This document shows, piece by piece, positions 1-64,000 of a DNA stretch of 64,000 bases. Source of the stretch: an uncultured Bifidobacteriaceae bacterium. GTDB taxonomy: Bacteria > Verrucomicrobiota > Verrucomicrobiia > Limisphaerales > UBA11358. The position numbers and the translations under genes were made by a program. Under the pieces are notes generated by a model. It saw only the letters and a list, made by a program, of their open reading frames with translations. It ran no database searches and was not told the origin of the DNA. How positions within the stretch are numbered: position 1 is the stretch's first letter; the number at the start of each line of letters is the position of its first letter. The DNA lies in NCBI GenBank assembly GCA_964536285.1, contig CAZHXG010000004.1:11121-75120 (forward strand), read 5' to 3'.

Positions 1-5
1 ATCCG

Positions 6-535
6 GTGCAATATGTTACGTTGTGGAATTTGAAGAACAAGGCGCCGATTGTCATCCGCCCGATCCGTCCTGAAGACGAGCCGCTCATGGTTTCATTTCA
101 CGAGACGCTGTCGGAAGAGAGCGTCTATCACCGTTATTTCAGCGCGTTGAAATTGTCGCAACGCGTCGCGCACGAACGCCTCACGCGGATTTGTTTCAAC
201 GATTACGACCGTGAAATCGCGCTCGTCGCCGAGTTCAAAGAAATGCGTGACGGCGAGAAAAAAATCCTCGGGGTCGGTCGCTTGAGCAAATTGCACGGTG
301 TGGACGAAGCCGAATTCGCCGTTCTCGTCAGCGATCATTGGCAAGGTCTCGGTCTCGGAACGGAATTGCTCAAGCGGCTCATTCAAGTCGGCCGCGAGGA
401 AAAACTCGACCGGCTCGCCGGTCACATCCTTCCCGAAAACCATGTCATGCAACACATCTGCAAGGAAGTCGGATTCAAAGTCGAATATGACGCCGACGAT
501 CACGATTACACGGCCGAATACACTTTTAAAAAATT

Positions 536-539
<4 letters not shown>
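6..539 (+). CDS. GNAT N-acetyltransferase domain, probably the C-terminal end of a larger ADP-forming acetate--CoA ligase/GNAT (Pat-like) protein whose start lies upstream of the window
   Basis: The frame is open to the window edge. It carries the GNAT acetyl-CoA-binding motif WQGLGLGTELLKRLI. The stop overlaps the nifJ start in an ATGA arrangement. Confidence 0.7.
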
Positions 540-4189
<3,650 letters not shown>

Positions 4190-4203
4190 TTTAAAACCAA
4201 GTT

Positions 4204-5196
4204 ATGGATTTGACCACAAATTATCTGGGTTTGAACCTTCGGACGCCGCTCGTGCCGTCGGCGTCGCCGCTGTCGGAGGAGATTGACAACCTCAAACGGA
4301 TGGAGGACGCGGGCGCGTCGGCGGTGGTGCTTCATTCGCTGTTCGAGGAGCAACTGCGTCAGGACCGCGCCGAGCTGCATCATCATCTGGAGCAGGGCAC
4401 GGAAAGTTTTCCCGAGGCGCTGACTTATTTTCCGGAACCCGGGGAATTTCATCTCGGCCCGGAGGAATATCTCCAGCACATCACGAGGGCGAAGGCCGCG
4501 ACGGAAATTCCCATCATCGCGAGCCTGAATTGTTCGTCCACCGGCGGATGGACGGAATATGCGAAGTTGGTCCAGCAGGCCGGCGCGGACGCGATTGAGC
4601 TGAACATTTACAGCATCCCGACCGACATCAATCTGTCTGGCGCGAAGGTGGAGCAGAACTATCTAGAAATCCTCAAGGCGGTGAAATCGAAGGTGACGAT
4701 CCCGGTCGCGGTGAAATTGAGTCCGTTCTTCAGCAATTTTGCGAACATGGCCAAACAGCTCGACGACGCGGGTGCGAACGGCCTTGTGCTGTTCAACCGG
4801 TTTTATCAGCCGGACATTGACCTCGAAACGCTCGAAGTGAAGCCGAATATTTTATTGAGCACGCCGATGGCGATGCGCCTGCCGCTGCGCTGGATCGCGA
4901 TTCTTTACCGCCGTCTGGACTTGAACCTCGCCGCCACCAGCGGCATCCATCGCGCGCCGGACGTTCTGAAAATGCTCATGGCCGGCGCGGACGTGACGAT
5001 GCTTTGCTCCACGCTTCTTCGCCACGGCATTCCGCAGATCAAAACCATCGAGCGCGACCTCGTCGCGTGGATGGAAGAACACGAATACGAATCGGTCAAC
5101 CAACTCAAAGGAAGTTTGAGCCAGAAAAATTGCGCCGATCCGGCGGAGTTCGAGCGCGCGCAATACATGAAAGCCATTTCCGGCTATTCCGTGTGA
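4204..5196 (+). CDS. Dihydroorotate dehydrogenase-like (class 1 DHOD fold) flavoprotein
   Basis: 330 aa TIM-barrel-like sequence resembling PyrD family members (ELNIYSIP, VAVKLSP, GLVLFNR). It sits 15 nt downstream of nifJ on the same strand. Confidence 0.7.
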   Translation: MDLTTNYLGLNLRTPLVPSASPLSEEIDNLKRMEDAGASAVVLHSLFEEQLRQDRAELHHHLEQGTESFPEALTYFPEPGEFHLGPEEYLQHITRAKAATEIPIIASLNCSSTGGWTEYAKLVQQAGADAIELNIYSIPTDINLSGAKVEQNYLEILKAVKSKVTIPVAVKLSPFFSNFANMAKQLDDAGANGLVLFNRFYQPDIDLETLEVKPNILLSTPMAMRLPLRWIAILYRRLDLNLAATSGIHRAPDVLKMLMAGADVTMLCSTLLRHGIPQIKTIERDLVAWMEEHEYESVNQLKGSLSQKNCADPAEFERAQYMKAISGYSV

Positions 5197-5237
5197 ATCA
5201 AGACAACGATCGCTTAATTTCTTTCAAGCAGCGAAAT

Positions 5238-6137
5238 TTAAAACACTTCCGTTTTCAAACCCGTGATGTTCCGCACGGTCTGGGCGATTTGCGAAAGCGC
5301 CTTCAGAGGCAGATGCCCGCATTCGGCGCGCGACATCGGGCGTGTGGCGGAATAAATCTGGACTAGAGGGATTTGCGCGCCGTTGTTTTTCAATTCCTTG
5401 AGCCGTTGCGCGTATTCCCTGATTTCATCGAAGGACGGTTCCTCGCCGTTGAGGGCGGCGAACAGGCTTTGGATGATCACCGGCCGCTGGCGCGCGAGCG
5501 AAAGGATGTTCGCCAGCAATTTTTCCAGCGAAACGTCCGGCTTGTTGACCTGACTCAAAAAAGTTTGCGTGCCGCCGTCGAGTTTGGCCCAGACTTCGTC
5601 GGACTTTGTGAAATGTTTCAGGCCTTCGCTCACTTGCGGGCGGTCAAGGCCGGTGGCGTTGGTGAACAGGACGATTTTGAAGAAAGGAAATTCTCCCATC
5701 GCGCGAACGCGGATGACGGATTGCACGGCCTCGGAAAAATCCGGCGCGAGTGTCGGCTCTCCATCGCCGCTCAAGGCCACCTGACGAAGCTGCAGGAGTT
5801 CGTCGGGCAACGTTCGGTAATACGAGCGCTCGTGCAATCTTTTTTCATGGACGAATGCGAGCGTCCGGCGCAATTCGACGGCCATGGCGTCCACGTCCAA
5901 TTTTATTTCCCGCGGCTCGCTGCGGTCCACTTCGCAATACACGCAGTCGAAGTTGCAAAGTTTGTCGGGATTCATGTTCACGCCGATCGAAAGACCGCGT
6001 GCGCGCGTGGAAACGACCATGTACACGAACCGGTTGGTCAGGAAATCGCGCGGCTGGCCAAACGCCGTTTCATGCGGCGAAGCGTGCCGTTTCTCGACCG
6101 GTGCCGTCGTCAAAATTTTCTCATCAATGGTTCTCAC
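5238..6137 (-). CDS. Radical SAM protein of unknown function
   Basis: CxxxCxxC motif CNFDCVYCEV near the N-terminus, with GDGEPTL downstream. 299 aa. Confidence 0.8.
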   Translation of the reverse strand: MRTIDEKILTTAPVEKRHASPHETAFGQPRDFLTNRFVYMVVSTRARGLSIGVNMNPDKLCNFDCVYCEVDRSEPREIKLDVDAMAVELRRTLAFVHEKRLHERSYYRTLPDELLQLRQVALSGDGEPTLAPDFSEAVQSVIRVRAMGEFPFFKIVLFTNATGLDRPQVSEGLKHFTKSDEVWAKLDGGTQTFLSQVNKPDVSLEKLLANILSLARQRPVIIQSLFAALNGEEPSFDEIREYAQRLKELKNNGAQIPLVQIYSATRPMSRAECGHLPLKALSQIAQTVRNITGLKTEVF

Positions 6138-6341
6138 GGTTCTTGATTGAAGTTAGAACCGAAGCGGCGTTGTCACTACACGGTCATTGTCAAATTGCAG
6201 TCGTATCTTGCCGCCGCATTTGGCCGGTTTTTAGGTGGTCAGAAGCGGTTTGATTTCCCCCTATTTTGCCAAACTCGCGGTGTATTTTGGCAAATCGGGC
6301 ATTGGGCGTGGAGTTAATCCGCGCTTCGTGTATTTTTCTAC

Positions 6342-7154
6342 ATGAGTGCAAAAGGTTTTCCTATGACTGAAAAAAGTGATCGAACAGCGTGGCTCAAAGG
6401 CGGCGATGCCCGTTGCCTGATTCCGCCGCGCAAACCTGTGGGACAAACATGGAGGCTGGTGCTGCTAGGCGCGCCCGGCGTCGGCAAGGGAACGCAGGCG
6501 GATTTGTTGAGCGAACGGCTCGGCGCTTGTCATTTGTCCACCGGCGATGTTTTCCGCGCCGCAAAATGTCAGGAGGATGGTGAGCGCTCTCCTGCAACGA
6601 AAATCGCGCTCGACTCGATGCGGCGCGGAGACCTTGTTTCCGATGAAATCGTCTTGGCGCTGGTGCGCGAACGTTTGCGCTGCCTGCGCTGTTCGGGCGG
6701 CTTTTTGCTCGACGGCTTTCCGCGCACCGTTGCGCAGGCGCAGGCGCTGGAAGATTTGTTGCAAAAAGAGCAAATAGATTTGACCGCAGTGTTCAATTAC
6801 GAATTGCCGCAAGAGCAGTTGATCGAACGCTTAAGCGGACGGCGCACCTGCGAAAAATGCAAATCCGTTTTTCACGTGACGAGCCTTCCGCCGCGCATGA
6901 AGGATGTTTGCGATTATTGTGGCGGAAAACTTTTTCAGCGGGAGGATGACCGGCCGGAATCCGTCCGGGTGCGGATGCAGGCTTACGAGCGGAGCACCCG
7001 GCCGCTGATTGATTTTTATCAAAAACGCGGATTGCTTGTCATGATTCAAGCGGCTGGCACGCCGGAAGAAACTTATCATCGAACCCTGATGCTCATGCGC
7101 GCTCAACAAATCCTCGGCAATTGCTCGCCGGTGGCCATGTCTAACACGCGCTGA
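6342..7154 (+). CDS. adk: Adenylate kinase with zinc-lid
   Basis: P-loop [12 protein letters not shown] and lid cysteines CEKC...CDYC. The start is uncertain: a GTG at 6438 would give the canonical [15 protein letters not shown]-terminus. The 3' end overlaps the convergent hypE by about 50 nt. Confidence 0.88.
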
Positions 7155-8161
7155 ACACCCACGAGACTTTTCAGCAAAACTTTTGCATGGCGCTGGTCGC
7201 TCACCTTGCCGATCGCGCAGGCGCTTTCGCCATTCGGACCCGCCCGCAGGACGGCTAATGCCCGTTCGGCGTCCCGCGCCGGGATGAACGCGGCAAATCT
7301 TCCTTCGCACGCGACTTGAAACGGATCGAGCCCGAGAATTTCACACGCGGCATGAACGTCTTCGCGCACCGGAATCAATTTTTCTTCAACTAAGAAAGTC
7401 AGTTTGACCGCCTCGGAAATTTCGTTGAGCGCGCTGGTCAGGCCGCCTCGCGTCAAGTCGCGCAGGCAATGGATTTCAATTCCAGCTTTAAGCAATTGTA
7501 AAACAGTTTCGTGAACCGGCGCGGAGTCGCTTTCGATTTGGCTCTCAAATTCCAAGCCTTCGCGCACGGCCATGATGGCCATGCCGTGCCGCCCCAAATC
7601 GCCGCTGACCAGAATCACGTCGCCAGATTCAACATTTTGCGGTGCGATTTTTTGCTCGTGCGCGACGACGCCGATGCCCGCCGTGTTGATGAACAGTCCG
7701 TCGCCTTTGCCTTTGTCCACGACCTTCGTGTCGCCGGTGATGATTTGCACGCCGCATTTTTTCGCCGCGTCGCGCATCGAACACACGACGCGCCACAAAG
7801 TTTCCATCGGCAGACCTTCTTCCAAAATAAATCCCGCGCTCAAGTAAAGAGGTCGCGCCCCGGCCATCGCCAGATCGTTCACGGTTCCATGCACCGCCAT
7901 CGAACCGACATCGCCACCGGGAAAAAACAGCGGGCGCACGACGTAGGAATCCGTCGTGAACGCAATTTTCTTTCCAGTCAATTCTACAACCGCGGCGTCG
8001 TGCTGCGTTTCAAGCAGCGGATTTTTGAAGGCCGCCAGAAACATTTTGCCGATGAGATCGTGCATCAACTTGCCGCCGCCGCCGTGCGCGAGCAGCACTT
8101 GTGGATAATTCCGGATCGGGAACGGACAAGCCGGCGCGAAATCTTTTTTCCCTTCGCTCAT
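7103..8161 (-). CDS. hypE: Hydrogenase maturation protein HypE (carbamoyl dehydratase)
   Basis: 352 aa PurM-like fold sequence ending in the diagnostic C-terminal PRIC motif. The start overlaps the hypD stop by 4 nt. Confidence 0.95.
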
Positions 8162-9276
8162 GATTTTTTGTCGGCTGCGTCTTCGACCAACTCATGCCGG
8201 CGATAGCGGTAATATGCCGCGCACGCGCCTTCGCTCGAAACCATCGTCGCGCCGAGCGGATGTTCCGGCGTGCATTTTGTTCCGAAGGCAGGGCATTCGT
8301 GAGGTTTGATTTGCCCTTGTAAAACAAGGCCGCTCAAGCACTCGGAAGGTTCCTCGACGCGAAGTTCCGCCACGCCGAATTTTTTTTCAGCGTCGAATGC
8401 CATATAAGCTTCACTCAATCCCAATCCGCTCTGCGGAATTTCGCCAACGCCGCGCCATTTGCGCGGAACGATCTGAAAAACTTCGCGGATGAGTTGTTGC
8501 GCCGGCAGATTGCCTTCGCGTCGAACGGAACGGCTGTATTGGTTTTCAACCTCGGCGCGGCCGGATTCCAGTTGTTGCACGACCATCAGCACGCCTTGCA
8601 AAATGTCCATCGGCTCGAAACCGGTGACGACAATCGGCACATGATATTTTTTCGCGATGGGAAAATATTCCTCGAAGCCCATCACCGTGCAGACGTGGCC
8701 GGCAGCGAGAAATCCCTGCACGCGGCAGTTCGGCGACGACATCAGCGCCTCCATCGCCGGCGGCACGAGCACGTGCGACACGAGCAGCGAAAAATTCTTC
8801 AAGTTTTTTTTGGCTGCTTGATAAACCGTCATCGCCGTCGCGGGCGCGGTCGTCTCAAAACCGACGCCGAAGAAAACGATTTCCTTCGTTGGATTTTGTT
8901 CGGCGAGTTTCAGGGTGTCGAGCGGCGAATAAACGATCCGCACGTCGCCGCCGCTGGCTTTGACGGACAGCAGATCCGTCGTGCTGCCCGGCACGCGCAG
9001 CATATCGCCGAATGAACAAAAAATCACGTTGGGCCGCGCGGCGATTTCCAGCGCCTTGTCAATCAGCTCGACGGCCGTGACACAAACCGGGCAGCCGGGT
9101 CCGTGAATCAGATTGATTTGCTTCGGCAAAAGTTCGTCGAGACCGAACTTGACGATGGCGTGCGTCTGGCCGCCGCAGACTTCCATGATCGACCACGGCT
9201 TCGTGGTGACGCGATGGATTTCGCGCGCGAGCTGACGCGCAAATTCCGCGTCACGATATTCGTCCAGAAATTTCAT
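8158..9276 (-). CDS. hypD: Hydrogenase maturation protein HypD
   Basis: 372 aa with the GPGCPVCV motif. 4-nt overlap with hypC. Confidence 0.95.
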
Positions 9277-9527
9277 GGCCCGCCTTCCTTCAACTCACTC
9301 AAGTCCTCCATCTGTTTCAGATACTCGAAAACTTTTTGCGCCTCATCCTCATCCAGTCGGCTGATGGCAAAGCCGACGTGAACAATGACATAATCGCCGA
9401 CCTTCGCCTCGGGCACGTAGGCCAGATTTGCCTGCTTGAGAATGCCGCCGAAATCAATTTTGCCGACGCGTTCCAGCGGATCTTCACCGCTGATGCTCAC
9501 AATTTTTCCTGGAATGGCTAGGCACAT
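9273..9527 (-). CDS. hypC: Hydrogenase assembly chaperone HypC/HupF
   Basis: 84 aa starting [10 protein letters not shown], the conserved N-terminal Cys2 motif. Confidence 0.93.
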
Positions 9528-9536
9528 CGTTAAAGG

Positions 9537-11855
9537 CTACTTCTTATCGCGCATCGCCGCAACAACTTGACCAAGAGCGATGCCGCCGTCGTTTGGCGGC
9601 ACACGTTGATGCCAATACGGTTTGAATTTTTCTTCGCGCAAACGTTTGACGGCGCGCTCTGTCAGATAACGATTTTGAAAACAACCGCCCGAAAGAACGA
9701 TGCGCGGCTCGCTAAATTTTTTTGCGATTTCGACAATCGCTTCAACGAGTGCGTTGTGAAATTTTGCAGAAATCTCGCTGACGGAAACGCCGCGTTTTAC
9801 ATCGGACAAAATTTCCTCAACCATCAACGACCAATCCAAAACAATTTCGGATTTGGTGGGGCGAGCGTCCTCGCGAGCCATAATTGAAAATTCGTAAGCT
9901 TCGTCGGTCTCAATTCCATCGAGTGCAAATTCCAATTCCATCGCCGCCTGTCCTTCAAAGCGCATGGTTTGATGCAAGCCAATCAGCGAAGCGACGGCGT
10001 CAAACAAACGTCCGGCGCTGGAAGTGAGCGGTGAATTGATTTTATTTTTCAACATTGTTTTCAGTGCGGCCAGTTCTGTTTTGGAAAATGCGGCAACCGT
10101 TGGAATCTTTCCTTGTCCAAAAATTGTGTCGCCAAAAATCTCATAGAGCAATCCGAGCGCGGAACGGCGCGGTTCTTTTACGGCCTTGTCGCCGCCGGGC
10201 AACCGGAACGGGCGCAAATGCCCAATGCGCTCAATTTTTTCGTTTGTTACGAGGAAAAATTCGCCGCCCCAAATCGTGCCGTCGAGTCCGTAGCCCGTGC
10301 CGTCCCACGAAACGCCGAGCGCCGGCGGTTCAAGTTCATTTTCCGCCATGCATGAAAGCACATGGGCGATGTGGTGTTGGACGCCGATGTGTTTGGGGAT
10401 TTCCAATTCGTCAGCAAATTTCGTCGAGAGATAATCCGGATGCAAATCGGCGGCGACAATTTCCGGTTTAGTTTCGTAAAGTTTTTCAAAGTCGGCGATC
10501 ACACGACGAAAAGCGTTGTTCGCCGGTTCAGTTTCCAGATCACCGATATGCTGGCTGATGAAAACCTGATGGCCGACCGAAAGTGCGACGGCATTTTTCA
10601 AATGCGCGCCGACGGCCAGAACAGATTGGGAATCCGGAGCCGAAATTTTAGAATTCAAAACGACCGGCAATGGCGCGTATCCGCGCGCGCGGCGCAAAAC
10701 CATTTCGCGATTGAGCATCACGCGCACGATGGAATCGTCCACGTGACGGACAATCGGACGATCATGAACCAAAAACAGATCGGCGATGCCGCGCAATCGT
10801 TCGAGCGCCTCGCGTTCATCCGTGCAAATCGGTTCGTCGCTCAAATTGCCGCTCGTGGCAGCGACAGGAAAATTCAGTTCGGCCAGAAGTAGATGATGAA
10901 GCGGCGTGTAAGGCAACATCGCGCCGAGGCTGGGATTGTTCGGTGCGACTGAATTTGCGATTTGCGATTTTTTGTTCGCGATTTTTTTCAACAAAACAAT
11001 CGGAGCTTCGGGCGAGCGCAGCAAACGTTCTTCCAGCGGCGAAACTTCGCAAACGGATTTCACGCTTTTGAGCGATGGAAACATGAGAGCGAGCGGTTTT
11101 TCTTCGCGATGTTTTCGTTTGCGCAAGCGTTGGACGGCGGCTTCGTTGTTCGCGGCGACCATCAAATGAAATCCGCCGAGTCCTTTGACCGCCACGATTT
11201 TGCCGCGACGAATTGCGTTTGCGGCGGCGAGCAATGTTTCGTTGCGTCCGAATAACGCTTCGCAGTTTGAATCCCAAAGTTCCAAATGCGGCCCGCAAAC
11301 CGGACACGCATTCGGCTGTGCGTGGAAACGGCGGTCGCGCGGGTCGTCATATTCGGCCTGACATTCGGGGCACATCGCGAATTTTTTCATCGAGGTGTTG
11401 GCGCGATCGTAAGGGAGCGATTCGATGATGCTAAAACGCGGGCCGCAGTTCGTGCAGTTGGTGAACGGATAAGCATGCCGACGGTTTTTTGGATTGAAAA
11501 TTTCGCGAAGACAATCGGAGCAAGTGGCGATGTCCGGCAAAATGAGTGCGGTTTTGCCGCCGGAATCTTCACTTTTCCGGATCTCAAACTTTTTGTAGCC
11601 GACAGCATCGAGCCATGTCGCTTCCAAACTTTGAATGAAACTGCGCGGCGGCTTTTCGTTTTCAAGCTGCAACAGGAATTTTTCCAATTTGATTCGCGGG
11701 CCTTCGGCTTCGATGAAGACGCCCTGCGGAGAATTGTTGACCCAGCCTTTCAAGCCGAGTCCGGTGGCCAGACGAAAAATAAAGGGTCGGAAGCCGACGC
11801 CTTGCACCGCGCCGCGAACGGCGATCTTCAATCGCGTTGCCGGCGGAGTTTTCAT
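9537..11855 (-). CDS. hypF: Carbamoyltransferase HypF
   Basis: 772 aa. N-terminal acylphosphatase-like VQGVGFRPF, two CxxC zinc-finger pairs (CSDC...CTNCGPRFS, CPEC...CPVCGP), then YrdC-like and Kae1-like regions. Confidence 0.95.
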   Translation of the reverse strand: MKTPPATRLKIAVRGAVQGVGFRPFIFRLATGLGLKGWVNNSPQGVFIEAEGPRIKLEKFLLQLENEKPPRSFIQSLEATWLDAVGYKKFEIRKSEDSGGKTALILPDIATCSDCLREIFNPKNRRHAYPFTNCTNCGPRFSIIESLPYDRANTSMKKFAMCPECQAEYDDPRDRRFHAQPNACPVCGPHLELWDSNCEALFGRNETLLAAANAIRRGKIVAVKGLGGFHLMVAANNEAAVQRLRKRKHREEKPLALMFPSLKSVKSVCEVSPLEERLLRSPEAPIVLLKKIANKKSQIANSVAPNNPSLGAMLPYTPLHHLLLAELNFPVAATSGNLSDEPICTDEREALERLRGIADLFLVHDRPIVRHVDDSIVRVMLNREMVLRRARGYAPLPVVLNSKISAPDSQSVLAVGAHLKNAVALSVGHQVFISQHIGDLETEPANNAFRRVIADFEKLYETKPEIVAADLHPDYLSTKFADELEIPKHIGVQHHIAHVLSCMAENELEPPALGVSWDGTGYGLDGTIWGGEFFLVTNEKIERIGHLRPFRLPGGDKAVKEPRRSALGLLYEIFGDTIFGQGKIPTVAAFSKTELAALKTMLKNKINSPLTSSAGRLFDAVASLIGLHQTMRFEGQAAMELEFALDGIETDEAYEFSIMAREDARPTKSEIVLDWSLMVEEILSDVKRGVSVSEISAKFHNALVEAIVEIAKKFSEPRIVLSGGCFQNRYLTERAVKRLREEKFKPYWHQRVPPNDGGIALGQVVAAMRDKK

Positions 11856-11864
11856 GAAATCCTT

Positions 11865-12212
11865 TCAGCGTTCGATCTCGAAACCGAGCAGAAGCATGTC
11901 GGTCGGGTTGACGGCCTTGAGGTCGAGCGATTGGCATTTGGGACATTCGTCCGGCAGATGATGAGTCTCGAATTCGTGGCCGCATTTCTGGCAGCGCACC
12001 AGCGGTTCGACTTCTGTCAACTCAAGCTCGGCGTCTTTGGTGAGAGGATGTTCTTTTTTGACGATGTCAAAACTGAAGCGGACGTGATCGCCGCTGTGGC
12101 TGGTGAGCGCGTTGGCGCGGATTTTGACGAGCTTCACGCGTTTGGCTTTTTGCGCGGCGGCCTGTTTTTCGACCGCGTCGAGTATCGCGCGAACAAGATG
12201 GACTTCATGCAT
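11865..12212 (-). CDS. hypA: Hydrogenase nickel insertion protein HypA
   Basis: 115 aa with the N-terminal MHE motif (MHEVHLV) and zinc-site cysteines CQKC...CPKC. Confidence 0.92.
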   Translation of the reverse strand: MHEVHLVRAILDAVEKQAAAQKAKRVKLVKIRANALTSHSGDHVRFSFDIVKKEHPLTKDAELELTEVEPLVRCQKCGHEFETHHLPDECPKCQSLDLKAVNPTDMLLLGFEIER

Positions 12213-12231
12213 AAAATTCTTTCTATCCTAT

Positions 12232-12699
12232 TTATGCAGCTTGCGCGGCGATGCTGCAAATTTTTTCGACGGCTACGTTAAAACCGCGACGGGCGACGGG
12301 TGACAATTCGTCGCCGAATCCAAAATCTTCAACCGGAATCGTCAGCCACCAAGCCGGCGGGCAATAGCCGAAAACTTCGTGCGCAAGTGCGAGCAGGGAA
12401 TGTGGATTCGCCGCGTGGGCCATGACATTGACGGTTTCATCCGGCTTGAGCTTGAGCGTTTGGACTTCTTTCGAAGCGAGCGTTGCGGCATCCACAAAAA
12501 TCACCCGGCTCGAATGTGAAATCGGGTCGGCTAGTTCGGGAGTCAGTTGATGGCAGATGTGGATGCGAACTCCGGGAAGATTCATTTTGGCGACCGCGGC
12601 GGCGACCTTCGGGCCGACTCCGTCGTCACGGCGCAATTCGTTGCCGTAGCCGATGACGAGCAGGCCGGCGGTTGGAGGTTGTGATTCTTTTTTATTCAC
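12232..12699 (-). CDS. hoxW: Hydrogenase maturation endopeptidase (HoxW/HybD family)
   Basis: 155 aa with GYGNELRRDDGVGPKVA, typical of the large-subunit C-terminal processing proteases. Confidence 0.88.
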   Translation of the reverse strand: MNKKESQPPTAGLLVIGYGNELRRDDGVGPKVAAAVAKMNLPGVRIHICHQLTPELADPISHSSRVIFVDAATLASKEVQTLKLKPDETVNVMAHAANPHSLLALAHEVFGYCPPAWWLTIPVEDFGFGDELSPVARRGFNVAVEKICSIAAQAA

Positions 12700-12708
12700 G
12701 TTATGAGC

Positions 12709-13602
12709 TTAAACATTTTTTCCCTGTATGCCAACTTCATCGGCAGGCGCATGACTGTATGTCAGATCGCGGGGCAACAATAATGCGGTGAGCAGCCAAC
12801 CATAGGTAAGGGAATCCAAAAGCAGTTCGACGCTGTGGACGCTTCGCAGCGTCCACGGCATCCAGAATGCCTGCATCAATCCGTAAAGCCCGGAAACGAC
12901 AAACAGGTTCAAGCCGAACGTCCAGCCAAACCGTCGTCGCGAACCCGACCAGGCAACCAAAATGGGCAACGCGGCCAGCAAAGCGAAAATGCTGCGGATG
13001 GACTGCACTCCGAGGAGAGCCAGCAACGAGGACGGAAGCCGAAGGCCGAACTCGTGGTTGCGATAACTGTCCGAGACAATCAATCCGACCGGCATGCCGA
13101 AAACGAAATACACGATTGGAAAGGCAAGCACGACCACCGACAGCCGGAGTGTCCATTGAGCGGACGTTCGATTGGCGAAAAATTGGCGGAGGTCGCTGGA
13201 AAATGTCGTCCCAGATTTTCTGCCATTGAAAAGCAGCACGATCGCGCCGGCCACAGACAAAGACAGAAACAGCATGGTAACGGCCGACAAAGTTTCGCCA
13301 CCGATGGTGGTGAAGACATGCGCCTCAATGCCGTTGTTGATTCCCATCCACGCGTAAACGAACCAGGCGACGACCGCAAAGCGTGTCCAGCGGTTTCCTC
13401 CAAGCCGGCGCGACAATTCGGCGAGCGCCATTGCGACTACAACTCCAGAGGCGAGAGCATAATAGCCGAACACCCGCATGTCCAAAGGCTCGGGGAATTT
13501 TGGCTGCTCCAATCCCAACGCGGTTGAGAACATGCCGCCGGCCATCGTGCCAGCCACCAGACTCAACGTGCACAGAAAAATTTTTCCGATATATTTGATC
13601 AT
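12709..13602 (-). CDS. Polytopic membrane protein of unknown function
   Basis: 297 aa with about 8 hydrophobic segments. The start overlaps the stop of the upstream kinase gene (ATGA), and the gene ends 9 nt before hoxW. Confidence 0.6.
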   Translation of the reverse strand: MIKYIGKIFLCTLSLVAGTMAGGMFSTALGLEQPKFPEPLDMRVFGYYALASGVVVAMALAELSRRLGGNRWTRFAVVAWFVYAWMGINNGIEAHVFTTIGGETLSAVTMLFLSLSVAGAIVLLFNGRKSGTTFSSDLRQFFANRTSAQWTLRLSVVVLAFPIVYFVFGMPVGLIVSDSYRNHEFGLRLPSSLLALLGVQSIRSIFALLAALPILVAWSGSRRRFGWTFGLNLFVVSGLYGLMQAFWMPWTLRSVHSVELLLDSLTYGWLLTALLLPRDLTYSHAPADEVGIQGKNV

Positions 13603-15122
13603 AATTTAACCGGTTTGGATTTGTCCTGCTGGAAACGACGCATCCTGCGATGCTCGGCGGATTTCGCCATCAATTGGGGAATCCAGCCTATCGCCAGGAA
13701 AAAAATTACGGCAAAGGGCAGCACTTTAAACACCTTGTCCACCATTTTCCCGATCCAAGGGTTGAAAAAAACATCGGCTGCCGGACTGACCAAATGGGGT
13801 CCCATCACAAATTTTCCGACGACGACCTGACCGCAGGCATAATAACCAACAACAAGCCCGCCCACCGCAACGGGAGCGAGCGCAAGTCCGCCCACGGCCC
13901 ACCATAATCCCACCGCGACGCTGCCGCTTGCGATCACGCCGACCGCCACAACCGAAATGGAAACAATTCCGTAACCAAAGATGCCGCAGGCAATCACCCC
14001 CACAGCCGTATCGCCGAATGCGATCACTCCTCTGGCCGAGCTTCCCAGCGCGATGACCCCCCTTGCGCTTCGCTTGCGGCCAGTCGCTGGATCAACGCCC
14101 ATCGCCATGTGCAGCAGCGGCCAGCCAAATAATGTGGCCTTGGAACGATATTCATAACTCATTTTGCGGCTCGCCTCCGGCGAAAGTTTTGAAGCAACGC
14201 CGGCAATCGACTCCAGTTCAGTCCTGATTTCAGCCGCCTGCTGGTAGCGGCTCTTTGGATTTCTTTCCAGAATTTTCAGCACCAACTCGTCGAGCCGCGA
14301 GTCCACCGCCGATTTTTGGGAAGGCAATTCAAACCGGCCGAGCGGCAATTCGCCCGTCAGCATTTCGTAGAACACCACGCCCAGCGAATAAAGATCGGCG
14401 CGATGATCCACTTCAAGCGGTTTGTCAATTTGTTCCGGGGCCATGTAGTGCATCGTGCCCATCACTTGATTGGACATCGTCAATTGCAAGTCCTGCCGCG
14501 CCACACCCAGCAATTTTGACAATCCGAAGTCAGCAATTTTCACGTGACCCTTTTTGTCTATTAAAATATTTTCCGGCTTGATGTCGCGATGGACAACACC
14601 TTCGCCGTGGGCGTATTCGAGCGCTTCACAAATTTGCAGCGTCAGGTTCAGCGCGTCACGCGGCGCCAATTGACCGGCCTGCAACATTTGCCGCAGATTT
14701 ATGCCATCCACGAATTCCATGAGGAAGTAGTAAAGCGGACCGGTCTGGCCAAGATCGAAAACGGTCACGACATTCGGATGGTTCAGGCGGGCCAGGGCGC
14801 GCGCTTCGCGGGCGAAGCGTTCGGCAAAGGCCGGCTCGGCGGAAATTTGCGGAGGAAGAATTTTGAGCGCCACCATCCGGTCAAGGCCGCGCTGCCGCGC
14901 CTTGTAAACGGCGCCCATGCCCCCATGACCGAGCAGCTCAAGGACTTCGAGTTGTGGGAAAAGATTTTTTATCGCGTCCGGGTGCGGTGGAGAAAAATCG
15001 GGGCCTTGCCGTGGCGACAATCTGATTGTCGCGCCTGCCTCTAGGCATTTGGGACACAACCTCTGCGTTGAATCCGCAGGAAGTTCTGCTTTGCAAGACT
15101 CGCAAATTCGCAACGTTTTCAT
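13599..15122 (-). CDS. Hanks-type Ser/Thr protein kinase with N-terminal zinc ribbon and C-terminal glycine-rich membrane region
   Basis: CESC...CPKC at the N-terminus. Kinase motifs GHGGMGAVYKA, HRDIKPENILI, DFGLSK, YMAPE. The C-terminal part carries repeated GVIA-type hydrophobic repeats. Confidence 0.92.
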   Translation of the reverse strand: MKTLRICESCKAELPADSTQRLCPKCLEAGATIRLSPRQGPDFSPPHPDAIKNLFPQLEVLELLGHGGMGAVYKARQRGLDRMVALKILPPQISAEPAFAERFAREARALARLNHPNVVTVFDLGQTGPLYYFLMEFVDGINLRQMLQAGQLAPRDALNLTLQICEALEYAHGEGVVHRDIKPENILIDKKGHVKIADFGLSKLLGVARQDLQLTMSNQVMGTMHYMAPEQIDKPLEVDHRADLYSLGVVFYEMLTGELPLGRFELPSQKSAVDSRLDELVLKILERNPKSRYQQAAEIRTELESIAGVASKLSPEASRKMSYEYRSKATLFGWPLLHMAMGVDPATGRKRSARGVIALGSSARGVIAFGDTAVGVIACGIFGYGIVSISVVAVGVIASGSVAVGLWWAVGGLALAPVAVGGLVVGYYACGQVVVGKFVMGPHLVSPAADVFFNPWIGKMVDKVFKVLPFAVIFFLAIGWIPQLMAKSAEHRRMRRFQQDKSKPVKL

Positions 15123-15486
15123 TTGGCTTACGGCAAGACTTGCCTGTTTCAGTTTCGTCGCGGCTCGAAGAATCGGCCTCCCGCAATTTGGCTTTCAATC
15201 CACTTCTTTTGCGCTCAAGGAAAAAATCACAATCTGAAATGTTGCTGAAGCCAAGAGCGGGACAACGCTTCAGCAGTTTCGCCACGCGTGTTGGTCCTAG
15301 CTCAATTCAGGAAACTTATATACAATGTTACCCTTGATTTGGCTTGATGTAGTTTGAATTGCTCTCATTTGAAGTCAGCTCTTCTTTTGGTTTCGTGAAT
15401 AAACGACAACAGCAGCCGCGATGATAATTAGCAGGACTAAAAACCCTGAAGTAGAGCCAGACAATGATGCTAACAAAGGTTTCACT

Positions 15487-16911
15487 TTAACTCCTTGTTA
15501 GTTCCTTAATTATCGCACCGTCTGAACCGACCAACTGGATTTGCAACGGCATCTGTCCGACGGCATGTGTCGAACAACTTAAGCACGGATCGTAACAGCG
15601 GATTCCATGCTCGACGCGATTGAGCATCGCTTCCGGGATTTCCTTCCCTTTGATGTAGTGCCGCGCGATTTGCGCGACGGTCTGGTTCATCGCCAGATTA
15701 TTTTGTCCGGTGGCGATGACGAGATTGACCTTCGTGATCAGACCGTTGCGATCCACCGCGTATTGATGGAACAACGTGCCTCGCGGCGCTTCGCTTACGC
15801 CCACGCCTTCAAGTTTGTTGATGCCGGCATCGGCGCGCAAATCGCCGGACAACAATTCCGGGTCGTCCATGTATTTCTCGATGCGCTCGATGCAGGCGAC
15901 AATTTCAATCAGCCGCGCGTAATGATAAAGGAACGACGATGTGACGACTCCATGTCCCATTTTTTTGAACTGTTTCAACTCCGCATCAGCCAGTGGCGTG
16001 CCGATGTTTCTGCAAATGTTCAGGCGCGCGAGCGGACCGACGCGATACATGCCACCGGGATAACCGAGCGGCTTGTAGTAAGGCGACTTGAGATAAGATG
16101 TCGGTTGCGTCGCCTCGCCGATGTAATCCTTGAAATTTTGCGCGTCAATCTGGTCGGCAACAATATGGCCGTAGCTGTCCATGAAACGCAGTTTGCCACC
16201 GTGATGTTCCCATTCGCCATCCGATCCGACGAGTCCCATGAAAAGCGAAGGGAAGTTTCCAAAAACTTGCGCTTCGCGTTCATGCGTCTCCAAAATCTTT
16301 TTGAACAAATCGAGCGCGATTTTCGAAGTTGCATACGCTTCCGGCAGCCAGTTGCGAATCTTCGTCCGACCTTCTTCCGTCAAAGCACTGCGCACGCCAC
16401 CGGGCACGGCCCACGGCGGATGGATTTTCTTGCCGCCGAGCGTCTCGATGATTTCCTGACCGAATTGACGCAATCGGATTCCAGCCCGCGCAAGGTTTGG
16501 ATGTGTTGCAACAATGCCGAAAACATTCCTTTGTGCAGGCGGCGTATCCCAGCCGAGCAAAAAATCCGGCGCGCTCAAATGAAAGAAACTCAACGCGTGT
16601 GACTGAAGGAGTTGTCCGAGATTCATCAGCCGGCGCAATTTGTCGGCGGCGGGCGGAATGGTCACGGCCATGATGGTGTCGCCTGCCTTGGCCGATGCGA
16701 GCAAATGGCTGATGGGGCAAATGCCGCAGATGCGCTGCGTGATGCCGGGCATCTCGGTATAAGGCCGGCCTTCGCAAAATTTTTCAAAGCCGCGGAACTC
16801 GACGACATGAAACGCGGCGTCCGTCACCTTGCCGTCGTCGCCGAGGTAGATGCTGATTTTCGCGTGACCTTCGATTCGCGTCACAGGATTGATTAAGATT
16901 CGTTGCGCCAT
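15487..16911 (-). CDS. hoxH: Bidirectional [NiFe] hydrogenase large subunit
   Basis: N-terminal RIEGH and [11 protein letters not shown]-terminal DPCLSCSTH followed by a cleavable extension. I prefer the ATG at 16911; the track start at 16929 is a TTG that overlaps hoxY. Confidence 0.95.
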
Positions 16912-16921
16912 AAAAATTCTT

Positions 16922-17470
16922 TCAGCCAAATTTGATGTCCAAGCCCGCGAGTTTGGGTTCTTTACCCGCGATCATTTGTTCCAATAAAAATCTGATGCGT
17001 GCCGCGGGCGGCGGGCAGCCGGGCAGATAATAATCCACGTGCACGACTTCCTGCACCGGCATCACGCGCTTCAAAAGCACCGGCACGACGCCGGGGTCTC
17101 TCGGAATCTGCGGATTCGTTTCCGACAATTCGACGTAAGCGCGTTGCAAAACATTTTCGTCATTGCCAAGGCCAAGCTGATTGCGAATAGCCGTGACGTT
17201 GCCCGTGACCGCGCAGTCGCCGAAGGCAACGATGATTTTTGACCGTTCACGAATCTTGTGCGCCATCTCGACATGCTCCTCGTTGCATACTGCGCCTTCG
17301 ATGAGGCAAACGTCCACGTTTTTTGGAAATTCCTTTGCGTCCACGACCGGGCCGTAGACGATGTCCACGTGCTGCGCCAGGTCGATGAGAAATTCGTCCA
17401 GATCCAAAAAGGACATATGACAGCCGGAGCAGCCGCCGAACCAGGTTGATGCCAGTCTTATACGATCCAT
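16922..17470 (-). CDS. hoxY: Bidirectional [NiFe] hydrogenase small subunit
   Basis: [23 protein letters not shown]... The ATG at 17470 overlaps the hoxU stop. The upstream 189 codons of the 371-aa track ORF are Arg/His-rich out-of-frame readthrough over hoxU. Confidence 0.9.
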
Positions 17471-18174
17471 TGTTTTTTCTCCCGTGCGTTGACGATGAAT
17501 TCGAGTTTTGTGCGGTCGCGTTCCATTTCGGCCACCGTCGAGCCTTTGTGGAACAGCGCGCCGGTCGGACAGGATTGCACGCATTTGCCGCAGGACGTGC
17601 AGGTTTCGGAATCGCCCCACGGCATGTTGAGGTCGCTGATGATTTTGGATTTGCCGCCGCGGCCGGAAACATTTTTCGTTCCCGCGCCCTCGATGTGCCA
17701 GCACACGCGCACGCAGCGCGTGCAAAGGATGCAACGGTTGTGATCCATGCCGAACAGCTTGTGCGTCGCGTCCACGTTCCATTTCGGATAACAATAATCG
17801 TAACGGACATGATCCATGCCTTGCGAATAGGCGAGCGTCTGCAATTCGCAATGGCCGTTCGCCACGCACACGGCGCAGATGTGATTCCGTTCCGCGAACA
17901 AAAGCTCCAGCGTCATGCGGCGGTATTTTTGTAACCGCTCGCTGTCGGTCTTGATGTCCATGCCCTCGGCGATTTTCGTGGTGCAGGCCGGAAGAAGTTT
18001 GGGCACGCCGGTGATTTCCACGATGCAAAGGCGGCACGCGCCCACGTCATAAACGCCATCGAGATGGCAGAGCGTGGGAATCTTCACGTCAGCTTCTTCC
18101 GCAGCCTGCAAAATCGTCGTGCCTTCCTCGGCGCTGATTTCCTTCCCATCAATGGTTAAAGTTTTGACGGCCAT
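17458..18174 (-). CDS. hoxU: Diaphorase iron-sulfur subunit (NuoG N-terminal-like)
   Basis: 238 aa. 2Fe-2S region CRLC, then [11 protein letters not shown] and [12 protein letters not shown] clusters. Confidence 0.93.
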
Positions 18175-18181
18175 AAAATTT

Positions 18182-18667
18182 TCAAGGGCTTGATTGTGAA
18201 CGAATCAATTTAAGACCAGTGGCTGTCAGCGCCATTTTCTCTTTTCTCGCTTTTTCGGAAGAAAACACACACAACGATCCGTTGGTGTCAATTTGCCCTG
18301 TGAAAGAACCATTGCTAAAATCACAGATCATCGTCAATTCCGGGCGCGTAATGCCTTCAGCAGCCACTATGGCGCCATCAAGTTTGCCCGTGATCAGGGT
18401 ATGCCCCCACGGCCAGCTGCGATGCGACAGGAAATGGCCCGCGGCGAGTGTGGCATCACCAATTTTTCCCGTCACACTTCCGTCTGCGTGGATGTCCAGC
18501 GCGACTGTGAGATTTGTTTGATGGCACCATGAAACAATGATTCGCGCGTTTCCTTCCCAATGACCAACCATTGGCGGAGTAATGATGCTTTCGGATGAAA
18601 ATAAATTCCAAGTCGTCAACACAGTGAACGCAATCATCAAAGCCGTGATATGAAATTTTTTGTTCAT
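18182..18667 (-). CDS. Hypothetical exported protein embedded in the hox operon
   Basis: 161 aa with a signal-peptide-like N-terminus [24 protein letters not shown]. The start overlaps the hoxF stop (ATGA), and the gene ends 8 nt before the hoxU start. Confidence 0.6.
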
Positions 18668-20307
18668 ACGATTACCGTTTTTTTCTTCAATTCACCATTA
18701 CTACGCGGGCCAAATTCGTCCGGTTGCAACAACTCTTCATATTCGTTTCGGAAAAATCGAAGGGTGCTCAACGTGGGATTCGGCGCGGTCTGGCCGAGTC
18801 CGCAAAGACTCGTGTTCTTCACCATGTCGCAAAGTTCTTCCAGCTTCGCCAAATCGCGCGCGGTGGCCTTGCGATTCAAAATCTTTTCCAGCAGGTGAAG
18901 CATCTGCACCGTGCCGGCGCGGCAGGGAATGCATTTGCCGCAGGATTCGTCCACGCAGAACTCCATGAAATAGCGTGCGACATCCACCATCTTCGTCGAG
19001 TCATCCATCACGATCATGCCGCCCGAACCCATGATGGAGCCGAGTTTGCCGAGCGATTCGTAATCCACCGGCGTATCCAAATGTTGCGACGGAATGCAGC
19101 CGCCGGACGGTCCGCCGGTTTGCACGGCTTTTATTTTGCGTCCATCGGGCGCGCCGCCGCCCATTTCCTCGACGATTTGTCGCAGAGGAGTGCCCATCGG
19201 CACTTCGATGAGGCCGGTGTTGTTGATTTTTCCGGCGAGCGCAAAAACTTTTGTTCCTTTGCTTTTTTCTGTGCCAATGCTCGCGAACCAATCCGCACCT
19301 TTGCGAATGATCGGCGGCACGTTGGCGAAAGTTTCGACGTTATTGATCAAAGTCGGACAGCCCCACAATCCGCTTTCGGCGGGGAACGGCGGACGCGGAC
19401 GCGGCGTGCCGCGCTTGCCTTCGACGGAGGCCATCAATGCGGTCTCTTCGCCGCAAACGAACGCACCCGCACCGATGCGAATGTCGATGTTGAAGCTGAA
19501 AGGCGACTCAAAAACTCCGCTGCCGAGCAAGCCAAGTTGTTTCGCCTGCTTGATTGCAAGCTGCAGCCGCTTGATTGCGAGCGGATATTCGGCGCGGCAA
19601 TAAATAAAACCTTGATTCGCGCCGACGGCATAAGCGGCGATGGCCATGCCTTCGAGCACGCTGTGCGGATCGCTTTCCAAAACACTGCGATCCATGAACG
19701 CGCCGGGGTCGCCTTCGTCCGCATTGCAAATGACATACTTCTGCGCGCTTTGTGTTTTGGCGACCGTGCTCCATTTAAGACCGGTCGGAAAACCCGCGCC
19801 GCCGCGCCCGCGCAAGCCGCTCTTGATCATCGAATCCACTACGTCCTTCGGCGTCATCTCGCGAAGTACGTGATGCAATCCCTGATAACCGTCGGCGGCG
19901 ATGTAAGCTTCGATCCGTTCTGGGTCGATTTTGCCGCTGTTGGCCAGAACGATGGACAATTGCTTTTTGAAAAATGGATTCTGCGGATCACCGACTTTGA
20001 CGTTTGTCTTGCCGCCTTTCAAAGTGTCGATGAGCGAGCGAGCGTCTTCCGGCGTGACCTTTTCGTAAAGCGTGCCCTTCGGGTCAACGCCCACGAGCGG
20101 GCCTTCGCAACAGAGTTTCATGCAGCCGACACCGCGCACTTCGACTTCATCGCTCAAGCCTGCGTCCTTCACCGCTTGGTCGAGATTTTTTTTGACGGTT
20201 TCGGAATTGGACGACATGCAACCCGCGGCCATGCAGCAGCGGATGACCGTTTTTTTGCGCGCGGCGCGTTCCTTTTCGGCAATCACATGGAGATCATCAT
20301 TTACCAT
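18664..20307 (-). CDS. hoxF: Diaphorase NAD(P)H-binding FMN subunit (NuoF-like)
   Basis: 547 aa with [13 protein letters not shown] and [10 protein letters not shown] motifs. Confidence 0.95.
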
Positions 20308-20827
20308 TTGGAATCCAGTTTTTTATGTGTTCAAGCGTGGTTTCAGGCGTCTGGCGCGGTGTGACGACACCGTCGAAAACAACGGCGGGGGCAATACCGC
20401 ACGCGCCGATGCATCGCGCGGTTAAAAGGGAAAGTTGATTGTCCGAGGTCGTTTCACCGGCTTTGATTTTTGATTTCGCTTCGACAGCGGCGAGGACTTT
20501 GTCCGCGCCTTTCACATAACAGGCCGTGCCGAGGCAGACGACGCAGGTGTGTTTACCTTGCGGTTTGAGCGTAAAAAAATGATAAAATGTCGCAACGCCA
20601 TAGACGCGGCTTGCGGGCAACTTGAGCCGGTAGGCGACGAACAAAAGCAAATCGTCTTCGAGATAGCCGAAGAGTTCCTGTGCCTTGTGCAAAACCTCGA
20701 TGAGCGCGTCCTGCCGATACTGGTGCTTCTTCATGTGCACTTCAAGAATCTTGAAACGCTTGTCGCCGCTGGCGTGCTGCATCACGCGGTCGACCGTCTT
20801 CTGTTTTTCATGCAAGAGTATTGACAT
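20297..20827 (-). CDS. hoxE: Diaphorase 2Fe-2S subunit (NuoE-like)
   Basis: 176 aa with cysteine motifs CLGTAC...CIGACGIAP. First gene of the minus-strand hox string. Confidence 0.9.
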
Positions 20828-21099
20828 AAGCCATCAAATTAAGTCTGACGCGCTCAACATAGTGGCGGCGGAACAAGGACTCTCCACGTAACTTGGCTTT
20901 GACTGCACATTTTTTGTTCCTGTAAGGCGGAGGAGAACGAAGCCGGGAAAATTGCGGCGGCATTTTTTAATTCATTAAAAAATTTTCCAAGCCGGATCGG
21001 TAGCAAGAATTGCGAAGACTTTGACAAGGGAAGAGAAGAGGCATTGGTCTTGTTGCATCAGATTTGTCCCACGAACAACGAACCAACCAAATCCATTTT

Positions 21100-23847
21100 A
21101 TGGCCAAAACATCGAACTCATTGAAATACGTTTATCTCTTTGGAAACAAAAAAGCTGACGGAAACGGCTCCTTGAAACCTCTGCTCGGCGGCAAAGGCGC
21201 GAACCTCGCCGAAATGTCTCGCATCGGTTTGCCCGTGCCGCCGGGCTTTACGATCACCACCGAGGTCTGCACTCATTATTACGCGAACAAGCGGAGCTAT
21301 CCCAAAGACCTTACCCAGCAGACCAAGGCCGGTGTCGCTTTCATCGAAAACATCATGGGCACGAAGTTCGGCGACAAGACCGCGACGCCGTTGCTCGTTT
21401 CAGTCCGTTCCGGCGCGCGCGATTCGATGCCCGGCATGATGGACACGATTTTGAACCTTGGTTTGAACGACGAAACAGTCGTCGCGCTCGTCAAAGCGAC
21501 AAAGAACGAGCGGTTCGCGTGGGATTGTTATCGCCGCTTCATTCAAATGTATGGCGACGTCGTCATGGGCGTGCAGAAACGTGCGGACGAGGATCATGAA
21601 CCGTTTGAAATTGTCATCCACAAACTCAAACACGATCGTCACGGTGATGACGTTGAAGACACAAAACTTAGCGTTGCAGACCTCAAGGAACTTGTCGCCC
21701 GTTTCAAGAAGTTGATCAAGGAACGCACCGATGGCGAATTTCCGCAAGACCCGTGGCAACAGCTTTGGGGCGCGGTCGGCGCGGTGTTCGGTTCGTGGAT
21801 GAATGATCGAGCGATGGTTTATCGTCGCAAATATAATATTCCTTCCGAATGGGGAACTGCGGTCAACGTGCAGGCGATGGTTTATGGAAACACCGGGGAC
21901 AATTCAGGCTCAGGCGTTGCATTTACGCGCGATCCGGCAACCGGCGAAAAAGTTTTTTACGGGGAATTTCTGATCAACGCACAAGGCGAAGACGTCGTTG
22001 CCGGTGTGCGTACGCCGGAACCGGTCGCACAATTGAAAAATCATATGCCGCAGGCTTTTGCCGAACTCGAAATAGTCCGCCAGACGCTCGAATCGCATTT
22101 CAAGGACGTTCAGGATTTTGAATTCACGATTCAGGACGGAAAACTTTTCATGCTGCAAACGCGCAATGGCAAGCGCACCGGTCTTGCTGCCGTTCGTTTC
22201 GCGATTGAGATGGAGAAGGAAAAACTGATTGATTGGAAGACGGCGATTCGTCGCGTTCCCGCGAATCAATTGGATCAAGTGCTCGCACCGATTTTTGATC
22301 GCAAGGCAATCAAGGCCGCGAAGTGCATCGCGCGCGGTTTGCCCGCCGGTCCGGGCGCGGCTTCCGGTAAAATGTATTTGAATGCGGATCGCGCTGCCGC
22401 TGCGGCGGCAAAGGGTGAAAAAGTTTTGCTGGTTCGCAATGAAACGTCGCCCGAAGATTTGCGCGGCATGATCGCCGCCGAAGGAATCTTGACGGCGAAA
22501 GGTGGCGTCAGTTCGCACGCGGCGCTTGTCGCGCGGCAGATGGGCAAGGTTTGTGTTTGCGGCGCGGGCGCTTTGAACATTGATTACGTCACGAAGACCG
22601 TCAGCGTCAACGGCGACAAGTTCAACGAAGGTGATTTTATTTCCATCAACGGGACTGCAGGTGAAGTTTATCCCGGAGAACTTCGCACCGCGCATTCCGA
22701 AATCGTTCAGGTACTCGTCGAAAGGTCTCTTGGCGAGAAGGAGAGCGTGACTTTCCAGATGTTCAAAAAACTCATGGAGTGGTGCGCGAAAGTTTCGCGG
22801 ATGCAAGTCCGCACGAATGCCGACACGCCGGAGCAGACAGCCAACGCCATCGCGTTCGGCGCTAGCGGAATCGGTTTGTGCCGCACGGAGCACATGTTTT
22901 TCGCGGGCAATCGCATTGACGCGATGCGCGAAATGATTCTGGCCGACAACCTCGCCGACCGGAAAAAAGCACTGGCAAAAATTCTGCCTTATCAAAAGGA
23001 AGATTTCGCCGGAATTTTTCGCGAGCTGAAAGGTTTGCCGGCGACGATTCGTTTTCTCGATCCGCCGCTGCACGAATTTCTGCCGCACGAAGATGCGGCG
23101 CAGCAGGACCTGGCGAAAAAAATGGGCGTGCCGGTCGAAAAAATTAAACAGCGCGTCAAAGAATTGCACGAGTTCAACCCGATGCTCGGCTTCCGCGGTT
23201 GCCGTCTCGGCCTGGTCTATCCGGAAATTTCCGAAATGCAATCGCGCGCAGTTTTTGAAGCTGCAGCAGAAGTTCTGAAATCCGGCGTCAAGGTGAAACC
23301 GGAAATCATGATTCCGCTCGTCGGGTTCAAAAAAGAATTCGATCTACAAATGGAAGTTGTCCATCGCGTCGCGAAAGAAGTCATGGCCGAACAGAAAGTG
23401 AAATTGGAATACCTCGTCGGCACGATGATCGAAGTGCCGCGCGGCGCGCTTACTGCGGACGAAATCGCGCAAACCGCCGAGTTTTTCAGCTTCGGCACGA
23501 ACGACCTCACGCAAACCGCGTTGGGCATGAGCCGCGACGATTCCGGTTCATTTCTTCCGCCATATACCGAAATGGAAATCGTGAAGTCGAATCCGTTCGC
23601 CACGATTGATCAGACTGGCGTCGGCAAATTGATGGAGATGGCCGTTGAGCTTGGCCGCAAGACGCGTCCGAACATCAAGCTTGGCATTTGCGGCGAACAC
23701 GGCGGCGACCCGGAATCAGTAAAATTTTGCCATCGTATCGGTCTGAACTATGTTAGCTGCTCGCCGTTCCGCGTACCTGTCGCAAGACTTGCCGCAGCGC
23801 AGGCCGCATTGGAAGAAGAAGCCGCCAAAAAAGCGAAAAAAAAATAA
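21100..23847 (+). CDS. ppdK: Pyruvate, phosphate dikinase
   Basis: About 915 aa from the ATG at 21100 (the track start at 21064 is a TTG). Phosphohistidine region [15 protein letters not shown] and C-terminal PEP-utilising motif CGEHGGDP. Confidence 0.95.
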
Positions 23848-23876
23848 AACCAACAACAAACATCACGAAATATCTT

Positions 23877-26372
23877 ATGAGAAAAGCCAATTCTTTTTTT
23901 CGCATCGCAATCATATCGATACCGCTGCTCTGGACGGCAAGCGCTTTCGCCGGAGACGCTGATATCCAATTGCCACCGTTGCAGAATGTGACGTTCTTCG
24001 GCGGCAGCCTGAGCGGTGACGCCCTTTTGTATTTGGGATTGGCTTGCTGCGCAATCGGCGCGCTGTTCGGTTTTTGGGAATACGGACGTTGCCGCGCGCT
24101 GCCGGTGCATAAATCCATGAGCAGCGTTTCCAACATGATTTGGGAAACGTGCAAAACCTATCTGTGGCAGCAGGGAAAATTTCTCGTGCTGCTTTGGACA
24201 TTGATCGCCGCGTGCATCGTCTATTACTTCCTCGGCTTGCAGCACAAATCCATCGGTTCGGTGCTGGTGATTCTGGCGAGTTCGGTGGTCGGCATCCTCG
24301 GCAGTTACGGCGTTGCATGGTTTGGAATTCGCATCAACACCTACGCCAACAGCCGTGCCGCGTTCGCCTCGCTCAAAGGCAACTCGCTTAAAACTCTGTT
24401 CATCCCGCTAAGTTCTGGCATGAGCATCGGTCTGTTGCTCGTCTGCGTGGAATTGGTTTGCATGATTGGCATTTTGCTGTTCATGCCGTCGACGCTGGCC
24501 GGACCGTGCTTCATCGGCTTCGCCATCGGCGAATCGCTCGGCGCGGCGGCGTTGCGCATCGGCGGCGGCATCTTCACAAAAATCGCCGACATCGGCTCCG
24601 ACTTGATGAAAATTGTCTTTAACCTGCCGGAAGATGACCCGAAGAATCCCGGCGTCATCGCGGACTGCACCGGCGACAATGCGGGCGATTCTGTCGGGCC
24701 AACAGCAGACGGCTTTGAAACTTACGGTGTGACTGGCGTTGCGTTGATTGCGTTTTTAGCCTTGTCGTTGGCGGCGGCACCGGAGATTTGCGCCAAACTC
24801 ATCGTCTGGATTTTTGCAATTCAAAGCTTGATGGTGCTGGCGTCGCTTGGCTCGTTTTACGTCAACAAAATCATCAGCCACTCGCTTTACAACGACAAAA
24901 AGAATTTTAATTGGGAACAGCCGCTGACGAATCTTGTTTGGATGACTTCGCTGGTTTCCATCGCGGCCACTTTCGCCGCCAGCAAGCTGCTGCTCGGTGA
25001 TTTTACCGACGGGACGGGCGCGGCAGATCCGAATCTTTGGTGGGTGCTGGCAGGAATCATTTCATGCGGCACGCTGGCCGGACCGCTTATCATGGAATTC
25101 ACAAAAATTTTCGTCAGCACCAAGTCACGGCACGTGCGCGAAATCACCACCTGCTCGGGTCAGGGCGGCGCGTCACTGAATATTTTGTCCGGCTTCGTCG
25201 CCGGAAACTTCTGCGCGTTCTGGATGGGGCTTGTCATTCTCACGCTCATGTTTTGCGCCTATCTGCTCTCGCAAAACCCGGCTGTGCTTTCGCTCATGCC
25301 GGAACAATTCAAGTTCGCCGCGCCGATTTTCGCGTTCGGCCTCGTCGCATTCGGTTTTCTGGCGATGGCGCCGGTGATCATCGCCGTGGATAGTTTTGGT
25401 CCCGTGACCGACAACGCACAATCCATTTACGAATTGAGCCGCATCGAGTCACAGCCCAATGTTCGCGCGGAAATCGAAAAGGATTTCGGGTTCAAGCCCG
25501 ACTTTGAGAACGCCAAATTCGAACTCGAAAAAGGTGACGGTGCAGGCAACACATTCAAGGCGACGGCTAAGCCCGTGCTCATCGGCACAGCTGTTGTCGG
25601 CGCAACCACGATGATTTTCGGAATCATCATGCTGCTCGAAAAAGTTTACGGCGGCGTCATCGCCCACTTGAGTCTCGTGCAACCCGAAATCATTTTCGGC
25701 CTGCTGATGGGCGGCGCGGTGATTTATTGGTTCACTGGCGCTTCCTGCCAAGCCGTCGTCACCGGCGCATATCGCGCGGTGGTGTATATCAAGGAACATC
25801 TCAACCTCGACAAGGAGGAAGCTTCCATCGCCGACAGTAAAAAGGTTGTGGAGATTTGCACCATATATGCGCAGAAAGGCATGATCAATATCTTCATTGT
25901 TGTGTTCTGCATGGCGTTGGCGCTCTCATTTTTCAATCCGTATTTCTTCATCGGCTATCTTGTGGGCATTGCGTTCTTCGGTTTGTTCCAGGCCATCTTT
26001 ATGGCGAACGCCGGCGGCGCGTGGGACAATGCCAAGAAAATCGTCGAAGTGGACTTAAAACAAAAAGGCACGGAACTTCACGCCGCAACTGTCGTTGGCG
26101 ATACTGTCGGCGATCCATTCAAAGACACCAGCTCCGTCGCGATGAATCCAATCATCAAGTTCACGACGCTCTTTGGCTTGTTGGCGTCGGAAATTGCTGT
26201 GACGATGACGAATAAAAACTTGAAGCTCGGCATCGGCATATGTTTCTTCATCGTCGCGCTTATCTTTGTCTATCGCTCCTTCTATTCCATGCGTATTCCA
26301 GAGGAGAAGCAGAGTGAGAAATCGCAAACAACTTTGGAACCTAAACCGGAGGAAATGCGTAAAGCGGCATGA
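23877..26372 (+). CDS. hppA: Membrane-bound proton-translocating pyrophosphatase
   Basis: 831 aa polytopic protein with motifs DCTGDNAGDSVGPTADGFETY and DTVGDPFKDTSSVAMNPIIK. The GNTFKA variant at the GNTT(A/K)A position suggests the K+-independent type (inference). Confidence 0.93.
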   Translation: MRKANSFFRIAIISIPLLWTASAFAGDADIQLPPLQNVTFFGGSLSGDALLYLGLACCAIGALFGFWEYGRCRALPVHKSMSSVSNMIWETCKTYLWQQGKFLVLLWTLIAACIVYYFLGLQHKSIGSVLVILASSVVGILGSYGVAWFGIRINTYANSRAAFASLKGNSLKTLFIPLSSGMSIGLLLVCVELVCMIGILLFMPSTLAGPCFIGFAIGESLGAAALRIGGGIFTKIADIGSDLMKIVFNLPEDDPKNPGVIADCTGDNAGDSVGPTADGFETYGVTGVALIAFLALSLAAAPEICAKLIVWIFAIQSLMVLASLGSFYVNKIISHSLYNDKKNFNWEQPLTNLVWMTSLVSIAATFAASKLLLGDFTDGTGAADPNLWWVLAGIISCGTLAGPLIMEFTKIFVSTKSRHVREITTCSGQGGASLNILSGFVAGNFCAFWMGLVILTLMFCAYLLSQNPAVLSLMPEQFKFAAPIFAFGLVAFGFLAMAPVIIAVDSFGPVTDNAQSIYELSRIESQPNVRAEIEKDFGFKPDFENAKFELEKGDGAGNTFKATAKPVLIGTAVVGATTMIFGIIMLLEKVYGGVIAHLSLVQPEIIFGLLMGGAVIYWFTGASCQAVVTGAYRAVVYIKEHLNLDKEEASIADSKKVVEICTIYAQKGMINIFIVVFCMALALSFFNPYFFIGYLVGIAFFGLFQAIFMANAGGAWDNAKKIVEVDLKQKGTELHAATVVGDTVGDPFKDTSSVAMNPIIKFTTLFGLLASEIAVTMTNKNLKLGIGICFFIVALIFVYRSFYSMRIPEEKQSEKSQTTLEPKPEEMRKAA

Positions 26373-26383
26373 TTTGAAAACAG

Positions 26384-26424
26384 ATGCGCCGGTCGAACTC
26401 AAACGACCGGCGCATTTTTTTTTG
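26384..26424 (+). terminator. Rho-independent terminator after hppA
   Basis: Stem ATGCGCCGGTCG / CGACCGGCGCAT with an 8-nt loop, followed by a run of 9 T. Confidence 0.8.
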
Positions 26425-26431
26425 CAGTTAT

Positions 26432-27013
26432 TTATTCTCCAACGCCCGCGTATTCTTCATCCGTCTTGATGCCCATGCCAAGCAGCACGTAATCGTGCCG
26501 GACACCCTTCATATCCACGACGTATTCGGGCAAATGCATCAGCTTTCTGAAGCCGAGTTGAGCGAGGACGCTTAACGCGATTTTGCGTTCACCGTTCATT
26601 TCCGCTTCGAGCCGGCTCAAACCACCGTGCCGCGCTATCTCGATCAATTCTGAAACAAGAATTTTGGAAACATGCCGCCCGCGATATTGCGGATGTGTCA
26701 GCAGCGTGACCAATCCGATGTGCCGCTTCCAACCGCCGAGACGTTGATGCAATGTCGCCTCACCGATGATTTTTTGCCCATGCAACATTATCAACGGCAG
26801 ATTATGATCGAAGTCGGGGTTGCGGCACCATTGGCGAAACATCGAGCGGTCGAAAACCGGTTGCTTGATGTAGAGCCGCTCTTCTTCAGGCACGGTGAGA
26901 AAAAATTTATGGAGCTTGGCTTCGTCGCGTTTGCCGAGCGGCCGTACGACGACCGCTGTGCCGTCCCGCAGCTTGAACGAAACGGGAAATTTTTCGATTG
27001 CATTTTCTAACAT
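26432..27013 (-). CDS. GNAT family N-acetyltransferase
   Basis: 193 aa. GNAT-like core QYRGRHVSKILVSELIEIAR. Confidence 0.75.
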   Translation of the reverse strand: MLENAIEKFPVSFKLRDGTAVVVRPLGKRDEAKLHKFFLTVPEEERLYIKQPVFDRSMFRQWCRNPDFDHNLPLIMLHGQKIIGEATLHQRLGGWKRHIGLVTLLTHPQYRGRHVSKILVSELIEIARHGGLSRLEAEMNGERKIALSVLAQLGFRKLMHLPEYVVDMKGVRHDYVLLGMGIKTDEEYAGVGE

Positions 27014-27150
27014 AAAAGACCTTTTGTTAATTAGATTGATAGCATGTATCAGGCGGAGGTGATAGTTTGAATTCGTTCAAAGCAAAATATGGAGAGCAAT
27101 TGCCAAGAACGGCGCAGTCGGAAACGCCAGTTGGGATATTTTACTATCAT

Positions 27151-27759
27151 ATGAATAATTCATTTAAGATTTCCAGATTATTGCTCAAGGCGCTTGTCTT
27201 GTTTCCGATTCTTCTTCTGCCATCGTTGGCACAGGCGCATCCGGGTTGGCCCGGCCACACCCACGGCTTTATGAACGGCCTGGCGCATCCACTTACGGGA
27301 TTCGACCATATTTTGGCGATGGTTGCCGTCGGGCTTTGGGCGGCGCAACGCGATGGTCGCGCGCTTTGGGCGGTGCCGCTGGCATTTGTTTCGGTCATGG
27401 CATTGGGCGGAATTCTCGGCATGATGGGCGGCGCGCTTCCGTTTGTGGAAACGGGAATTGCCATGTCGGTTTTGGTTCTTGGGGTTTTGATTGCTGCATC
27501 CGTTCGTTTGCCGTTGTTGGCGAGTGTTCTCATTGTCGGCGCGTTCGCATTATTTCACGGCATTGCGCACGGCGCGGAAATGCCCGCGACGGCTTCTGGT
27601 CTGGATTATGGAATGGGTTTTATGCTGGCGACGGCGAGCCTGCATCTTTGCGGTATCGGCCTTGGTCTGACCGCAAAGCGATGGGGTTCGATGCAACTAA
27701 TTCGATGCGCAGGTTGTGCGATCGCGATCTGCGGAGCTTTTCTTTTTTTTATGGCGTAA
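27151..27759 (+). CDS. hupE: HupE/UreJ family nickel/cobalt transporter
   Basis: Signal peptide, then [21 protein letters not shown] and FHGIAHGAE motifs typical of HupE/UreJ. I prefer the ATG at 27151. Confidence 0.85.
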
Positions 27760-27793
27760 ACCAAATATCTTAAAAATTAACAAAACGAAATTT

Positions 27794-28873
27794 ATGACAC
27801 AAATAAACCAACTCCTCGGCGACAAAGCGGATTATCTGCTCAATTACAACAAACCAAAAATTTCCAGGGATCGTCTGCACATTCCGGGACCGGACTTTGT
27901 TGACAGGATTTTTTCCGTGTCCGACCGCAACGACCGCGTGTTGAGTAATCTCCACCGCATTTTCAATCACGGGCGGCTTGCCGGCAGCGGTTACGTTTCC
28001 ATTTTGCCCGTGGATCAGGGCATCGAACATTCCGGCGGCGCAAGCTTTGCGAAAAATCCGGATTACTTTGACCCGGAAAATATCGTGCGGCTTGCGCTCG
28101 AAGGCGGCTGCAACGCGGTTGCTTCAACGTTCGGCGTGCTTGGCGCGGTGTCGCGCAAATACGCGCACAGAATTCCGTTCCTCGTCAAGATCAACCACAA
28201 CGAGTTGATGACTTATCCGAACAAGTTCGACCAAATCATGTTCGGCACGGTCAAACAGGCGTCCGACATGGGCGCGGCTGCGGTCGGTGCGACGATTTAT
28301 TTTGGTTCGGATCAAAGCGCACGTCAGATTGTCGAAGTCGCGCAAGCATTCGCGCACGCGCACGAAATGGGCATGGCCACGGTGCTTTGGTGCTACCTGC
28401 GCAACAACGCGTTCAAGATCAAAGGCGCGGACGGCAAGTCGACGGATTATCACGTCGCTGCCGACCTCACCGGTCAGGCCAATCATCTTGGCGTGACGAT
28501 TCAAGCGGACATCATCAAACAAAAATTGCCGGAGAATAACGGAGGCTTTAAAGCGTTGAACACCGGAAATTCCAGTTACGGAAAACTGGATGAGCGCATT
28601 TACACCGAGCTGACCAGCGACCATCCGATCGACCTCTGCCGTTATCAGGTCGCGAATTGTTACATGGGACGCGCCGGTCTCATCAACAGTGGCGGCGCTT
28701 CAGGCAAGAACGATCTGGCCGAAGCTGTTGTGACCGCCGTCATCAACAAACGCGCGGGCGGCACCGGATTGATTTCCGGGCGCAAAGCTTTCCAGCGTCC
28801 GATGAAAGAAGGCATCGCTTTGCTCAACGCAATCCAAGACGTTTATTTGAGCAAAGACGTGACTGTCGCATGA
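27794..28873 (+). CDS. fbaB: Class I fructose-bisphosphate aldolase (DhnA/FbaB type)
   Basis: 359 aa, colinear with E. coli FbaB as I remember it ([60 protein letters not shown]). Confidence 0.9.
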
Positions 28874-29055
28874 GTTGAATTTTGATTTGCTCCGAGCGGT
28901 GCCGTGATTTTTTTTGATCGTCGCGTTTCGCACGACTTTAATCTGGCGATCTCCGCGCGACGATGTCACGTCGCGCTATGTGCCGCACGCGGCCTCGACA
29001 GGCAGTTCACTCGCCGCTTCCATCTTTCATTGTAAAGATCTGCATGAGAATAAAA

Positions 29056-29223
29056 TCACTTTCCAAGATACTTTGACGGGTTGCGTATCCGGTCGAGCCG
29101 TTCGGCTTCACGTTCGTCCAGGACAATCTGCCACCGTCTCTGCTTAAGTGCGTTTCGGGGAAACTCGCAGGTCTGTTTGACGCGTTGGATGATGGTCTGG
29201 CAAATAAGCTTCAGTGTGTTCAT
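29056..29223 (-). CDS. Possible 55-aa small protein, below the ORF-track size cutoff
   Basis: ATG-initiated ORF MNTLKLICQTIIQRVKQTCEFPRNALKQRRWQIVLDEREAERLDRIRNPSKYLGK in an otherwise unassigned 520-nt gap. No family recognised. Confidence 0.25.
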   Translation of the reverse strand: MNTLKLICQTIIQRVKQTCEFPRNALKQRRWQIVLDEREAERLDRIRNPSKYLGK

Positions 29224-29285
29224 CGGTGTTGTATTAACGGTTCAGGTTTGAACTGCCGGCCACGGCTCTTGAGACTGTCACCCTC

Positions 29286-29333
29286 CCAAACACGAAAGCC
29301 CGGTGAACACCGGAGGAAAAGTGTTCGCCGGGC
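29286..29333 (-). terminator. Putative rho-independent terminator of the minus-strand BON operon
   Basis: 13-bp stem GCCCGGTGAACAC / GTGTTCGCCGGGC (one mismatch), followed on the minus strand by TTTCGTGTTTGG. Confidence 0.5.
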
Positions 29334-29394
29334 AATGCCGGTCCGGACAAAATTTCATTTCGTCCGGGCTGTGCAAATGATTCATGTCCGCTCG

Positions 29395-29610
29395 TCAGAC
29401 GCGCTTGGTTTTCACGAGCAGCAACACGATTCCACCGACGAGCGCAAGCGCTCCGACGGCGGGCGGGATAAAATGGTTATCGGTGGTCTGAATGTGCATC
29501 CCAAGGAACTCGATGGGTTTTCCCGGAGTCGTGAAGCTCAAGCCCGAGTAGGCGAGCACCACGATGCCCAAAGCGACCAGAATGACTGCAACGACGGTTT
29601 TTGTGTTCAT
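29395..29610 (-). CDS. Small two-TM membrane protein
   Basis: 71 aa with hydrophobic N- and C-terminal helices. Last gene of the BON operon. Confidence 0.55.
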   Translation of the reverse strand: MNTKTVVAVILVALGIVVLAYSGLSFTTPGKPIEFLGMHIQTTDNHFIPPAVGALALVGGIVLLLVKTKRV

Positions 29611-29647
29611 ATTGAATCTATGGTTAATTTTCCTGGCTGACAGTTTT

Positions 29648-29800
29648 TCAAAGCACGGATTTCCGACCGGAGATGATTCTGACTAAAATCATCACGACAG
29701 CGATGACGAGAAGGACATGAATAAAGCCGCCCATGGTGGTGCCGGTCACCAGACCGAGCAGCCAGAGAATGAGCAGGACCATTGCGATTGTGTATAACAT
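29648..29800 (-). CDS. lmo0937-family small membrane protein (50 aa), not in the ORF track
   Basis: My hand translation gives MLYTIAMVLLILWLLGLVTGTTMGGFIHVLLVIAVVMILVRIISGRKSVL. This matches the WLLG...GGFIH.LLVIA pattern of the lmo0937 family. Confidence 0.75.
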   Translation of the reverse strand: MLYTIAMVLLILWLLGLVTGTTMGGFIHVLLVIAVVMILVRIISGRKSVL

Positions 29801-29869
29801 ATATTCCTTGGTTTGTTTTGCTCACTGCTGGCTGGCGCATTTCCGCGCCAGCCGGCAATAACTTATTGT

Positions 29870-30646
29870 TTAGTTCGCAGCCACAGGCACGGCGATGGTC
29901 ATGTTGTTGATCACGCTGGTCACGCCGTTGATGTCGGTCGCGAGCTTGGTGACGAGGCTTTTTTCAGCGTCGTTTTTGGCAATGCCGCTCAAGGTGACGA
30001 CGCCGTCCGTCGTTGAAACCGTGGTGTGCAAGGCGCTGGTCGAACGATGCGACAGCAACGACGACTTGACTTCAGCCGTGATGGAGGCGTCGTCAATTTT
30101 GTCGCCAATGGTTGCGTCTGGAGTTGCCGGAGTATTGGCAATCGTCATGTCGTTCTTGACCTCGTTGACGTTGTCAATGTCCCTGGCGTATTCGGTGGTG
30201 AGTTCCTTCTGCGCCATGCTGCTTGCTTCACCCTGCAAGGTGACGATGCCGTCTTTCACATACACGGTGGTTCCGGTGGCGCTCACGTTACGATGGAACA
30301 ACAGCGCGGTTTGCACTTTCATTTTGATCCACATGTCGGAATGTTCAGCCGGCTGTTTGCCGTTGATCAGTAGTTCATTGTCCACGGTTACGACGCCGGG
30401 CAGACTCGCCACGGTGTTTTCGGCCATGGATCTGTGCGACGCATCGGCGACCGTGCCGGTCAAAGTGACGACGCCATTTTTGGAATCAACCTTGATTGAA
30501 TCGTCCTTGAGGTAGTTTTTGAATGTATAGGAGTGTGCGGCGGACGATTCGATGCGGCTGTCCGTGCTGGCAGCGCGCACTGGCGAACTGGTGATTAATA
30601 TTGTGCTCACAACCGCTGCGAGCGTTAAGGGGAACATTGATTTCAT
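29870..30646 (-). CDS. Periplasmic BON-domain protein (OsmY-like, three BON domains)
   Basis: Signal peptide MKSMFPLTLAAVVSTILITSSPVRA, then three repeats of the type GVVTLTG.A....K..A......GV..V.N. Confidence 0.85.
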   Translation of the reverse strand: MKSMFPLTLAAVVSTILITSSPVRAASTDSRIESSAAHSYTFKNYLKDDSIKVDSKNGVVTLTGTVADASHRSMAENTVASLPGVVTVDNELLINGKQPAEHSDMWIKMKVQTALLFHRNVSATGTTVYVKDGIVTLQGEASSMAQKELTTEYARDIDNVNEVKNDMTIANTPATPDATIGDKIDDASITAEVKSSLLSHRSTSALHTTVSTTDGVVTLSGIAKNDAEKSLVTKLATDINGVTSVINNMTIAVPVAAN

Positions 30647-30717
30647 TTTATTTCTTTCGTTTGTTATGTTGTTGGTTTTTGACACTTGAAGCACGTTAAG
30701 TGATGCGCCAACTCCTG

Positions 30718-30738
30718 GCTATGGGGTGTAACCCTACC
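30718..30738 (-). promoter_or_regulatory. Conserved stress box (copy facing the BON operon)
   Basis: The minus strand reads GGTAGGGTTACACCCCATAGC. It lies 80 nt upstream of the BON start. Confidence 0.6.
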
Positions 30739-30800
30739 GTGAATTGCTGGAGGCGTTCTCGCGGTAAACTGTTTCAGCCCGTCTGGAGACAATCGGCGAG

Positions 30801-30820
30801 TCGGGTTTTACCCCATATAC
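30801..30820 (+). promoter_or_regulatory. Degenerate stress box (copy facing the two-component operon)
   Basis: TCGGGTTTTACCCCATATAC keeps the GGGT-N3-ACCCCAT core. It lies 70 nt upstream of the ATG at 30881. Confidence 0.4.
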
Positions 30821-30880
30821 AAGTCCAGGCACCCGACAGATACTGACTGCGAACTGGTAACAGGTGAATTCGTCATAACC

Positions 30881-31579
30881 ATGAAACGAAAGTTGATCAA
30901 GTTGTCACAACGATACGTGACAGCGTTGCGAAAACACCTGAAGCCGGGATTACGCCGGAGCTTGCAGCCGGCGCTGGGACTGGGACGCCAGGCTGTCGTG
31001 CTCGGGCTCGAGACGCTGGAACTGGCCCGAATTCACGAGAAGGCGATCACCACACTGGAATTATCCAAAAGTAAAAACGGCTTTACCAGGCAGGCGGAGA
31101 TTTTTTTTACCGAGGCCATCACCCCGATCGTGGAGACGCATCGCGCCGCGCGGCAGAGCAAGATTCAACTGGACCGGCTGAACGAGACGCTGAACCGGCG
31201 AACGGTGGAACTGGCCGCCACGAACCGTCAGTTGCGACACGGCATCGTCCGCCGCAAGTGCGTGGAAGCCGCCCTCAAGAAAAGCGGCGAACACTACACC
31301 AGATTGTTGAAGGATTCCCTGCAACTGCAGGAAGGCTTGCGGCAACTGACGCATCAGGTGCTGGCGGCGCAGGAGGATGAACGCAAGAAGATCAGCGGCG
31401 AACTTCAGGACGAAATCGCCCAGACGTTGCTGGGCATCAATGTCCGCCTGCTCTCGTTGAAACAGGAGGCACGGAACAACACCAAGGGTCTGAAGAATGA
31501 AATCGCCAGCACACAGCGGTTGGTGGTAAAATCGGCCAAGTCCGTGCGGCGGGTCGCCCGTGAATTCGGCAGCTCATGA
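30881..31579 (+). CDS. Truncated histidine-kinase paralog: RsbU_N-like helical domain, coiled coil and first DHp helix, with phospho-acceptor His replaced by Gln and no ATPase domain
   Basis: 232 aa, colinear with residues 1-230 of the next gene. The H-box reads ISGELQDEIAQTL versus ISRELHDVIAQTL in the neighbour. The stop overlaps the next start (ATGA). Confidence 0.8.
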   Translation: MKRKLIKLSQRYVTALRKHLKPGLRRSLQPALGLGRQAVVLGLETLELARIHEKAITTLELSKSKNGFTRQAEIFFTEAITPIVETHRAARQSKIQLDRLNETLNRRTVELAATNRQLRHGIVRRKCVEAALKKSGEHYTRLLKDSLQLQEGLRQLTHQVLAAQEDERKKISGELQDEIAQTLLGINVRLLSLKQEARNNTKGLKNEIASTQRLVVKSAKSVRRVAREFGSS

Positions 31580-32742
31580 AAGCCAAATTTTTTAGACACT
31601 ATCAGTCGGCATTGCTGAAGTATCTCAAGCAATGCCCCGGCGGACGCCTGCAATCGGCGCACGGCATGGGACGGCAGGCGCTGGCCGCCGGCCTGCAGAC
31701 GCTCGACGTGGCCAAGCTCCACGAGCAGATATTGATCACCCAGGTGTTGCCGGGCCTCCCGGCCGGCAAACGCGCCACGCTCATCAAGCAGGCGGGTGCT
31801 TTCTTCACCGAGGCGATCACCCCGATCGAGAAAATTCATCGCGGCGCGCACGAGGCCGCTGTCCACCTGAACCAGATCGTCGAGATGTTGAGCCAGCGCA
31901 CAGTGGATCTGGCCGCCTCGAACCTGGAATTGGAACAGGAAATCACCCAGCGCAAGGCGGTGGAGGTGGCGCTCAAAAAAAGCGAGCACCATTACAGCCA
32001 GTTGCTGGAACAATCGGATCACCTGCAGGAGCAGTTGCGCCAATTGTCCCGCCAGATCCTCTCGACACAGGAGGAGGAGCGCCGGGAGATCAGCCGCGAA
32101 CTGCATGATGTCATCGCCCAGACTTTGACGGGCATCAACGTCCGGCTCGCGGCCTTGAAAAAGGAGGCCGCGCTCAACACCAAGGGTCTCGACCGCAACA
32201 TCGCCCGCACGCAACGGCTGGTGGAAAAATCGGTGAACATCGTGCATCAGTTCGCCCGCGAATTGCGCCCGGCAGTGCTGGACGATCTCGGCCTGATCCC
32301 CGCGCTGCATGCGTTCGTCAAAAATTTTTCCAAGCGGACGGGCGTCCACGTTCACATGAAGGTCTTTGCGGGGGTTGAACAACTGGACAACAGCAAACGC
32401 ACGGTGCTCTATCGCGTCGCGCAGGAGGCGCTGACCAATGTCGCACGCCATGCAAAAGCCGGACGGGTGGAAGTGAACATTCAGAAGCTTCACGGTGCCG
32501 CCCGCATGGAAGTCAAAGACGACGGCAAATCCTTTCAAGTGGAGCGCGTCATCCATTCCAAGGAAAATAAACGATTGGGACTGCTCGGCATGAGGGAGCG
32601 CGTCGAAATGGTCGGCGGCACTTTTTGCGTCGAGTCCGCGCCCGGCCGCGGCACCACCATCCGGGTGGAGATTCCATTCAAACACGTCCCGAAGGACGCG
32701 CTGAAAAAATCCGGTAAAAAAACCACACTAGAATGTCCATGA
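31576..32742 (+). CDS. Cytoplasmic sensor histidine kinase (RsbU_N-like N-terminus, HisKA_3, HATPase_c)
   Basis: H-box ELHDVIAQTLTGI, N-box QEALTNVARHA, G-boxes DDGKSF and GLLGMRERVEMVGG. No TM segment. Confidence 0.9.
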   Translation: MKAKFFRHYQSALLKYLKQCPGGRLQSAHGMGRQALAAGLQTLDVAKLHEQILITQVLPGLPAGKRATLIKQAGAFFTEAITPIEKIHRGAHEAAVHLNQIVEMLSQRTVDLAASNLELEQEITQRKAVEVALKKSEHHYSQLLEQSDHLQEQLRQLSRQILSTQEEERREISRELHDVIAQTLTGINVRLAALKKEAALNTKGLDRNIARTQRLVEKSVNIVHQFARELRPAVLDDLGLIPALHAFVKNFSKRTGVHVHMKVFAGVEQLDNSKRTVLYRVAQEALTNVARHAKAGRVEVNIQKLHGAARMEVKDDGKSFQVERVIHSKENKRLGLLGMRERVEMVGGTFCVESAPGRGTTIRVEIPFKHVPKDALKKSGKKTTLECP

Positions 32743-33416
32743 AACGAATCACTGTCCTGTTGGCCGAAGACCACACCATCGTGCGCGAGGGGTTCCGCAA
32801 GATGCTCGAACTTGAAGACGACTTTGAAGTCGTCGGCGAAGCGCCGGACGGGCGGCAGGCCGTCACGCTGGCCAAAAAACTCCGTCCCGACGTGATGTTG
32901 ATGGACATCGCGATGCCCCTGCTCAACGGCCTGGAAGCCACCCGCCAGATTCTCAAGGCCGTCCCCGGCACCAAAATAGTCATCCTCTCCGCGCACAATG
33001 ACGATGCGTATGTCAAAAATGCGAGCGAGTCCGGCGCGATGGGATTTCTGCTCAAACAAAACTCCTCCCACGTGGTGTGCGAGGCCATCCGGCAGGTGCA
33101 AAAGGGGAAAGCGTTTTACGGCCCGACGGTCGCCAGGCGTCTCGAACGCATCAATTCCAAATCGTCCAACGGCTCGAAACCAAACGGCAAGAAAATTTCC
33201 AAACTGACTTCGCGCGAGATGGAAGTGCTCCAGCTCATCGCCGAGGGCAAGGCCAACAAGGAGACCGCGTCGGAACTGGGCATCGGCATCAAGACCGTCG
33301 AGAAGCATCGCGAGCATCTCATGGAGAAGCTCGACATCCACGACACCGCCGGACTCACCCGCTACGCCATCAGCGCGGGCATCATCGAGAGCAGCGTCCA
33401 GTTGACCATCGTTTAG
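32733..33416 (+). CDS. NarL/LuxR-family response regulator (REC plus GerE-type HTH)
   Basis: ITVLLAEDHTIVREG...DVMLMDIAMP, and a C-terminal LTSREMEVLQLIAEGKANKETASELGIGIKTVEKHREHLM. Confidence 0.93.
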   Translation: MSMKRITVLLAEDHTIVREGFRKMLELEDDFEVVGEAPDGRQAVTLAKKLRPDVMLMDIAMPLLNGLEATRQILKAVPGTKIVILSAHNDDAYVKNASESGAMGFLLKQNSSHVVCEAIRQVQKGKAFYGPTVARRLERINSKSSNGSKPNGKKISKLTSREMEVLQLIAEGKANKETASELGIGIKTVEKHREHLMEKLDIHDTAGLTRYAISAGIIESSVQLTIV

Positions 33417-33444
33417 CAGCGCCCCGCAGTGTTGTTTCGCGCCG

Positions 33445-33750
33445 ATGTTCTTGGTCCGCCGCATGATCGTTATGAATGAAAATGGCCTCGCTTTCTGGAT
33501 GACCCTGACCGGCACCATTTGCTGGGCTGTTTGCTTTTGGTGGATGCACCGGCTGTCAACCAAGCAGAACGCGCTTTTGGACCAGCTTCGCGAACAGGGC
33601 AAACGCATCGAAAAACTTTCCAAGATCGAACACGACCTCATCAAGGAAGTGCATCCGCAGGTCGGCGAGATCAAGGAAGGGATGGACGAGATGATCGCGG
33701 CGGTGAAGGAAAATTCCAATCCCCCGGCATCCAAAAAGAAGGGGCATTAG
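33445..33750 (+). CDS. Small membrane-anchored coiled-coil protein, hypothetical
   Basis: One hydrophobic helix (AFWMTLTGTICWAVCFWWM) followed by a charged helical tail. The start codon is uncertain. Confidence 0.45.
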   Translation: MFLVRRMIVMNENGLAFWMTLTGTICWAVCFWWMHRLSTKQNALLDQLREQGKRIEKLSKIEHDLIKEVHPQVGEIKEGMDEMIAAVKENSNPPASKKKGH

Positions 33751-34028
33751 TTCCGCCAATCGCGCCGCAGGCGAGACTGCTCCGTCCTGAATTTTGCGGT
33801 CCCGCCCTGAAAATTTTTATTGACCCCGAATACTCCGATATGATTTAACAATTTCAGGTTCGGGCGGGTCGGATTATGGACTGGGTCAGGGTCACAAGTG
33901 TGATTTGGGAAAGGGCACGGGGACGCAAAGGTCTTCGCGTTTTCCCGTCCCGTGATACTTTCGCGCGGTGTCGCGCAGCGACCCGCCGGTCTGCCCCGGC
34001 CATTTTTAGCCGAGTCCCCACCCCCGGG

Positions 34029-34350
34029 CGGCGCGTCACCATCATCAGGCGGCGCGCCGTAATCATTTTTACACGCGGAAACTTCATCCGCACGCGTGTC
34101 GCAACCATTTTTACGCGCGTAAACTTCGTCCGCACGCGCGTGGCGATGATTCTTACGCAAGGAATAATCATTCCCACGCGAGTAAACTTCATTCCCACGT
34201 GCGTGGAAATCATTCCTACGCACGTAAACTTCATCGGTGCGCGCGTAAAAATCATTCCTACGCACGTAAACTTCATCGGTGCGCGCGTGGAAATCATTTT
34301 TACTCACGTAAAAACCGTTCCCACGCACGTAAAAATCATTTTTACGCACC
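34029..34350. repeat. Tandem array of about 15 units of a 21-bp repeat with a 42-bp higher-order structure
   Basis: Units start at 34050, 34071, 34092 and so on to 34344, exactly 21 bp apart. Two alternating types: ACGCACGTAAACTTCATCGGT and GCGCGCGTGGAAATCATTCCT. The stretch CCTACGCACGTAAACTTCATCGGTGCGCGCGT is repeated exactly at a 42-bp offset. Confidence 0.9.
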
Positions 34351-34447
34351 ATTTTATGGCCAAAACAGGCCGAAAATGCAGGAAATCCGCTGTTTTTCCC
34401 TCCTAAACACCGCAAACAACCAAAAAACCACAAATAACACATCAACT

Positions 34448-35146
34448 ATGGCAAAAACCGGATACATACAGCAAAGCGACATCGCCTTCTCGGCGCAGTT
34501 GCAAACCTTCAAGAACAACATCGGCAGTTACTCGGCTGCGCTCGGCGTCAGCGCCGCGCAAGTCACCGGACAGGCGGCGGATGCCGATTACTTCGAATAC
34601 GTCCTCAAATGTCAGGCCGTCATGCAGAATGGCGCGCAACAATGGACGGCGTGGAAAGACCTCACCCGCGACGGCGGCACACTGCCGCCCACCGGCATGC
34701 CCGCCGCGGCCGTGTTTCCCACCTCCGTTCCGCCCGTCGCTTCCGGCGTGGAAGTGCGGTTCCGCGCGCTGGTCAAACAGATCAAGGCCAGCGCCGACTA
34801 CAACGAAGCCGTCGGCGACGCGCTGGGCATCGAAGGCGCGCAACAGACCGCGCCCGACCTGACCGCCGTCCAGCCGCAGATTGCCGTGGAGATTTCCGGC
34901 GGTCATGTGCAAGTGGATTGGGATTGGCAGGGCAACAGCGCCTTTCTGGACATGTGCGAGATACAGGTGGATCGCGGCGACGGCAAGGGCTTCGGTGTTC
35001 TGGCCTACGACACCACGCCCGGCTACACGGACACCGCGCCGTTCCCCGCCACGCCCGCCAAGTGGACATACAAGGCCATTTATCGCGTGAACGACGCGGA
35101 AGTGGGCCAATGGAGCAATCCCGTCAGCATCGTGGTGCAGGCCTGA
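34448..35146 (+). CDS. Hypothetical protein with a C-terminal beta-sandwich (FN3-like) region
   Basis: 232 aa from the ATG at 34448 (MAKTGYIQQSD...). The codon usage looks like the host. The upstream part of the track ORF (34199-34447) is read-through of the repeat array. Confidence 0.6.
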   Translation: MAKTGYIQQSDIAFSAQLQTFKNNIGSYSAALGVSAAQVTGQAADADYFEYVLKCQAVMQNGAQQWTAWKDLTRDGGTLPPTGMPAAAVFPTSVPPVASGVEVRFRALVKQIKASADYNEAVGDALGIEGAQQTAPDLTAVQPQIAVEISGGHVQVDWDWQGNSAFLDMCEIQVDRGDGKGFGVLAYDTTPGYTDTAPFPATPAKWTYKAIYRVNDAEVGQWSNPVSIVVQA

Positions 35147-35170
35147 AATATTTCATCTGCGGATAACACA

Positions 35171-35200
35171 GCGGCCTTCGGAAACGGAGGCCGCTTTTTT
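35171..35200 (+). terminator. Rho-independent terminator
   Basis: GCGGCC-ttcggaaacgga-GGCCGC followed by TTTTTT, 25 nt after the stop at 35146. Confidence 0.75.
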
Positions 35201-35261
35201 CATTGCGCGAATTTTCAAAGAGGACGGCGTATGATTCTTCTTATCGCTCGGAGAACGCGGG

Positions 35262-36347
35262 TTAAGGATTTGATAAAAGTTTATCAAGAGAATAGTTTAG
35301 TGTCCGTAAATCAGGAGAAAGGGAAAAATCTTTACCCAATTGTAGCATTTGCTTATTAAAATTTGTTTCGCGAGAATCTACCACATAATGGAAAGAAAAA
35401 GTTAATGTGTTGGTATCGAAGGAATATAAATCTCCCCAAAACATATTTTTTAAAAATTCTGTAGCAAATAAACGAGTCGGATATCTACTACTTGCATCCA
35501 CTATGGTCATTTCAACGCTCCCCTTTATAGGAACATGATTCAATCTTACAATATATGCAATAGCACCGTTAGTGTTAGAGATAAAAAGCACATTATTAGT
35601 GTCCGCAACTGAAAAAGTTACGTTAGTTGTCTTATCGTATAAATTGTCAACCCAGTATTCTATGTCAGAAAGTTTTTTTGTTTGAGAGTCAAGATTTGTC
35701 GTTGTAGCCAATAATTGATTTTGCAGCGTCGAAATTTGTTGGAACTGGTTCGTTATGGCGGATTGCTGACTGGAAACGTTAGCTGCAGCATCTGCGATTT
35801 TATCTTGCTGTTTTGATAATCTTTTTTCTACGTCTGCAATTTGAACTTTGAATTCATCCTGTCCTTTGCTTAATATCAATTGGTTTGACGATAGTTCAAA
35901 TTGTTGCTGCGATAAGCTTTGGTGCATATCTGCAACGGTTTTCTGATAGTTATCAATTTTCTCTCCGTAGGATTGCAATGTGGAGGTTACTTGCCATAAC
36001 AAATGAGTTTTCAACAAGGCTTGCACGCCAGAAAGTCCGCAAAAACAGGCAAATACAGAAATTAGTAAAATTACAAAAGCATAGGCTAGACTATCCTTGT
36101 GCGCAAAATAAACAGCAAGAATAAGAAATGCAAAGCCAAATCCCCAACAAACAAATTGTTCAAGGCTTAAATCGTTCCAAAATTTAGATAGAAAATCGCC
36201 ATTGAGTTGAGCGATTACGAAGCATAAAACAGACAATGAGATAGCCAACGCTGAAGTTCGATATTGATTTTTTTTGACGAGCCAAAATGAAAGACTCATT
36301 AACGCCACTGTCATTAAGTAGGCCATTATATGTTCAATAAAATTCAT
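35262..36347 (-). CDS. AT-rich foreign-looking gene: N-terminal multi-TM domain, Gln/Ser-rich coiled coil, and a C-terminal beta-rich domain. Function unknown.
   Basis: 361-aa uninterrupted ORF in a segment that is visibly far more AT-rich than its flanks. About 4 hydrophobic helices, then a long region resembling heptad repeats (QQQFELSSNQLILSKGQDEFKVQIADVEKRLSKQQDKI...). Confidence 0.65.
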   Translation of the reverse strand: MNFIEHIMAYLMTVALMSLSFWLVKKNQYRTSALAISLSVLCFVIAQLNGDFLSKFWNDLSLEQFVCWGFGFAFLILAVYFAHKDSLAYAFVILLISVFACFCGLSGVQALLKTHLLWQVTSTLQSYGEKIDNYQKTVADMHQSLSQQQFELSSNQLILSKGQDEFKVQIADVEKRLSKQQDKIADAAANVSSQQSAITNQFQQISTLQNQLLATTTNLDSQTKKLSDIEYWVDNLYDKTTNVTFSVADTNNVLFISNTNGAIAYIVRLNHVPIKGSVEMTIVDASSRYPTRLFATEFLKNMFWGDLYSFDTNTLTFSFHYVVDSRETNFNKQMLQLGKDFSLSPDLRTLNYSLDKLLSNP

Positions 36348-36547
36348 GGTATGTAAATGAGGTCAACGCAGGCGTCAGGCAGCTTGGCGAGTTGTTCCGG
36401 ATTGTCGCCGCAATAAATGACGCGGGTGTCGAGAAGGGAGCTTGGCTTCAATTTGGTGGCCGTCTGCAAAGACCGGCTCGCGGAGACGGTGGCAGCGCCA
36501 CTGGCCATTGCCCTACCAGAAGATTTTCCAGCAGCCTTTTTCGCCAT
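36344..36547 (-). pseudogene. 5' remnant of a DNA (N6-adenine/N4-cytosine) methyltransferase gene, truncated after 67 codons
   Basis: RVIYCGDNPEQLAKLPDACVDLIYIP stops exactly where the catalytic D/NPPF/Y motif (DLIYIDPPF) should follow. The stop is created at the junction with the AT-rich segment. Confidence 0.7.
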
Positions 36548-36617
36548 GCGTTGAGATTAAGCAACGGATGGCGCGTCGTCAATTCATGGGCGCGGCCACT
36601 TCGGTCTAATTTAAGGG

Positions 36618-36640
36618 AATGGGTAAAACACCCCATAGCG
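36618..36640 (+). promoter_or_regulatory. Conserved stress box (variant) heading the signalling operon
   Basis: AATGGGTAAAACACCCCATAGCG. The ATG at 36671 lies 40 nt after the first C of CCCCAT. Confidence 0.5.
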
Positions 36641-36670
36641 CCCTCTAGTTGACCACCTTAACCTTATGTT

Positions 36671-36850
36671 ATGAAGAGCAGTCATGGGAATGGGAATAAG
36701 GGATTGACGCTGGGTGAATTCATCATGGTCGCATACGACACCTGGGGTAAACGACGAGCCGGACAGATTGTGCGGCTCGCCATCAACACACGCTTGGTCG
36801 AGTTCCGAGGACAACGACGCCTTGTGTTTTCCAAGTGGAGTCTCAATTAA
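36671..36850 (+). CDS. Possible 59-aa leader protein of the signalling operon, below the ORF-track cutoff
   Basis: My hand translation gives MKSSHGNGNKGLTLGEFIMVAYDTWGKRRAGQIVRLAINTRLVEFRGQRRLVFSKWSLN. It ends 12 nt before the dual-receiver gene and has the box-to-ATG spacing seen at other boxes. Confidence 0.35.
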   Translation: MKSSHGNGNKGLTLGEFIMVAYDTWGKRRAGQIVRLAINTRLVEFRGQRRLVFSKWSLN

Positions 36851-36862
36851 ATTTACGATTTT

Positions 36863-37792
36863 ATGACCAAACTCCTTAAAGCTCCTATTGAGCAAGACAT
36901 TGCCGCGCCGGCGCAGAACCAAACGAATCCGCCCCAGCGCATTCTTCTGGTGGATGATGATTTTTACGTGCGCGAACTGAATGCCGGGGTCCTGATCCGC
37001 TACGGTTACAAGGTTGACACCGCTGATGACGGCGCCGATGCATGGAAGGCTCTCAATGAAATCCGTTATGATCTTTTGATCACCGACAATAAAATGGCAA
37101 GGGTGTCGGGACTGGAGTTGATCAAGAAACTGCGTTCCGTGGACATGACGCTGCCGGTCATTCTGGCGTCGGGAACGGCGCCGACGGAGGAGTTAAAGCG
37201 GCACCCGTGGCTGAAACTTGACGCCACGTTGCCCAAACCTTTCACCGTCGCACAGTTGTTGGACACGGTTAAAAAAGTCCTGCGAACTCCGGACAGCAAC
37301 AATTCCAAACTTGATATGAAGACCAACATAATCCCGCGAATCGAAGAACCGGCCATCGCGCCGGCTCAACGACAAACGAATCCGGCGCAACGCATTCTCG
37401 TGGTGGATGACGACAGTGACGTCCGCCAATTGAGCGTTGATGTGCTGACCGGCTGCGGCTACGACGTTGCAGGCGCCAAGGACGGTGCCGACGGCTGGGA
37501 CGAACTTCAGTCCAACATCTATGACCTCGTCATCACCGACAATAAAATGCCCCGGATGACGGGCATCGAGATGCTCGAAAAAGTGCGTTCCGCGCGCATG
37601 TCGCTGCCGGTCATCATGGCCACGGGACATTTGCCCACGCATGAATTTGCCCGCAAGCCGTGGCTGACACCCGACGCCACGTTGCAGAGGCCGTTTTCGG
37701 CTGATGATTTAGTAAAAGTGGTGAAAAAAGTCCTGCGTCCGGAAGACGGCAGCACCGGTCGCAAAGAGGCGTCTTTCCCGATATATCTCTGA
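36863..37792 (+). CDS. Tandem double-receiver (REC-REC) response regulator without an output domain
   Basis: Two internally duplicated modules, PAQ.QTNP.QRIL.VDDD...DL.ITDNKM...LPVI.A.G...PWL..DATL..PF. Confidence 0.88.
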   Translation: MTKLLKAPIEQDIAAPAQNQTNPPQRILLVDDDFYVRELNAGVLIRYGYKVDTADDGADAWKALNEIRYDLLITDNKMARVSGLELIKKLRSVDMTLPVILASGTAPTEELKRHPWLKLDATLPKPFTVAQLLDTVKKVLRTPDSNNSKLDMKTNIIPRIEEPAIAPAQRQTNPAQRILVVDDDSDVRQLSVDVLTGCGYDVAGAKDGADGWDELQSNIYDLVITDNKMPRMTGIEMLEKVRSARMSLPVIMATGHLPTHEFARKPWLTPDATLQRPFSADDLVKVVKKVLRPEDGSTGRKEASFPIYL

Positions 37793-37819
37793 ATGATGTG
37801 CGTTTGGTAAATCGCCGCG

Positions 37820-39070
37820 ATGATGCCGGGCAAACGGGATTCAGGTGGAAGCGGAATGAAAACCAACGATCATCAAAACGGGAACGGCAACGGGGCGCGA
37901 ACGGAGCTGACGCTCCGCGCCTCCGAACTCCGTTACCGGCGGCTGTTCGAAGCGGCCAAGGACGGCATCCTGATTCTGGACGTTGACACGGGGCGAATCG
38001 ACGATGTGAACCCCTTCCTCTTCCATCTCCTGGGTTTTTCCCGCGATGAAATGATCGGCAAAACCGTCGGCGAGCTGAGTCCGTTCAAGGACATCGAGGA
38101 GAACAAGGTCATGCTCTCGCGGTTGCAAAAGGACGGATATGTCCGCTATGAAGATTTGCCGCTGGAAACGAGAGACGGTCGCAAGATGGCCGTGGAGTTT
38201 GTCAGCAACGTGTATCCAGCCGGTGACCACGACGTGATCCAATGCAACGTTCGCAACATCACGGAGCGCAAACATGCGCAAGATGAAATACACCGCCTGA
38301 ATGCAGAACTGGAGCAACGTGTCGCCGAGCGGACGGTGCAACTGGAAGCCACCAACGCGAAACTGGAAACCTCCAACGGGGAAATGGAGTCGTTCAGTTA
38401 TTCCGTTTCCCACGATTTGCGCGCGCCGCTGCGCCATATCATGGGCTTCGTGGAACTGCTGCAAAAAGACGCAGGGCCGTCGCTTTCAGAAAAAAATCGC
38501 CGCCATCTGACGGTCATTTCCCAGTCGGCAAAACACATGGGAAATTTGATTGATGACCTGCTGTCCCTCTCGCGCATCGGACGTGCCGGAATGCAAAAGA
38601 CGGAGTGCGATCTCAATCGGTTGGTTCAGGAGGTGCTGGGCGATTTTAAAGAAGAGACGAAGGAGAGAAATATCGTCTGGGAAATCGATCCGTTGCCGGC
38701 AGTACAGGCCGACTGTTCCCTGCTGCGCATGGTGCTGGTCAATCTGATCTCCAATGCGGTGAAATTCACCGGCAAATGCGCCGAGGCCAAAATCGAAATC
38801 GGTTGCGTTCCCGGTCGGGACGACGAGACGGTGATTTTTATTCGCGACAACGGCGCGGGTTTCGATCCGCGTTATGTCCACAAACTGTTCGGCGTATTTC
38901 AACGCCTGCACAGCCAGGACGAGTTCGAGGGCACGGGCATCGGGCTGGCGAACGTCCAGCGCATCATTCTCCGGCACGGTGGCCGGGTATGGGCGGAGGG
39001 CGTGGTGGATGGCGGCGCGACATTTTACTTTTCGATTCCAAAACAAGACAAAGGCGTCAATGGACACTGA
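37820..39070 (+). CDS. PAS-domain sensor histidine kinase (HisKA, HATPase_c)
   Basis: PAS region (YRRLFEAAKDGILILD), H-box FSYSVSHDLRAPLRHI, and G-boxes DNGAGF and GTGIGLANV. An alternative start lies at 37856. Confidence 0.92.
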   Translation: MMPGKRDSGGSGMKTNDHQNGNGNGARTELTLRASELRYRRLFEAAKDGILILDVDTGRIDDVNPFLFHLLGFSRDEMIGKTVGELSPFKDIEENKVMLSRLQKDGYVRYEDLPLETRDGRKMAVEFVSNVYPAGDHDVIQCNVRNITERKHAQDEIHRLNAELEQRVAERTVQLEATNAKLETSNGEMESFSYSVSHDLRAPLRHIMGFVELLQKDAGPSLSEKNRRHLTVISQSAKHMGNLIDDLLSLSRIGRAGMQKTECDLNRLVQEVLGDFKEETKERNIVWEIDPLPAVQADCSLLRMVLVNLISNAVKFTGKCAEAKIEIGCVPGRDDETVIFIRDNGAGFDPRYVHKLFGVFQRLHSQDEFEGTGIGLANVQRIILRHGGRVWAEGVVDGGATFYFSIPKQDKGVNGH

Positions 39071-39605
39071 ATTTAAAAACATCAAAAACATCCTGTTGAT
39101 CGAAGACGACCCGCATGACGTGGAGCTGACACTGGCAGCGCTGGAGGAGCATCATCTGGCCAACCGGGTCGTGGTCGCCTGCGATGGCGCGGAGGCGCTG
39201 GATTATCTTTATCGCCGGGGAAAATTTAAAATGCGCTCGGGCGGCGATCCCATCCTGGTGCTGCTCGACCTGAAGATGCCCAAGGTCAACGGACTGGAAG
39301 TGTTGAAAGCCATCAAGGCCGACGAGTCCTTGAAACTCATTCCTGTGGTCGTGCTTTCTTCCTCGCGCGAAACGCCGGATCTGGTCGAGTGTTACAAACA
39401 CGGCGTCAACGCCTATGTGGTGAAGCCCGTGGATTTCGGCGACTTCATGAAGGCGGTCAAACAACTCGGTATTTTTTGGGCGGCCATCAACGAACCGCCG
39501 CCCACCACCTCGAGAGAAAGAGCCGAGGCTGACAACGGAGTTCTTTCCGGAAAGGAAGAAATTAAAAATGAAATCCCCGCTCCACATCCTGCATCTGGAG
39601 GATAA
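39060..39605 (+). CDS. Single-domain response regulator (Rcp1-like)
   Basis: ILLIEDDPHDVEL...VLLDLKMPKVNGLEVL...VVVLSSS...YVVKPVDF. The ATG at 39060 overlaps the kinase stop. Confidence 0.9.
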   Translation: MDTEFKNIKNILLIEDDPHDVELTLAALEEHHLANRVVVACDGAEALDYLYRRGKFKMRSGGDPILVLLDLKMPKVNGLEVLKAIKADESLKLIPVVVLSSSRETPDLVECYKHGVNAYVVKPVDFGDFMKAVKQLGIFWAAINEPPPTTSRERAEADNGVLSGKEEIKNEIPAPHPASGG

Positions 39606-41544
39606 TCCAAACGATGCCGCGCTCATTCAATCCGCTCTGGAAGCGGGGGGCATCACTTGCGCGATCACATGCGTCCAAAACCGTGATGAGTTTGTGGCGG
39701 CGCTGGAACGCGGGAATATTGACCTGATCCTTTCGGACTGCGCGCTGCCCGCCTTCGACGGAATGTCGGCATTGAAAATCGCGCACGCCAAGTGGCCGGC
39801 CATACCTTTAATCTTTGTGTCCGGGACGCTGGGCGAGGAAAAAGCCATTGATTCGCTCAAGAGTGGCGCGACGGATTATGTCCTGAAGGAACGCCTCGCC
39901 CGTCTCGTTCCCGCGGTGCGCCGCGCCATGCGGGAAATCGAGGCGCGCGAAGAACGCCAGAGGGCCGACAAGATACTCCAGAGCGAGCGCAATTTGTTGG
40001 AAGTCAGCCTGAACAGCCTGCCGGGGATTTTTTTTCTGTTTGACCAGGCGGGAAATTTTCTGCACTGGAACAGGAATTTTGAGAGCGTCTCCGGTTATGC
40101 CGCCGTGGAGATCGCCCGCATGAAGCCGCTTGATTTTTTTGCCGGAGACGAGCGGGACGGCATGGCCGGAAAGATTGAAAAAGTTTTTGCGGAAGGCACC
40201 GCGATTGTCGAAGCACACTTCACGGCCAAGGACGGCACGCGCACACCCTACTATTTTAACGGAAACAAAATCCAGTTGGAAGGCAGGCCGTGCCTCATCG
40301 GCACCGGCATTGATATTTCCGAACGGCGGCGGCTGGAGACGCGGTTCATCGAAGCGCAAAAAATGGAGGTGATCGGCCAGCTCGCCGGCGGCGTGGCGCA
40401 CGATTTCAACAACGTCCTCGCGGTCATCATGGGTTACAGCGATTTGATCATGTCAGATCTCGGCCCGGACACAGACAGTCCGCTGCGAAAATACGCCGAG
40501 GAGATCCGGCACGCATCGGAGCGTGCCGCCGGGTTGACACAGCAACTGCTTGTCTTCAGCCGAAAGCAAACGGTGCAACTCGTCGTGCTCGATCTCAATG
40601 ACGTGATGAAAGACCTGGATAAAATGCTGCGGCGGCTCACTGACGAACGCATCGAAATGACGATTGTCCCCGGAAAAAAAATCGGACGCGTCAAGGCCGA
40701 CTCGGGCTACATCGGGCAGGTGCTGATGAATCTGGTCGTCAATGCCCGCGATGCCATGCCCGACGGCGGCAAGCTCACCATCGCCACCAGCAATGTAACG
40801 CTCGATGAAAACTACGAGCACACACACAAGGGCGCAATTCCCGGCGACTACGTGATGCTTAGCGTCACTGACACGGGAACCGGCATGACCGACGAAGTCA
40901 AAAAGCGTTTGTTTGAAGCATTCTACACAACGAAACCTAGAGGCAAAGGAACCGGTCTTGGACTGGCAACCTGCCAGACCATCGTCCAACAATCCGGCGG
41001 CCATATCTTCGTTGACAGCGAGATTGGCAGGGGCACGACCTTCAAGATTTATTTTCCGCGAGTCGATCAGCCGCTTGATGCCGCGGCAAAACCGGTCCAG
41101 ACCGGACCGTTGCCGCGCGGGACGGAGACCTTGCTGGTCGTGGAGGATGATCCATCCGTGCGGCATCTGGCTCGCGGTGTGTTGGAAGCCCAAGGTTATG
41201 AAGTGCTGTCGGCCTCGAACGGCCAGGATGCGCTGCGCGCAGCGCGCGAACATAAAGGGTCGCCAATCCGTCTGGTGGTCACCGACGTCATCATGCCGCT
41301 GATGGGCGGCAAGGTGATGGCGGAGTGGCTGAAAACAACTTATCCCGGCCTCAAAATCCTCTTCACGTCGGGTTACACGGATGACGCCATTTCTCAACAT
41401 GGCGTGCTTGATCCGGGCGTGGCGTTCCTGTCCAAACCCTACACTCCCGCCACCCTTGCCCGCAAAGTGCGCGCGATGCTGGATAATGAAACTGACAGCG
41501 CCTTCCTTCGGAAACAAGACGTGACGATCAATCAAAGCCAGTGA
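39568..41544 (+). CDS. Hybrid sensor kinase REC-PAS-HisKA-HATPase-REC
   Basis: N-terminal receiver (ILHLEDNPNDAALI...LILSDCALP), PAS, H-box AGGVAHDFNNVL, HATPase (GTGLGLATC) and C-terminal receiver (LLVVEDDPSVR...LVVTDVIMP). Confidence 0.92.
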   Translation: MKSPLHILHLEDNPNDAALIQSALEAGGITCAITCVQNRDEFVAALERGNIDLILSDCALPAFDGMSALKIAHAKWPAIPLIFVSGTLGEEKAIDSLKSGATDYVLKERLARLVPAVRRAMREIEAREERQRADKILQSERNLLEVSLNSLPGIFFLFDQAGNFLHWNRNFESVSGYAAVEIARMKPLDFFAGDERDGMAGKIEKVFAEGTAIVEAHFTAKDGTRTPYYFNGNKIQLEGRPCLIGTGIDISERRRLETRFIEAQKMEVIGQLAGGVAHDFNNVLAVIMGYSDLIMSDLGPDTDSPLRKYAEEIRHASERAAGLTQQLLVFSRKQTVQLVVLDLNDVMKDLDKMLRRLTDERIEMTIVPGKKIGRVKADSGYIGQVLMNLVVNARDAMPDGGKLTIATSNVTLDENYEHTHKGAIPGDYVMLSVTDTGTGMTDEVKKRLFEAFYTTKPRGKGTGLGLATCQTIVQQSGGHIFVDSEIGRGTTFKIYFPRVDQPLDAAAKPVQTGPLPRGTETLLVVEDDPSVRHLARGVLEAQGYEVLSASNGQDALRAAREHKGSPIRLVVTDVIMPLMGGKVMAEWLKTTYPGLKILFTSGYTDDAISQHGVLDPGVAFLSKPYTPATLARKVRAMLDNETDSAFLRKQDVTINQSQ

Positions 41545-41572
41545 TTACTTCACAGACCAACCGACTGATGAT

Positions 41573-44500
41573 TTGCGCGTGCGTAATGCGGCTGGTGGTA
41601 ATCCGCTGCCTTCTCACGGCCGCAGACCAAAATCAACTTTCGAAATCCTCCGGCGATTTGGAGAACTTGACGCTGTGAGCGCAAATACACATCTGTCCCG
41701 GTTCCGATCCCCATTCGTCTGGAGCGCTCTCGTCTTGTGCCTCGCCGCGTCCCATTGTCTGGCGCTTGACCCGGAAAAAACCATCTTCCAAAACAATTGC
41801 AGGACATGGACCCGCCAGAACGGGCTCCCGGCCGACGGCGTCAACGCCATCGCTCAAACCGCCGACGGCTACCTCTGGCTTGGAACCGCCGACGGTCTGG
41901 TCTCGTTCGACGGCATCGAATTCAAATCGCACCGCTTAAATCAACTGCAAAGCCAGATCGTCACCAGCCTCTCCAGTTCCCGGGACGGCGGCCTTTGGAT
42001 GGGCATGGAGCATGGTGCTTTCGCTTATTACGACGGACAAAACATTACATACCAAGGCAAAGAATCTTGGGGCGGCGTCAACCTTAACATTCATTCCATC
42101 TTGGAAACCAGCGACCACACGGTGTGGTTGGCGGCGGAGACTCAACTTGCCATACTGACCAAGGAACGACTCTTCCAAACCGTCGGAAGCAACGACACCA
42201 CCGCGCTCATGCAGGATTCCAAGGGCCGAATCTGGATCGGCACCGCCCATCACGGCCTTTTCTGGTGGGAAAATGGAGTCCTCACCCAGTTTCCCGATCA
42301 TGCCGTTGATGGCCAGGAAATCCGCGCCCTGACCGAGGACAAAAACGGCCAGCTCTGGATCGGCACCGATTGGGGACCGTTCTGCTATGATTCAAACTTT
42401 TTGAGAAAAGACTTCCCTTTTCCATGGTATCCCATCCGCGCCCTTCTGGTGGATCGCGAGGGCGCACTCTGGATGGGAACCACCGGCGCGGGCCTGATCA
42501 AATATCAAAATGGCACGACCACATCGTTTCGCAAGCAGGACGGCCTGGTTGACGACAACGTCTCCGCGCTGGCCGAAGATCAGGAGGGCAACCTCTGGGT
42601 TGGCACTCGGAGCGGTCTCAGCGAGTTCTCCGACTTTAAAATCCCGACCTTTACCAAAACCGAAGGAGTTCCCGCCGAGATCATCACGGACGTCTCCGCG
42701 TCCCGTAACGGCGGCCTTTGGCTGGCCACCGGCCACGGCTTTACCTACTTCGACGGCAAAGGCAACAGCTCGACCACGCTTCTGGGCCTGACCAACGAAT
42801 ACGTCAACAGAATCTTCGAGGCAAAAAACCGGGACATTTACCTCATCAATGGTTACAAGGACATTGAGATTTTCCGCGGCACCAACGTGCTCGCCCGCTA
42901 CACCAACGACGACTGGCCCACCGCTTTTGGCGAAGATGACAAAGGCGTGGTCGTCTCCGTCGGAAAAAACCTTTTCCGCGTTGGGACAAACTATTTTTCC
43001 CCCTTCCCATTCGTCGGCGGTCAGAACCCGGAACTGGGCTGGATTTTCAACATTGCCACCGGACGCGACGGCTCCCTCTGGCTGGCCACCGATGCCGGCA
43101 TTTGCAGCATCAAGGATGGCGTCTTCAAATTATGGTCCGCCAAGGATGGCCTGGCCGACAGCCATGCCGTATGGGTCTGTGAAGACAACGAGGGTGTTGT
43201 CTGGGCCGGCTTGAACAAAGGCATCGCCCGAATCAAAGACGGAAAAGTCACCACAGTCAATCACGACCACGGCTTGTTCGACGACATCATTTACTCCGCC
43301 ATACCCGACAATCGCGGCCGTCTCTGGGTGGATTCCAGCCGCGGTTTTTTCAGCCTTGAGATAGGGGACTTCGATGATTTCACCAACGGCAAAACCAATC
43401 ATGTCACCTGCACCGATTTCACCGGACTTGACGGCGTCAAAAGTTCAGACCGGTTTCAACAAAAAGAAGCGGGCTGCAGGACACTCGACGGCCGCATCTG
43501 GTTCCCCACGGCCCAAGGCGTCGCCATGATTGATCCTGACCGCATCAAAACCCAGTCCGTTCCTCCGCGCATTTACGTCCAGAGCACCCGCGTCGACGGA
43601 ACGGAATTCAAGCCACGCGAGAAAACCGTCCGTCCCGGCAAGGGCAACTTGGAATTCCAATACACCGGCTTGAGCTACATCGCCCCCCAGCGAATTCACT
43701 ACCGCTACATGCTTGAGGGTTATGATAAAGAATGGGTGGACGCCGGCACTCGCCGCGCCGCTTTCTACACCAACCTCAAACCCGGACAATATCGTTTCCT
43801 CGTCCAGGCGTGCAATGAGGACGGCGTCTGGAGCACCGACCCGGCATCCGTTGATGTCGAACTTCTTCCTTACTTCTACCAGACCGCGTGGTTCATCTCC
43901 ATTGCCGTTGCCGCCTTCATCGCCGCCCTCCTGGCGATCTACGCCTGGCGTCTCAAGCTCCTCACCCACAAACAGCAACAATTGCAAAAAAACCGTGACC
44001 TTCTGGAAGCTGAAGTCGCCAGCCGGACGACGGAACTCGCCTACGAGCGCGATTTGTTGGGGGCGCTGCTGGAATATTCCCCGGATCCGATTTATTTCAA
44101 GGATTTGCAATCCCGTTTTTTGAAAACCAGCCGACACATGGTCGTATTTTCCGGGATGAAGGACGTGAATGATTTGGTGGGTAAGACGGATTTTGATTTT
44201 TTTGCGGAGGAACATGCGCGTCCGGCCTTCGAGGACGAACAGGAAATCATGCGCACCGGTCTCCCATTGATCGGCAAGGTGGAAAAAGAGGTTTTGAAAG
44301 GCGGGCGGGAGACTTGGGCGCTCACGAGTAAAATGCCGCTTCGCGATAAAGCTGGCCAGATCATCGGCACGTTCGGCATCTCCAAAGACATCACGGTTAT
44401 CAAACAAGGCGAAGTTGAACTGGCTTACCAACGCGATCTGCTTGAGACGCTGATGGATTATTCTCCCGACTCCATTTTCTTCAAAGACCTGCAATCGCGT

Positions 44501-47500
44501 TTCGTAAGGGTCAGCCGCTCGGAGGTGAATAATTTGAGGCGAGTATCTTTAAGCCATTACCGCGCCTCCCATCCAGCCGATGGAGAAGACTCATTGCCGT
44601 CGCACCTCGCGAGCGTGGAAGAATTTGAAAAATATGTCATCGGGAAGTCGGACGCTGAAATTTATGGGCATGAACGGGCTGGTGAATTTGCCCACGATGA
44701 GGAAGAAATCGTGCGCACGGGCCAGCCGATGATTGGGAAAATTGAACAGACGATTTGCCCCGATGGCAGTGTCATCTGGTATATGACCACAAAAGTTCCC
44801 TGGCGCAACAAGGATGGAGAAATCATAGGTACTTTCGGCACTGCCAGAGAAATTTCCGACCTGAAGAACGCCGAAGCCAAATTGGAACAGGTGAATAAAC
44901 AATTGCAGTGGAAGACGGCGTTCCTTGAGGCCCAAGTGAATTCCTCCATAGACGGAATTTTAGTCGTGGATCAGGAGGGAAAGAAAAGCCTCCAAAACCA
45001 GAGGTTTGCCGACCTGTTCAAAATTCCACAGGGCATCATTGATGGGAACGATGACGCGGCTCAAGTCTTGTGGATTACAAACACAGCCAAAAACCCTGAA
45101 CAGTTCGCCGAAAAAATCTGCTATCTTAATGCTCACCCGAATGAAATCAGTCGCGATGAGATTGAACTCAAGGGCGGGACAATTCTGGATCGATACTCTT
45201 CTCCCGTGGTTGGCCAAGACGGAAAATACTACGGCAGAATCTGGACGTTCCGCGACATCACGGAGCGCAAGCGGGTGGAGGAAGCCTCTGCAGCGCAGCA
45301 GAGGTTGTTGGACAGTTTAATCGCGGCCGTCCCCGACCTGATCTATTTCAAGGATCGGGAAAGCCGCTTCGTCCGAATCAACGAGGCGTTTGCCCGAAGA
45401 TCTGGTTTGATCGACGTCAAAGCGGCGCTGGGAAAGACCGATTTCGACCTCTTTGGAGAACAGCACGCGCGCCAGGCTTACGAAGACGAACAACGAATCA
45501 TGGCCACCGGCCAGCCGATGATTAACAAGGAAGAGCGGGAAGACTGGCCGGACGGGCGGATCACATGGGCAACGAGCACCAAGCTGCCGATGTTCGACAA
45601 TAGCGGGAAGATTGCCGGCATCATGGGCATTTCACACGACATCACCGACTTGAAACGGGCCGATGTCCTGCTGCGGCGAACCGAGGAGCTTTACCGCAAT
45701 GCCATCGCCGGCGCGGATGCAGTGCCCTATTCATCCGATCTCAAGACAAAATCGTATGTGTTCATGGGCGAGGGAATCCAGCAATTGATCGGATATGCGC
45801 CGCACGAAGTGAACGACGCCCTCTGGCAGAAAATCATCCAAAAATCAGTCATGCTGGGTGAGACGGCCGGATTGGACAAGGACGAGGCCGCCCGGCGGGT
45901 GGCTAGCGGTGACATCCGGCACTGGCGTTGCGACATGTGCATCACCACCCGAGATGGAAAAACACGCTGGATTGCTGACGCCTCCGTCCTCAAACTCGAT
46001 GAGTCCGGCCAGCCAATCGGGTCCATGGGCATCCTTCAGGACATCACCGAGCGCAAACTCGCGGACGAAAGTGCCAACCGTTTGGCCGCGATTATCGAAT
46101 ATTCGGACGAGGCAATTATCAGCGAGACCTTGAAAGGCATCATCACCAGTTGGAATTCTGCGGCGGAAAAAATGTTCGGCTACACCCCGTCGGAAATTAT
46201 TGGCCAACCGTTACAGGTGCTCGTTCCGCCAGATTACCTCCATGAGGAAGTGGAGATACTGGCCGGCTTTGCCAGAGGTGAACTTGTCCGGCATTTTGAA
46301 ACTGTCCGGATTCGAAAGAACGGCCAACGATTCGATGTCTCGACCACAATTTCCCCGATCAAAGATTCCGACGGAAAAATCATTGGCGCATCAAAGATCA
46401 TCCGTGACATCACCGAGCGCAAGCGGCTCGAAGCGCAGTTGGTTCAATCGCAGAAGATGGAAACCGTCGGCAAACTGGCCGGCGGTTTCGCGCACGAGTT
46501 CAACAGCATCCTGACGGCCATCATCGGCCAGAGTGAATTGCTGCTCGGCGATCTTCCCGCCGGAAGTCCACTGGCCAAAAACGCGACCGAAATCAGCAAG
46601 GCCGCCGGGCGTGCCGCCAGACTGACCCAGCAACTCCTGGCGTATGGCCGCAAACAGTTTCTCCAACAGGAAATCCTTGATCTCAACCGGGTCATCGCGA
46701 GCATGGAAAGCATGTTTCACCATCTCATGGGCATCGAGGTGGATACGCAGATCGTTCCTGCCCCTGATCTGCAAGCAGTGAAGGCGGACGCCGGACAGAT
46801 TGAACAGGTCATTATGAACATGGCCATCAACGCGCGCGATGCCATGCCCAACGGCGGCAAACTCACGTTGGAAACCGCGAACGTCTCGTTCGACCCGGAG
46901 AGCGTGGGCCGTTATCCGGAATTGAAACCGGGCAACTACGTGATGCTGGCGATCACGGACACCGGCATGGGCATGAGCGAGGAAGTGAAGGCGCGCATAT
47001 TCGAGCCGTTTTTTACGACCAAGGGCGTTGGTCAGGGAACAGGTTTGGGATTGTCCACCTGTTACGGCATCGTCAAGCAAAGCGGCGGTCATATCAGCGT
47101 TTATAGCGAGCCGGGTCGGGGCACAACTTTCAAAATTTATCTACCACAAGTCGAACAGAAGGCGAAAATTTCCATTCAACGTCTTGACTCACCTGATTTG
47201 CCGCGCGGAACGGAAACTATTTTGCTGGTCGAGGACGATCCCGCCCTGCGGGAGATGGCGGCGACATTGTTGCGACGGCTGGGTTACACCGTTTTGACGG
47301 CGGCCAATGGCATCGAAGCCTTGAGCGTGAAACATGAACGAAGCACCGGGCACATAGATTTGTTGTTTACCGATGTCGTCATGCCGCACATGAGCGGCAA
47401 GGAACTGGCCGATCGCGTGCGGGCGTTGTATCCTTACACGAAAATTCTTTTCACCTCCGCCTACACCGAGAACGCCATCGTCCATCAAGGCGTGTTGAAC

Positions 47501-47659
47501 AAAGGCGTGAACCTTTTGCAAAAGCCGTTCACGCCGTCCGCACTGGCGCACAAATTACGGGAAGTGCTGGACCAACAGGGCGCTCCGAACCCGGATAATG
47601 CGCAAAAAGAAACTGGCTTCGAGAAAATCTCCGAAGAAGCAAAGACGCCCGGGAACTGA
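41573..47659 (+). CDS. Giant hybrid sensor kinase: periplasmic beta-propeller (Reg_prop repeats) plus Y_Y_Y domain, TM, about 7 PAS domains, HisKA, HATPase and REC
   Basis: 2028 aa. Repeated LWIGT/LWMGT/LWVGT propeller blades, Y_Y_Y motif IHYRYMLEGYDKEW, and TM segment AWFISIAVAAFIAALLAIYAW. Three copies of a PAS module (IYFKDLQSRF...GKTDFDFF...DEQEIMRTG). H-box AGGFAHEFNSIL and a C-terminal receiver. The exact start is uncertain. Confidence 0.9.
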   Translation: MRVRNAAGGNPLPSHGRRPKSTFEILRRFGELDAVSANTHLSRFRSPFVWSALVLCLAASHCLALDPEKTIFQNNCRTWTRQNGLPADGVNAIAQTADGYLWLGTADGLVSFDGIEFKSHRLNQLQSQIVTSLSSSRDGGLWMGMEHGAFAYYDGQNITYQGKESWGGVNLNIHSILETSDHTVWLAAETQLAILTKERLFQTVGSNDTTALMQDSKGRIWIGTAHHGLFWWENGVLTQFPDHAVDGQEIRALTEDKNGQLWIGTDWGPFCYDSNFLRKDFPFPWYPIRALLVDREGALWMGTTGAGLIKYQNGTTTSFRKQDGLVDDNVSALAEDQEGNLWVGTRSGLSEFSDFKIPTFTKTEGVPAEIITDVSASRNGGLWLATGHGFTYFDGKGNSSTTLLGLTNEYVNRIFEAKNRDIYLINGYKDIEIFRGTNVLARYTNDDWPTAFGEDDKGVVVSVGKNLFRVGTNYFSPFPFVGGQNPELGWIFNIATGRDGSLWLATDAGICSIKDGVFKLWSAKDGLADSHAVWVCEDNEGVVWAGLNKGIARIKDGKVTTVNHDHGLFDDIIYSAIPDNRGRLWVDSSRGFFSLEIGDFDDFTNGKTNHVTCTDFTGLDGVKSSDRFQQKEAGCRTLDGRIWFPTAQGVAMIDPDRIKTQSVPPRIYVQSTRVDGTEFKPREKTVRPGKGNLEFQYTGLSYIAPQRIHYRYMLEGYDKEWVDAGTRRAAFYTNLKPGQYRFLVQACNEDGVWSTDPASVDVELLPYFYQTAWFISIAVAAFIAALLAIYAWRLKLLTHKQQQLQKNRDLLEAEVASRTTELAYERDLLGALLEYSPDPIYFKDLQSRFLKTSRHMVVFSGMKDVNDLVGKTDFDFFAEEHARPAFEDEQEIMRTGLPLIGKVEKEVLKGGRETWALTSKMPLRDKAGQIIGTFGISKDITVIKQGEVELAYQRDLLETLMDYSPDSIFFKDLQSRFVRVSRSEVNNLRRVSLSHYRASHPADGEDSLPSHLASVEEFEKYVIGKSDAEIYGHERAGEFAHDEEEIVRTGQPMIGKIEQTICPDGSVIWYMTTKVPWRNKDGEIIGTFGTAREISDLKNAEAKLEQVNKQLQWKTAFLEAQVNSSIDGILVVDQEGKKSLQNQRFADLFKIPQGIIDGNDDAAQVLWITNTAKNPEQFAEKICYLNAHPNEISRDEIELKGGTILDRYSSPVVGQDGKYYGRIWTFRDITERKRVEEASAAQQRLLDSLIAAVPDLIYFKDRESRFVRINEAFARRSGLIDVKAALGKTDFDLFGEQHARQAYEDEQRIMATGQPMINKEEREDWPDGRITWATSTKLPMFDNSGKIAGIMGISHDITDLKRADVLLRRTEELYRNAIAGADAVPYSSDLKTKSYVFMGEGIQQLIGYAPHEVNDALWQKIIQKSVMLGETAGLDKDEAARRVASGDIRHWRCDMCITTRDGKTRWIADASVLKLDESGQPIGSMGILQDITERKLADESANRLAAIIEYSDEAIISETLKGIITSWNSAAEKMFGYTPSEIIGQPLQVLVPPDYLHEEVEILAGFARGELVRHFETVRIRKNGQRFDVSTTISPIKDSDGKIIGASKIIRDITERKRLEAQLVQSQKMETVGKLAGGFAHEFNSILTAIIGQSELLLGDLPAGSPLAKNATEISKAAGRAARLTQQLLAYGRKQFLQQEILDLNRVIASMESMFHHLMGIEVDTQIVPAPDLQAVKADAGQIEQVIMNMAINARDAMPNGGKLTLETANVSFDPESVGRYPELKPGNYVMLAITDTGMGMSEEVKARIFEPFFTTKGVGQGTGLGLSTCYGIVKQSGGHISVYSEPGRGTTFKIYLPQVEQKAKISIQRLDSPDLPRGTETILLVEDDPALREMAATLLRRLGYTVLTAANGIEALSVKHERSTGHIDLLFTDVVMPHMSGKELADRVRALYPYTKILFTSAYTENAIVHQGVLNKGVNLLQKPFTPSALAHKLREVLDQQGAPNPDNAQKETGFEKISEEAKTPGN

Positions 47660-47661
47660 TT

Positions 47662-50600
47662 ATGGGAAAATTGATGCGGGATCAGAAATTGACGACATTC
47701 ACGCGTGTAGTGGTGCTCATCGCGCTTTACTTCGTCGGAGGATTGATCGGCAAACAGACGACGTTTCTTTCCGGCAGCGTGGCGCTGGTCTGGCCGCCGG
47801 CGGGCATTGCGCTTGCCGCCATTCTGCTGTTTGGCTACCGGTTTTGGCCGGGCGTGGCTTTGGGCGCGGTACTCTTTTCGACGATGAACGGAATGCCGTT
47901 CGGATTTTTCACGCTTGGAACGGCCGTCGGCAACACCATGGGTGCCATCGTCTGCGCTTACCTGCTGAAAAGATTCATCGCCTTCGACAATGCGATGGAA
48001 CGCACACGCGATGTGATTGGCTACATTGTGCTGGCGTGTTTTCTCGGCACGACGGTCAATGCGGCGTTCAATGTCGTCAGCCTTGCCTACAGCGGCGCGG
48101 TCAAGTGGGACGATTTATTTCCCACGACTCTGGTGTGGTGGGTGCCAAACGCGCTCGCTGGTCTCGTCGTCGCGCCGTTCATCATCACTTGGGCGACGCC
48201 GTCGGCCATTCGCTGGAATGGGAAGCTGATTTTTGAAGCCGTCATCTGCGGCGCGGGCTTGGTCGGCGGCACGCTGATTTCTTTTAATTCCTGGTTTGTC
48301 TATGGCATTCAAAATTATCCGCTCGCGTATTTGCCATTTCCATTTCTCGTCTGGGGCGCGCTGCGCTTCGGCCAGCGCGGCGCAACGACGGGAACATTGC
48401 TGGTGTCAACACTTGCTATTTATTCACTCGTCCGCGGAACCGGGCCGTTCGTGACGATTTCTGAAAAGGACAGTCTGATGCTCATCGGCAGTTACATCGG
48501 GATTCTGGCGGTCACGAATATGCTGTTGGCCGCCGCCGCCGCCGAGCGTCGTGCCGCCGAACGCGCGGTGTCAGAAAGTGAAAAACGTTTTCGCGCCGTC
48601 GTCGAAGACCAGACGGATTTGATCTGCCGTTTCAAGCCGAACGGCCTGCTCACTTTTGTGAACGAGGCGTTCTGCCGTTTTCACGGCAAACGCAGCGACA
48701 AACTAATCGGCACGAATTTTTTTCAAACTTTATCCGAAGAGGATGCCGCCGTTCCGTTGAGTTACATCAATTCTTTGCCGCCGGATGAACCGGTCGTTTC
48801 GTTCGACCATCGCCTGCATTCGCCGGACGATCAAATTGTCTGGCATCAATATCGCGTCCGCCGGTTGTTTGAGAAAAAGGGCGACACGCGGGAATTTCAG
48901 GCGGTGATCCAGGACATCACGCAACGCAAACAATCCGAGCAAGCCTTGCGCGCGAGCGAGGAAAAATATCGTTCGCTCATTGATCACATCCCAGACGTCG
49001 TCTGGACCGCCGATTCAAACCGCGACCTGATTTACATCAGCGGCAACGCCGTCAAAGTGCTCGGTTACGGTTCGGAAGAACTTCTCGGCGGGCAATTATG
49101 GTTGAACCGGATTCATCCCGAAGACGCGTCGCGTGTCGGTCAGGCTTATCAGAAGCTTTTTTCCGAGGGCGAGAAATTCGACGTGGAATACCGCGTCTGC
49201 CGGAAAAATGGCGAGTGGATTTGGCTGCACAACCGTGCTCTCGCCACTCGCCCGCGCGAAGGCGTCATGTGCGCCGATGGTATTTTTCTGGACATCACGC
49301 AGCGCCGCCAGTCAGAGGACGCCGTCCAGCAGACGAAGGACGCCGCTGAGACCGCGAACCTCGCCAAAAGCCAGTTTCTCGCCAACATGAGCCACGAATT
49401 ACGCACGCCGCTCAACGCCATCATCGGCTTTTCGGAAATTCTCGCCGACCAAACGTTTGGCGACCTGAACGACCGGCAACTCAAATACAGCAACAACATT
49501 CTCAACAGCGGACGCCATTTGCTGCAACTCATCAACGACATTCTCGACTTGGCGAAAGTGGAAGCAGGGCGCGTGGAACTGATGCGAAATACGTTCAGCG
49601 TCGCGAAGGCGTTGACGGAGGTGCAAACCATCGTCAAAACACTCGCCAACAAAAAACACATTCTCCTTGAATCGAAAGTTGCGGTGGAACTGCCGGAGTT
49701 GTTCGCAGACGAAGCGAAGTTCAAACAGATCATGTATAATCTGTTGAGCAACGCGATCAAGTTCACGCCGGACGGCGGGAAAGTTTTTATCAGCGCCACC
49801 GTCCAAACCGCCGACCACGGCGATTCGGTTTTGCAAATCGCCGTGACCGACACTGGCATCGGCATCAAGGCGAACGATCAGGAGCGCGTTTTCAAAGAGT
49901 TCGAGCAGGTGGATTCCTCTTACGGCCGGCAGCAGCAAGGCACTGGTTTGGGACTCGCATTGACCAAGCGGCTCGTCGAGATGCACGGCGGAAAAATCCG
50001 CGTCGAGAGCGAAGGCGTCGAAGGAAAAGGCAGCACGTTCACTTTTTCGATTCCGATTCCAAGAGCGGAAATGGCGCCGACGCTACTCACCGACAAGCCG
50101 GGCGCGCACGACGACACCATTCGTCCGTTGGTTTTGGTCGCGACGGATGACGACGCGCATCAGCAGCTCATCGGCAAATATCTGACGACTGCGGGCTACG
50201 ATGTGACGATGGTTTCCGAGACGGAGGCGATGGTGGCGGCGTTAAAAGTCCGGCGTCCTTACGTCGTGGCGATTGATCGCAAATTGGGCGGTGGCGGCCA
50301 GTCGGCGGAACAAACTAAATCCGATTTTTCTGACACGCTCGTCCAGTACAAATGCCATTCACGAATTCCCGCCGGAATCCGGCAGGTGATTTTTTCTGGC
50401 GACGGAAACGGCCATTTGACGTTCAGTTTGATCGGCAAGGAAGGCGCAGTTTCCTCGCGCGTGAGTTCGCGGCTCGCGGACGCCATCCACCAGTCCGACA
50501 CCACCATCGGGAAGGAGCTCAAAACGATTTTGATCATTGACGACGAGCCGTCCATTTTGGAATTGCTCACGAAAACTTTGCTGCAAAAAGGTTTTCGAGT

Positions 50601-50913
50601 TTTGCGCGCCGCGGACGGCCGGACCGGCGTGGAGTTCGCAACGAAATATCTGCCTGAAGTCATCATTCTCGATTTCAATATGCCGGAATTCAGCGGGACT
50701 CAAATCGTCGAACAACTGCGCGCGTACCCACGCACGAAAAACATTCCAATTTTGATCAACACCGGCACGGTGCTGAATGAAGAGGAACGCCAGCGGCTTG
50801 CCGGTCATGTGCAGTCCATCACCTCCAAAACCGAGCGCGAAAATCTGCTGTCGGAATTGGAACGGCTCGGCGCGTTGAGTGATGAAACGGTTGCAACCGG
50901 AGTGAACTTATGA
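47662..50913 (+). CDS. MASE1-type membrane sensor hybrid histidine kinase (MASE1, 2 PAS, HisKA, HATPase, atypical receiver, receiver)
   Basis: About 8 N-terminal TM helices resembling MASE1, two PAS domains, H-box MSHELRTPLNAIIGF and HATPase GTGLGLALTKRLVEMHGG. Two receiver-like regions follow; the second is canonical (ILIIDDEPSIL...VIILDFNMP). Confidence 0.88.
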   Translation: MGKLMRDQKLTTFTRVVVLIALYFVGGLIGKQTTFLSGSVALVWPPAGIALAAILLFGYRFWPGVALGAVLFSTMNGMPFGFFTLGTAVGNTMGAIVCAYLLKRFIAFDNAMERTRDVIGYIVLACFLGTTVNAAFNVVSLAYSGAVKWDDLFPTTLVWWVPNALAGLVVAPFIITWATPSAIRWNGKLIFEAVICGAGLVGGTLISFNSWFVYGIQNYPLAYLPFPFLVWGALRFGQRGATTGTLLVSTLAIYSLVRGTGPFVTISEKDSLMLIGSYIGILAVTNMLLAAAAAERRAAERAVSESEKRFRAVVEDQTDLICRFKPNGLLTFVNEAFCRFHGKRSDKLIGTNFFQTLSEEDAAVPLSYINSLPPDEPVVSFDHRLHSPDDQIVWHQYRVRRLFEKKGDTREFQAVIQDITQRKQSEQALRASEEKYRSLIDHIPDVVWTADSNRDLIYISGNAVKVLGYGSEELLGGQLWLNRIHPEDASRVGQAYQKLFSEGEKFDVEYRVCRKNGEWIWLHNRALATRPREGVMCADGIFLDITQRRQSEDAVQQTKDAAETANLAKSQFLANMSHELRTPLNAIIGFSEILADQTFGDLNDRQLKYSNNILNSGRHLLQLINDILDLAKVEAGRVELMRNTFSVAKALTEVQTIVKTLANKKHILLESKVAVELPELFADEAKFKQIMYNLLSNAIKFTPDGGKVFISATVQTADHGDSVLQIAVTDTGIGIKANDQERVFKEFEQVDSSYGRQQQGTGLGLALTKRLVEMHGGKIRVESEGVEGKGSTFTFSIPIPRAEMAPTLLTDKPGAHDDTIRPLVLVATDDDAHQQLIGKYLTTAGYDVTMVSETEAMVAALKVRRPYVVAIDRKLGGGGQSAEQTKSDFSDTLVQYKCHSRIPAGIRQVIFSGDGNGHLTFSLIGKEGAVSSRVSSRLADAIHQSDTTIGKELKTILIIDDEPSILELLTKTLLQKGFRVLRAADGRTGVEFATKYLPEVIILDFNMPEFSGTQIVEQLRAYPRTKNIPILINTGTVLNEEERQRLAGHVQSITSKTERENLLSELERLGALSDETVATGVNL

Positions 50914-51329
50914 CCGGCAAAAAAATTCTCATCATCGAGGACAACTTATTAAACCTCGAACTCGCCACCGATTTGTTGGAGGCGAACGGCTTTGTCGTTT
51001 CTTCGGCGCAGACGGCGGAAGAAGGTTTGAGGATGGCGCGAGAACTTTTGCCGGATTTGGTGCTGATGGATTTCAGCCTGCCCGGCATGGATGGTTTGTC
51101 CGCCACCAAAAATCTCAAAGCCGATTCCACGACGCGCTATCTGGCTGTCGTCGGCCTCACGGCCAACGCCATGAAAGGCGACGAGGAACTCGCGCTGAAC
51201 GCCGGTTGCGACGGCTACCTGACCAAGCCGATTGACACACGGACATTCATCGCCGCCGTAAATCAATTCATCACGGCGGCAAAATTGTGCCAAACAGAAA
51301 ATCAACCCGTTGAAAATTATGCAAAGTGA
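50910..51329 (+). CDS. Single-domain CheY-like response regulator
   Basis: ILIIEDNLLNLEL...LVLMDFSLPGMDG...GLTANAMKGD...YLTKPI. Confidence 0.9.
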   Translation: MTGKKILIIEDNLLNLELATDLLEANGFVVSSAQTAEEGLRMARELLPDLVLMDFSLPGMDGLSATKNLKADSTTRYLAVVGLTANAMKGDEELALNAGCDGYLTKPIDTRTFIAAVNQFITAAKLCQTENQPVENYAK

Positions 51330-52395
51330 AATCAAAAACATCAAACCCATGAGCACCGTGCCCGCGCCTTCGCTCGGCTACGTGCTGGTCGTGGACGATG
51401 AAGAACAAAACCGCAGTTTGTTGCGCGATCCGCTGGAAGCGCGCGGCTATGAAATCGCCGAGGCCGAAAATGGCATGGTTGCGCTGGAGAAAATCGCCGC
51501 GCGCCTGCCCGATGTCATTTTGCTGGACGTGATGATGCCGCAAATGGACGGCTTTGAAGTTTGTCGCCGGTTGAAGACCGATTCCAAAACGGCGCACATT
51601 CCCATTTTGATGGTGACCGCGCTGTCCGAACGCAAGGAGCGGCTGATGGGCATCGCCGTCGGGGCGAACGATTTTTTGAACAAGCCGGTGGATATCCAGG
51701 ACGTGACCTTGCGCGTCGGCAACGCCGTCTATACCAAACATCTTCGCGACCAGTTGCAAGTAGAGCAGGAAAAGTCCGAGCAATTACTGCTGAACATTCT
51801 GCCCAAGCCTGTCGCGGAACGAATGAAAAAAGGCGAGACGAACATCGCCGACAGTTATCCCGATGTCACGGTGCTGCTCGCGGATTTGGTCGGCTTCACG
51901 ACGTTGTCCGCGCATATCGGGCCGGAGCAAATTGTGCAATTGTTGAACGAAATTTTTTCCGCGTTCGATCTGCTGGCGGAAAAACACGGCCTGGAAAAAA
52001 TCAAAACCATCGGCGACGCCTACATGGTGGCCGGCGGCATTTCTTTTCCACGGCCGGACCATGCCGAAGCCTGCGCCGAACTCGCGCTCAACTTGCAGGC
52101 CGAAATTGTGCGACTCAACCACGAGTATGACACGTCCGTCCGATTGCGCATTGGTATCTGCACTGGCTCGGTCATCGCTGGTGTCATTGGACGCAAAAGA
52201 TTCGCCTACGATCTTTGGGGTGAAACCGTCAACCTCGCCTGCCGTTTGGAATCAACGGGCGAAACGGGAAAAATTCAAATCGCCGAATCCACCTACGAAC
52301 GGTTGAAACATCAATATCAGTTTGAACCGAAACATAGAATTGACGTCAAGGGACACGGCGACCTGTCTGCCTACTGGCTCGATAGGCGGACATAA
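51310..52395 (+). CDS. Receiver-coupled class III adenylate/guanylate cyclase
   Basis: N-terminal REC (VLVVDDEEQNRSLL...ILLDVMMPQMDG). C-terminal cyclase motifs VTVLLADLVGFT, KTIGDAYMVAGG, RIGICTGSVIAGVIG and DLWGETVNLACRLES. Confidence 0.92.
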   Translation: MKIMQSEIKNIKPMSTVPAPSLGYVLVVDDEEQNRSLLRDPLEARGYEIAEAENGMVALEKIAARLPDVILLDVMMPQMDGFEVCRRLKTDSKTAHIPILMVTALSERKERLMGIAVGANDFLNKPVDIQDVTLRVGNAVYTKHLRDQLQVEQEKSEQLLLNILPKPVAERMKKGETNIADSYPDVTVLLADLVGFTTLSAHIGPEQIVQLLNEIFSAFDLLAEKHGLEKIKTIGDAYMVAGGISFPRPDHAEACAELALNLQAEIVRLNHEYDTSVRLRIGICTGSVIAGVIGRKRFAYDLWGETVNLACRLESTGETGKIQIAESTYERLKHQYQFEPKHRIDVKGHGDLSAYWLDRRT

Positions 52396-52471
52396 CTTTG
52401 CGAAACAGCTTCGGGCAGTTGCGGCTTGAGTGTTTGGGTGATTATCGTCGCCGAGGCTTCATTAAATTTCT

Positions 52472-52492
52472 GGTAGGGTAACACCCCATAGC
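52472..52492 (+). promoter_or_regulatory. Conserved stress box
   Basis: GGTAGGGTAACACCCCATAGC, preceded by an AT-rich stretch ATTAAATTTC. Confidence 0.6.
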
Positions 52493-52561
52493 ACCCCTTT
52501 GGTCTCCGGCTTATGCTCGCAATATGAATAACAAAACGCTCATCCAAATTGGAGGCAATAT

Positions 52562-52759
52562 ATGTCGCTGATTTCTCTCGTCATTACTCTGATCGTCGTT
52601 GGTGTGTTGCTCTGGCTGGTCAATACCTACATTCCGATGGATGGAAAGATCAAAAAAATTCTCAACGTCGTCGTGGTGATTTGCGTCGTCGTGTGGTTGT
52701 TGTTCGCCTTCGGCATTCTCAACCATTCAAGCGAAATCCGTGTCCCACAGGTTCAGTAG
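52562..52759 (+). CDS. Small two-TM membrane protein (Thivi_2564-like family)
   Basis: MSLISLVITLIVVGVLLWLVNTYIPMDGKIKKILNVVVVICVVVWLL matches my memory of this small-protein family. A GGAGG lies 8 nt upstream. Confidence 0.6.
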   Translation: MSLISLVITLIVVGVLLWLVNTYIPMDGKIKKILNVVVVICVVVWLLFAFGILNHSSEIRVPQVQ

Positions 52760-53163
52760 CAGGTCGCCGTGAAATACATCAACCCATGAAGCAAATTTGA
52801 AGTTGTGAAAGCATCCTTTGAAACTGGTGGCGACAAACCGCGATTAGGTCAACCTGAAAACAGGCGAATCCGTTCCAATGCATTCTCATGGTCAGGGACG
52901 ATGAATCTGCCAACACTAAATCAAACTCGCTTTAGGAACGCCAGTCGAGGATTGAGCGAGCTTTGGATGGACACAAACTGTGAAAGCAAAAGTATTCGAA
53001 GTCATTCTCCATAAGCTGTCATCTGGCAAGTCGTCGGCAAACGCTATTGAGGAATAGTTCAACAGCTTTCTTGTGCAACACCCGAACCTTCGAGCGGTGG
53101 TGGCGCACGCGGTTACAGAAAATTTAGCATTAAAAAACATAACAAATAAAAACGACAGAAAAT

Positions 53164-53469
53164 ATGAACAAACATACTCAAGCAACCAGCAATGACATGG
53201 GCACGCTCGCCGAAGATGCGCGCGCCTTGATGGCCGCCACCGTGGACGTGGCCGGGGAAAAAGTCGGCGAAGCCCGCAAACGTCTCGCGGCCGCGCTGGA
53301 ACGCGCCAAGGAAATCGCGGGCAACGTTCGTGACAAAGCGGTCGCGGGCGCGAAAGCCACCGACGAAGCCGTGCGTGAACATCCTTATCAAGCCATCGCC
53401 ATCGGCGTTGGTGTCGGAGCGATTCTCGGTTATATCATGGCTCGCCGGTGCTCCCGCAGCCGCGACTGA
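53164..53469 (+). CDS. DUF883 (ElaB/YqjD family) membrane-anchored stress protein
   Basis: 101 aa ending EHPYQAIAIGVGVGAILGYIMARR, the canonical C-terminal anchor of YqjD/ElaB. Confidence 0.85.
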   Translation: MNKHTQATSNDMGTLAEDARALMAATVDVAGEKVGEARKRLAAALERAKEIAGNVRDKAVAGAKATDEAVREHPYQAIAIGVGVGAILGYIMARRCSRSRD

Positions 53470-53476
53470 TTTCGTT

Positions 53477-53866
53477 ATGGAAGAATCCACTGCCAGCTTC
53501 GGGCAACTCGCCTCAACCTCGAAACAGTTTGCGCAACGCTTGTTGACCATCGGGGAAAACCGGCTCGAACTGTTGGCGGTGGAAGTGCAGGAGGAACGCG
53601 AGCGACTCCTGCACGCCATCCTGCTGGCGCTCGGCGTGGCGGCGCTCGGTCTGCTCGCCGGCATTACACTCACGGCTGCCATCGTGGTTTTGTTGTGGGC
53701 GTGGTCACAAGTGGCCGTCCTGCTGATATTGACCGGCCTTTACGGAGCAACCGGGGTTTGTCTTTATCGGCGACTCACCAAACTGTTGCGTGACTGGCAA
53801 ACGCTCTCCGTTACGCTCGATCAACTCCGAAAGGATCGAACATGTTTGGAAAAAATATTCTCATGA
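53477..53866 (+). CDS. YqjE-like (DUF1469, phage-holin-family annotation) membrane protein
   Basis: 129 aa from the ATG at 53477, with two TM helices. It holds the position after DUF883 as in the E. coli yqjD-yqjE-yqjK arrangement. Confidence 0.65.
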   Translation: MEESTASFGQLASTSKQFAQRLLTIGENRLELLAVEVQEERERLLHAILLALGVAALGLLAGITLTAAIVVLLWAWSQVAVLLILTGLYGATGVCLYRRLTKLLRDWQTLSVTLDQLRKDRTCLEKIFS

Positions 53867-54171
53867 ACCCGCTCACATCCCGGAAAAAACTTCTGATTGC
53901 GGAAAGCGAACTCAACCGCGCACAACTGGTTCAGGAATTGGAGACGATGGCGGACGAAGTCCACTCGCTCGCAAATCAGGCCAGAACCATCAGTTCCTTT
54001 GCGTCAACCGCCGTATCGTTGGTTGCAGGTCTTGCGTCTTTCCGACGCAAAAAGTCCGCGCCCGCTGCCGAAAAACCTTCACGGTGGCAGACTATCTTGA
54101 AAGGCGCGCAATTGGCCGGTTCGCTCTGGTCGGAATTTCGTTCACACCGTCGCGATCGGGACGGACTTTAA
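53863..54171 (+). CDS. YqjK-like protein
   Basis: The ATG at 53863 overlaps the previous stop (ATGA); an alternative start lies at 53842. The N-terminal LIAESELNRAQL helix and one TM match the YqjK pattern. Confidence 0.55.
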   Translation: MNPLTSRKKLLIAESELNRAQLVQELETMADEVHSLANQARTISSFASTAVSLVAGLASFRRKKSAPAAEKPSRWQTILKGAQLAGSLWSEFRSHRRDRDGL

Positions 54172-54185
54172 TTCGTAATATCCGC

Positions 54186-54206
54186 GGTAGGGTTACACCC
54201 CATAGC
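54186..54206 (+). promoter_or_regulatory. Conserved stress box
   Basis: GGTAGGGTTACACCCCATAGC. The ATG at 54237 lies 39 nt after the first C of CCCCAT. Confidence 0.6.
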
Positions 54207-54236
54207 GCCTGCAGGTTTTTGAACTATTCTCATTCC

Positions 54237-54692
54237 ATGAATTACAAAGAACTTTTCTTCCGAACCGACAAAGCCGGATTCGCGTTGGGTGCTGTGCTTC
54301 TGGCGATGTTGACCGGATGCGTGGGTTACGTTGATGGTCCACGCGCCGGCGTATATGTAGCACCGCCGGTGGTGGAAACTGCAGTCGCGGTGCAAGACGA
54401 CTATGTTTATTACCCCAACTATGAAGTCTATTACAGCAGCAGCCGGCATCAATACGCTTACCTGGAAGGTGGCGGATGGGTTTCGCGCCCAGCGCCGCGT
54501 GGAGTGTCAGTCAATGTACTGCTTGCTTCACCTTCAGTAAGGATGAATTTCCACGATTCCCCGGCGAATCACCACGCGGAGATTGTTCGGCAGTATCCGA
54601 AAAATTGGAAGTCGTCCGGCTCGCATCAAGGCCAGAAAGAAAATCGCAAGGACGACAAACAAAACGATCACGGAGAAAATAACGGAAGATAA
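54237..54692 (+). CDS. Putative lipoprotein, hypothetical
   Basis: Lipobox LTGC after a hydrophobic segment, and a basic Lys/Asn/Asp-rich tail. Confidence 0.55.
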   Translation: MNYKELFFRTDKAGFALGAVLLAMLTGCVGYVDGPRAGVYVAPPVVETAVAVQDDYVYYPNYEVYYSSSRHQYAYLEGGGWVSRPAPRGVSVNVLLASPSVRMNFHDSPANHHAEIVRQYPKNWKSSGSHQGQKENRKDDKQNDHGENNGR

Positions 54693-54728
54693 ACAAGCGA
54701 ACCACATTCGCACATCGAAAGGAACGTT

Positions 54729-54884
54729 ATGTTGGGAACTGTTTTATTGATTGTACTCATCCTTATGTTGCTCGGCGCACTTCCCACGTGGCCACACAGC
54801 AAGAATTGGGGTTATTACCCGAGCGGCGGATTGGGACTGATTCTGGTGATTCTCATTGTCCTGCTTTTGCTTGGTAGAATTTGA
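54729..54884 (+). CDS. DUF3309-family small membrane protein (51 aa), not in the ORF track
   Basis: My hand translation gives MLGTVLLIVLILMLLGALPTWPHSKNWGYYPSGGLGLILVILIVLLLLGRI. The LPTWP...WGYYPSGGLG core is diagnostic of DUF3309. Confidence 0.75.
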   Translation: MLGTVLLIVLILMLLGALPTWPHSKNWGYYPSGGLGLILVILIVLLLLGRI

Positions 54885-54995
54885 ACAGGCTGGGCTGTAC
54901 TCCATCGGTCGTAAGGGTTTCCGGTTGACTAGACAGAATACCGGGCAAGTTATTTTTGGGTAACGGTTCGCGCAATTTCCGCGAAAGACAAATTT

Positions 54996-55712
54996 ATGTT
55001 ACGAAGCATTAAACAATTATACGGAAACAAACTTGGTGCGTCAGATGGCGAGATCGGCCATGTGAAGAATTTTTATTTTGACGTTCAGAACTGGGCGGTG
55101 CGTTATCTGGTCGCTGAAACAGGAACATGGTTGACGAGCCGTCAGGTGCTGCTCTCGCCTCATACCTTGGGTAACGCTGATCCATCTAGTAAAGTTTTGT
55201 CTGTCAACCTGACCCGGAAACAGATTGAGGATAGTCCTTCGCTAGAATGGCATAAGCCGGTATCCCGACAATATGAGGAGGAGTATTACCGATATTACGG
55301 CTGGCCCCGCTACTGGCAGGGTGACGGGTTGTGGGGTATGAATGATTTTCCAATTTTGAAACGGCCTGCAAGACATTTTCCAAGCAAACCAATCACTACG
55401 ATTGATTCGCAACACGAACGTTCCGATACGCATCTGCGTAGCACGCAGGCCGTGAAGACCTGCCACATCCAAACCGGCGATGGAATCATCGGCCAGGTCT
55501 GCGATTTTATGATGGACGCCCGAAGCTGGGCGATTAGTCATCTGGTCATCAAAACCACCGATCATCGACTTTCGGCCAGGGAGATAAAAATACCGACGGG
55601 CAAAGTTGACCGGATCAATTATGAGGAATCCACGATGTTCATAAATTTGACCGGTAAAGTCGTCGGACAGAGACCCGCACACCGTTTAACTCCGGCTGTT
55701 GCGGCAGATTGA
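54996..55712 (+). CDS. PRC-barrel domain protein (two barrels)
   Basis: GASDGEIGHVKNFYFDVQNWAVRYLV, and a second copy TGDGIIGQVCDFMMDARSWAISHLV. Confidence 0.8.
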   Translation: MLRSIKQLYGNKLGASDGEIGHVKNFYFDVQNWAVRYLVAETGTWLTSRQVLLSPHTLGNADPSSKVLSVNLTRKQIEDSPSLEWHKPVSRQYEEEYYRYYGWPRYWQGDGLWGMNDFPILKRPARHFPSKPITTIDSQHERSDTHLRSTQAVKTCHIQTGDGIIGQVCDFMMDARSWAISHLVIKTTDHRLSAREIKIPTGKVDRINYEESTMFINLTGKVVGQRPAHRLTPAVAAD

Positions 55713-55718
55713 CGCCGT

Positions 55719-55740
55719 TATAGGGTGAACACCCCATAGC
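55719..55740 (+). promoter_or_regulatory. Conserved stress box (variant with a 1-nt longer spacer)
   Basis: TATAGGGTGAACACCCCATAGC. The ATG at 55773 lies 41 nt after the first C of CCCCAT. Confidence 0.55.
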
Positions 55741-55772
55741 GAACACACCGTTGCACAGTTTATTCTCCATGT

Positions 55773-56024
55773 ATGAAACATAATAAATTTCCCCAAAACC
55801 AAAAACCGGCCGGCGCTTTGCGGCCAACTGCGGCGACGGACTTGAACCGAAATGAAATTGATTTTGCACCCGCACCGGAAGAAGTGGCCAGAAAGGCATA
55901 CTTCAGTTACGTGAACCAGGGTTCGTCGCAAGGGCACGAGGTGCAGCATTGGCTGGAAGCCGAATCGCAATTGCTCGCGGAACGCAAACTCACCCGGACT
56001 CATGGGTTTCACAACAAGACCTAA
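55773..56024 (+). CDS. DUF2934-like small protein
   Basis: EEVARKAYFSYVNQGSSQGHEVQHWLEAESQLL matches the DUF2934 A..AY......G...G...D.W..AE..L pattern. Confidence 0.6.
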   Translation: MKHNKFPQNQKPAGALRPTAATDLNRNEIDFAPAPEEVARKAYFSYVNQGSSQGHEVQHWLEAESQLLAERKLTRTHGFHNKT

Positions 56025-56048
56025 AACAAATTATCCAGATGGCCAATC

Positions 56049-56258
56049 ATGAAAGACCCGGTCTATAAACTCATCGAACTCACCGGCACATCCGCTACCT
56101 CCATTGAGAACGCGGTTGAGAAGGCCATAAAACGCGCACACAAAACCATCAAGAACCTGTGCTGGTTCCAAGTGATCGAAACGCGCGGCAACATCGAAAA
56201 GGGAAAGGTGCATCACTGGCAGGTGACCATCAAAATCGGTTTCGCCGTGAAAGACTGA
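56049..56258 (+). CDS. Dodecin family flavin-binding protein
   Basis: 69 aa. VYKLIELTGTSATSIENAVEKAI...WFQVIETRG...HWQVTIKIGF is typical of dodecins. Confidence 0.82.
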   Translation: MKDPVYKLIELTGTSATSIENAVEKAIKRAHKTIKNLCWFQVIETRGNIEKGKVHHWQVTIKIGFAVKD

Positions 56259-56301
56259 ACACCATCAAGCGCGAAAGCTGCAGTTTAATTTTAAAAATAT
56301 T

Positions 56302-56787
56302 ATGACTAAAGAACACACGACAGCAGGATTGAATATCACTCGCAAAGAGATGATCGGGTTGTTGAACGAGGATCTGGCCGGAGAATATCAGGCCATCATC
56401 GCCTACACAGTGTATAGCCAGGTGCTCAAAGGAGCCGCTTACACGGACATTGCGCGGGAATTGGAACTGCATGCGGTCGAAGAATTGCAGCACGCAATAA
56501 AGATCGCGAAACAGATTGATTATCTCGGCGGCATGCCGGGCGTCACGCCCAAGCCGGTCAAAACTTCAAGCGACCCCGTTGCCATGCTGCGCGCGGATCT
56601 GGAGAACGAACGGACAACGGTCGGGCGCTATCGCGAGCGCATCCGGCAGGCCGAGGCGATGGGGGAATTCGGGTTGAGCGAAACATTGCGCGCGATCATC
56701 GTGCAGGAGCAGGAGCATGAAATTGATTTGAGCTCTGCGCTCGGCATCGATGTGCCTCCTGCAAAAAATCCTGCAGACAAAAAATAG
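56302..56787 (+). CDS. Ferritin-like (bacterioferritin/Dps-like four-helix) protein
   Basis: LNEDLAGEYQAIIAY..., ELELHAVEELQHA... and IIVQEQEHE di-iron-type glutamate/histidine ligand pattern. Confidence 0.75.
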   Translation: MTKEHTTAGLNITRKEMIGLLNEDLAGEYQAIIAYTVYSQVLKGAAYTDIARELELHAVEELQHAIKIAKQIDYLGGMPGVTPKPVKTSSDPVAMLRADLENERTTVGRYRERIRQAEAMGEFGLSETLRAIIVQEQEHEIDLSSALGIDVPPAKNPADKK

Positions 56788-56810
56788 TCGAAATCCAGCA
56801 AAGGACACCC

Positions 56811-56996
56811 ATGCCTCAAGGTGATAAATCCAGCTATACTGACAAACAGAAACGTCAGGCGGCACATATCGAAGCCGGCTACGAGAAAAAAGGTGTCAGC
56901 ACGAAATCCGCCGAAGCGCGGGCCTGGGCCACCGTCAACAAACTCACCGGCGGCGGCAAAAAAAGCGGCTCCGGAAGAAAACAAGAATTAATTTGA
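56811..56996 (+). CDS. Small basic stress-associated protein
   Basis: 61 aa. SSYTDKQKRQAAHIEAGYEKKGVSTKSAEARAWATVNK resembles a widespread small family that is often annotated as plasmid stabilization protein. Confidence 0.5.
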   Translation: MPQGDKSSYTDKQKRQAAHIEAGYEKKGVSTKSAEARAWATVNKLTGGGKKSGSGRKQELI

Positions 56997-57000
56997 AATT

Positions 57001-57297
57001 GTGCCAGCCTTGACCGCCAAGCAAATAAATCTTCGCTTGAAAACCATTCCGGACTGGGCGAAGCGCGCGCAAACCATTTGCCGCACATTCAAGTTTGAGG
57101 GATTCCTGATGAGCATCGCTTTTGTGCGTCGAATCGCCAAACAAGCTCAAAAAATCAATCATCATCCGGATATTGACATTCGTTTTGACAAGGTGACGTT
57201 GACGCTCACCACGCATGACGAAGGAGGAATCACCGGAAAAGATTTCCTGCTGGCCGGGCAATGCGACGTGGTCTTCTCCAGATTTTCTGCGTCTTGA
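57001..57297 (+). CDS. 4a-hydroxytetrahydrobiopterin (pterin-4-alpha-carbinolamine) dehydratase
   Basis: 98 aa with a GTG start. FKFEGFLMSIAFVRRIAKQAQKINHHPDIDIRFDKVTLTLTTHD is the PCD signature. Confidence 0.85.
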   Translation: MPALTAKQINLRLKTIPDWAKRAQTICRTFKFEGFLMSIAFVRRIAKQAQKINHHPDIDIRFDKVTLTLTTHDEGGITGKDFLLAGQCDVVFSRFSAS

Positions 57298-57349
57298 ATC
57301 AACGCAATTTCACATCGTACAAACAGCCGGGGCGTCCTCGGACAATCAC

Positions 57350-57370
57350 GGTAGGGTTACACCCCATGGG
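57350..57370 (+). promoter_or_regulatory. Conserved stress box
   Basis: GGTAGGGTTACACCCCATGGG. It lies 78 nt upstream of the ATG at 57440. Confidence 0.55.
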
Positions 57371-57439
57371 CACGGCATAAGTGGTCGCGTAAAATTCCAT
57401 AGAAATAACGGCAAATGAATTGCCATTAAAAAAAGACTT

Positions 57440-58012
57440 ATGAATACCAATGCAAAATCACAACACGCGGCAGAACAATACAAGCCGCAGTTTCTGAAGC
57501 TCATTTTCAACTCCGCATCAGCCACGATGACCATGGTCTTGTTGGCGTTGGGAATTCTGGTTCCAAGTGCAAACGCAGCAACGACCATCTCCACGGCGGA
57601 TCAAGACTTTATGCTGGCGGCTGCCCAAGGCGGCATGACCGAGGTGAAGCTCGGCGAACTGGCTTCCACCAACGGGGTGCGTGACGATGTCAAGTCGTTC
57701 GGCCAGATGATGGTGAAGGATCACACGGCCATCAATGACGACCTGAAGGCATTGGCCGCGCAAAAGGGCGTGACCTTGCCCGACAGCCTGGATGCAACAC
57801 ATCAGGCGATGGTGGATAAATTTACGGTCTTGACCGGTTCGAAATTCGACGACGCATATATCAGGGGCATGATCAAAGCCCATCAAAAGGACGCCACGGC
57901 ATTCAAAACCGAATTTGTCGCCACGCAGGACGCGGATATTAAAAACTTCCTCGATAAATCCATTCCCGTTGTGGAAGCGCATTTGCAGCACGTCATAGCC
58001 CTGAGGAAATAA
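57440..58012 (+). CDS. DUF4142-domain exported protein
   Basis: Signal peptide, then DQDFMLAAAQGGMTEVKLGELA and a second half-repeat (FDDAYIRGMIKAHQKD), as in DUF4142. Confidence 0.7.
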   Translation: MNTNAKSQHAAEQYKPQFLKLIFNSASATMTMVLLALGILVPSANAATTISTADQDFMLAAAQGGMTEVKLGELASTNGVRDDVKSFGQMMVKDHTAINDDLKALAAQKGVTLPDSLDATHQAMVDKFTVLTGSKFDDAYIRGMIKAHQKDATAFKTEFVATQDADIKNFLDKSIPVVEAHLQHVIALRK

Positions 58013-58048
58013 AGTTTCGATACGATCACACCAAAAAAAATTAAAAAT

Positions 58049-58501
58049 ATGAAAACACCCATCATTGAACGCGACCTGACCAAACAAGCCCCGCACAGCC
58101 CGCGCGAACGCATCGCCGGATTCGCCATCGCCGACCGCACCACGGATAAATGCCGCGCCAGTCTGGCCGGAAAGTTGGGCGAATATCATTACGATTGTCC
58201 GCTCGACAATATGCTTTTCAGTTTCAAGGGCATCACCAGCCACGAGTTCAAATCCGCCGTCCAAGCCGCGAAAAATTATGAAGACGTCGGCGTCTGGTTG
58301 CAGGCCAATGGCACAAAAAAAACCCCGGCTGAAATCAAAACATGGTCGGATGAAGTGGAGGCCGGCAGCATGATGAAAAATCCCGAAAAGCGCGCTTACT
58401 TCATTGAGGAATGCAAGAAGCTCGGACTGAACCCGGAGAAGAGCACCACGTTCGACTGGCTTGAAGCGGACGACCGCGCGAGTTTTCGCCACGCAACCTG
58501 A
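58049..58501 (+). CDS. DUF5069-like protein
   Basis: 150 aa. SPRERIAGFAIADRTTDKCRASLAGKLGEYHYDCPLDNMLF matches my memory of DUF5069. Not verified. Confidence 0.5.
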   Translation: MKTPIIERDLTKQAPHSPRERIAGFAIADRTTDKCRASLAGKLGEYHYDCPLDNMLFSFKGITSHEFKSAVQAAKNYEDVGVWLQANGTKKTPAEIKTWSDEVEAGSMMKNPEKRAYFIEECKKLGLNPEKSTTFDWLEADDRASFRHAT

Positions 58502-58512
58502 AGCCGTTTCGC

Positions 58513-60498
58513 ATGAGAAAAGTCGGATCAATCCCGGGAATCCGCACTTTGGCGCTGGTGATTTTTTCGCTATGCCTTTCGCAGTTCGCACACGCGCAGG
58601 GACGAACCGTTGGCGGCACAAATTCGCCGGCAACGAAAACCGTTGTTCTTCCCAAATCCGTTCCCGATCCCATCGAGCCGTTCAATCGCGCGATGTGGGA
58701 TTTCAATGTGGGGCTGATGACCGACGTCATCAAGCCGACGAGCAAAGTTTACCGGTTCATCGTCGTGAAACCGGTCCGGACCGGCATCGGAAATTTTGGC
58801 AAAAACCTCACTTATCCTGGACGGCTAATCAATAATCTGTTCCAAAGAAAGTGGAGCGGAGCGCGCGAAGAATCCTACCGGTTTGTTTGCAATACCACTG
58901 TCGGCGTGGCCGGGTTCTGGGACGTGGCGACCAAATGGAAGATCCCCAAATCAGACGCGGATTTCGGCCAGACGTTCGGCAAATGGGGCTGGAAGCCGCA
59001 ATGTTTCATCATGCTGCCGGTTTTCGGGCCGAGCAATGAACGCGACACCCTCGGCCTCGCCGCCGACACCGCCGCCAACCCGCTGCTCTATATTGCTCCC
59101 TACAAATTTGTCGCGAATGATCCGCTGACCTATCTCGGCCCTTACACTTATTTCACCTACGCGGTCATGTATAACGATTTGTCCGACAGCGTGGGCGAAT
59201 ATGTGCGCTTCAGTCAGGCTGAAATGGACCCGTATTCCGAAATCCAATACGCATGGACGTTCGCGCGCGCGAACCAGGTGGCCGATTTCCAGGTGAAGGG
59301 AAAACAGGACGAAGCCTCGCTTGAAACTCTCGAATCCGTTTTCTTCACCTATCAAGACCCTGACTTTCCGGGCCGGGGCAAAACCGGTTCGGCTTTGATT
59401 CCGGCGACGGGCCGGAAACTAAAATTCACGTTTTGGTTGCAGCCGGGAAAAGCGCCTGTGGTTTATATCGTTCCCGGTCTTGGTTCGCATCGTCTGGCCG
59501 AAAATTCCCTGGCGCTCGCCGAGCTGATTTACAAAAACGGCTTTTCCGTCGTGAACGTCAGCAGCCCTTTCAATTCCGAGTTCATGGAAAACGCCTCGAC
59601 TGCCGCGTTGCCGGCCTATCTGCCCGCAGACGGTCATGACTTGCATGTCGCTCTCACCGAAATTGATCATCGCTTGAATAAATTGTATCCAACTCGCTTG
59701 GGCGACAGGGCATTGATGGGCTATTCGTTGGGCGCATTCGATTCTTTATATGTCGCAGCCACCGAACCGACGAACCAATTGCCTGCCGCGCCGAAGCCTG
59801 GCGAAGGCGGGCCGCTGATCAAATTCGACCGCATCGTCGCCATCAACACACCCGTCCGACTGGCGCAGGGAATTTCCAAGCTGGATGAATTTTACCGCGC
59901 GCCCTTGAGCTGGCCGGAAACGAACCGCACCGACAACATCGAAAATACTTTTCTCAAGGTCGCCGTCTTAAGCAAACTTTCCCTCACGCCGCGTTCCTCC
60001 CTGCCGTTCAGCGCCATCGAATCCAAGTTTCTCATCGGCCTGACGTTCCGGTTCATGCTGCGCGATATTATTTACAGCAGCCAGCGGCGGCACAATGAGG
60101 GCGTCCTGCGACATCCGATTCACAATTTTCGCCGCGCGCCTGTCTATCAGGAAATCCTCCAATATTCCTACGAGGATTATTTTGAGAAATTTGCGATTCC
60201 ATATTATGAGGCCCACGGCCTTGGAGCAGACGCGCCGGAAACGCTGCAAAAAGCTGGTGACTTGCGGACGTATGATGCGGGTCTACGCGCCAATCCCAAC
60301 ATCCGCGTCATCGTCAATGAAAACGATTTTCTTCTGGCTGACGAAGATCTGGCATGGCTTCGCGCCACGTTCGCGCCGGAACAACTAACGGTTTTCAATC
60401 GGGGTGGTCACTTGGGAAATCTTACCAATCCGACCGTGCAAAAAACAATTTTAAGGGCGCTCGCGAATCTGAACCCGCCACAGCACAAATCCAAGTAA
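58513..60498 (+). CDS. MlaA/VacJ-family lipoprotein fused to a C-terminal alpha/beta-hydrolase-like domain
   Basis: The N-terminal 250 aa is MlaA-like (DPIEPFNRAMWDFN...TTVGVAGFWDVAT). The C-terminal ~400 aa carries a GYSLGA nucleophile-elbow-like motif. Confidence 0.8.
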   Translation: MRKVGSIPGIRTLALVIFSLCLSQFAHAQGRTVGGTNSPATKTVVLPKSVPDPIEPFNRAMWDFNVGLMTDVIKPTSKVYRFIVVKPVRTGIGNFGKNLTYPGRLINNLFQRKWSGAREESYRFVCNTTVGVAGFWDVATKWKIPKSDADFGQTFGKWGWKPQCFIMLPVFGPSNERDTLGLAADTAANPLLYIAPYKFVANDPLTYLGPYTYFTYAVMYNDLSDSVGEYVRFSQAEMDPYSEIQYAWTFARANQVADFQVKGKQDEASLETLESVFFTYQDPDFPGRGKTGSALIPATGRKLKFTFWLQPGKAPVVYIVPGLGSHRLAENSLALAELIYKNGFSVVNVSSPFNSEFMENASTAALPAYLPADGHDLHVALTEIDHRLNKLYPTRLGDRALMGYSLGAFDSLYVAATEPTNQLPAAPKPGEGGPLIKFDRIVAINTPVRLAQGISKLDEFYRAPLSWPETNRTDNIENTFLKVAVLSKLSLTPRSSLPFSAIESKFLIGLTFRFMLRDIIYSSQRRHNEGVLRHPIHNFRRAPVYQEILQYSYEDYFEKFAIPYYEAHGLGADAPETLQKAGDLRTYDAGLRANPNIRVIVNENDFLLADEDLAWLRATFAPEQLTVFNRGGHLGNLTNPTVQKTILRALANLNPPQHKSK

Positions 60499-60518
60499 CC
60501 ACTGAAAATTTTCTGCGC

Positions 60519-61253
60519 ATGAAACCCGAAGCTCCCGCAATCGTCAGCCGGGCGATTCCAGTTGCCGCCAGATGGCAGCCCGCTGTTCGGAAAAATAAAA
60601 TTCCGCTGGTCGCGAAAGTGGCCGCCACCGTTTTTCTCGCCGTCCTTGTTCCGGTCTATTTGCACACCTATGGGCCGACCAATTTTTTATGGTTCTGCGA
60701 CGCCGCGCTCATTCTCACGGTGGCGGGGATGTGGTTGGAAAATTCCCTGCTTATCAGCATGTGCGCCGTGGGCATCCTGCTGCCGCAATGTTTCTGGCTC
60801 GCGGATTTTGGCGTCAACCTTCTGGGATTTCACTTTCTGAACCTGACCGGTTATATGTTCGATTCACACCTTCCTCTTTTCACGCGAGGACTCTCGCTCT
60901 TTCATGGCTGGCTGCCGTTGCTGCTCGTCTGGCTTCTGATTCGCTTGGGCTACGACAAACGGGCTTTGTCCGCTTGGACCGGTCTGGCCGTGGGGTTGGT
61001 GTTCGTCTGCTACTTTTTTACCCCGCCCGCCGGCGCGCATCCGGTAAATCCCAACATTCCCATCAACCTGAACTATCTTTATGGTTTCAACGACCAGCAG
61101 CCGCAACGCTGGGTCAACCAAAACATTTATGTCGTCCTGTGGTTTGGCGTATTGTGGCTCGTCGCCTTTTTCCCCACCCATCTGGCCCTGCGCAAAATCT
61201 TCGCCGCACCACAGCCGGCAATCGGCCTGAAACTTCCCATCCGATTTCTTTGA
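60519..61253 (+). CDS. Polytopic membrane protein, hypothetical
   Basis: 244 aa from the ATG at 60519, with about 6 TM helices. The upstream part of the track ORF overlaps the preceding gene. Confidence 0.55.
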   Translation: MKPEAPAIVSRAIPVAARWQPAVRKNKIPLVAKVAATVFLAVLVPVYLHTYGPTNFLWFCDAALILTVAGMWLENSLLISMCAVGILLPQCFWLADFGVNLLGFHFLNLTGYMFDSHLPLFTRGLSLFHGWLPLLLVWLLIRLGYDKRALSAWTGLAVGLVFVCYFFTPPAGAHPVNPNIPINLNYLYGFNDQQPQRWVNQNIYVVLWFGVLWLVAFFPTHLALRKIFAAPQPAIGLKLPIRFL

Positions 61254-61294
61254 TCATTCCAATTTGTTCGACAGATTTGGATTTATAAATATTT

Positions 61295-61315
61295 GGTAGG
61301 GTTACACCCCATGGC
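61295..61315 (+). promoter_or_regulatory. Conserved stress box
   Basis: GGTAGGGTTACACCCCATGGC, preceded by TTTATAAATATTT. The ATG at 61348 lies 41 nt after the first C of CCCCAT. Confidence 0.6.
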
Positions 61316-61347
61316 GTTCGCAAGGTTGTCGGGTGATGCTCTTGGCG

Positions 61348-61587
61348 ATGAAAAACAAAACATTGCTCATCAAACTCGCGGAAACGCCTCAACCCCCGGT
61401 TTTCCAAATCGCAATCCGCAAACTTGGCGCGAACCGCAAGACGGTCGCTCCAAATTCAAAATCACAAAATCGGGGCAATGATTTGTCTCAATCCCGAGCC
61501 GCGCGCGAAGATCGCGACCCGCGCCGCATGGAGACGACTCTTAATTCACAAATACTTTTCCGCCTTTGCGCTGATTTAGACCCATGA
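61348..61587 (+). CDS. Possible 79-aa basic protein
   Basis: It has the box-to-ATG spacing seen at other boxes, and its stop overlaps the next start (ATGA). No family recognised and the composition is unremarkable. Confidence 0.3.
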   Translation: MKNKTLLIKLAETPQPPVFQIAIRKLGANRKTVAPNSKSQNRGNDLSQSRAAREDRDPRRMETTLNSQILFRLCADLDP

Positions 61588-61985
61588 AAACAAATCCATT
61601 GAAGCAAGGCGCCTTGACCGAAAATTCCTCCGGCCTCGGCACGGTGACACGTGAAATGGTGCGGGAGCGCGCGGCGGAATTGGCCGTGATCAAAGGTCGT
61701 TCCGCGCATGACGTAACCGAATCCGATCTGGCGCAGGCCAGACGGGAATTAACGGGTGAACCGGACGCGGACCCGAGAGAAACAATTCTCGAATCCGCCC
61801 CTGAATCCGAGCGATGGGATCCGGTTCCCGGTTCGACCGGACACAAAGTGCCGGTGGCTGCCAGCGAAGATGAGGACGACGAAGGGCGAAGCGATAATGA
61901 AAGACTCGTCGAAGAAGGCATCGCCGGAGCGGAGCAGGATCAGATGTTCCAAGCCGCCAGAGAAGCCGCAAAAAAAATCAGATGA
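61584..61985 (+). CDS. Acidic hypothetical protein
   Basis: 133-aa ORF in a plausible coding frame. No family recognised. Confidence 0.45.
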   Translation: MKTNPLKQGALTENSSGLGTVTREMVRERAAELAVIKGRSAHDVTESDLAQARRELTGEPDADPRETILESAPESERWDPVPGSTGHKVPVAASEDEDDEGRSDNERLVEEGIAGAEQDQMFQAAREAAKKIR

Positions 61986-62117
61986 GAGTCTTGAGTTTAA
62001 CTTGCCGCGCCTCGTTTCATTCCATCGCGGTTTGGCGACCAGAGTTGATGGTAAGGCTTGATTTCAGGCGGTGTTTTACAATGTCCGATCTAATTTTTTG
62101 CCGGGTTTACCGTGTAT

Positions 62118-62133
62118 GCAATTTCGAAATTGC
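62118..62133. promoter_or_regulatory. Perfect 16-bp palindrome, candidate operator upstream of the orphan receiver gene
   Basis: GCAATTTCGAAATTGC is its own reverse complement. It is followed 5 nt later by CATAAT (62139-62144). Confidence 0.4.
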
Positions 62134-62198
62134 CTGTGCATAATATTTTTCAAACAGACTTGCCAGCAGCGGTATGACGGTGTTCTATTCTTATTGCC

Positions 62199-62597
62199 TT
62201 GGTTATGAGTGAGCCAACAAAAACGGGCAAAGAGAGTTCTCTACCGATGATTTTCGTCGTGGATGACGAACCGATGTTGCTTGATCTCGCCGCGGCGATC
62301 CTTCAGCCGCTCGGTTATGAGGTGCGGACTTTTCGTGATCCCGAAGAGGCGTTGAAGGAATTTTCAAAAGCCAGGCCGACGGTGGTCGTGACGGATTATG
62401 CGATGGGCGCGATGAGCGGCATGGATTTGGTGCGTGAATGCAAACGTGTCAACCCAAAACAAAAAATGATGCTTTTGAGCGGCACGATAAACGAAGAAAT
62501 TTACGCCGACGAACCCTCCAAGCCCGACAGTTTTCTCGCCAAACCGTATCAGGTCCGAGAATTCGTCGAATCAGTCCAGAAGCTTGCCGCAGGTTGA
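62199..62597 (+). CDS. Orphan single-domain response regulator
   Basis: IFVVDDEPMLLDL...VVVTDYAMGAMSG...MLLSGT...FLAKPY. Confidence 0.85.
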   Translation: MVMSEPTKTGKESSLPMIFVVDDEPMLLDLAAAILQPLGYEVRTFRDPEEALKEFSKARPTVVVTDYAMGAMSGMDLVRECKRVNPKQKMMLLSGTINEEIYADEPSKPDSFLAKPYQVREFVESVQKLAAG

Positions 62598-62610
62598 GAT
62601 GGAAAAATTT

Positions 62611-63021
62611 TCAAACTTTCAAATACAGCTTCAGTTTTTCGGCCAGTTCCTCGGGCAAGCGTTTTGGTTTTTCTTCAAGACTTGTGCAGACGTGAAATGT
62701 CTCGGCTTCGAGAATCAGTTTTCCGCCTTGATTCGTGATGCGATGGCCGAAATTCACGCGCACCTTTTCAATCGCCGTCAGCCAGACTTCAATCGTCAGC
62801 AAATCATCGTAACGCGCCGGCGATTTATAGGACAGGCGGGCTTCGACGACAGGGAAAATCGCATCTTGTTCCTGCCAATGAAGGACGGTCGAGCCGAGCG
62901 AGCGGAGAAATTCGCCGCGCGCGGCTTCGAGCAAATCAAGATAGCGCGAGTGGTAAACGTGGTCGCCGACCGTGCATTCGGCATAAGTGACGCGATGCGT
63001 GTGGCGAAACGGATTGGCCAT
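62611..63021 (-). CDS. Acyl-CoA thioesterase (4HBT/YbgC family)
   Basis: 136 aa hotdog-fold pattern: VTYAECTVGDHVYHSRYLDLLEAARGEFLRSLG. Confidence 0.8.
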   Translation of the reverse strand: MANPFRHTHRVTYAECTVGDHVYHSRYLDLLEAARGEFLRSLGSTVLHWQEQDAIFPVVEARLSYKSPARYDDLLTIEVWLTAIEKVRVNFGHRITNQGGKLILEAETFHVCTSLEEKPKRLPEELAEKLKLYLKV

Positions 63022-63196
63022 GCGCGCAGCGTAGCGATGTGCGCCGAAAGTTCAACTCAATCTCAAACTTGTTCCCGATTGCAGATGCAAATCAAAGTGA
63101 ATTTATTTCATGATTAAAATCAGTAGATGAAAATCCGTGTTGCGCTGGCGGGTTTTGCGGTTATGTTGGGGATGTGAATCAAAACAAGCCCTTCGC

Positions 63197-63224
63197 TTGC
63201 ATGTTGCAAATTTTACGTTAGAAT
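63197..63224 (+). promoter_or_regulatory. Candidate sigma-70-type promoter of hsp20
   Basis: TTGCAT, a 16-nt spacer, then TAGAAT. The -10 hexamer ends 8 nt before the hsp20 ATG, which would give a nearly leaderless mRNA. Confidence 0.35.
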
Positions 63225-63232
63225 CCTCAATC

Positions 63233-63655
63233 ATGGCTATAACCAAAGTCAGTTCCACTGTGCATCTGGTTTCTCGAGGCTCGACGGTGAGCCGACGTCA
63301 CGGGGCGGCGAACGGACGCTGGATTCCCAATACGGATGTTTATTCGACCGAAGATGGCATCGTCGTCAAGGTCGAATTGCCCGGCATGAAAAGTGAGAAC
63401 CTCGAAATCACCGTTGAAGGCAGCCGCCTCCGCATCGCCGGCAACCGCCCGGATTGTTGCCGCGCGGCGAATTGCAGTTTTCTCGTCATGGAAATCAGTT
63501 ACGGCCCCTTCGAGAGCGTGTTGGAACTTCCGTCCGGTTACGATTTGAGTCAGGCCAAAGCTGTTTATGTCAATGGCTTCCTCCGGATTGACGTGCCGGC
63601 AGCCCACGAGCCTCATTTCAAGACGACCAAAGTCCCGATAGCCGAAGGAGATTAG
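63233..63655 (+). CDS. Hsp20/alpha-crystallin family small heat-shock protein
   Basis: WIPNTDVYSTEDGIVVKVELPGMKSENLEITVEGSRLRIAG...YGPFESVLELP...GFLRIDVP. Confidence 0.87.
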   Translation: MAITKVSSTVHLVSRGSTVSRRHGAANGRWIPNTDVYSTEDGIVVKVELPGMKSENLEITVEGSRLRIAGNRPDCCRAANCSFLVMEISYGPFESVLELPSGYDLSQAKAVYVNGFLRIDVPAAHEPHFKTTKVPIAEGD

Positions 63656-63709
63656 CCGCGCGTGAAACTTTTCAGGTTTTGCGGTATCTAACTTGCAGTG
63701 GAAACGACG

Positions 63710-64000
63710 ATGACTTCGCAGGAAACAGAATTTGTCAGCATACTTGGCGCCGCCGAAAAAACGGAAGCTCCGCCGAGGATTTCGTCGCGTTCGCTGCCGG
63801 ACAGCGTGCCGATCCTCGGCCTTTCGGACATCGTGATTTTTCCCGGAGCGGTCGTACCGCTGCTCGTCGAGACCGGGTCAAGCCTTAAATTGATCGACGA
63901 CATCGTCGCAGGCGACCGTTTGTTCGGCGCGATCCTCCAGCGCAAACCGGAGGTTGCCGATCCGGTGCCGGAGGATTTATATGAAGTCGGCTGCGTTTCG
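63710..64000 (+). CDS. lon: ATP-dependent Lon protease, N-terminal fragment (runs off the window)
   Basis: Hand translation from the ATG at 63710 gives ...DSVPILGLSDIVIFPGAVVPLLVETGSSLKLIDDIV...LFGAILQRKP...DLYEVGCV. This is the LON N-terminal substrate-binding domain pattern. It is absent from the ORF track because no stop lies within the window. Confidence 0.8.
   Translation, partial: MTSQETEFVSILGAAEKTEAPPRISSRSLPDSVPILGLSDIVIFPGAVVPLLVETGSSLKLIDDIVAGDRLFGAILQRKPEVADPVPEDLYEVGCVS

Follow-up and report, generated by a model that had tools for sequence, protein, structure and literature searches.

The genes of [NiFe]-hydrogenases are controlled by histidine-kinase H2 sensors and by transcription factors of the LexA/AbrB, NtrC and FNR types. 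In the HoxBC-HoxJ-HoxA system of Ralstonia eutropha, the soluble histidine kinase HoxJ acts through the response regulator HoxA together with a regulatory hydrogenase. This system, which controls hydrogenase expression, resembles the locus described here in that genes for kinase signalling accompany those of a [NiFe]-hydrogenase and of Hyp proteins, but none of its components has a homologue among the proteins of the two-gene module reported below. A second parallel is provided by LiaS-LiaF and BceS-BceAB, intramembrane-sensing histidine kinases which rely on an accessory membrane protein and whose partners and stimuli are known. Similar to these systems, our locus encodes a kinase that lacks an extracytoplasmic sensor, and its gene adjoins that of a polytopic membrane protein from which the signal could come; here, however, the kinase is of the Hanks type, the partner comes from an apparently undescribed family and the interaction is putative. 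The nearest precedent for control of a hydrogenase by a Hanks-type kinase is a proposal made for [FeFe] sensory hydrogenases, according to which the HydS sensor signals to a Ser/Thr kinase encoded next to it (Zheng et al. 2014, cited in PMC5707799). Like our locus, the HydS/HfsB systems of Ruminococcus albus and Thermoanaerobacterium place a Ser/Thr kinase gene, proposed to regulate H2 metabolism, inside a hydrogenase cluster; they differ in their [FeFe] type, their PAS-bearing sensory hydrogenase, their PP2C phosphatase and Rex (PMC5707799), whereas our cluster encodes a [NiFe] Hox enzyme and a predicted membrane-bound kinase paired with a polytopic membrane protein. A domain search of the ORFs between hoxE and hypE returned no sensory hydrogenase, PAS domain, phosphatase or response regulator. 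An earlier note on this DNA knew of no described role for Ser/Thr phosphorylation in NiFe-hydrogenase maturation or Hox regulation. For [NiFe] enzymes our literature search likewise found no paper tying a Hanks kinase to the hydrogenase, but the statement has to be qualified in view of the path from HydS to a kinase proposed for [FeFe] enzymes (PMC5707799).

The window, by which we mean the whole 64,000-nucleotide stretch of DNA that was analysed, contains a Group 3d-like, NAD-coupled bidirectional Hox cluster in which HoxE/F/U, HoxY/H, the endopeptidase and hypA/C/D/E/F were all matched by Pfam and NCBIfam models. No hypB match above cut-off was found anywhere in the genome. The cluster is made up as follows:

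20297-20827, minus strand: hoxE (Pfam and NCBIfam)
18664-20307, minus strand: hoxF (Pfam and NCBIfam)
18182-18667, minus strand: orf161, between hoxF and hoxU
17458-18174, minus strand: hoxU (Pfam and NCBIfam)
16922-17470, minus strand: hoxY (Pfam and NCBIfam)
15487-16929, minus strand: hoxH (Pfam and NCBIfam; orthologues with PF27537 HoxH)
15487-20827, minus strand: structural [NiFe]-hydrogenase block hoxE-hoxF-orf161-hoxU-hoxY-hoxH, NAD-coupled, bidirectional
13599-15122, minus strand: Hanks-type Ser/Thr kinase, 507 aa (Pfam and NCBIfam)
12709-13602, minus strand: 8-TM protein, 297 aa (ORF and AlphaFold2 model)
12232-12699, minus strand: hoxW, endopeptidase (Pfam and NCBIfam)
11865-12212, minus strand: hypA (Pfam and NCBIfam)
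9537-11855, minus strand: hypF (Pfam and NCBIfam)
9273-9527, minus strand: hypC (Pfam and NCBIfam)
8158-9276, minus strand: hypD (Pfam and NCBIfam)
7103-8161, minus strand: hypE (Pfam and NCBIfam)
7103-12699, minus strand: maturation block hoxW-hypA-hypF-hypC-hypD-hypE, starting 9 nt after the TM gene

A 371-aa ORF that could be taken for a hoxU/Y fusion is an alternative-frame extension, and hoxU and hoxY are separate genes. The kinase and 8-TM genes lie between hoxH and hoxW exactly as first described, with every coordinate and junction correct: the kinase stop and the TM-gene start overlap by 4 nt (ATGA), the TM-gene stop is 9 nt from hoxW, and 364 nt separate hoxH from the kinase, the remaining junctions being overlaps or gaps of 7-19 nt. 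We could also confirm the physical linkage of the pair to hoxW and hyp. The packing of kinase, TM gene and hoxW is tight both here and in relatives, in which the first two genes overlap or are 4 nt apart and hoxW follows after 9-12 nt. The kinase and TM genes are probably translationally coupled, a feature shared with the intramembrane-sensing systems.

The kinase matches the Pfam Pkinase model PF00069 over residues 59-298 with 187.5 bits (cut-off 31.7) and is predicted to be catalytically competent, its catalytic motifs all being intact (GHGGMG at 65, VALK at 84, HRDIKPEN at 178, DFG at 198 and APE at 228). An N-terminal CxxC...CxxC zinc ribbon (residues 7-26) precedes the kinase domain (59-316), which is followed by a Gly-rich, Gly-zipper hydrophobic region of roughly 150 aa (about 350-470), one classical TM helix (about 475-495) and a basic tail. 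The kinase itself is predicted to be anchored in the membrane via this Gly-zipper region and the TM helix, an observation that adds to the earlier note, and its catalytic domain would be cytoplasmic. The best NCBIfam match is the PknB/PASTA model NF033483, at 300.2 bits below the equivalog cut-off of 450; the match is restricted to the kinase domain (model positions 10-278 of 563), and Pfam and NCBIfam searches found no PASTA repeats. For these reasons we rejected an assignment as a PknB/Stk1 PASTA kinase. The protein shares with PknB/Stk1 a cytoplasmic kinase domain with a complete set of catalytic motifs, but in place of PASTA or other extracellular domains it has the zinc ribbon and the C-terminal Gly-zipper membrane region.

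The gene order hoxH-kinase-TM-hoxW-hyp, with the pair at this position, is shared by 16 species-level genomes, all of them peat or soil Limisphaerales. These occurrences stem from one or very few insertion events and so do not count as 16 independent pieces of evidence. The kinase tree is broadly congruent with that of HoxF+HoxH, which argues for vertical inheritance. Most related hox-hyp clusters, in the genus as in the order, have no pair, and hoxW directly follows hoxH (as in G460). In addition, there were at least two clean losses of the pair: G034 and G026, which fall within the pair-bearing clade, have hox and hyp intact and yielded no remnants of it. It follows that Hox functions without the pair and that the pair is dispensable for maturation. 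The gating of maturation and the nickel delivery put forward in the earlier note are not supported by these results, and searches assigned the TM protein to no family of nickel transporters. Two genomes (L044 and L045) carry a divergent hoxEFUYH type, with HoxH only 57-58% identical, and nevertheless have the pair in the same slot (kinase 76-77% and TM protein 69-72% identical), which indicates that the pair keeps to the hoxW-hyp block. In 15/16 hox-located copies neither ORF is disrupted even though synonymous divergence is saturated (dS about 1); in one lineage the kinase frame is shifted by the loss of 1 nt from a run of G. The kinase has dN/dS values of 0.09-0.19 and the TM gene of 0.23-0.29, similar to those of hoxW and hypF, which indicates purifying selection on both genes.

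Two copies of a 40-nt cis-element and the spacer ahead of the kinase gene bear on how the pair may be expressed:

20881-20920, minus strand: 40-nt cis-element upstream of hoxE (GGAACAAAAAATGTGCAGTCAAAGCCAAGTTACGTGGAGA), ending 53 nt before the hoxE ATG
15176-15215, minus strand: 40-nt cis-element upstream of the kinase (AGCGCAAAAGAAGTGGATTGAAAGCCAAATTGCGGGAGGC), ending 53 nt before the kinase ATG
15123-15486, minus strand: hoxH-kinase spacer, 364 nt, holding a 36-codon ORF immediately 3' of hoxH

The kinase-upstream element is a close variant of the one upstream of hoxE. A PWM built solely from hoxE-upstream sites of other genomes ranked the hoxE site first (37 bits) and the kinase site second (25.1 bits) among the 4.76 million positions of the own genome, the next match scoring 19.4, and in 1.16 Mb of loci its only matches were hoxE-upstream and kinase-upstream sites. 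An 18-nt degenerate core has exactly two genome-wide matches in each of five pair-bearing genomes and a single one, upstream of hoxE, in three genomes whose hox cluster has no pair, with zero matches for reversed-pattern controls. As expected of a regulon, the element is thus specific to the promoters of its members, here the kinase and hoxE. It is kept upstream of the kinase in 12 hox-located and two sucC-located loci. The kinase of four other lineages, which has neither element nor zinc ribbon, begins 20-80 nt downstream of hoxH and appears fully integrated in the hox operon there. The spacing of the element fits neither sigma-54 nor ECF nor sigma-70 hexamers, and the occurrence of a 13-mer of it on contig C21 of the own genome is a chance match to unrelated sequence with no wider similarity. 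The spacer itself ranges from 20 nt to 1.3 kb in relatives, some of which have an additional small gene in it. Its predicted RNA structure is no more stable than that of shuffled sequence (fold z = -0.56), an Rfam search of 12600-15600 returned nothing at E <= 1, and a scan for consensus promoters and terminators gave counts at chance level, with none in the minus-strand spacer and no terminator-like site.

We believe, with a probability of roughly 0.55, that the pair is an accessory membrane signalling module which is co-regulated with the Hox regulon and heads the hoxW-hyp operon, and which is not required for maturation. The kinase and the TM protein would form one two-gene module, placed between hoxH and hoxW in one peat/soil Limisphaerales clade; the kinase, held in the membrane and devoid of an extracytoplasmic sensor domain, would have the TM protein as its likely partner or co-sensor. 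The two genes would head a kinase-TM-hoxW-hypAFCDE unit carrying its own copy of the element that precedes hoxE. Since this element is shared, the module and the maturation genes are probably turned on with the structural hydrogenase genes, and whichever factor reads it would switch both operons. The module would then most likely tune hydrogenase-linked physiology or exert feedback on the regulon through phosphorylation.

It is also possible, though we are inclined to doubt it, that the module is a passenger inserted at a permissive intergenic hot spot, with a job in envelope or general energy signalling unrelated to the hydrogenase. Its persistence would then reflect selection against rearrangement inside an operon, and the element, a promoter fragment duplicated at insertion, would record history only. 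Indeed, the hoxH/hoxW junction bears several distinct insertions in other lineages, among them a 5-kb block (G001), a lipoprotein-like ORF, a DUF3788 gene, and a second kinase with an ECF-like sigma factor; with such varied and unrelated insertions, position alone is weak evidence of function. The two clean losses with hox and hyp retained fit this explanation as well, as do the membership of the kinase in a large paralogous zinc-ribbon kinase family of the order, the unrelated contexts of the TM family elsewhere (remote members adjoin an NmrA-like epimerase, ROK or MFS gene) and the presence of the module beside sucCD in loci without hox genes. The element could, moreover, be duplicated promoter DNA that was carried along and not a selected binding site. 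However, the kinase copies beside sucC, outside the hox cluster, retain a high-scoring element (33.8 bits in L038 and 54.6 bits in L063), and a hitch-hiking promoter remnant would have no reason to persist there. The element is, moreover, confined to two sites in each of several genomes. The TM gene is intact in 16/16 hox-located pairs, and its decay coincides exactly with a location outside the hox cluster: in G017 it is absent and in L063 it is a truncated pseudogene, and both have the kinase elsewhere. Finally, the pair outlasted the exchange of the hoxEFUYH type.

An accessory signalling role is to be weighed also against the notion that the TM protein is the functional core, either as a metal (nickel) importer or as a docking site in the membrane for Hox or its maturation machinery, with the kinase regulating it. 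The AlphaFold2 model of the TM protein (pLDDT 86.6) has eight long helices and one short amphipathic helix. Its conserved residues are E93, G169, P190, R74, R153, Y165, Y180, R203, H256 and E259, and the conserved Glu/His/Glu(/Asp) residues, which would favour a core role, are located in membrane helices, with the Glu/His/Glu site probably near the outer membrane face. The position of the gene 9 nt before hoxW, with hypA next, and the lack of a hypB match point the same way, as does the occurrence of ZIP metal transporters among the best, non-significant fold matches, of which BbZIP was the top one (E = 0.28, TM-score 0.13). Nevertheless, we consider such a role unlikely. Assignments as a NiCoT, HupE/UreJ or ZIP transporter were rejected for want of a Pfam, NCBIfam or PDB sequence match, and Foldseek against the PDB returned nothing significant (E >= 0.28, TM-score <= 0.30). 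The clusters of pair-less relatives likewise have no hypB and yet keep hox and hyp, and the neighbours of remote family members named above are unrelated genes. The protein matches no Pfam or NCBIfam family, none of 36 family members matched Pfam even at E = 10, and a PDB sequence-profile search gave nothing at E <= 10; judged by these searches, it belongs to an undescribed family, which has 898 members in a representative-protein search. A profile scan of 400 genomes across the phylum, whose coarse pre-filter may miss remote members, added none at E <= 1e-5. A CPBP/Rce1-like protease (PF02517) was also rejected: there was no Pfam match, Foldseek against 4cad gave E = 2.0 and a TM-score of 0.15, and of the motifs EExxxR/FxxxH/HxxxN the protein has a single conserved His (H256) and one Glu in the first motif. 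The kinase-linked TM proteins group together in the family tree (100% support, long stem branch), in line with a partnership of kinase and TM protein. A kinase gene also lies directly after one Brocadiaceae homologue, but a single case among about 14 loci does not exceed chance where genomes are rich in kinases, and we rejected a general link between this family and kinases. That the pair is a decaying, non-functional remnant of an old insertion is very improbable, as the frameshift in one lineage and the two clean losses are outweighed by ORFs intact in nearly all hox-located copies at saturated dS, by intact catalytic motifs and by dN/dS well below 1, so that the selection analysis already contradicts decay.

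Beyond an accessory module co-regulated with the Hox regulon, the pair may, more tentatively, be a dedicated Ser/Thr-phosphorylation regulator of this [NiFe] regulon. The TM protein would sense a membrane or periplasmic cue via its Glu/His/Glu site, for instance redox state, proton motive force or a metal. The kinase would in turn phosphorylate a Hox or Hyp protein, or on the factor reading the 40-nt element, thereby closing an autoregulatory loop over both operons.

H2 turnover in peat and soil matters for carbon cycling. The carriers of the pair are all uncultured, they trace back to one or very few insertions, and the enzyme can be made without the pair; within these limits, the locus offers a concrete case in which a Ser/Thr kinase may control a Hox enzyme of peat and soil Verrucomicrobia. 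Its compact two-promoter "hox regulon" element would be usable as bait for its regulator. Moreover, the module may be a first starting point for understanding the function of a membrane-protein family that is so far uncharacterised and has about 900 representative sequences.

The gene order, gap and overlaps described in the earlier note were all borne out by our ORF map, translations and junction sequences, with hox and hyp genes identified by Pfam and NCBIfam. On the minus strand, hoxE, hoxF, a 161-aa ORF, hoxU, hoxY and hoxH are followed, after 364 nt, by the gene for a 507-aa Hanks-type kinase (13599-15122), the gene for a 297-aa transmembrane (TM) protein with eight helices (12709-13602), hoxW and hypA-F-C-D-E; the kinase stop and TM-gene start share an ATGA, and hoxW begins 9 nt past the TM gene. 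The 161-aa ORF (18182-18667, minus strand), whose start shares 4 nt with the hoxF stop and which leaves a 7-nt gap to hoxU, has no Pfam match and has homologues in two further lineages only (L048, 81% identical; L052, 52%); it is a further lineage-specific insert in the hox operon. The host genome (G000), a 2.38-Mb MAG that is 94% complete, has just five Pkinase genes, and its named relatives are Limisphaerales/Verrucomicrobiia MAGs of peat and soil origin. No hypB scored above the TIGR00073 cut-off in this genome (best 20.6 bits), despite tightly packed hypA, C, D, E and F plus hoxW.

The main new result of our analysis is a cis-element shared by the kinase and hoxE. Aligned upstream regions contain a conserved block of about 40 nt before the kinase, both in hox-located copies and in a copy in genome G017, and a mismatch-tolerant search recovered a related block ahead of hoxE in many loci, at a distance of some 50-110 nt. 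The consensus is nacGCAAAAnAnGTGnAnnaAAAgCCAAATTGCGgGgAGa, and the window has two copies:

20881-20920, minus strand: 40-nt element, hoxE copy, ending exactly 53 nt before the hoxE start codon
15176-15215, minus strand: 40-nt element, kinase copy, ending exactly 53 nt before the kinase start codon

A position weight matrix trained solely on hoxE-upstream sites of other genomes, scanned over all 4.76 million positions of the own genome, gave its highest score to the genome's hoxE site (37.0 bits); the kinase site came next (25.1), and the third-ranked match scored 19.4. Across 1.16 Mb of fetched loci, the only matches above 16 bits lay ahead of hoxE or of the beginning of the type-B operon, ahead of the kinase, and at a second copy in genome G026. 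An 18-nt degenerate core matched exactly twice genome-wide in each of five pair-bearing genomes and once, upstream of hoxE, in three genomes with a pairless hox cluster, while its reversed control pattern had no genome-wide matches in the genomes scanned. The main rival to our reading of the pair as a signalling module, namely that it is a passenger inserted at a permissive site, does not easily explain an element exclusive to two sites per genome. Compared with sigma-factor classes the element could be assigned to none, and it has no Rfam match. The extra G026 copy (L075 7753-7792; G026:C33:16752-16791) is a near-identical version of the hoxE-type element, 5.6 kb away from the one at hoxE. 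It is located at the 3' end of a second, convergently oriented gene pair for a [NiFe]-hydrogenase large subunit and a protease, and no gene is obvious downstream of it on its own strand.

The expectation that the kinase and TM genes would accompany hoxW and hyp in related genomes held in part: the pair recurs at hoxW-hyp in 16 species-level genomes, the own genome included, but most orthologous clusters are without it. Among 60 relatives, TM homologues occurred in four genomes, all of the same genus and all with the order hoxEFUYH-kinase-TM-hoxW-hyp; metagenome contigs, together with species-representative genomes that were scanned, brought the total to 16, and these occurrences are not independent events. 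All genomes compared are MAGs, several loci carry labels of other phyla, probably through mis-binning, and some long-read assemblies (L034, L047) contain frameshift errors. Orthologous HoxH (71-79% identical) is far commoner than the pair, and in most such clusters hoxW follows hoxH by about 100 nt. In a HoxF+HoxH tree every pair-bearing locus falls in one clade (SH-aLRT 97), within which G034 and G026 are nested yet lack the pair, with no remnants of it found in either; this topology is consistent with a single gain followed by clean loss on at least two occasions, and losses are also accounted for by a passenger. Because close relatives lack the pair, it cannot be required for maturation.

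In two pair-bearing loci (L044, L045) the hoxEFUYH genes are of a different type (HoxH 57-58% identical), yet the kinase (76-77%) and the TM protein (69-72%) are close and occupy the same slot; the pair therefore keeps to the hoxW-hyp block even where other structural genes are present. The genus has two distinct hoxEFUYH types, one with HoxH about 76% and the other with HoxH about 57% identical to that of the window (L025, L026, L027, L044 and L045 versus other loci). The hoxW-hyp blocks to which the two types are joined are very similar, which suggests that the structural genes were swapped by recombination.

Outside hox clusters, a kinase orthologue lies beside sucCD in two genomes (G017, L063), an alternative location for which a passenger would account. 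No TM gene follows this kinase in G017. In L063 the TM gene is present as a pseudogene: two frameshifts interrupt it, and its last 90 codons, the conserved His/Glu motif included, are deleted; the hox cluster of the L063 genome is normal, hoxH being followed directly by hoxW. Thus the TM gene is intact in 16/16 hox-located pairs versus 0/2 away from hox, a raw count that ignores phylogeny. The sucC-located kinases retain the 40-nt element, and neither this retention nor TM-gene decay away from hox is easily explained by passenger insertion. In four lineages the kinase has neither zinc ribbon nor element and starts 20-80 nt after hoxH. Kinase expression is predicted to be tied to hox control sequences in every architecture.

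The hoxH/hoxW junction is a hot spot for other insertions too, as the passenger reading would have it: we found a 5-kb block (G001), a lipoprotein-like ORF, a DUF3788 gene, and a second kinase with an ECF-like sigma factor (G030; Sigma70_r4_2 at 1e-5, r2 at 0.009). The G001 block (L023 2016-7086) holds unrelated ORFs on both strands between hoxH and hoxW, one encoding a protein of low complexity that appears to carry a signal sequence at its N-terminus, and the G030 insert (L006 10446-14314), between TM gene and hoxW, encodes a 1035-aa zinc-ribbon Ser/Thr kinase and the 254-aa sigma factor. In the window, a 36-codon ORF (15375-15485, minus strand) with a GTG start directly 3' of the hoxH stop codes for a single hydrophobic helix plus a basic tail; its position is occupied in other lineages by the lipoprotein-like ORF, about 155 aa long (L007, L008, L009), or the DUF3788 gene (L035).

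The kinase matches Pkinase at 187.5 bits with all catalytic motifs intact, and a CxxC...CxxC zinc ribbon lies at its N-terminus. The C-terminal 150 residues make up a Gly-rich hydrophobic region, which leads into a single classical TM helix and then a basic tail; the kinase is therefore probably membrane-anchored without a sizeable extracytoplasmic domain. Pairwise dN/dS values for kinase (0.09-0.19) and TM gene (0.23-0.29) are comparable to those of hoxW and hypF. In one lineage the loss of a single nucleotide from a run of G (GGGGG to GGGG; L035 9223-9226, also L034 and L048) splits the kinase ORF at residue 248; it recurs in two assemblies from different samples and in the species-representative genome, the TM gene there is intact, and it may be real decay or sequencing error.

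A confident AlphaFold2 model of the TM protein, computed from a 36-sequence alignment (pLDDT 86.6, pTM 0.86), shows eight TM helices plus one short amphipathic helix. The protein has no Pfam, NCBIfam or PDB sequence match and no significant PDB fold match (best E = 0.28; TM-score at most 0.30). A profile search recovered 898 representative sequences, the named members being "hypothetical protein" entries from Verrucomicrobiota, Planctomycetota and Acidobacteriota. Among 66 diverse members E93, G169 and P190 show no variation, and R74, R153, Y165, Y180, R203, P249, H256 and E259 are at least 90% conserved; with topology assigned by the positive-inside rule, E93, Y180, H256, E259 and D263 would lie towards the outer membrane face. 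Kinase-linked TM proteins form one clade with 100% support and a long stem, separate from solo paralogues (at most 52% identity) that adjoin unrelated genes. Rare fusions join family members to ICMT/PEMT-like and DUF6804 domains; in the remote members P0126, P0076, P0088 and P0092 the ICMT/PEMT-like methyltransferase domain or DUF6804 is C-terminal. In a Brocadiaceae MAG (L062 9977-12249), a homologue (44% identical) is followed 72 nt on by a 429-aa Ser/Thr kinase of different architecture, which could be an independent pairing or chance.

HoxJ/HoxA of Ralstonia, a histidine-kinase H2 sensor, is among the closest precedents for the kinase-TM module, and intramembrane-sensing kinases with accessory membrane proteins provide a mechanistic one. 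Another of the closest is the route from HydS to a Ser/Thr kinase proposed for [FeFe] hydrogenases (Zheng et al., 2014, as cited in PMC5707799). All of these have only the generic kinase fold in common with the window's module, and a full-text literature search returned no paper combining Hanks-type, NiFe, hydrogenase and kinase. On the best-supported reading, the pair was recruited into the Hox regulon as an accessory signalling module made up of a kinase and its membrane partner; the module would lead the hoxW-hyp operon under the same control element as hoxE, and its target may be Hox or Hyp proteins, the element's regulator or something different.

Follow-up and report, generated by a model that had tools for sequence, protein, structure and literature searches.

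The window, by which we mean the whole 64,000-nucleotide stretch of DNA that was analysed, contains a 186-nt spacer (30695-30880) that holds two copies of a conserved box of about 20 nt, with a BON-domain gene on one side and a two-component operon on the other. The BON gene (29870-30646, minus strand) encodes an OsmY-like secreted stress protein with three Pfam BON stretches (E 1.4e-46) and a signal peptide that can be read from the translation. Its start is likely the ATG at 30646; an alternative GTG at 30694 falls within the predicted -10 element of the BON promoter. On the plus strand, the first gene of the operon (30881-31579) encodes a kinase paralog in which Pfam and the translation reveal RsbU_N and HisKA_3 regions. 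It comprises an RsbU_N-like domain, a coiled coil and the first DHp helix without an ATPase domain, and a glutamine replaces the phospho-accepting histidine (ELQDEIAQ). We found 5396 relatives of this protein at E<=1e-5, and the best 120 of the 5396 are mostly 232 aa in length. The second gene (31576-32742) encodes a histidine kinase with RsbU_N, HisKA_3 (E 2.7e-13) and HATPase_c (E 5.3e-16) domains and an intact H-box (ELHDVIAQ), and it overlaps the start of the regulator gene (32733-33416). The regulator consists of a receiver (Response_reg, E 3.7e-28), in which the acidic pocket (AEDH) and the phospho-accepting aspartate in LMDIAMP are both visible, and a GerE helix-turn-helix (E 1.4e-17); together with the adjoining HisKA_3 kinase, these features place it in the NarL/FixJ family. 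A conserved 101-aa protein with no Pfam match (33445-33750, plus strand) comes next, and it follows the regulator gene in many related loci.

An earlier note on this DNA had described a canonical box facing left and a degenerate copy facing right, and both are borne out. The left-facing copy (30719-30738, minus strand) is an exact match to the canonical asymmetric form, or A-form, GGTAGGGTTACACCCCATAG, and points at the BON gene. The right-facing copy (30801-30820, plus strand) faces the two-component operon and is a weakened version whose core, GGGTTTTACCCCAT, lies at 30803-30816 with two mismatches within its 14 nt, and whose tail, CCCCATATAC, is typical of operon copies. Each box is followed by a -10-like hexamer 22 nt past its CCCCAT: TAACGT (30693-30698, minus strand) for the BON promoter and GATACT (30839-30844, plus strand), at exactly this distance, for the operon promoter. 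The 186-nt spacer contains no sigma-70 -35/-10 consensus pair. An Rfam scan of 30400-31000 matched no family, and a reading of the spacer as an RNA element was dropped on that ground.

The box is not confined to the spacer. On re-searching the window, we found that all eight copies listed previously are real. With at most one mismatch, the A-form occurs five times in the window, where shuffled sequence gives an expectation of 0, and seven times genome-wide, three of these being exact; about 27 box sites are found in the whole genome. The other copies that we located in the window lie on the plus strand. A palindrome-spaced variant, ATGGGTAAAACACCCCATAG (36619-36638), is followed at 22 nt by a -10 hexamer TAACCT and, 6 nt on, by an ATG. 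An A-form box with one mismatch (52472-52491) precedes a leaderless 15-codon ORF and a gene for a 65-aa membrane protein, an exact A-form box (54186-54205) precedes a leaderless lipoprotein gene whose ATG lies 6 nt past TATTCT, and a palindrome-spaced box, ATAGGGTGAACACCCCATAG (55720-55739), precedes a leaderless DUF2934 gene. Two further A-form boxes precede a DUF4142 gene (57350-57369) and a small leaderless ORF (MKNKTLLIKL..., 61295-61314). Overall, the genes downstream of boxes are of a stress type, encoding BON, PRC-barrel, DUF4142, DUF2934, Dps and Hsp20 proteins.

The position of the box within its promoters is regular. In a tally of 311 unique box copies, in which a [T/G]AnnnT hexamer was searched after CCCCAT, a -10-like hexamer begins 22 nt after CCCCAT in 167 copies and 23 nt after it in another 39, against a background of about 5 per position. 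Many of the downstream genes have an ATG start 6-7 nt beyond the -10 hexamer, so their messages are probably leaderless, and this short distance fixes the transcription start such that the centre of the box falls at about -42 to -44. A box centred near -43 without a -35 element is placed like the activator site of a class II promoter (about -41.5): the site lies over the -35 region, the -10 element is recognisable and there is no -35 consensus. We infer that the factor bound to the box would activate transcription from a class II-type position. Among the 311 copies, the box takes two forms, one with palindrome spacing (n=159) and one with a compressed, asymmetric spacing (n=127), and the promoter-proximal half-site, CACCCCAT, is near-invariant in both. 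The conserved stretch is only about 20 nt long, and the flanks drift. In the asymmetric form, the orientation of which is strict, all 20 positions are conserved, which is more than a half-site-tolerant dimer would need, and a second contact, with polymerase or another protein, may therefore be involved.

Comparison with about 450 related genomes, with operon loci drawn in sets of 20 and 80, bears directly on the weakened copy. In 16-17 of 20 relatives an orthologous box precedes the first operon gene by about 65-110 nt. In the second set, where the box stands about 100 nt ahead of the first gene, 62 of 80 loci have a strict box at the operon promoter; of the other 18 loci, 16 were read, and nearly all of these have a weakened version at this place. 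The majority of the 80 operon loci carry the box as a perfect 18-bp palindrome, ATGGGGT-GAAC-ACCCCAT, and a GATnnT hexamer stands at the 22-nt spacing in about 55 of the 80 operon promoters. The operon-promoter box is also kept in other classes of the phylum. Thus the degenerate copy in the spacer is not a chance match. One might still suppose, given that this copy departs from the 20-nt consensus at five positions, that both spacer copies arose by chance or were left behind by a mobile repeat, and have no regulatory role. Core matches of this quality are expected about 0.19 times per 64 kb, or about 6e-4 times in a 186-nt spacer. Moreover, conservation limited to about 20 nt within drifting flanks, a fixed position relative to the -10 element, retention of the site at the same promoter across classes and the lack of an Rfam family match all speak against such an origin, which the conservation and spacing data already contradict and to which we attach practically no probability. 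The back-to-back layout itself is not universal. Of the 80 loci, 22 have a BON gene upstream of the operon; it shares the operon's strand in 14 of them and is divergent in 8. In two loci (L066 and L075) the two boxes directly abut.

An operon that encodes a DNA-binding regulator and bears, in its own promoter, a box conserved in its relatives has the arrangement of an autoregulated operon. As nearly every relative has this box at its operon, the NarL-family regulator is the foremost candidate for the protein that turns on the stress regulon, and we consider it likely, on the strength of comparative sequence data, that the response regulator encoded at 32733-33416 has the box as its operator. 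The box at the operon promoter would then be the regulator's own operator, and the regulator would be expected to activate rather than repress. Of the ORFs scanned between 30 and 64 kb, only that of the regulator gave a Pfam match to a DNA-binding domain, and the genome encodes only four GerE-type proteins. The sequence of the regulator's recognition helix, KTVEKHREHLM, hardly changes among orthologs, and neither does that of the box; in a comparison for covariation of helix and box, the few regulators with a divergent helix (VSFKTVDKHRQHLM in L023, L078 and L110) pair with both canonical and variant operon boxes. Orthologous operon promoters alternate between the perfect palindrome in some relatives and the asymmetric form in others, which indicates that one factor reads both. 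The proposal made from the first reading of this DNA, that the regulator operon bears a target site for its own product, is subject to autoregulation and encodes the likely binder of the box, therefore gains support from the conservation of the promoter box, from the co-occurrence described below, from the sole Pfam DNA-binding domain and from the palindrome at a class II position, and it may be carried forward as a prediction.

At the same time, a box at the operon promoter demonstrates membership of the regulon only, and the two-component operon might be a mere member of a regulon whose binder, a dimeric factor or an unusual sigma factor, is encoded elsewhere or is invisible to Pfam. Several ORFs of the island have no Pfam match and could hide an unrecognised DNA-binding protein, the genome has 16 matches to the sigma-70 family, and the unusually good conservation and strict orientation of the 20-nt asymmetric form would also suit such a factor. 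The scan of island ORFs turned up neither a sigma-factor gene nor a further DNA-binding gene, however, and the substitution of perfect palindromes for the asymmetric form at orthologous promoters fits a dimer and not a sigma -35 element. The box also extends to about -52, and a CCCCAT that lies 22 nt from the -10 element is outside the spacing of the sigma-70 family. The sole nearby sigma candidate, an ORF close to a box on contig C12 (9947-10210), is an 87-aa fragment with region 2 only and a sub-cut-off score of 19.8 bits, and together with the palindromic form and the 22-nt spacing this led us to reject the sigma-factor reading. A different binder in the wider sense is, in our judgement, unlikely.

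Co-occurrence of box and regulator also bears on the choice between a different binder and the regulator at 32733-33416. At the order level, orthologs of the regulator are found in 23-25 of 27 box-rich relatives and in 6 of the 34 that are box-poor (odds ratio 27-58, p 1e-7 to 2e-9). The regulator thus follows the distribution of the boxes much more closely than does a control paralog, for which the odds ratio is 3.5 and which occurs also in box-free genomes of the same genus. At the phylum level, the regulator is present in 13 of 18 box-rich genomes as compared with 21 of 282 box-poor genomes (odds ratio 32); the roughly 21 box-poor genomes of this sample that have a regulator homolog, at 48-62% identity, weigh against the proposal. 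Among single-contig genomes of the same class, G213 combines a regulator of 72% identity with 10 boxes. In distant lineages, regulator genes lie a few kb or less from boxes. Any gene that travels with the island would be expected to co-occur in this way, so co-occurrence cannot by itself identify the binder. Six genomes, moreover, have genuine boxes with a -10 element at 22 nt and no detected regulator (G006, G140, G203, G314, G341 and G353), a point in favour of a different binder; we do not count them as contradictory because all six are fragmented metagenome-assembled genomes. The real boxes of G203, G341 and G353 sit on short contigs that show no two-component genes close by, while in G006 the paralog occurs twice, with boxes, and its kaiC-kaiB-kaiB-kinase cluster is not followed by a regulator. 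Two apparent counterexamples at the order level, G001 and G031, were set aside, as their operons are cut off at contig ends.

A last alternative concerns the regulator rather than the box. An array of 21-bp tandem repeats (34029-34350, unit approximately ATTCCTACGCACGTAAAAATC) lies 600 nt past the regulator gene, and the regulator might mainly bind this array, leaving the boxes to another system. The array and the box share no common sequence, and the array is not kept beside the regulator gene in relatives: period-21 repeats were detected by TRF in only a few of 30 relative loci scanned, none of them resembling the ATTCCTACGCACGTAAAAATC unit. The genome also encodes three other GerE-type proteins. 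We regard the array as a very improbable principal target, and return to the box as the candidate operator.

We turn next to the N-terminal domains of the two kinase paralogs. The earlier note had likened them to the RsbU N-terminus and, through it, to the partner switch of Bacillus. The domain assignment holds: the two full-length paralogs score 23.6 and 25.1 bits against RsbU_N (PF08673), just below the cut-off of 25.5, and the isolated 105-aa N-domain of the kinase at 31576-32742 scores 28.1 bits (E 2.4e-6). In addition, 68 of 69 ortholog domains match the RsbU_N HMM at E<=0.01, and many orthologs carry a precomputed PF08673 match, so the HMM search suggested earlier gives a significant result. 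Nothing, on the other hand, ties the domain to a partner switch of the Bacillus type, and Pfam detects no PP2C domain in either paralog. An AlphaFold2 model of the N-domain (pLDDT 85.5) returned no Foldseek match at E<=1e-3. Among the weak matches, the RsbU-N entry 2j6y ranks 2, 4 and 5 (probability 0.7-0.8, TM about 0.5-0.6), and entries of the KaiA C-domain appear at ranks 24 and 28. The RsbU_N fold has been reported to be similar to the KaiC-binding C-terminal domain of KaiA (PMC11372060). Assignment of the N-domain to KaiA was nonetheless rejected, with no Pfam KaiA match and no significant Foldseek match. The genome under study has neither KaiC nor KaiB by tblastn. In about 15% of relatives (about 12 of 80 loci; 11-12 of 61 relatives), however, kaiC-kaiB-kaiB directly follow the kinase gene, and the order in these operons is paralog, kinase, KaiC, KaiB, KaiB, PAS kinase, regulator.

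A general pathway can be proposed. The HisKA_3 kinase (31576-32742) would phosphorylate the regulator (32733-33416); the His-less paralog (30881-31579) would modulate this phosphorylation, and other kinases of the island may feed in. The phosphorylated regulator would dimerise on the box, either the 18-bp 7-4-7 palindrome or the compressed asymmetric GGTAGGGTTACACCCCATAG, and at about -43, in place of a -35 element, it would act as a class II activator and bring in the housekeeping RNA polymerase. Some 27 promoters would respond, yielding BON, PRC-barrel, DUF4142 and DUF2934 proteins, small lipoproteins and others, many from leaderless messages. In the spacer, the left-facing box (30719-30738) would drive the BON gene, and the weaker right-facing box (core 30803-30816) would drive the regulator's own operon, resulting in positive autoregulation.

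The locus yields a testable pair: one candidate regulator and a proposed operator of 18-20 bp that hardly varies and whose place in the promoter is known. Both partners are retained beyond the order Limisphaerales, in other classes of the phylum. Although Verrucomicrobiota abound in soil, peat and water, our literature search found no description of stress regulation in Verrucomicrobiota or of the box motif. A bolder extension of the proposal, which we judge less likely than not, is that this system may be the master switch of the general stress response in much of the Verrucomicrobiota: a two-component activator with a fixed -43 operator would take the place of an alternative sigma factor, kinases with KaiA/RsbU_N-like docking domains and a His-less decoy would integrate signals, including the state of a KaiA-less KaiBC timer where kaiBC lies in the operon, and the output would be a largely leaderless regulon. 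If the pairing of regulator and box is confirmed, the stress regulons of hundreds of uncultured genomes could become readable from sequence, a general-stress-type response under a two-component activator rather than a sigma factor would be added to those described, and KaiA-less KaiBC systems inside the operon of some relatives would acquire a defined transcriptional output.

An autoregulated NarL-family activator acting on a palindrome is a well-known regulatory principle, and several characterised systems can be set beside this one. At full length, the closest PDB entries to the regulator are VraR and LiaR, and DesR, NarL and DevR also match over the full length; for the DNA-binding domain alone, EsrB is closest, with EsrB/SsrB, LiaR and VraR at E 4e-14 to 1e-9 and NarL at E 1.7e-5. 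NarX-NarL of Escherichia coli shares the regulator family and the HisKA_3 kinase class (NarL 1a04, E 1.6e-29 at full length), and the right half of the box had been likened to the NarL heptamer TACYYMT. The likeness of the heptamer is weak, at only 5/7 positions for TACACCC and 6/7 for TACCCCA, and the arrangement differs: NarL sites are 7-2-7, TACYYMT-NN-AKRRGTA, whereas the box is ATGGGGT-N4-ACCCCAT, in which the half-sites stand in the opposite order, 4 nt apart. The box is thus not an operator of the NarL type, and the DNA-binding domain, too, is nearer to EsrB, LiaR and VraR than to NarL. A CRP-like reading, prompted by a receiver-adenylate cyclase encoded at 51310-52395, was also discarded, since the half-site spacing does not fit TGTGA-N6-TCACA.

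A closer parallel is provided by SsrA-SsrB of Salmonella enterica, whose NarL/FixJ-family regulator controls SPI-2 and whose Edwardsiella ortholog, EsrB (PDB 7vim), is the closest solved DNA-binding domain (E 4e-14), with KTVETHR in the helix as against KTVEKHR here. The SsrB operator is a flexible 18-bp palindrome of 7-4-7 layout with the half-site mCCyTA; one well-kept heptamer oriented toward the gene suffices, the other half may be degenerate, and SsrB's own operon bears weaker copies of the site (PMC2837388). Compared by layout, with half-site direction aside, the box has the same 18-bp 7-4-7 palindrome, with ACCCCA in place of mCCyTA, and a near-invariant proximal half, so that an SsrB-type mode of binding is predicted. 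The two systems differ in other respects. SsrB controls a horizontally acquired secretion island and counteracts H-NS, whereas genes for stress protection are targeted here; in contrast to the AT-rich, degenerate SsrB site, the box is G/C-rich and nearly invariant; and, unlike SsrA-SsrB, the present system has a cytoplasmic kinase with an RsbU_N-like domain and, beside it, a His-less paralog.

DosR/DevR of Mycobacterium tuberculosis likewise combines a NarL-family regulator with HisKA_3 kinases, and DevR (3c3w) matches at E 1.4e-23. DosR binds a G/C-rich 20-bp palindrome of the GGGACT-WW-AGTCCC type, governs a survival and stress regulon from promoter-proximal sites that overlap -35, and is positively autoregulated. 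Its box places 8 nt between GGG and CCC, as compared with 6 nt between GGGG and CCCC here, so both half-site and spacing differ. The HisKA_3 kinases of DosR, DosS and DosT, sense via haem-GAF domains, and the DosR system is not known to have a decoy paralog or a Kai link, unlike the system described here.

With sigma-B/RsbU of Bacillus and EcfG-PhyR of the Alphaproteobacteria, the system shares the type of regulon, including BON/OsmY, PRC-barrel, DUF4142, DUF2934, Dps and Hsp20 proteins, and with sigma-B/RsbU also the RsbU_N-type domain, carried here by the kinases. Unlike these sigma-driven responses, it has a palindromic activator site and a housekeeping-type -10 element in place of a sigma-specific -35/-10 pair, and unlike in RsbU, the RsbU_N domain is not joined to a PP2C phosphatase. 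Finally, the kai genes within the operon of some relatives recall the output systems of KaiC, namely cyanobacterial SasA-RpaA and the KaiA-less KaiBC timers exemplified by Rhodobacter sphaeroides. SasA, however, uses a KaiB-like domain for docking and passes its signal to an OmpR-type regulator, whereas the kinases described here bear an RsbU_N-type domain and adjoin a regulator of the NarL/FixJ family.

We consider it likely, on comparison of sequences, that the two-component operon of this island is autoregulated, with its NarL-family response regulator as the candidate box-binding factor. The 186-nt spacer (30695-30880) lies between a minus-strand gene whose product carries three BON domains (29870-30646) and a plus-strand operon that encodes, according to Pfam, a kinase paralog with an RsbU_N-like domain and HisKA_3 but without an ATPase domain (30881-31579), a full HisKA_3/HATPase_c kinase with the same RsbU_N-like N-terminal domain (31576-32742) and a receiver-GerE regulator (32733-33416). 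The two boxes proposed for this spacer in the earlier note are borne out by sequence matches: the exact 20-nt box, GGTAGGGTTACACCCCATAG, on the minus strand (30719-30738) and a weaker copy with the core GGGTTTTACCCCAT on the plus strand (30803-30816). Allowing one mismatch at most, the window has five full boxes and shuffled sequence none; for a core match with two mismatches, chance predicts about 0.19 per 64 kb, or about 6e-4 in the 186-nt spacer. A -10-like hexamer is found on each side, TAACGT towards BON (30698-30693, minus strand; 5' leader of about 40 nt) and GATACT towards the operon (30839-30844, plus strand; leader of about 30 nt).

That the operon carries its own box, as autoregulation would require, also holds well beyond the window. 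In 16-17 of 20 relatives, with loci retrieved by their kinase orthologs, a box facing the operon lies 75-130 nt ahead of the first gene, and a strict box stands about 100 nt before the operon start in 62 of 80 named loci, some 55 of these with GATnnT exactly 22 nt past CCCCAT. Upstream sequence was read for 16 of the other 18 loci; in nearly all, a weakened box (CACCTTAT or CACCCTAT, for example) occupies the equivalent position. Loci from other classes of the phylum (L123-L132) share the arrangement of box, paralog, kinase and regulator and have extra boxes on the flanks, and two of them (L126, L128) have back-to-back pairs like that of the window. Of the 80 loci, 22 have BON upstream of the operon, 14 of them on its strand and 8 divergent, and in two loci (L066, L075) the two boxes abut. 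The box itself has two forms, the asymmetric GGTAGGGTTACACCCCATAG and a perfect 18-bp palindrome organised 7-4-7, ATGGGGT-GAAC-ACCCCAT; the former looks like the palindrome minus one spacer base, with TGGGGT altered to TAGGGT. In the window, the boxes at 36619 and 55720 are spaced like the palindrome, and the gene-proximal half-site, CACCCCAT, is near-invariant in both forms. The operon-promoter copy is a perfect palindrome in most loci and elsewhere GGTAGGGTTTCACCCCATATAC, or GTCGGGTTTTACCCCATATAC as in the window; since one promoter thus alternates between the two forms in evolution, one factor would be expected to read both. All 20 positions of the asymmetric form are conserved, more than a tolerant dimer needs, which counts against the main reading; an additional contact besides the dimer may be involved.

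The host belongs to a Limisphaerales (Verrucomicrobiota) lineage of MAGs from peat, soil and groundwater and has about 27 box sites in 2.38 Mb (98 contigs). In a collection of 311 unique, oriented boxes drawn from the host and from related loci, 167 have a [T/G]AnnnT hexamer beginning exactly 22 nt past CCCCAT and 39 have one 23 nt past it, against about 5 at any other offset. For many genes an ATG follows 6-7 nt past the hexamer (in the window, at boxes 36619, 52472, 54186, 55720 and 61295), so that their messages probably lack a leader, which in effect fixes the transcription start. Counted from there, the box spans about -52 to -33, with its centre at about -42 to -44; the -35 position has no TTGACA-like element, and a consensus scan of the spacer found no sigma-70 -35/-10 pair. 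Box and hexamer together have the layout of a class II activator-dependent promoter. Among the genes downstream of boxes are those for BON/OsmY-like, PRC-barrel, DUF4142 and DUF2934 proteins, rhodanese, aldo-keto reductase, receiver-only and PAS proteins, small lipoproteins and membrane peptides; the surrounding island additionally encodes Dps/ferritin and Hsp20, to which relatives add OsmC and an outer-membrane beta-barrel. The set is of the kind known from general stress regulons. Directly behind several box promoters we also observe small leaderless ORFs (window 52526-52573 and from 61350; relatives L014, L017, L018, L022, L031) with related N-termini, namely MNNKTLIQIGGNICR followed by a stop, MKNKTLLIKL..., MKNKTLLITF... 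and MNNELIQNGG...; one in the window, of 15 codons, precedes a 65-aa membrane protein. They could be leader peptides or small stress peptides.

Regulator and box also occur together across genomes. In an order-level sample of 61 relatives (37 genomes of the genus, host included, and 24 other families of the order), 27 are box-rich, with at least five boxes. A regulator ortholog (≥63% identity) is present in 23 of the 27, compared with 6 of the 34 box-poor genomes; in two further box-rich cases, G001 and G031, the operons are cut by contig ends. The odds ratio is 27 to 58 (p 1e-7 to 2e-9, by statistics that ignore phylogeny), whereas a paralog used as control, a second GerE regulator encoded on that regulator's contig, has an odds ratio of 3.5 and is present in four box-free genomes of the genus (G014, G020, G022, G030). 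When 300 genomes from across the phylum were sampled, at least five boxes were counted in 18 genomes outside the order; a homolog (E<=1e-55) is found in 13 of these and in 21 of the 282 others (odds ratio 32), and several distant lineages have the regulator gene a few kb or less from boxes. As a point against the main reading, such co-occurrence would also be expected for any gene travelling with the island. Among the island ORFs scanned (30-64 kb), the regulator has the sole Pfam-recognised DNA-binding domain, the other annotated proteins being hybrid kinases, receivers, a receiver-adenylate cyclase and stress proteins, and the host genome encodes four GerE-type proteins in total. Against the regulator as the binder also stand six genomes, all fragmented MAGs, with genuine boxes and no detected regulator (G006, G140, G203, G314, G341, G353). 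In G006 the His-less paralog is present twice (L032 = G006:C105; L033), both times behind a palindromic box; one copy directly precedes the 101-aa protein that usually comes after the regulator, as would result from a deletion of kinase and regulator, and no regulator stands behind the kaiC-kaiB-kaiB-kinase cluster of this genome (L122).

Three further features deserve mention. A dense signalling cluster lacking a DNA-binding output (36863-52395) comprises a tandem-receiver protein, a PAS kinase, a receiver-only protein, a receiver-adenylate cyclase and hybrid kinases of 658, 2028 and 1083 aa, the last with a MASE1 domain; it may feed the same regulator or cAMP signalling. Just past the operon is a phased 21-bp tandem array (34029-34350; unit about ATTCCTACGCACGTAAAAATC, containing TACGCACGTA), which has no sequence in common with the box and is not kept beside the regulator in relatives. 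Beyond the window, a box-driven lipoprotein gene is closely preceded by an 87-aa ORF (G000 contig C12:9947-10210) that matches sigma-70 region 2 alone, weakly (19.8 bits); since it has no region 4, this ORF is unlikely to function as a sigma factor.

The H-box reads ELHDVIAQ in the kinase, with the phospho-accepting His, and ELQDEIAQ, with Gln, in the paralog, relatives of which number 5396 in metagenomes. Some paralog orthologs keep the His (DLHDEIAQ in L025 and L027, ELHDEIAQ in L021), and its loss is therefore lineage-specific, while the truncation is universal. The RsbU_N likeness suspected earlier from sequence was confirmed by the HMM: the two full-length proteins fall just short of the cut-off of 25.5 bits, at 23.6 and 25.1, the isolated kinase domain reaches 28.1 bits, and 68 of 69 ortholog domains match. 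An AlphaFold2 model of the domain (pLDDT 85.5) has no significant Foldseek match; among the non-significant ones, RsbU-N (2j6y) ranks 2, 4 and 5 and KaiA C-domains 24 and 28. The HMM and fold searches gave nothing that ties the domain to a Bacillus-type partner switch. In about 15% of relatives, counted as about 12 of the 80 loci and 11-12 of the 61 relatives, the operon runs paralog-kinase-KaiC-KaiB-KaiB-PAS kinase-regulator. In L014 (4300-10787, from G035), for example, kaiC-kaiB-kaiB and the gene of a PAS/HisKA_3 kinase stand after the RsbU_N-type kinase and before the regulator, a layout shared by L031, L015, L045, L050, L058, L068, L099, L107, L120, L127 and L131; a search of the host genome found neither kaiC nor kaiB. 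Because the RsbU_N fold reportedly resembles the KaiC-binding domain of KaiA (PMC11372060) and kai genes lie in the operon, the kinase N-domain may, by analogy, dock KaiC in these lineages.

No publication on the motif or the system was found in the literature searched. Verrucomicrobiota would gain a defined operator-regulator pair, a regulon readable from sequence and, in some relatives, a possible transcriptional output for KaiBC systems inside the same operon. Over its full length the regulator is closest to VraR/LiaR, DesR, NarL and DevR; its DNA-binding domain alone is closest to EsrB (E 4e-14), the Edwardsiella ortholog of SsrB, then to LiaR, EL222 and VraR, with NarL at just 1.7e-5. Its recognition helix, KTVEKHREHLM, is nearly invariant in orthologs, as is the box; in a covariation test of the two, the few divergent regulators (L023, L078, L110) accompanied canonical as well as variant operon boxes. 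The resemblance to the NarL heptamer that had been pointed out stands at 5-6 of 7 positions, but the half-sites are in the opposite order and separated by a 4-nt spacer, leaving a weak likeness. SsrB binds an 18-bp 7-4-7 palindrome with the half-site mCCyTA, accepts a degenerate second half if one heptamer keeps its orientation to the gene, and has weaker site copies at its own operon (PMC2837388). The 7-4-7 palindrome, the tolerated poor half and the weaker own-operon copies all have counterparts here, and an autoregulated NarL-family activator acting on a palindrome at a class II position is a familiar principle.

Follow-up and report, generated by a model that had tools for sequence, protein, structure and literature searches.

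A recurrent intergenic box ahead of stress-type genes as the putative operator of a two-component activator in Verrucomicrobiota and other bacteria

A string of about 21 nt recurs between the genes of the 64,000-nt stretch of DNA analysed here (the window), and it raises the question of whether its copies mark the promoters of a common stress regulon and, if so, which protein reads them. The initial annotation had reported eight copies; all eight strings were found at their coordinates and strands, each lying between ORFs and aimed at the adjacent downstream ORF. The exact core GGGTNNNACCCCAT has six matches in the window, compared with 0.00 in 100 dinucleotide-preserving shuffles, and all six belong to this set; in the two variants that complete it, at 36618-36640 and 55719-55740, the spacer is longer. 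A looser scan for the two half-sites recovered seven of the eight copies and gave zero matches in bases 1-30,700 (mean of 2.1 matches in the shuffles). Its one extra match (54812, minus strand), located inside the DUF3309 gene and devoid of CAT, is probably due to chance.

The boxes of the window and their downstream genes

Distances are counted from the first C of the CCCCAT half. Box 1 (30718-30738, minus strand; GGTAGGGTTACACCCCATAGC) would drive a BON-domain gene (ATG 30646) from a predicted -10 element, TAACGT, at 30698-30693, with a leader of about 40 nt. Box 2 (30801-30820, plus strand; TCGGGTTTTACCCCATATAC), with a predicted -10 GATACT (30839-30844) and a leader of about 30 nt, is the putative autoregulatory box of a two-component operon. 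The remaining boxes are all on the plus strand. Box 3 (36618-36640), whose distal half is degenerate, has a predicted -10 TAACCT (36659-36664) and an ATG at 36671 (+40) that would open a leaderless 59-aa ORF; the run of genes that follows on the same strand, up to 52395, encodes REC proteins, PAS and hybrid kinases and a REC-cyclase, contains no DNA-binding domain and probably constitutes a single operon. Box 4 (52472-52492; predicted -10 TATGCT, 52512-52517) precedes a conserved, presumably leaderless uORF of 15 codons (ATG 52524, +40), which overlaps the start of a gene for a 65-aa membrane protein (52562-52759). Box 5 (54186-54206; predicted -10 TATTCT, 54225-54230) is followed by a putatively leaderless 151-aa lipoprotein-like gene (ATG 54237, +39) and then by the DUF3309 and PRC-barrel genes. 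Box 6 (55719-55740), the 4-nt-spacer form TAGGGTGAACACCCCA with a predicted -10 TATTCT (55761-55766), lies ahead of an apparently leaderless DUF2934 gene (ATG 55773, +41) and of genes for dodecin, a ferritin-like protein, a 61-aa ORF and pterin-4a dehydratase. Box 7 (57350-57370) precedes DUF4142, DUF5069, MlaA-like and 299-aa membrane protein genes, and box 8 (61295-61315; predicted -10 GATGCT, 61335-61340) a 79-aa ORF, predicted to be leaderless (ATG 61348, +41), and a 133-aa ORF. These five ATGs, 39-41 nt past the first C, had been correctly located beforehand.

Pfam assigned the cargo of the window to BON (three proteins), DUF3309, PRC barrel, DUF2934, dodecin, ferritin-like, DUF4142, pterin-4a dehydratase, DUF5069 and MlaA families, in addition to two regulatory operons. 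The stress-type families listed by the initial annotation were thus borne out, except for the name lmo0937 (65-aa membrane protein, 52562); in related loci, boxes are followed by DUF5670/lmo0937-like proteins. These data support the view that the boxes mark a co-oriented set of promoters ahead of stress-type genes.

Linkage of the box to a two-component operon

The operon downstream of box 2 encodes, on the plus strand, (i) a pseudo-histidine kinase (30881-31579) composed of an RsbU_N-like N-domain and a HisKA_3 dimerisation (DHp) domain, without an ATPase domain and with the phospho-accepting His replaced by Gln (ELQDEIAQ), (ii) a histidine kinase (31576-32742) with an RsbU_N-like N-domain, HisKA_3 (ELHDVIAQ) and HATPase_c, in which Pfam revealed no membrane-sensor domain, and (iii) a REC-GerE response regulator of the NarL/LuxR family (32733-33416), the candidate box-binding activator. 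The RsbU_N resemblance of both N-domains is weak. Among the Pfam-scanned, putatively box-driven genes of the window, no product other than the regulator is predicted to bind DNA. The regulator reached no NCBIfam equivalog cutoff (for the regulator family and the kinase class, NarL, NarX and UhpB appeared below cutoff), and its closest solved relatives are VraR, DesR, NarL and DevR.

At least 120 genome stretches contain the exact 18-mer of the box. Their labels are Verrucomicrobiota, Lentisphaerae, Kiritimatiellae, Pirellulales and Acidobacteriota; the Bifidobacteriaceae and Solirubrobacteraceae labels of some motif-bearing MAGs are implausible. The commonest neighbours in the 120 motif-selected stretches are the regulator (25), the kinase (24), the pseudo-kinase (22) and a BON gene (22). 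In most relatives checked the two-component operon has its own box, including Limisphaerales, Akkermansiaceae (L016), Spartobacteria (L118) and Kiritimatiellae (L107), and in an Acidobacteriota-labelled locus (L052) a box-driven gene is followed, on its own strand, by the kinase and regulator genes. Judged from sequence, the same box and regulator recur in several little-studied bacterial phyla; beyond Verrucomicrobiota the two-component link comes from few contigs, and the taxonomic labels of MAGs can be wrong.

In a reciprocal test, 80 metagenome loci were picked by the kinase N-domain alone, of which 53 were evaluable. A strict box was present in 39 of them, in most cases about 103-106 nt ahead of the operon, and a degenerate one was recognisable in the same upstream stretch in 13 of the other 14, three of these having the divergent form ACCTGAT. 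Box density in the kinase-selected loci was 0.46/kb, compared with about 0.03/kb in shuffles of the window, obtained with a slightly looser scan. From Limisphaerales to Kiritimatiellae the helix-turn-helix of the regulator (LTSREMEVLQLIAEGKANKETAxELGIxIKTVEKHRExLMxKLDIHDTAGLTRYAI) hardly varies, just as the box is nearly invariant, and this parallel was counted as support for a link between the two.

This link is one of guilt by association, and a two-component operon can be a member of a regulon without being its master. It is therefore conceivable, although we consider it rather unlikely, that the box is a genuine stress-regulon operator bound by a different, unlinked factor, the kinase/regulator operon being only a target. 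In one lineage (L158, L168 and L197) the boxes read ACCTGAT in place of ACCCCAT and the recognition helix of the regulator is unchanged, which would be unexpected if the regulator alone read that half; furthermore, a box-driven sigma-70-family gene in an Acidobacteriota-labelled locus (L116) indicates that other regulators lie within the regulon. Against an unlinked factor, no other DNA-binding protein is recurrent beside the boxes in 200 loci, the operon carries a box or its remnant in about 52 of the 53 evaluable loci, which were chosen without the motif, and GerE-type dimers would suit a palindrome whose arms are rich in GGG/CCC and whose centre is near -43.

Promoter geometry and mode of action

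The form of the box itself points to a dimeric protein, and not a sigma factor, as its reader. In its usual form, GGTAGGGTWACACCCCAT(A/G)GC, the box is an asymmetric variant of a palindrome, ATGGGGTG-WW-CACCCCAT, and relatives contain perfect palindromes (TATGGGGTGAACACCCCATA) of the 9-2-9 type, often located between divergent genes, with -10-like hexamers on both sides in 16 of 65 palindromic sites. Such perfect versions indicate a dimeric helix-turn-helix protein, in agreement with the operator that the initial annotation had seen in the core. The distal half, GGTAGGGTWA, counts against this reading: it is asymmetric and strongly conserved, and mere decay of one half-site of a homodimer does not account for it.

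Promoter geometry was analysed in sets of 141-226 related sites. Among 141 unique sites (from 120 genome stretches and the window), the only positions conserved outside the searched 18-mer are R+6, G+7 (131/141), C+8, T+28 (90), A+29 (104) and T+33 (111), and weak conservation at -19 to -17 agrees with the A/T-rich 5′ flank noted earlier. A TAnnnT hexamer starts exactly at +28 in 108 of 199 sites with a 3-nt spacer; in 142 its start falls within +27 to +29 (background 0-4 per position). A weak -35 element, T[A/G]GCnA, begins at the T of CCCCAT; positions +5 to +10 match TTGACA at no more than three of six positions in 110 of 134 sites. At box 7, a generic promoter scan returned TGGGCA (57367-57372), a 17-bp spacer and TAAAAT (57390-57395), in the same register as the related-site pattern. 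Given these starts of TAnnnT and of the -35 element, the box would extend from about -52 to -32; its centre, at approximately -43, would be where class II activators bind.

Start codons peak at +40/+41: of the 199 sites with a 3-nt spacer, 59 have an ATG that begins within +39 to +42, as do 24 of 86 with a 4-nt spacer, compared with about 0-9 at other positions. The predicted transcription start, about 40 nt downstream of CCCCAT, rests on the position of the -10 hexamer and on this pile-up; because these ATGs fall on the predicted start, leaderless mRNAs are implied at about 30% of sites, which would account for the 39-41 nt spacing. Orthologues of the 151-aa and DUF2934 genes retain the +39 to +41 offset, and the uORF of box 4 is preserved in 11 loci, two of which carry in-frame 3-nt deletions.

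Asymmetric sites are strictly one-way: a -10 lies downstream in 169 of 226 and on the opposite side in none. It is improbable that the site is the operator of a repressor whose bound dimer blocks the -35 region until stress lifts repression. It does overlap the -35 hexamer, where many repressors act, but the poor match of that hexamer, a box to -10 distance constant within about 1 bp across phyla and a proximal half invariably facing the promoter are hallmarks of a face-of-helix contact with RNA polymerase, whereas repressors tolerate variable placement. Moreover, self-boxed two-component operons usually have positive feedback.

The -10 core of E. coli sigma-32 promoters is CCCCAT, and SigB/SigF -10 elements resemble GGGTA. 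This likeness, together with the RsbU_N-like kinase N-domains, could suggest that the box is an alternative sigma promoter with CCCCAT (as first proposed) or GGGTWA as its -10, which we regard as very unlikely. A canonical TAnnnT is fixed at +28 to +33 with the ATG pile-up 7 nt beyond it, so that CCCCAT would occupy about -40 to -35. Beyond the box, nothing is conserved 13-17 nt upstream of CCCCAT or GGGT, its two conserved blocks are 3-4 bp apart, too near for a -35/-10 pair, and perfect palindromes and bidirectional use are a misfit for asymmetric sigma recognition. For sigma-32 in particular, no conserved CTTGAA-like element was found 13-15 nt upstream of CCCCAT, where the other half of the box is located. 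The absence of a start 5-15 nt past CCCCAT, earlier proposed as a refutation, would consequently have led to the wrong rejection of a real regulon.

A short inverted repeat recurring in intergenic DNA could also be REP/MITE-like, or could act as RNA in the form of a hairpin (terminator or 5′-UTR element), and for the 4-nt-spacer copy folding is better than in shuffles (z = -3.2). This reading is nevertheless scarcely credible: the common form folds no better (z = -0.37 and +0.46) and more than 200 sites retain its A/C position, which is non-complementary; the flanks lack conservation beyond the -10 hexamer, the sites are always aimed at a gene, the predicted start lies downstream of the box and Rfam gave no match even at E <= 1. 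Frequency inside genes, proposed earlier as a check, shows depletion in related DNA: 27% of boxes lie fully inside ORFs of at least 150 aa (any of six frames), which make up 82% of the bases.

We therefore favour, as probable, an operator of a dimeric activator at class II promoters, the activator being most likely the phosphorylated 32733-33416 regulator. Bound to the box, it would touch RNA polymerase at the -35 region of sigma-70-type promoters having a good -10 and a weak -35, and since the CCCCAT half always faces the promoter, these would be one-directional. A stress signal would presumably reach the regulator through the 31576-32742 HisKA_3 kinase and its His-less, ATPase-less paralogue (30881-31579), which could be an anti-kinase or a phosphatase. 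The regulator would turn on its own operon via box 2, resulting in positive feedback, as well as dispersed stress-protection genes, in the window clustered as a 31-kb island (BON/OsmY-like, DUF3309, PRC, DUF2934, dodecin, ferritin-like, DUF4142, MlaA, small membrane proteins and the large phosphorelay operon). About a third of the transcripts may begin at the A of the ATG.

Comparison with known regulatory systems

No description of the box or the regulon was found in Rfam, NCBIfam (regulator equivalog) or the searched literature, consistent with the earlier view of the motif as undescribed. The kind of cargo overlaps that of the general stress regulons of SigB (Firmicutes), RpoS (Gammaproteobacteria) and EcfG-PhyR (Alphaproteobacteria), to which BON/OsmY, YflT, DUF883/ElaB and similar families belong; the window and related loci contain BON/OsmY, YflT, DUF883/ElaB, lmo0937/DUF5670-like, ferritin-like/Dps-like, PRC, dodecin and small membrane proteins. 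In those systems an alternative sigma factor recognises -35/-10 elements of its own, whereas here an activator apparently acts at a housekeeping-type promoter.

NarL, NarP and NreC share the regulator family, the HisKA_3 kinase class and ACCCC or TAGGG-type half-sites (NarL/NarP heptamers TACYYMT, arranged 7-2-7; NreC site TAGGG-N4-CCCTA), but half-site spacing and relative orientation differ and their regulon is respiratory, not stress-related. A literature search with the NreC motif string matched no paper, so this comparison is a lead only. The proposed arrangement is also similar to that of LuxR/TraR at lux/tra boxes, in which a GerE-type HTH dimer occupies an 18-20-bp palindrome centred at about -42 to -44 (near -42.5 for lux/tra boxes), overlapping a weak -35 of a class II promoter with a sigma-70-type -10. 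LuxR and TraR, however, are activated by ligand and not by phosphorylation, lack REC, and their box sequence is unrelated.

[quoted passage not shown] Both have a REC-GerE regulator (alignment with DevR, E = 1e-23; VraR is closer), a G/C-rich palindromic operator, here GGGGTG-WW-CACCCC with the same GGG-N8-CCC outline, a start-proximal site over the -35, autoregulation of the regulator's own operon (proposed here) and stress/dormancy cargo. DevS and DosT bear haem-GAF domains, in contrast to the RsbU_N-like N-domain of the kinase described here. The DevR domain dimer reads G4G5G6A7C8T9 in each palindrome half and binds cooperatively to at least two tandem boxes, which it requires (PMC3177182); the DevR site nearest the start extends over the -35 element, and DevR autoregulates (PMC3177182; PMC3029386). 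The boxes of the present set differ in half-site sequence and occur one per promoter, and the operon, found in different phyla, is headed by a His-less pseudo-kinase.

Distribution of the boxes and their downstream genes

The initial annotation described eight copies of an intergenic box of approximately 21 nt, and inspection of the nucleotide sequence confirmed all eight strings, at positions 30718 (minus strand), 30801, 36618, 52472, 54186, 55719, 57350 and 61295 (boxes 1-8, respectively). As had been reported, each of them is placed between ORFs and is directed at the downstream ORF, with one box per promoter in the window. The exact core (GGGTNNNACCCCAT) is present in six copies, compared with none in 100 dinucleotide-preserving shuffles; in the remaining two (36618-36640 and 55719-55740) the half-sites are set further apart by a longer spacer. 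A less stringent scan for two half-sites recovered seven of the eight copies, together with one probable chance match within the DUF3309 gene, and revealed no box in the first 30.7 kb of the window, so that the eight boxes constitute a discrete 31-kb island. The region at positions 1-30700 carries housekeeping metabolism genes, encoding PFOR, HypD/HypF/HypE-like hydrogenase-maturation proteins, a NuoF-like subunit, PPDK, an H+-pyrophosphatase, a DeoC-type aldolase and a Ser/Thr kinase.

Pfam searches bore out the stress-type gene content proposed for the island, identifying three BON matches, DUF3309, a PRC barrel, DUF2934, dodecin, a ferritin-like protein and DUF4142; further matches in this cargo are to pterin-4a dehydratase, DUF5069 and MlaA. 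The small unknown proteins gained no names from NCBIfam. Two regulatory operons, also part of the original description, were recognized by Pfam: a three-gene two-component operon, preceded by box 2, and a long run of phosphorelay genes, headed by box 3.

The latter run (36671-52395; approx. 16 kb on one strand) encodes signalling proteins only: a 59-aa protein, a double-REC protein, a PAS kinase, a REC protein, a hybrid kinase, a 2028-aa Reg_prop/Y_Y_Y/PAS hybrid kinase, a MASE1 hybrid kinase, a second REC protein and a REC-adenylate/guanylate cyclase. A search of this large presumed operon for DNA-binding domains found none. Such a composition points to cyclic nucleotides as an output that the stress regulon would control.

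Two other features of the window were recorded. At 34027-34349, a 21-bp unit is repeated in tandem about 15 times (also scored as 42-, 63- and 84-bp periods); the array is situated in a patch of low GC (0.49) that separates the two-component operon from the gene of a 361-aa membrane protein, with no credible ORF over the array. The HSP20 gene (ATG at 63227) lacks a box; the stretch at 63190-63229 contains a good promoter-like pair, TTGCAT-17-TAGAAT, which ends 8 nt before the ATG, and the HSP20 transcript may be leaderless or near-leaderless and differently controlled.

Promoter geometry and nature of the site

By eye, all copies in the window are followed, about 21-22 nt past CCCCAT (the half of the box facing the promoter), by a -10-like hexamer and, 6-7 nt further on, by an A, which in five copies is part of an ATG. 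In order to obtain independent sites, we scanned the genome collection for the 18-mer GGTAGGGTWACACCCCAT, which was found in at least 120 stretches of 8 kb, and aligned 141 unique sites, from the matches listed and the window, with the first C of CCCCAT as position 0. Besides the box itself, conserved positions comprise R+6, G+7 (131 of the 141 sites) and C+8, and, in the -10 hexamer, T+28 (90), A+29 (104) and T+33 (111); outside -13 to +9 and this hexamer the information content is approximately zero. When the box definition was relaxed, 142 of the 199 sites having a 3-nt spacer showed a TAnnnT that starts at +27 to +29; the background is 0-4 at any one position. The -10 hexamers share three to five of six positions with TATAAT, counting the T, A and T positions used for site selection. 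The hexamer at +5 to +10 has the form T(A/G)GC(G/A)A; in 110 of 134 sites it agrees with TTGACA at no more than three of six positions. Box 7 is the only copy in the window that passes a generic promoter scan, with TGGGCA-17-TAAAAT in exactly this register.

The start codons point to the same promoter. An ATG begins at +39 to +42, as a sharp peak, in 59 of the 199 sites with a 3-nt spacer and in 24 of 86 with a 4-nt spacer. Since a leaderless mRNA starts with its start codon, this peak marks, independently of the -10 hexamer, a predicted transcription start at +40/+41, which is 7 nt past the end of the hexamer. Such a start accounts for the ATG spacing of 39-41 nt reported in the initial annotation. 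About a third of the box transcripts are predicted to be leaderless, and this arrangement is retained in orthologues of the genes for the 151-aa and DUF2934 proteins. Since TAnnnT occupies a constant position at +28 to +33, the centre of the palindrome falls at about -43; with respect to the predicted start, the box would span approximately -52 to -32, and CCCCAT -40 to -35. This corresponds to the layout of class II promoters, with an activator site near -41.5 to -43.5, at the -35 region and at a fixed distance from -10, and with a poor -35 hexamer and a recognizable -10.

A short uORF is found behind box 4 (52524-52571; 14-15 codons; MNNKTLIQIGGNICR, followed by a stop codon). It opens at the +40 ATG, i.e. 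at the predicted transcription start, and its stop codon overlaps the start codon of a gene encoding a 65-aa membrane protein (ATGTCGCTGA). The uORF is kept in 11 loci, two of which have in-frame 3-nt deletions; this conservation and the nature of the deletions suggest a translated uORF with coupling to the main ORF.

The common form of the box in the window is asymmetric, with a 3-nt spacer (TAGGGT-WAC-ACCCCA) between half-sites T(G/A)GGGT and ACCCCA. Relatives contain perfect palindromes (TATGGGGTG-WW-CACCCCATA), frequently between divergent genes, with -10-like hexamers on both sides in 16 of 65 cases. These perfect versions agree with the earlier proposal of an operator for a dimeric HTH protein. 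Among 226 asymmetric sites, the -10 lies downstream of the CCCCAT half in 169 and in the opposite direction in none.

The same annotation took CCCCAT for the -10 element of a sigma-32-type promoter, and this reading did not stand: a canonical -10 starts 28 nt downstream, with the ATG pile-up further on, and no conserved CTTGAA-like element of an RpoH promoter is present 13-15 bp upstream, the distal half of the box itself being 3-4 bp away. REP- or MITE-like behaviour was not seen either, in view of the 169-to-0 orientation and the lack of an extended conserved unit (information is close to zero from either edge of the -13 to +9 segment, save the -10); furthermore, in related DNA only 27% of the boxes fall within ORFs of at least 150 aa, which cover 82% of the bases. 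As an RNA element, the common form folds no better than its shuffles (z = -0.37 and +0.46), and Rfam gave no match at gathering score over the window and none at E ≤ 1 over 52300-61500. A SigB-type promoter was rejected on the same grounds of a -10 at a fixed downstream distance and of the ATG pile-up, and the register of sigma-54 (GG-N10-GC) does not, by eye, match the box.

The palindrome, the fixed face and distance to -10, the poor -35 and the strict orientation together argue for an operator of a dimeric class II-type activator; a sigma-factor promoter, mobile repeat or RNA element would not be expected to show this combination. From this sequence evidence, the box is very probably a protein-binding operator close to the promoter, whose copies define a conserved regulon, and it probably acts by activation, not repression.

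The two-component system linked to the box

The regulator of the two-component operon (32733-33416) comprises an N-terminal receiver domain (Response_reg, 3.7e-28) and a C-terminal GerE/LuxR HTH (GerE, 1.4e-17), and is thus of the NarL/FixJ type. Its closest solved relatives are VraR, DesR, NarL and DevR. All NCBIfam equivalogs remained below cutoff (the best, MctR, scored 188.7 bits with a cutoff of 300), which places the regulator outside the named orthologue groups (NarL, UhpA, DevR, LiaR, MctR and others). Its environmental homologues number thousands, under generic names only; a search of a large protein database returned close relatives (at least 79% identity) and did not widen the phylogenetic reach. 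Among the scanned box-driven genes of the window, it is the sole predicted DNA-binding protein (Pfam).

The adjacent gene (31576-32742) encodes the cognate kinase, with HisKA_3 (2.7e-13) containing the conserved His (H-box ELHDVIAQ), HATPase_c (5.3e-16) and an RsbU_N-like N-domain; Pfam detected no membrane-sensor domain. The first gene of the operon (30881-31579) encodes a short paralogue of the kinase, devoid of the ATPase domain, in which the His is replaced by Gln (ELQDEIAQ), a change shared by about 79 of 99 short paralogues across loci. The DxxxQ motif is linked to phosphatase activity in HisKA_3 kinases. Since this pseudo-kinase retains the motif, it may be an anti-kinase or a dedicated phosphatase.

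Among the 120 motif-selected stretches listed (of at least 120), the commonest neighbours of the box are the genes for the regulator (25), the kinase (24), the pseudo-kinase (22) and a BON protein (22). The operon is preceded by a box of its own in Limisphaerales, Akkermansiaceae (L016), Spartobacteria (L118) and Kiritimatiellae (L107). A GC-rich contig labelled Acidobacteriota (L052) has the kinase and regulator genes behind, and on the strand of, a lipoprotein gene that is itself box-driven. A reciprocal test used 80 metagenome loci selected by the kinase N-domain (alignment A1) alone, a search that retained only relatives at 66-83% identity. A strict box is present in 39 of the 53 evaluable loci, in most cases some 103-106 nt ahead of the operon; among the other 14, 13 have a degenerate, recognizable box in the same upstream stretch, three of these 13 being of the divergent form ACCTGAT. 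Box density in the kinase-selected loci is 0.46 per kb vs. about 0.03 per kb in window shuffles (slightly looser scan). The HTH segment of the regulator is near-invariant from Limisphaerales to Kiritimatiellae, which parallels the near-invariance of the box.

On the basis of this linkage and of the self-boxing of the operon, we favour, with moderate confidence, the regulator as the protein that binds the box; the link is a strong association, not proof. One lineage contains variant boxes, GGGTATTACCTGATATACA or GGGTTACACCTGATGGC, with CCTGAT in place of CCCCAT (locus L158, approx. 1270; L168, 5146 on the minus and 5225 on the plus strand; L197, 1046), and no standard boxes were seen there. The recognition helix is unchanged in this lineage, i.e. 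the box has changed without the helix, and a simple model of one regulator reading the whole box does not explain it. Because the helix is invariant, helix-box covariation is uninformative. A further caveat is the conserved asymmetric distal half, which does not simply represent a decayed half-site of a homodimer.

In the mechanism that we propose, a cue would act on the kinase, with modulation by the His-less paralogue, and the kinase would phosphorylate the regulator, whose dimer would occupy the box centred at about -43 and bring RNA polymerase with a housekeeping-type sigma factor to promoters with a weak -35. The regulator would boost its own operon via box 2 and turn on protection genes, with about a third of the transcripts predicted to be leaderless.

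Spread of the regulon and comparison with known systems

The stretches containing GGTAGGGTWACACCCCAT (at least 120) are mostly labelled Verrucomicrobiota (Limisphaerales/Pedosphaera, Verrucomicrobiales, Akkermansiaceae, Opitutae); other carriers among the matches listed bear the labels Lentisphaerae, Kiritimatiellae, Pirellulales and Acidobacteriota, and this phylum distribution of the 18-mer is a lower bound, not a quantitative measure. Seven loci are labelled Bifidobacteriaceae (L043, L059, L064, L071, L085, L108, L110) and two Solirubrobacteraceae (L032, L045). Proteins of sampled contigs with these labels (e.g. L059, L032, L108) are 59-89% identical to the Verrucomicrobia proteins of the window, so that the labels look wrong; taxonomic labels of MAGs are not fully reliable.

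Genes downstream of boxes in other loci include those for (i) ice-binding-like, YflT-domain, DUF883/ElaB-like, DUF5670 (lmo0937-like) and outer-membrane beta-barrel proteins, (ii) an AMPK1_CBM protein, PRC and BON proteins and PAS kinases and (iii), by eye from sequence, one superoxide dismutase-like and one desulfoferrodoxin-like protein. Judging from the roles of these families in the SigB, RpoS and EcfG regulons, such cargo would be of a general stress type. In a locus labelled Acidobacteriota (L116, 4402-4500), a box and -10 hexamer precede the gene of a 390-aa sigma-70-family protein with sigma-70 region 1.2, and the regulon of this lineage may include a sigma factor.

Literature searches for the string ACACCCCAT returned primers and unrelated sequences only, and the NreC motif string was not found. 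Nothing relevant was retrieved on a general stress response or regulon in Verrucomicrobia, on LuxR proteins with BON, dodecin or DUF2934, on a conserved promoter motif in these phyla, or on transcription start sites or leaderless mRNAs in Verrucomicrobia; nor was a general stress regulator found for Verrucomicrobiota, Acidobacteriota, Planctomycetes and their relatives. These bacteria are abundant in soil, peat and water, and genetics is feasible in few of them. We tentatively suggest, as a possibility somewhat short of even, that the kinase, pseudo-kinase and NarL-type regulator, together with the box, serve as the master switch by which Acidobacteriota and the PVC superphylum (Verrucomicrobiota, Lentisphaerae, Kiritimatiellae, Planctomycetes) control a common general response to stress or a dormancy programme. 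This would be a phosphorylation-driven counterpart of SigB, RpoS and EcfG, with the His-less pseudo-kinase as a built-in modulator, and it would rely heavily on leaderless mRNAs as well as a leaderless uORF.

A box of 18-21 bp, almost letter-perfect across phyla, and one conserved two-component system provide an immediately testable handle. A motif scan could predict regulon members in any MAG, metatranscriptomes of drying, freezing or starving soils could be read for the box regulon, and the regulator is open to in vitro study without genetics (DAP-seq, EMSA). The finding also predicts that leaderless mRNAs are frequent in Verrucomicrobiota, and a conserved kinase paralogue lacking both the His and the ATPase domain is relevant to two-component signalling generally.

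The box system works like the class II promoters of LuxR/TraR, from which it differs in its half-sites and to which it does not belong. It also works in the same way as the DevR/DosR dormancy regulon, in which a NarL-family regulator recognizes a GGG...CCC palindrome at a start-proximal site over -35 and is autoregulated (PMC3177182, PMC3029386). A promoter under DevR needs two or more boxes in tandem that follow the Dev-box consensus, with half-sites GGGACT (PMC3177182), whereas the half-sites described here are T(G/A)GGGT and ACCCCA, each promoter in the window has a single box and the kinase has another input domain; with neither the consensus nor tandem boxes present, and no equivalog cutoff reached, membership of the DevR/DosR group was rejected. 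We class the box and its regulator as an undescribed NarL-family regulon, which stands out by its breadth across phyla, its pseudo-kinase and its predicted leaderless transcripts.

Follow-up and report, generated by a model that had tools for sequence, protein, structure and literature searches.

The short gene S, which directly precedes and overlaps a histidine kinase gene (K) in the window (the whole 64,000-nucleotide stretch of DNA that was analysed), is a real, ancient gene under purifying selection, and its product is structurally complete to the end of the DHp. Together with the response regulator gene (RR) that follows K, the pair is best explained as a three-gene signalling operon of soil and freshwater Verrucomicrobiota in which S is the functional third component, and most likely the negative component of a stress-response system. 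The reading that we prefer, to which we give a probability of roughly 45%, is that S is a kinase-dead, phosphatase-state subunit that would act on RR, either alone or paired with K, as suggested by its sequence and by analogy. The three genes lie on the same strand with head-to-tail overlaps, as follows:

30881–31579, plus strand: S, the short gene, encoding a 232-aa ATPase-less, His-less paralogue of K with an N-terminal 4-helix domain, a coiled coil and a DHp predicted to be complete
31576–31579, plus strand: ATGA, the TGA stop codon of S overlapping the ATG start codon of K
31576–32742, plus strand: K, encoding a 388-aa cytoplasmic DesK-like HisKA_3 histidine kinase with an S-type N-domain and coiled coil, His177, DxxxQ and HATPase_c
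32733–33416, plus strand: RR, encoding a 227-aa response regulator with a receiver and a GerE/LuxR-type DNA-binding domain, of the NarL family (Pfam, NCBIfam)

BLASTP aligned residues 7–229 of S colinearly with residues 4–230 of K, with two small gaps and 119 of 229 positions identical (52%; E = 4e-62), and the DNA of the two genes was 70% identical across 484 nt. This bore out the original prediction, made from the letters of the sequence, that the 232-aa product is colinear with the first ~230 residues of the kinase. Two further details of that prediction were also correct. The acceptor-site motif reads ELQDEIAQ in S and ELHDVIAQ in K, so that Gln176 (CAG) of S aligns with His177 of K (CAT, nt 32104–32106) and with His188 of DesK, and the stop codon of S does overlap the next ATG at 31576–31579. 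The overlap points to translational coupling of S and K. Pfam found HisKA_3 in both proteins and HATPase_c in K only. A functional HisKA_3 sensor kinase was rejected as an identity for S, which has the DHp while the acceptor His and HATPase_c are both absent, and a split kinase was ruled out since K is complete.

The domain anatomy of S was derived from its alignment with K, profile matches and a structural model of the kinase:

30881–31120, plus strand: N-terminal helical input domain (residues 1–80), common to K, with a weak RsbU_N match
31124–31372, plus strand: coiled coil or signalling helix (residues about 82–164), running on into DHp helix 1 and colinear with K
31373–31477, plus strand: DHp helix 1 (residues about 165–199), with the acceptor-site motif ELQDEIAQTLLGINVRLL and the HisKA_3 match; the most conserved segment of the family
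31406–31408, plus strand: acceptor-position codon, CAG = Gln176, which replaces the phospho-acceptor His
31409–31423, plus strand: DxxxQ transmitter-phosphatase motif, with Asp177 and Gln181 retained; the motif reads QDEIAQ
31478–31564, plus strand: NTKG turn (residues 200–203) and DHp helix 2 (residues 204–228), placed by the kinase model and the DesK alignment

In the input domain, residues Y12, L16, G35, H52 and F75/F76 (the last two in the FFTEAITPI segment) are near-invariant among S proteins. Against RsbU_N (PF08673), for which the cut-off is 25.5 bits, S scored 23.6 bits and K scored 25.1 bits, both sub-threshold, and a precomputed PF08673 match is present in many S orthologues. The HisKA_3 (PF07730) match of S, by comparison, scored 35.2 bits (cut-off 24) and extended over residues 167–229, corresponding to positions 1–63 of the 68 in a profile that comprises both DHp helices. 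The alignment of K with DesK, its best match in sequence and structure, likewise runs through both helices. An AlphaFold2 model of K (mean pLDDT 87.5) showed four short N-terminal helices (2–18, 26–37, 42–57 and 63–80; pLDDT above 90), a single long helix (82–200) with His177 inside it, the NTKG turn (201–204), helix 2 (205–229), an LRPA linker and the ATPase domain (240–370), and its best structural matches in Foldseek were DesK structures. Since S runs gap-free against K to residue 230, it contains helix 2 and is a whole-DHp protein. It ends four residues past that helix, at the DHp/ATPase linker, and has no HATPase_c match; residues N200, T201 and G203 of the turn are invariant among close orthologues. 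Judged from sequence and model, S is the kinase minus its ATPase domain, with a complete two-helix DHp. The original prediction had placed the stop codon exactly before the second DHp helix and had called S a DHp-half protein; the HisKA_3 match, the DesK alignment and the K model all place the stop after helix 2, and both descriptions were abandoned. AlphaFold2 modelling of S alone, from an alignment of only 20 sequences, gave a straight helix (67–231) with no hairpin and an N-domain of low confidence, and the profile of S orthologues had no sequence match in the PDB at E ≤ 1.

S is widely conserved. The 120 protein clusters that best matched S were all (120/120) 80–94% identical to it, and 85 were exactly 232 aa long. 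When species-representative genomes were scanned, 276 related stretches were confirmed, from which the best 80 loci (64–86% identity) were taken. All 80 were in Verrucomicrobiota-type metagenome-assembled genomes, and most had the order S→K→RR. Species-level Verrucomicrobiota genomes with an orthologue of equal length numbered at least 80, and the ATGA overlap occurred at 61 of 73 orthologous S/K junctions. Pairwise dN/dS ratios (Nei–Gojobori, NG86; 66 species) were 0.24–0.28 for S, 0.23–0.29 for the S-homologous part of K and 0.25–0.33 for the remainder of K. At about 0.25, the ratio for S equals that of K, and the constraint on S is thus as strong as that on K. When the N-terminal regions of 81 S and 67 K proteins were placed in a neighbour-joining tree, S and K were each monophyletic, indicating one old duplication; the best explanation of the sequences is that the 5′ 60% of the K gene was duplicated in tandem a single time, long ago, and that S arose from this copy.

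The family also extends well beyond these close relatives. Among representatives of 50%-identity clusters, 321 clusters matched S at E < 1e-30, and the short architecture was found in 137 of the top 150; in about 100 of these 137, the C-terminus lay no more than six residues from the end of helix 2. Kinase-type sequences, which were told apart from short ones by signature residues, formed one clade among the cluster representatives. S proteins of only 43–44% identity still open S→K→RR operons, with Val, Tyr or Arg at the acceptor position. At such long range S diverges faster than its partner (43% versus 61% identity for S and K, respectively, in the same genome pair). The arrangement varies at some loci. 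Some genomes have an additional, solitary copy of S (L040); at L074, S is followed directly by RR with no kinase between; and in one subclade (L042, L056, L069 and P0181) a CheB-type methylesterase adjoins or is fused to S, with a 915-aa CheB-CheR-PAS_10 protein next. These forms indicate that the S module is portable and can do without a kinase gene beside it.

Truncation and the missing catalytic His are the only points in favour of S being a recent pseudogene, or duplication debris with a fortuitous open frame. This explanation is ruled out by the same-length orthologues in at least 80 species, the S–K synteny, the ancient monophyletic S clade and the dN/dS of about 0.25, and the 321 clusters below E = 1e-30 add to the case; we leave it a probability close to nil. 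The earlier proposal that S is a maintained gene rather than debris was in this way upheld, and the checks that had been suggested for it came out in its favour: the same truncated paralogue was found in related genomes, with Gln at the acceptor position in 69 of 81 orthologues, and the dN/dS of S matched that of the kinase.

The acceptor position and the adjoining DxxxQ motif have fared very differently. All 67 K proteins have His as acceptor. In the 81 S orthologues the residue is Gln in 69 (CAG in 64, CAA in 5), His in 11 and Arg in one, the Gln and His codons being a single third-position change apart. Across the 137 short representatives it is Gln in 78, His in 23, Arg in 19, Asn in seven, Tyr in four and Ser in two, with Cys, Lys, Val and Glu once each; conservation at this position is only 56%. 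A basal S clade of seven species keeps the His and is equally truncated, and within the Gln clade His turns up in four more, scattered species. Because the basal clade is truncated yet retains His, loss of the ATPase domain preceded the His-to-Gln change, and the position was apparently relaxed afterwards, several times. The description of S as "frozen" in a His-to-Gln state was therefore only partly right: Gln is indeed present here, but the position is relaxed, the truncation is older and the basal clade keeps its His. A phosphotransferase of the Spo0B/ChpT type was also considered and ruled out, as the S protein of the window has no phosphorylatable His (nor do the 69 of 81 orthologues with Gln).

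Five residues beyond the acceptor, in contrast, Gln is found in 134 of the 137 short representatives (98%), and the +1 position is Asp or Asn in 136 of 137. The three most conserved residues of S are Q181, H52 and F75, and the best conserved segment is DEIAQTLLGINVRLL (xDEIAQTLLGINVRLL). When mapped through the DesK alignment, the DesR-contact positions +5 (Gln), +12 (Val) and +18 (Lys) are identical in S and K, whereas two regulator-facing positions are class-specific: S has Leu at both +8 and +15, where K has Thr and Ala, respectively. The +8 residue is Leu, Val or Ile in 96% of the S representatives. Conservation of the phosphatase Gln and of the regulator-docking half of helix 1 points at RR as a partner of S, and not only at K. 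(The original prediction had overlooked both features.) Some of the conservation in helix 1 could reflect packing of the four-helix bundle rather than docking of RR, and the S-specific Leu residues at +8 and +15 might mean that S binds RR differently, or binds another partner.

Having neither an ATPase domain nor, in this genome, an acceptor His, S should be incapable of autophosphorylation or of donating phosphate. A dispensable acceptor combined with a retained catalytic Gln and docking helix is what would be expected of a protein that engages the active site of a receiver without phosphotransfer. In our preferred reading, S would behave as a DHp locked in the phosphatase state: the conserved lower half of helix 1 would be the docking site for the receiver domain of RR, and Asp177 and Gln181 of the DxxxQ motif would hydrolyse, or at least hold, phosphorylated RR. 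The active form may be an S:S dimer, or S could be the inactive half of an S:K heterodimer. Given the shared input domain and the overlapping genes, one signal would govern both K, as the kinase arm, and S, as an "off" arm independent of the kinase, and the output would probably be genes of the general-stress type that have a conserved palindromic box in front of them. Binding of S to RR or K, and phosphatase activity of S, are properties that we infer from the sequences; the locus at which RR follows S directly (L074) counts in favour of the phosphatase reading.

The structural precedent comes from DesK of Bacillus subtilis (PMC5231405; PDB 3EHH, 5IUJ, 7SSJ), a kinase of the same DHp subfamily as S. 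DesK has DxxxQ, the transmitter-phosphatase motif of HisKA_3 kinases (PMC3510030). In the DesK:DesR phosphatase complex, Gln193 touches the phospho-Asp mimic and is suitably located for positioning the hydrolytic water, Asp189 forms a pair with an Arg residue of DesR, and His188 is buried more than 18 Å away (PMC5231405). DesKC-H188V, which lacks the His as S does, is a DesR-binding form trapped in the phosphatase state (PMC5231405), but it is an engineered mutant. DesK itself is one bifunctional membrane kinase with an ATPase domain, whereas S is a natural, separate ATPase-less polypeptide with an RsbU_N-like input domain. A construct of HK853 without its ATPase domain is described, in a passage of PMC7005713 that cites Liu et al. 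2017, as having phosphatase activity in vitro. Several points weigh against the phosphatase reading. K keeps its own DxxxQ, so that there is no obvious need for a second protein with phosphatase activity; the ATPase domain of DesK supplies part of the DesR interface (PMC5231405); the CheB-linked subclade implies that the S module can function in a different setting; and ChrS with a laboratory frameshift, the sole ATPase-less HisKA_3 protein to have been studied by experiment, behaved as if phosphatase-defective in vivo and worked through heterodimers with its paralogue HrrS (PMC9491836). A bolder version of the phosphatase reading is that the activities of a bifunctional kinase have been split lineage-wide, with K as the kinase and S as a dedicated ATPase-less DxxxQ phosphatase, both sharing an input domain and acting on the same RR. 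This version is more doubtful on the sequence evidence. If it is true, the two proteins form a hard-wired push-pull pair over a general-stress regulon, and S is the first natural DHp-only response-regulator phosphatase.

The original prediction had proposed that S might poison or modulate the kinase as its heterodimer partner, or compete for a ligand of the sensor domain that both share; such competition is conceivable. As a dominant-negative decoy, S would use the input domain, coiled coil and DHp that it has in common with K to dimerise with it, and would so titrate its output. An S:K dimer would have one ATPase domain and one His; if autophosphorylation is assumed to occur in trans, the ATPase domain of K would face Gln176 and the His of K would be left without an ATPase partner, making the heterodimer dead. 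Such pairing would be favoured by the identity between S and K (52% overall and higher in the DHp) and by co-synthesis from overlapping genes, and it has parallels in the heterodimers of the paralogous HisKA_3 proteins ChrS(CA-fs) and HrrS and in the kinase–kinase pairing through DHp regions of FasB/FasC and RetS/GacS. Repeated loss of the acceptor His would also suit a partner that must stay unphosphorylated. However, a purely structural role does not call for a solvent-exposed catalytic Gln at +5 in 98% of the family while the adjoining acceptor drifts, the His is kept in 17% of family clusters and in the basal clade, and S is also found alone, beside RR without K, or with CheB domains. The charges of the coiled coil gave no clear preference of S for K over itself: the net charge near residues 109–129 is +4 in S versus −0.7 to −2.7 in K, but the g–e′ charge products were alike for S:S, S:K and K:K, and the heptad register shifts in the coiled coil. 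We consider the decoy the main rival of the phosphatase reading, but less likely than it.

A positive role for S, as an accessory protein or co-sensor resembling RocA or ChrS_CA-fs, has been given still less weight. S would in that case bind K, or scaffold K and RR, and raise or shape phosphotransfer, with its input domain sensing the same cue as K or a second one. The conserved input domain (H52, F75/F76, Y12, G35) fits this idea, as do the pseudokinase RocA, which boosts CovS function without a His of its own, and the ATPase-less ChrS, which raised output via HrrS. The sequence does not tell activation from inhibition, however, and a co-sensor leaves the near-invariant phosphatase Gln unexplained, making this role rather improbable. 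We find it harder still to believe that S acts mainly on a partner outside the adjacent K–RR pair, such as another receiver protein or a CheB/CheR-type module, its operon position being historical. The S subclade that adjoins or fuses with CheB_methylest domains, followed by CheB-CheR-PAS_10 proteins, could be taken to suggest such a partner, as could lone copies of S (L040) and the two S-specific Leu residues (+8 and +15) that helix 1 presents to the regulator. Against this, the CheB-linked forms are a minority clade, and S proteins with as little as 43% identity still have the S→K→RR order and the ATGA overlap.

To our knowledge, the bacterial pseudokinases derived from kinases amount to a few isolated examples (DivL, RocA, PsmA and the laboratory ChrS mutant). 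S represents a large, ancient and natural pseudokinase family, with hundreds of 50%-identity clusters, that is cut at the DHp/ATPase boundary and overlaps a sister kinase. Its conservation pattern amounts to a natural mutagenesis experiment, in which the acceptor His proved dispensable and the phosphatase Gln and the regulator-docking helix did not. Should the proposed mechanism be true, gene duplication can partition kinase and phosphatase functions, transmitter phosphatase chemistry could be studied in S as a minimal, soluble DHp module that does not carry out the kinase reaction, and the uncultured soil Verrucomicrobiota would have a candidate master regulator of their stress genes. The relatives of S carry generic database names ("histidine kinase", "hypothetical protein"). 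NCBIfam has no S-specific model, the best matches being fragments of kinase models far below cut-off, and a literature search found no description of an ATPase-less HisKA_3 paralogue family like S.

Among studied proteins, ChrS_CA-fs of Corynebacterium glutamicum (PMC9491836) resembles S in being a HisKA_3 protein that has lost its catalytic domain and kept its sensor and DHp. It coexists and heterodimerises with an intact paralogue, HrrS, and still affects signalling, its own His being unneeded. Unlike S, it is a fresh, laboratory-selected frameshift in a membrane-bound protein, and its paralogue lies at another locus with its own regulator. It also appears to be phosphatase-defective and raises output, whereas S is ancient and cytoplasmic, overlaps its sister kinase and has an invariant phosphatase Gln. 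RocA, of the CovS/CovR system in group A Streptococcus (PMC7028121), is kinase-derived like S, and works by interacting with the true sensor kinase, its His and catalytic domain being dispensable. RocA differs in being a membrane protein of a different DHp family in which a degenerate catalytic domain is still present; it is not a tandem paralogue of CovS, and acts positively on CovR phosphorylation.

FasB and FasC (PMC12675982) are encoded, like S and K, by two tandem kinase-like genes upstream of one regulator. They form a heterodimer that divides labour, with the catalytic domain of one partner being dispensable. In FasC, however, the phosphate is carried by a His that is essential, whereas S of the window has Gln, and only the basal, His-keeping S clade could work in this way. 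In the RetS–GacS pair (PMC8498467), a protein of the kinase family blocks another by engaging its DHp dimer interface, through mechanisms that include disruption of the GacS dimer. RetS, unlike S, is a full hybrid kinase with no close paralogy to GacS, and is encoded in a separate operon. By descent, and with autophosphorylation predicted to be absent, S belongs with the kinase-derived pseudokinases DivL, RocA, PsmA and ChrS_CA-fs. It differs from these four in being an ancient, cytoplasmic, ATPase-less HisKA_3 paralogue that overlaps the gene of its sister kinase, is conserved across a phylum-level lineage and has an intact phosphatase motif. The operon linkage and the shared dimerisation modules suggest that S may modulate a true kinase or its pathway through protein–protein contact.

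Putative targets of the pathway are suggested by a repeated sequence upstream of S:

30720–30737 and 30800–30817 (span 30720–30817), no strand assigned: two copies of a palindromic box, TATGGGGTGTAACCCTAC and GTCGGGTTTTACCCCATA, respectively; inverted repeat, candidate operators upstream of S

Both copies sit between S and a divergently transcribed BON-domain gene. The pattern GGGGT-N(2-5)-ACCCC was found within 300 bp upstream of S in 58 of 79 loci, typically at about 115 bp, and its density in the 79 loci was 5.3 sites/kb upstream of S versus 0.30/kb elsewhere, a roughly 17-fold enrichment. Scans of sigma-70 and terminator patterns gave counts near those of shuffled sequence. A looser version of the box pattern had 10 matches in the window where 1.86 were expected. 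Presumably, the box is bound by the adjacent RR. Several of the boxes in the window lie upstream of PRC-barrel, DUF2934, Dps/ferritin-like, DUF4142 and DUF5069 genes, and the box-preceded genes look like a regulon of the general-stress type. BON and DUF5670 genes recur beside S in other genomes.

A palindromic box occurs twice upstream of the gene for the short protein S, and recurs elsewhere in the window:

30720–30737 and 30800–30817, two copies of the box upstream of S
16955, 36621, 52476, 54190, 54809, 55723, 57354 and 61299, other copies in the window

A pattern count over the whole window with the looser form of the box, GGGT-N(3-6)-ACCC, gave 10 occurrences, compared to 1.9 expected. 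In 58 of the 79 related loci, the stricter form, GGGGT-N(2-5)-ACCCC, was found within 300 bp upstream of S, typically at a distance of ≈115 bp. Several of the window copies are followed by stress-type genes, encoding PRC-barrel, DUF2934, Dps/ferritin-like, DUF4142, DUF5069 and BON proteins. Judged from sequence, the box is a candidate operator of the NarL-type response regulator (RR), and the genes that it precedes are its candidate regulon. BON and DUF5670 genes, which are present in the divergent unit upstream of S, are again found among the neighbors of S in other genomes:

29395–30694, minus strand, divergent unit: 3×BON-domain protein and two small membrane proteins, one of them DUF5670

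S and the full-length kinase K have a four-helix input domain in common, in which H52, F75/F76, Y12, L16 and G35 are near-invariant throughout the family. Against RsbU_N, the domain of both proteins scored slightly below the gathering threshold.

30881–31120, input domain of S (residues 1–80)
31576–31815, input domain of K (residues 1–80)

The genes that accompany S vary between loci. In one subclade of S, a CheB methylesterase domain takes the place of the ATPase domain, either adjoining or fused, and is followed by a ≈915-residue CheB-CheR-PAS_10 protein; neither kinase nor regulator is adjacent at these loci:

L042 4001–5520, L056 4001–5563, L069 2323–3882 and L088 1594–3018, CheB-linked S
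L070 and L046, CheB-linked S, downstream genes

At another locus (L074 4001–5383), the K gene is absent and RR starts 6 nt after S. About 20 of 80 loci have an additional gene between K and RR, encoding a signal-peptide protein of 170–190 residues that had no Pfam match; this gene is not present in the window.

L003 5857–6366, L025 5864–6439 and L044 5886–6452, examples of the extra gene

In L003, the first eight residues of the extra protein (MKRITVLL) are the same as those of RR, which points to an insertion in which the start of RR was duplicated.

Downstream of the S–K–RR operon, ≈15 copies of a 21-bp repeat (periods of 42, 63 and 84 bp also scored) stand in tandem with 65–84% matches; the array carries long repetitive ORFs on both strands. 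Two further ORFs lie antisense to the operon itself. The positions of the array and of these two ORFs are:

34027–34349, 21-bp tandem array
31405–32685, minus strand, 426-residue ORF opposite S/K
32535–33734, minus strand, 399-residue ORF opposite K/RR

Both antisense ORFs are most probably shadow ORFs, cast by G+C-rich coding sequence, and they “match” related loci because conserved genes lie underneath.
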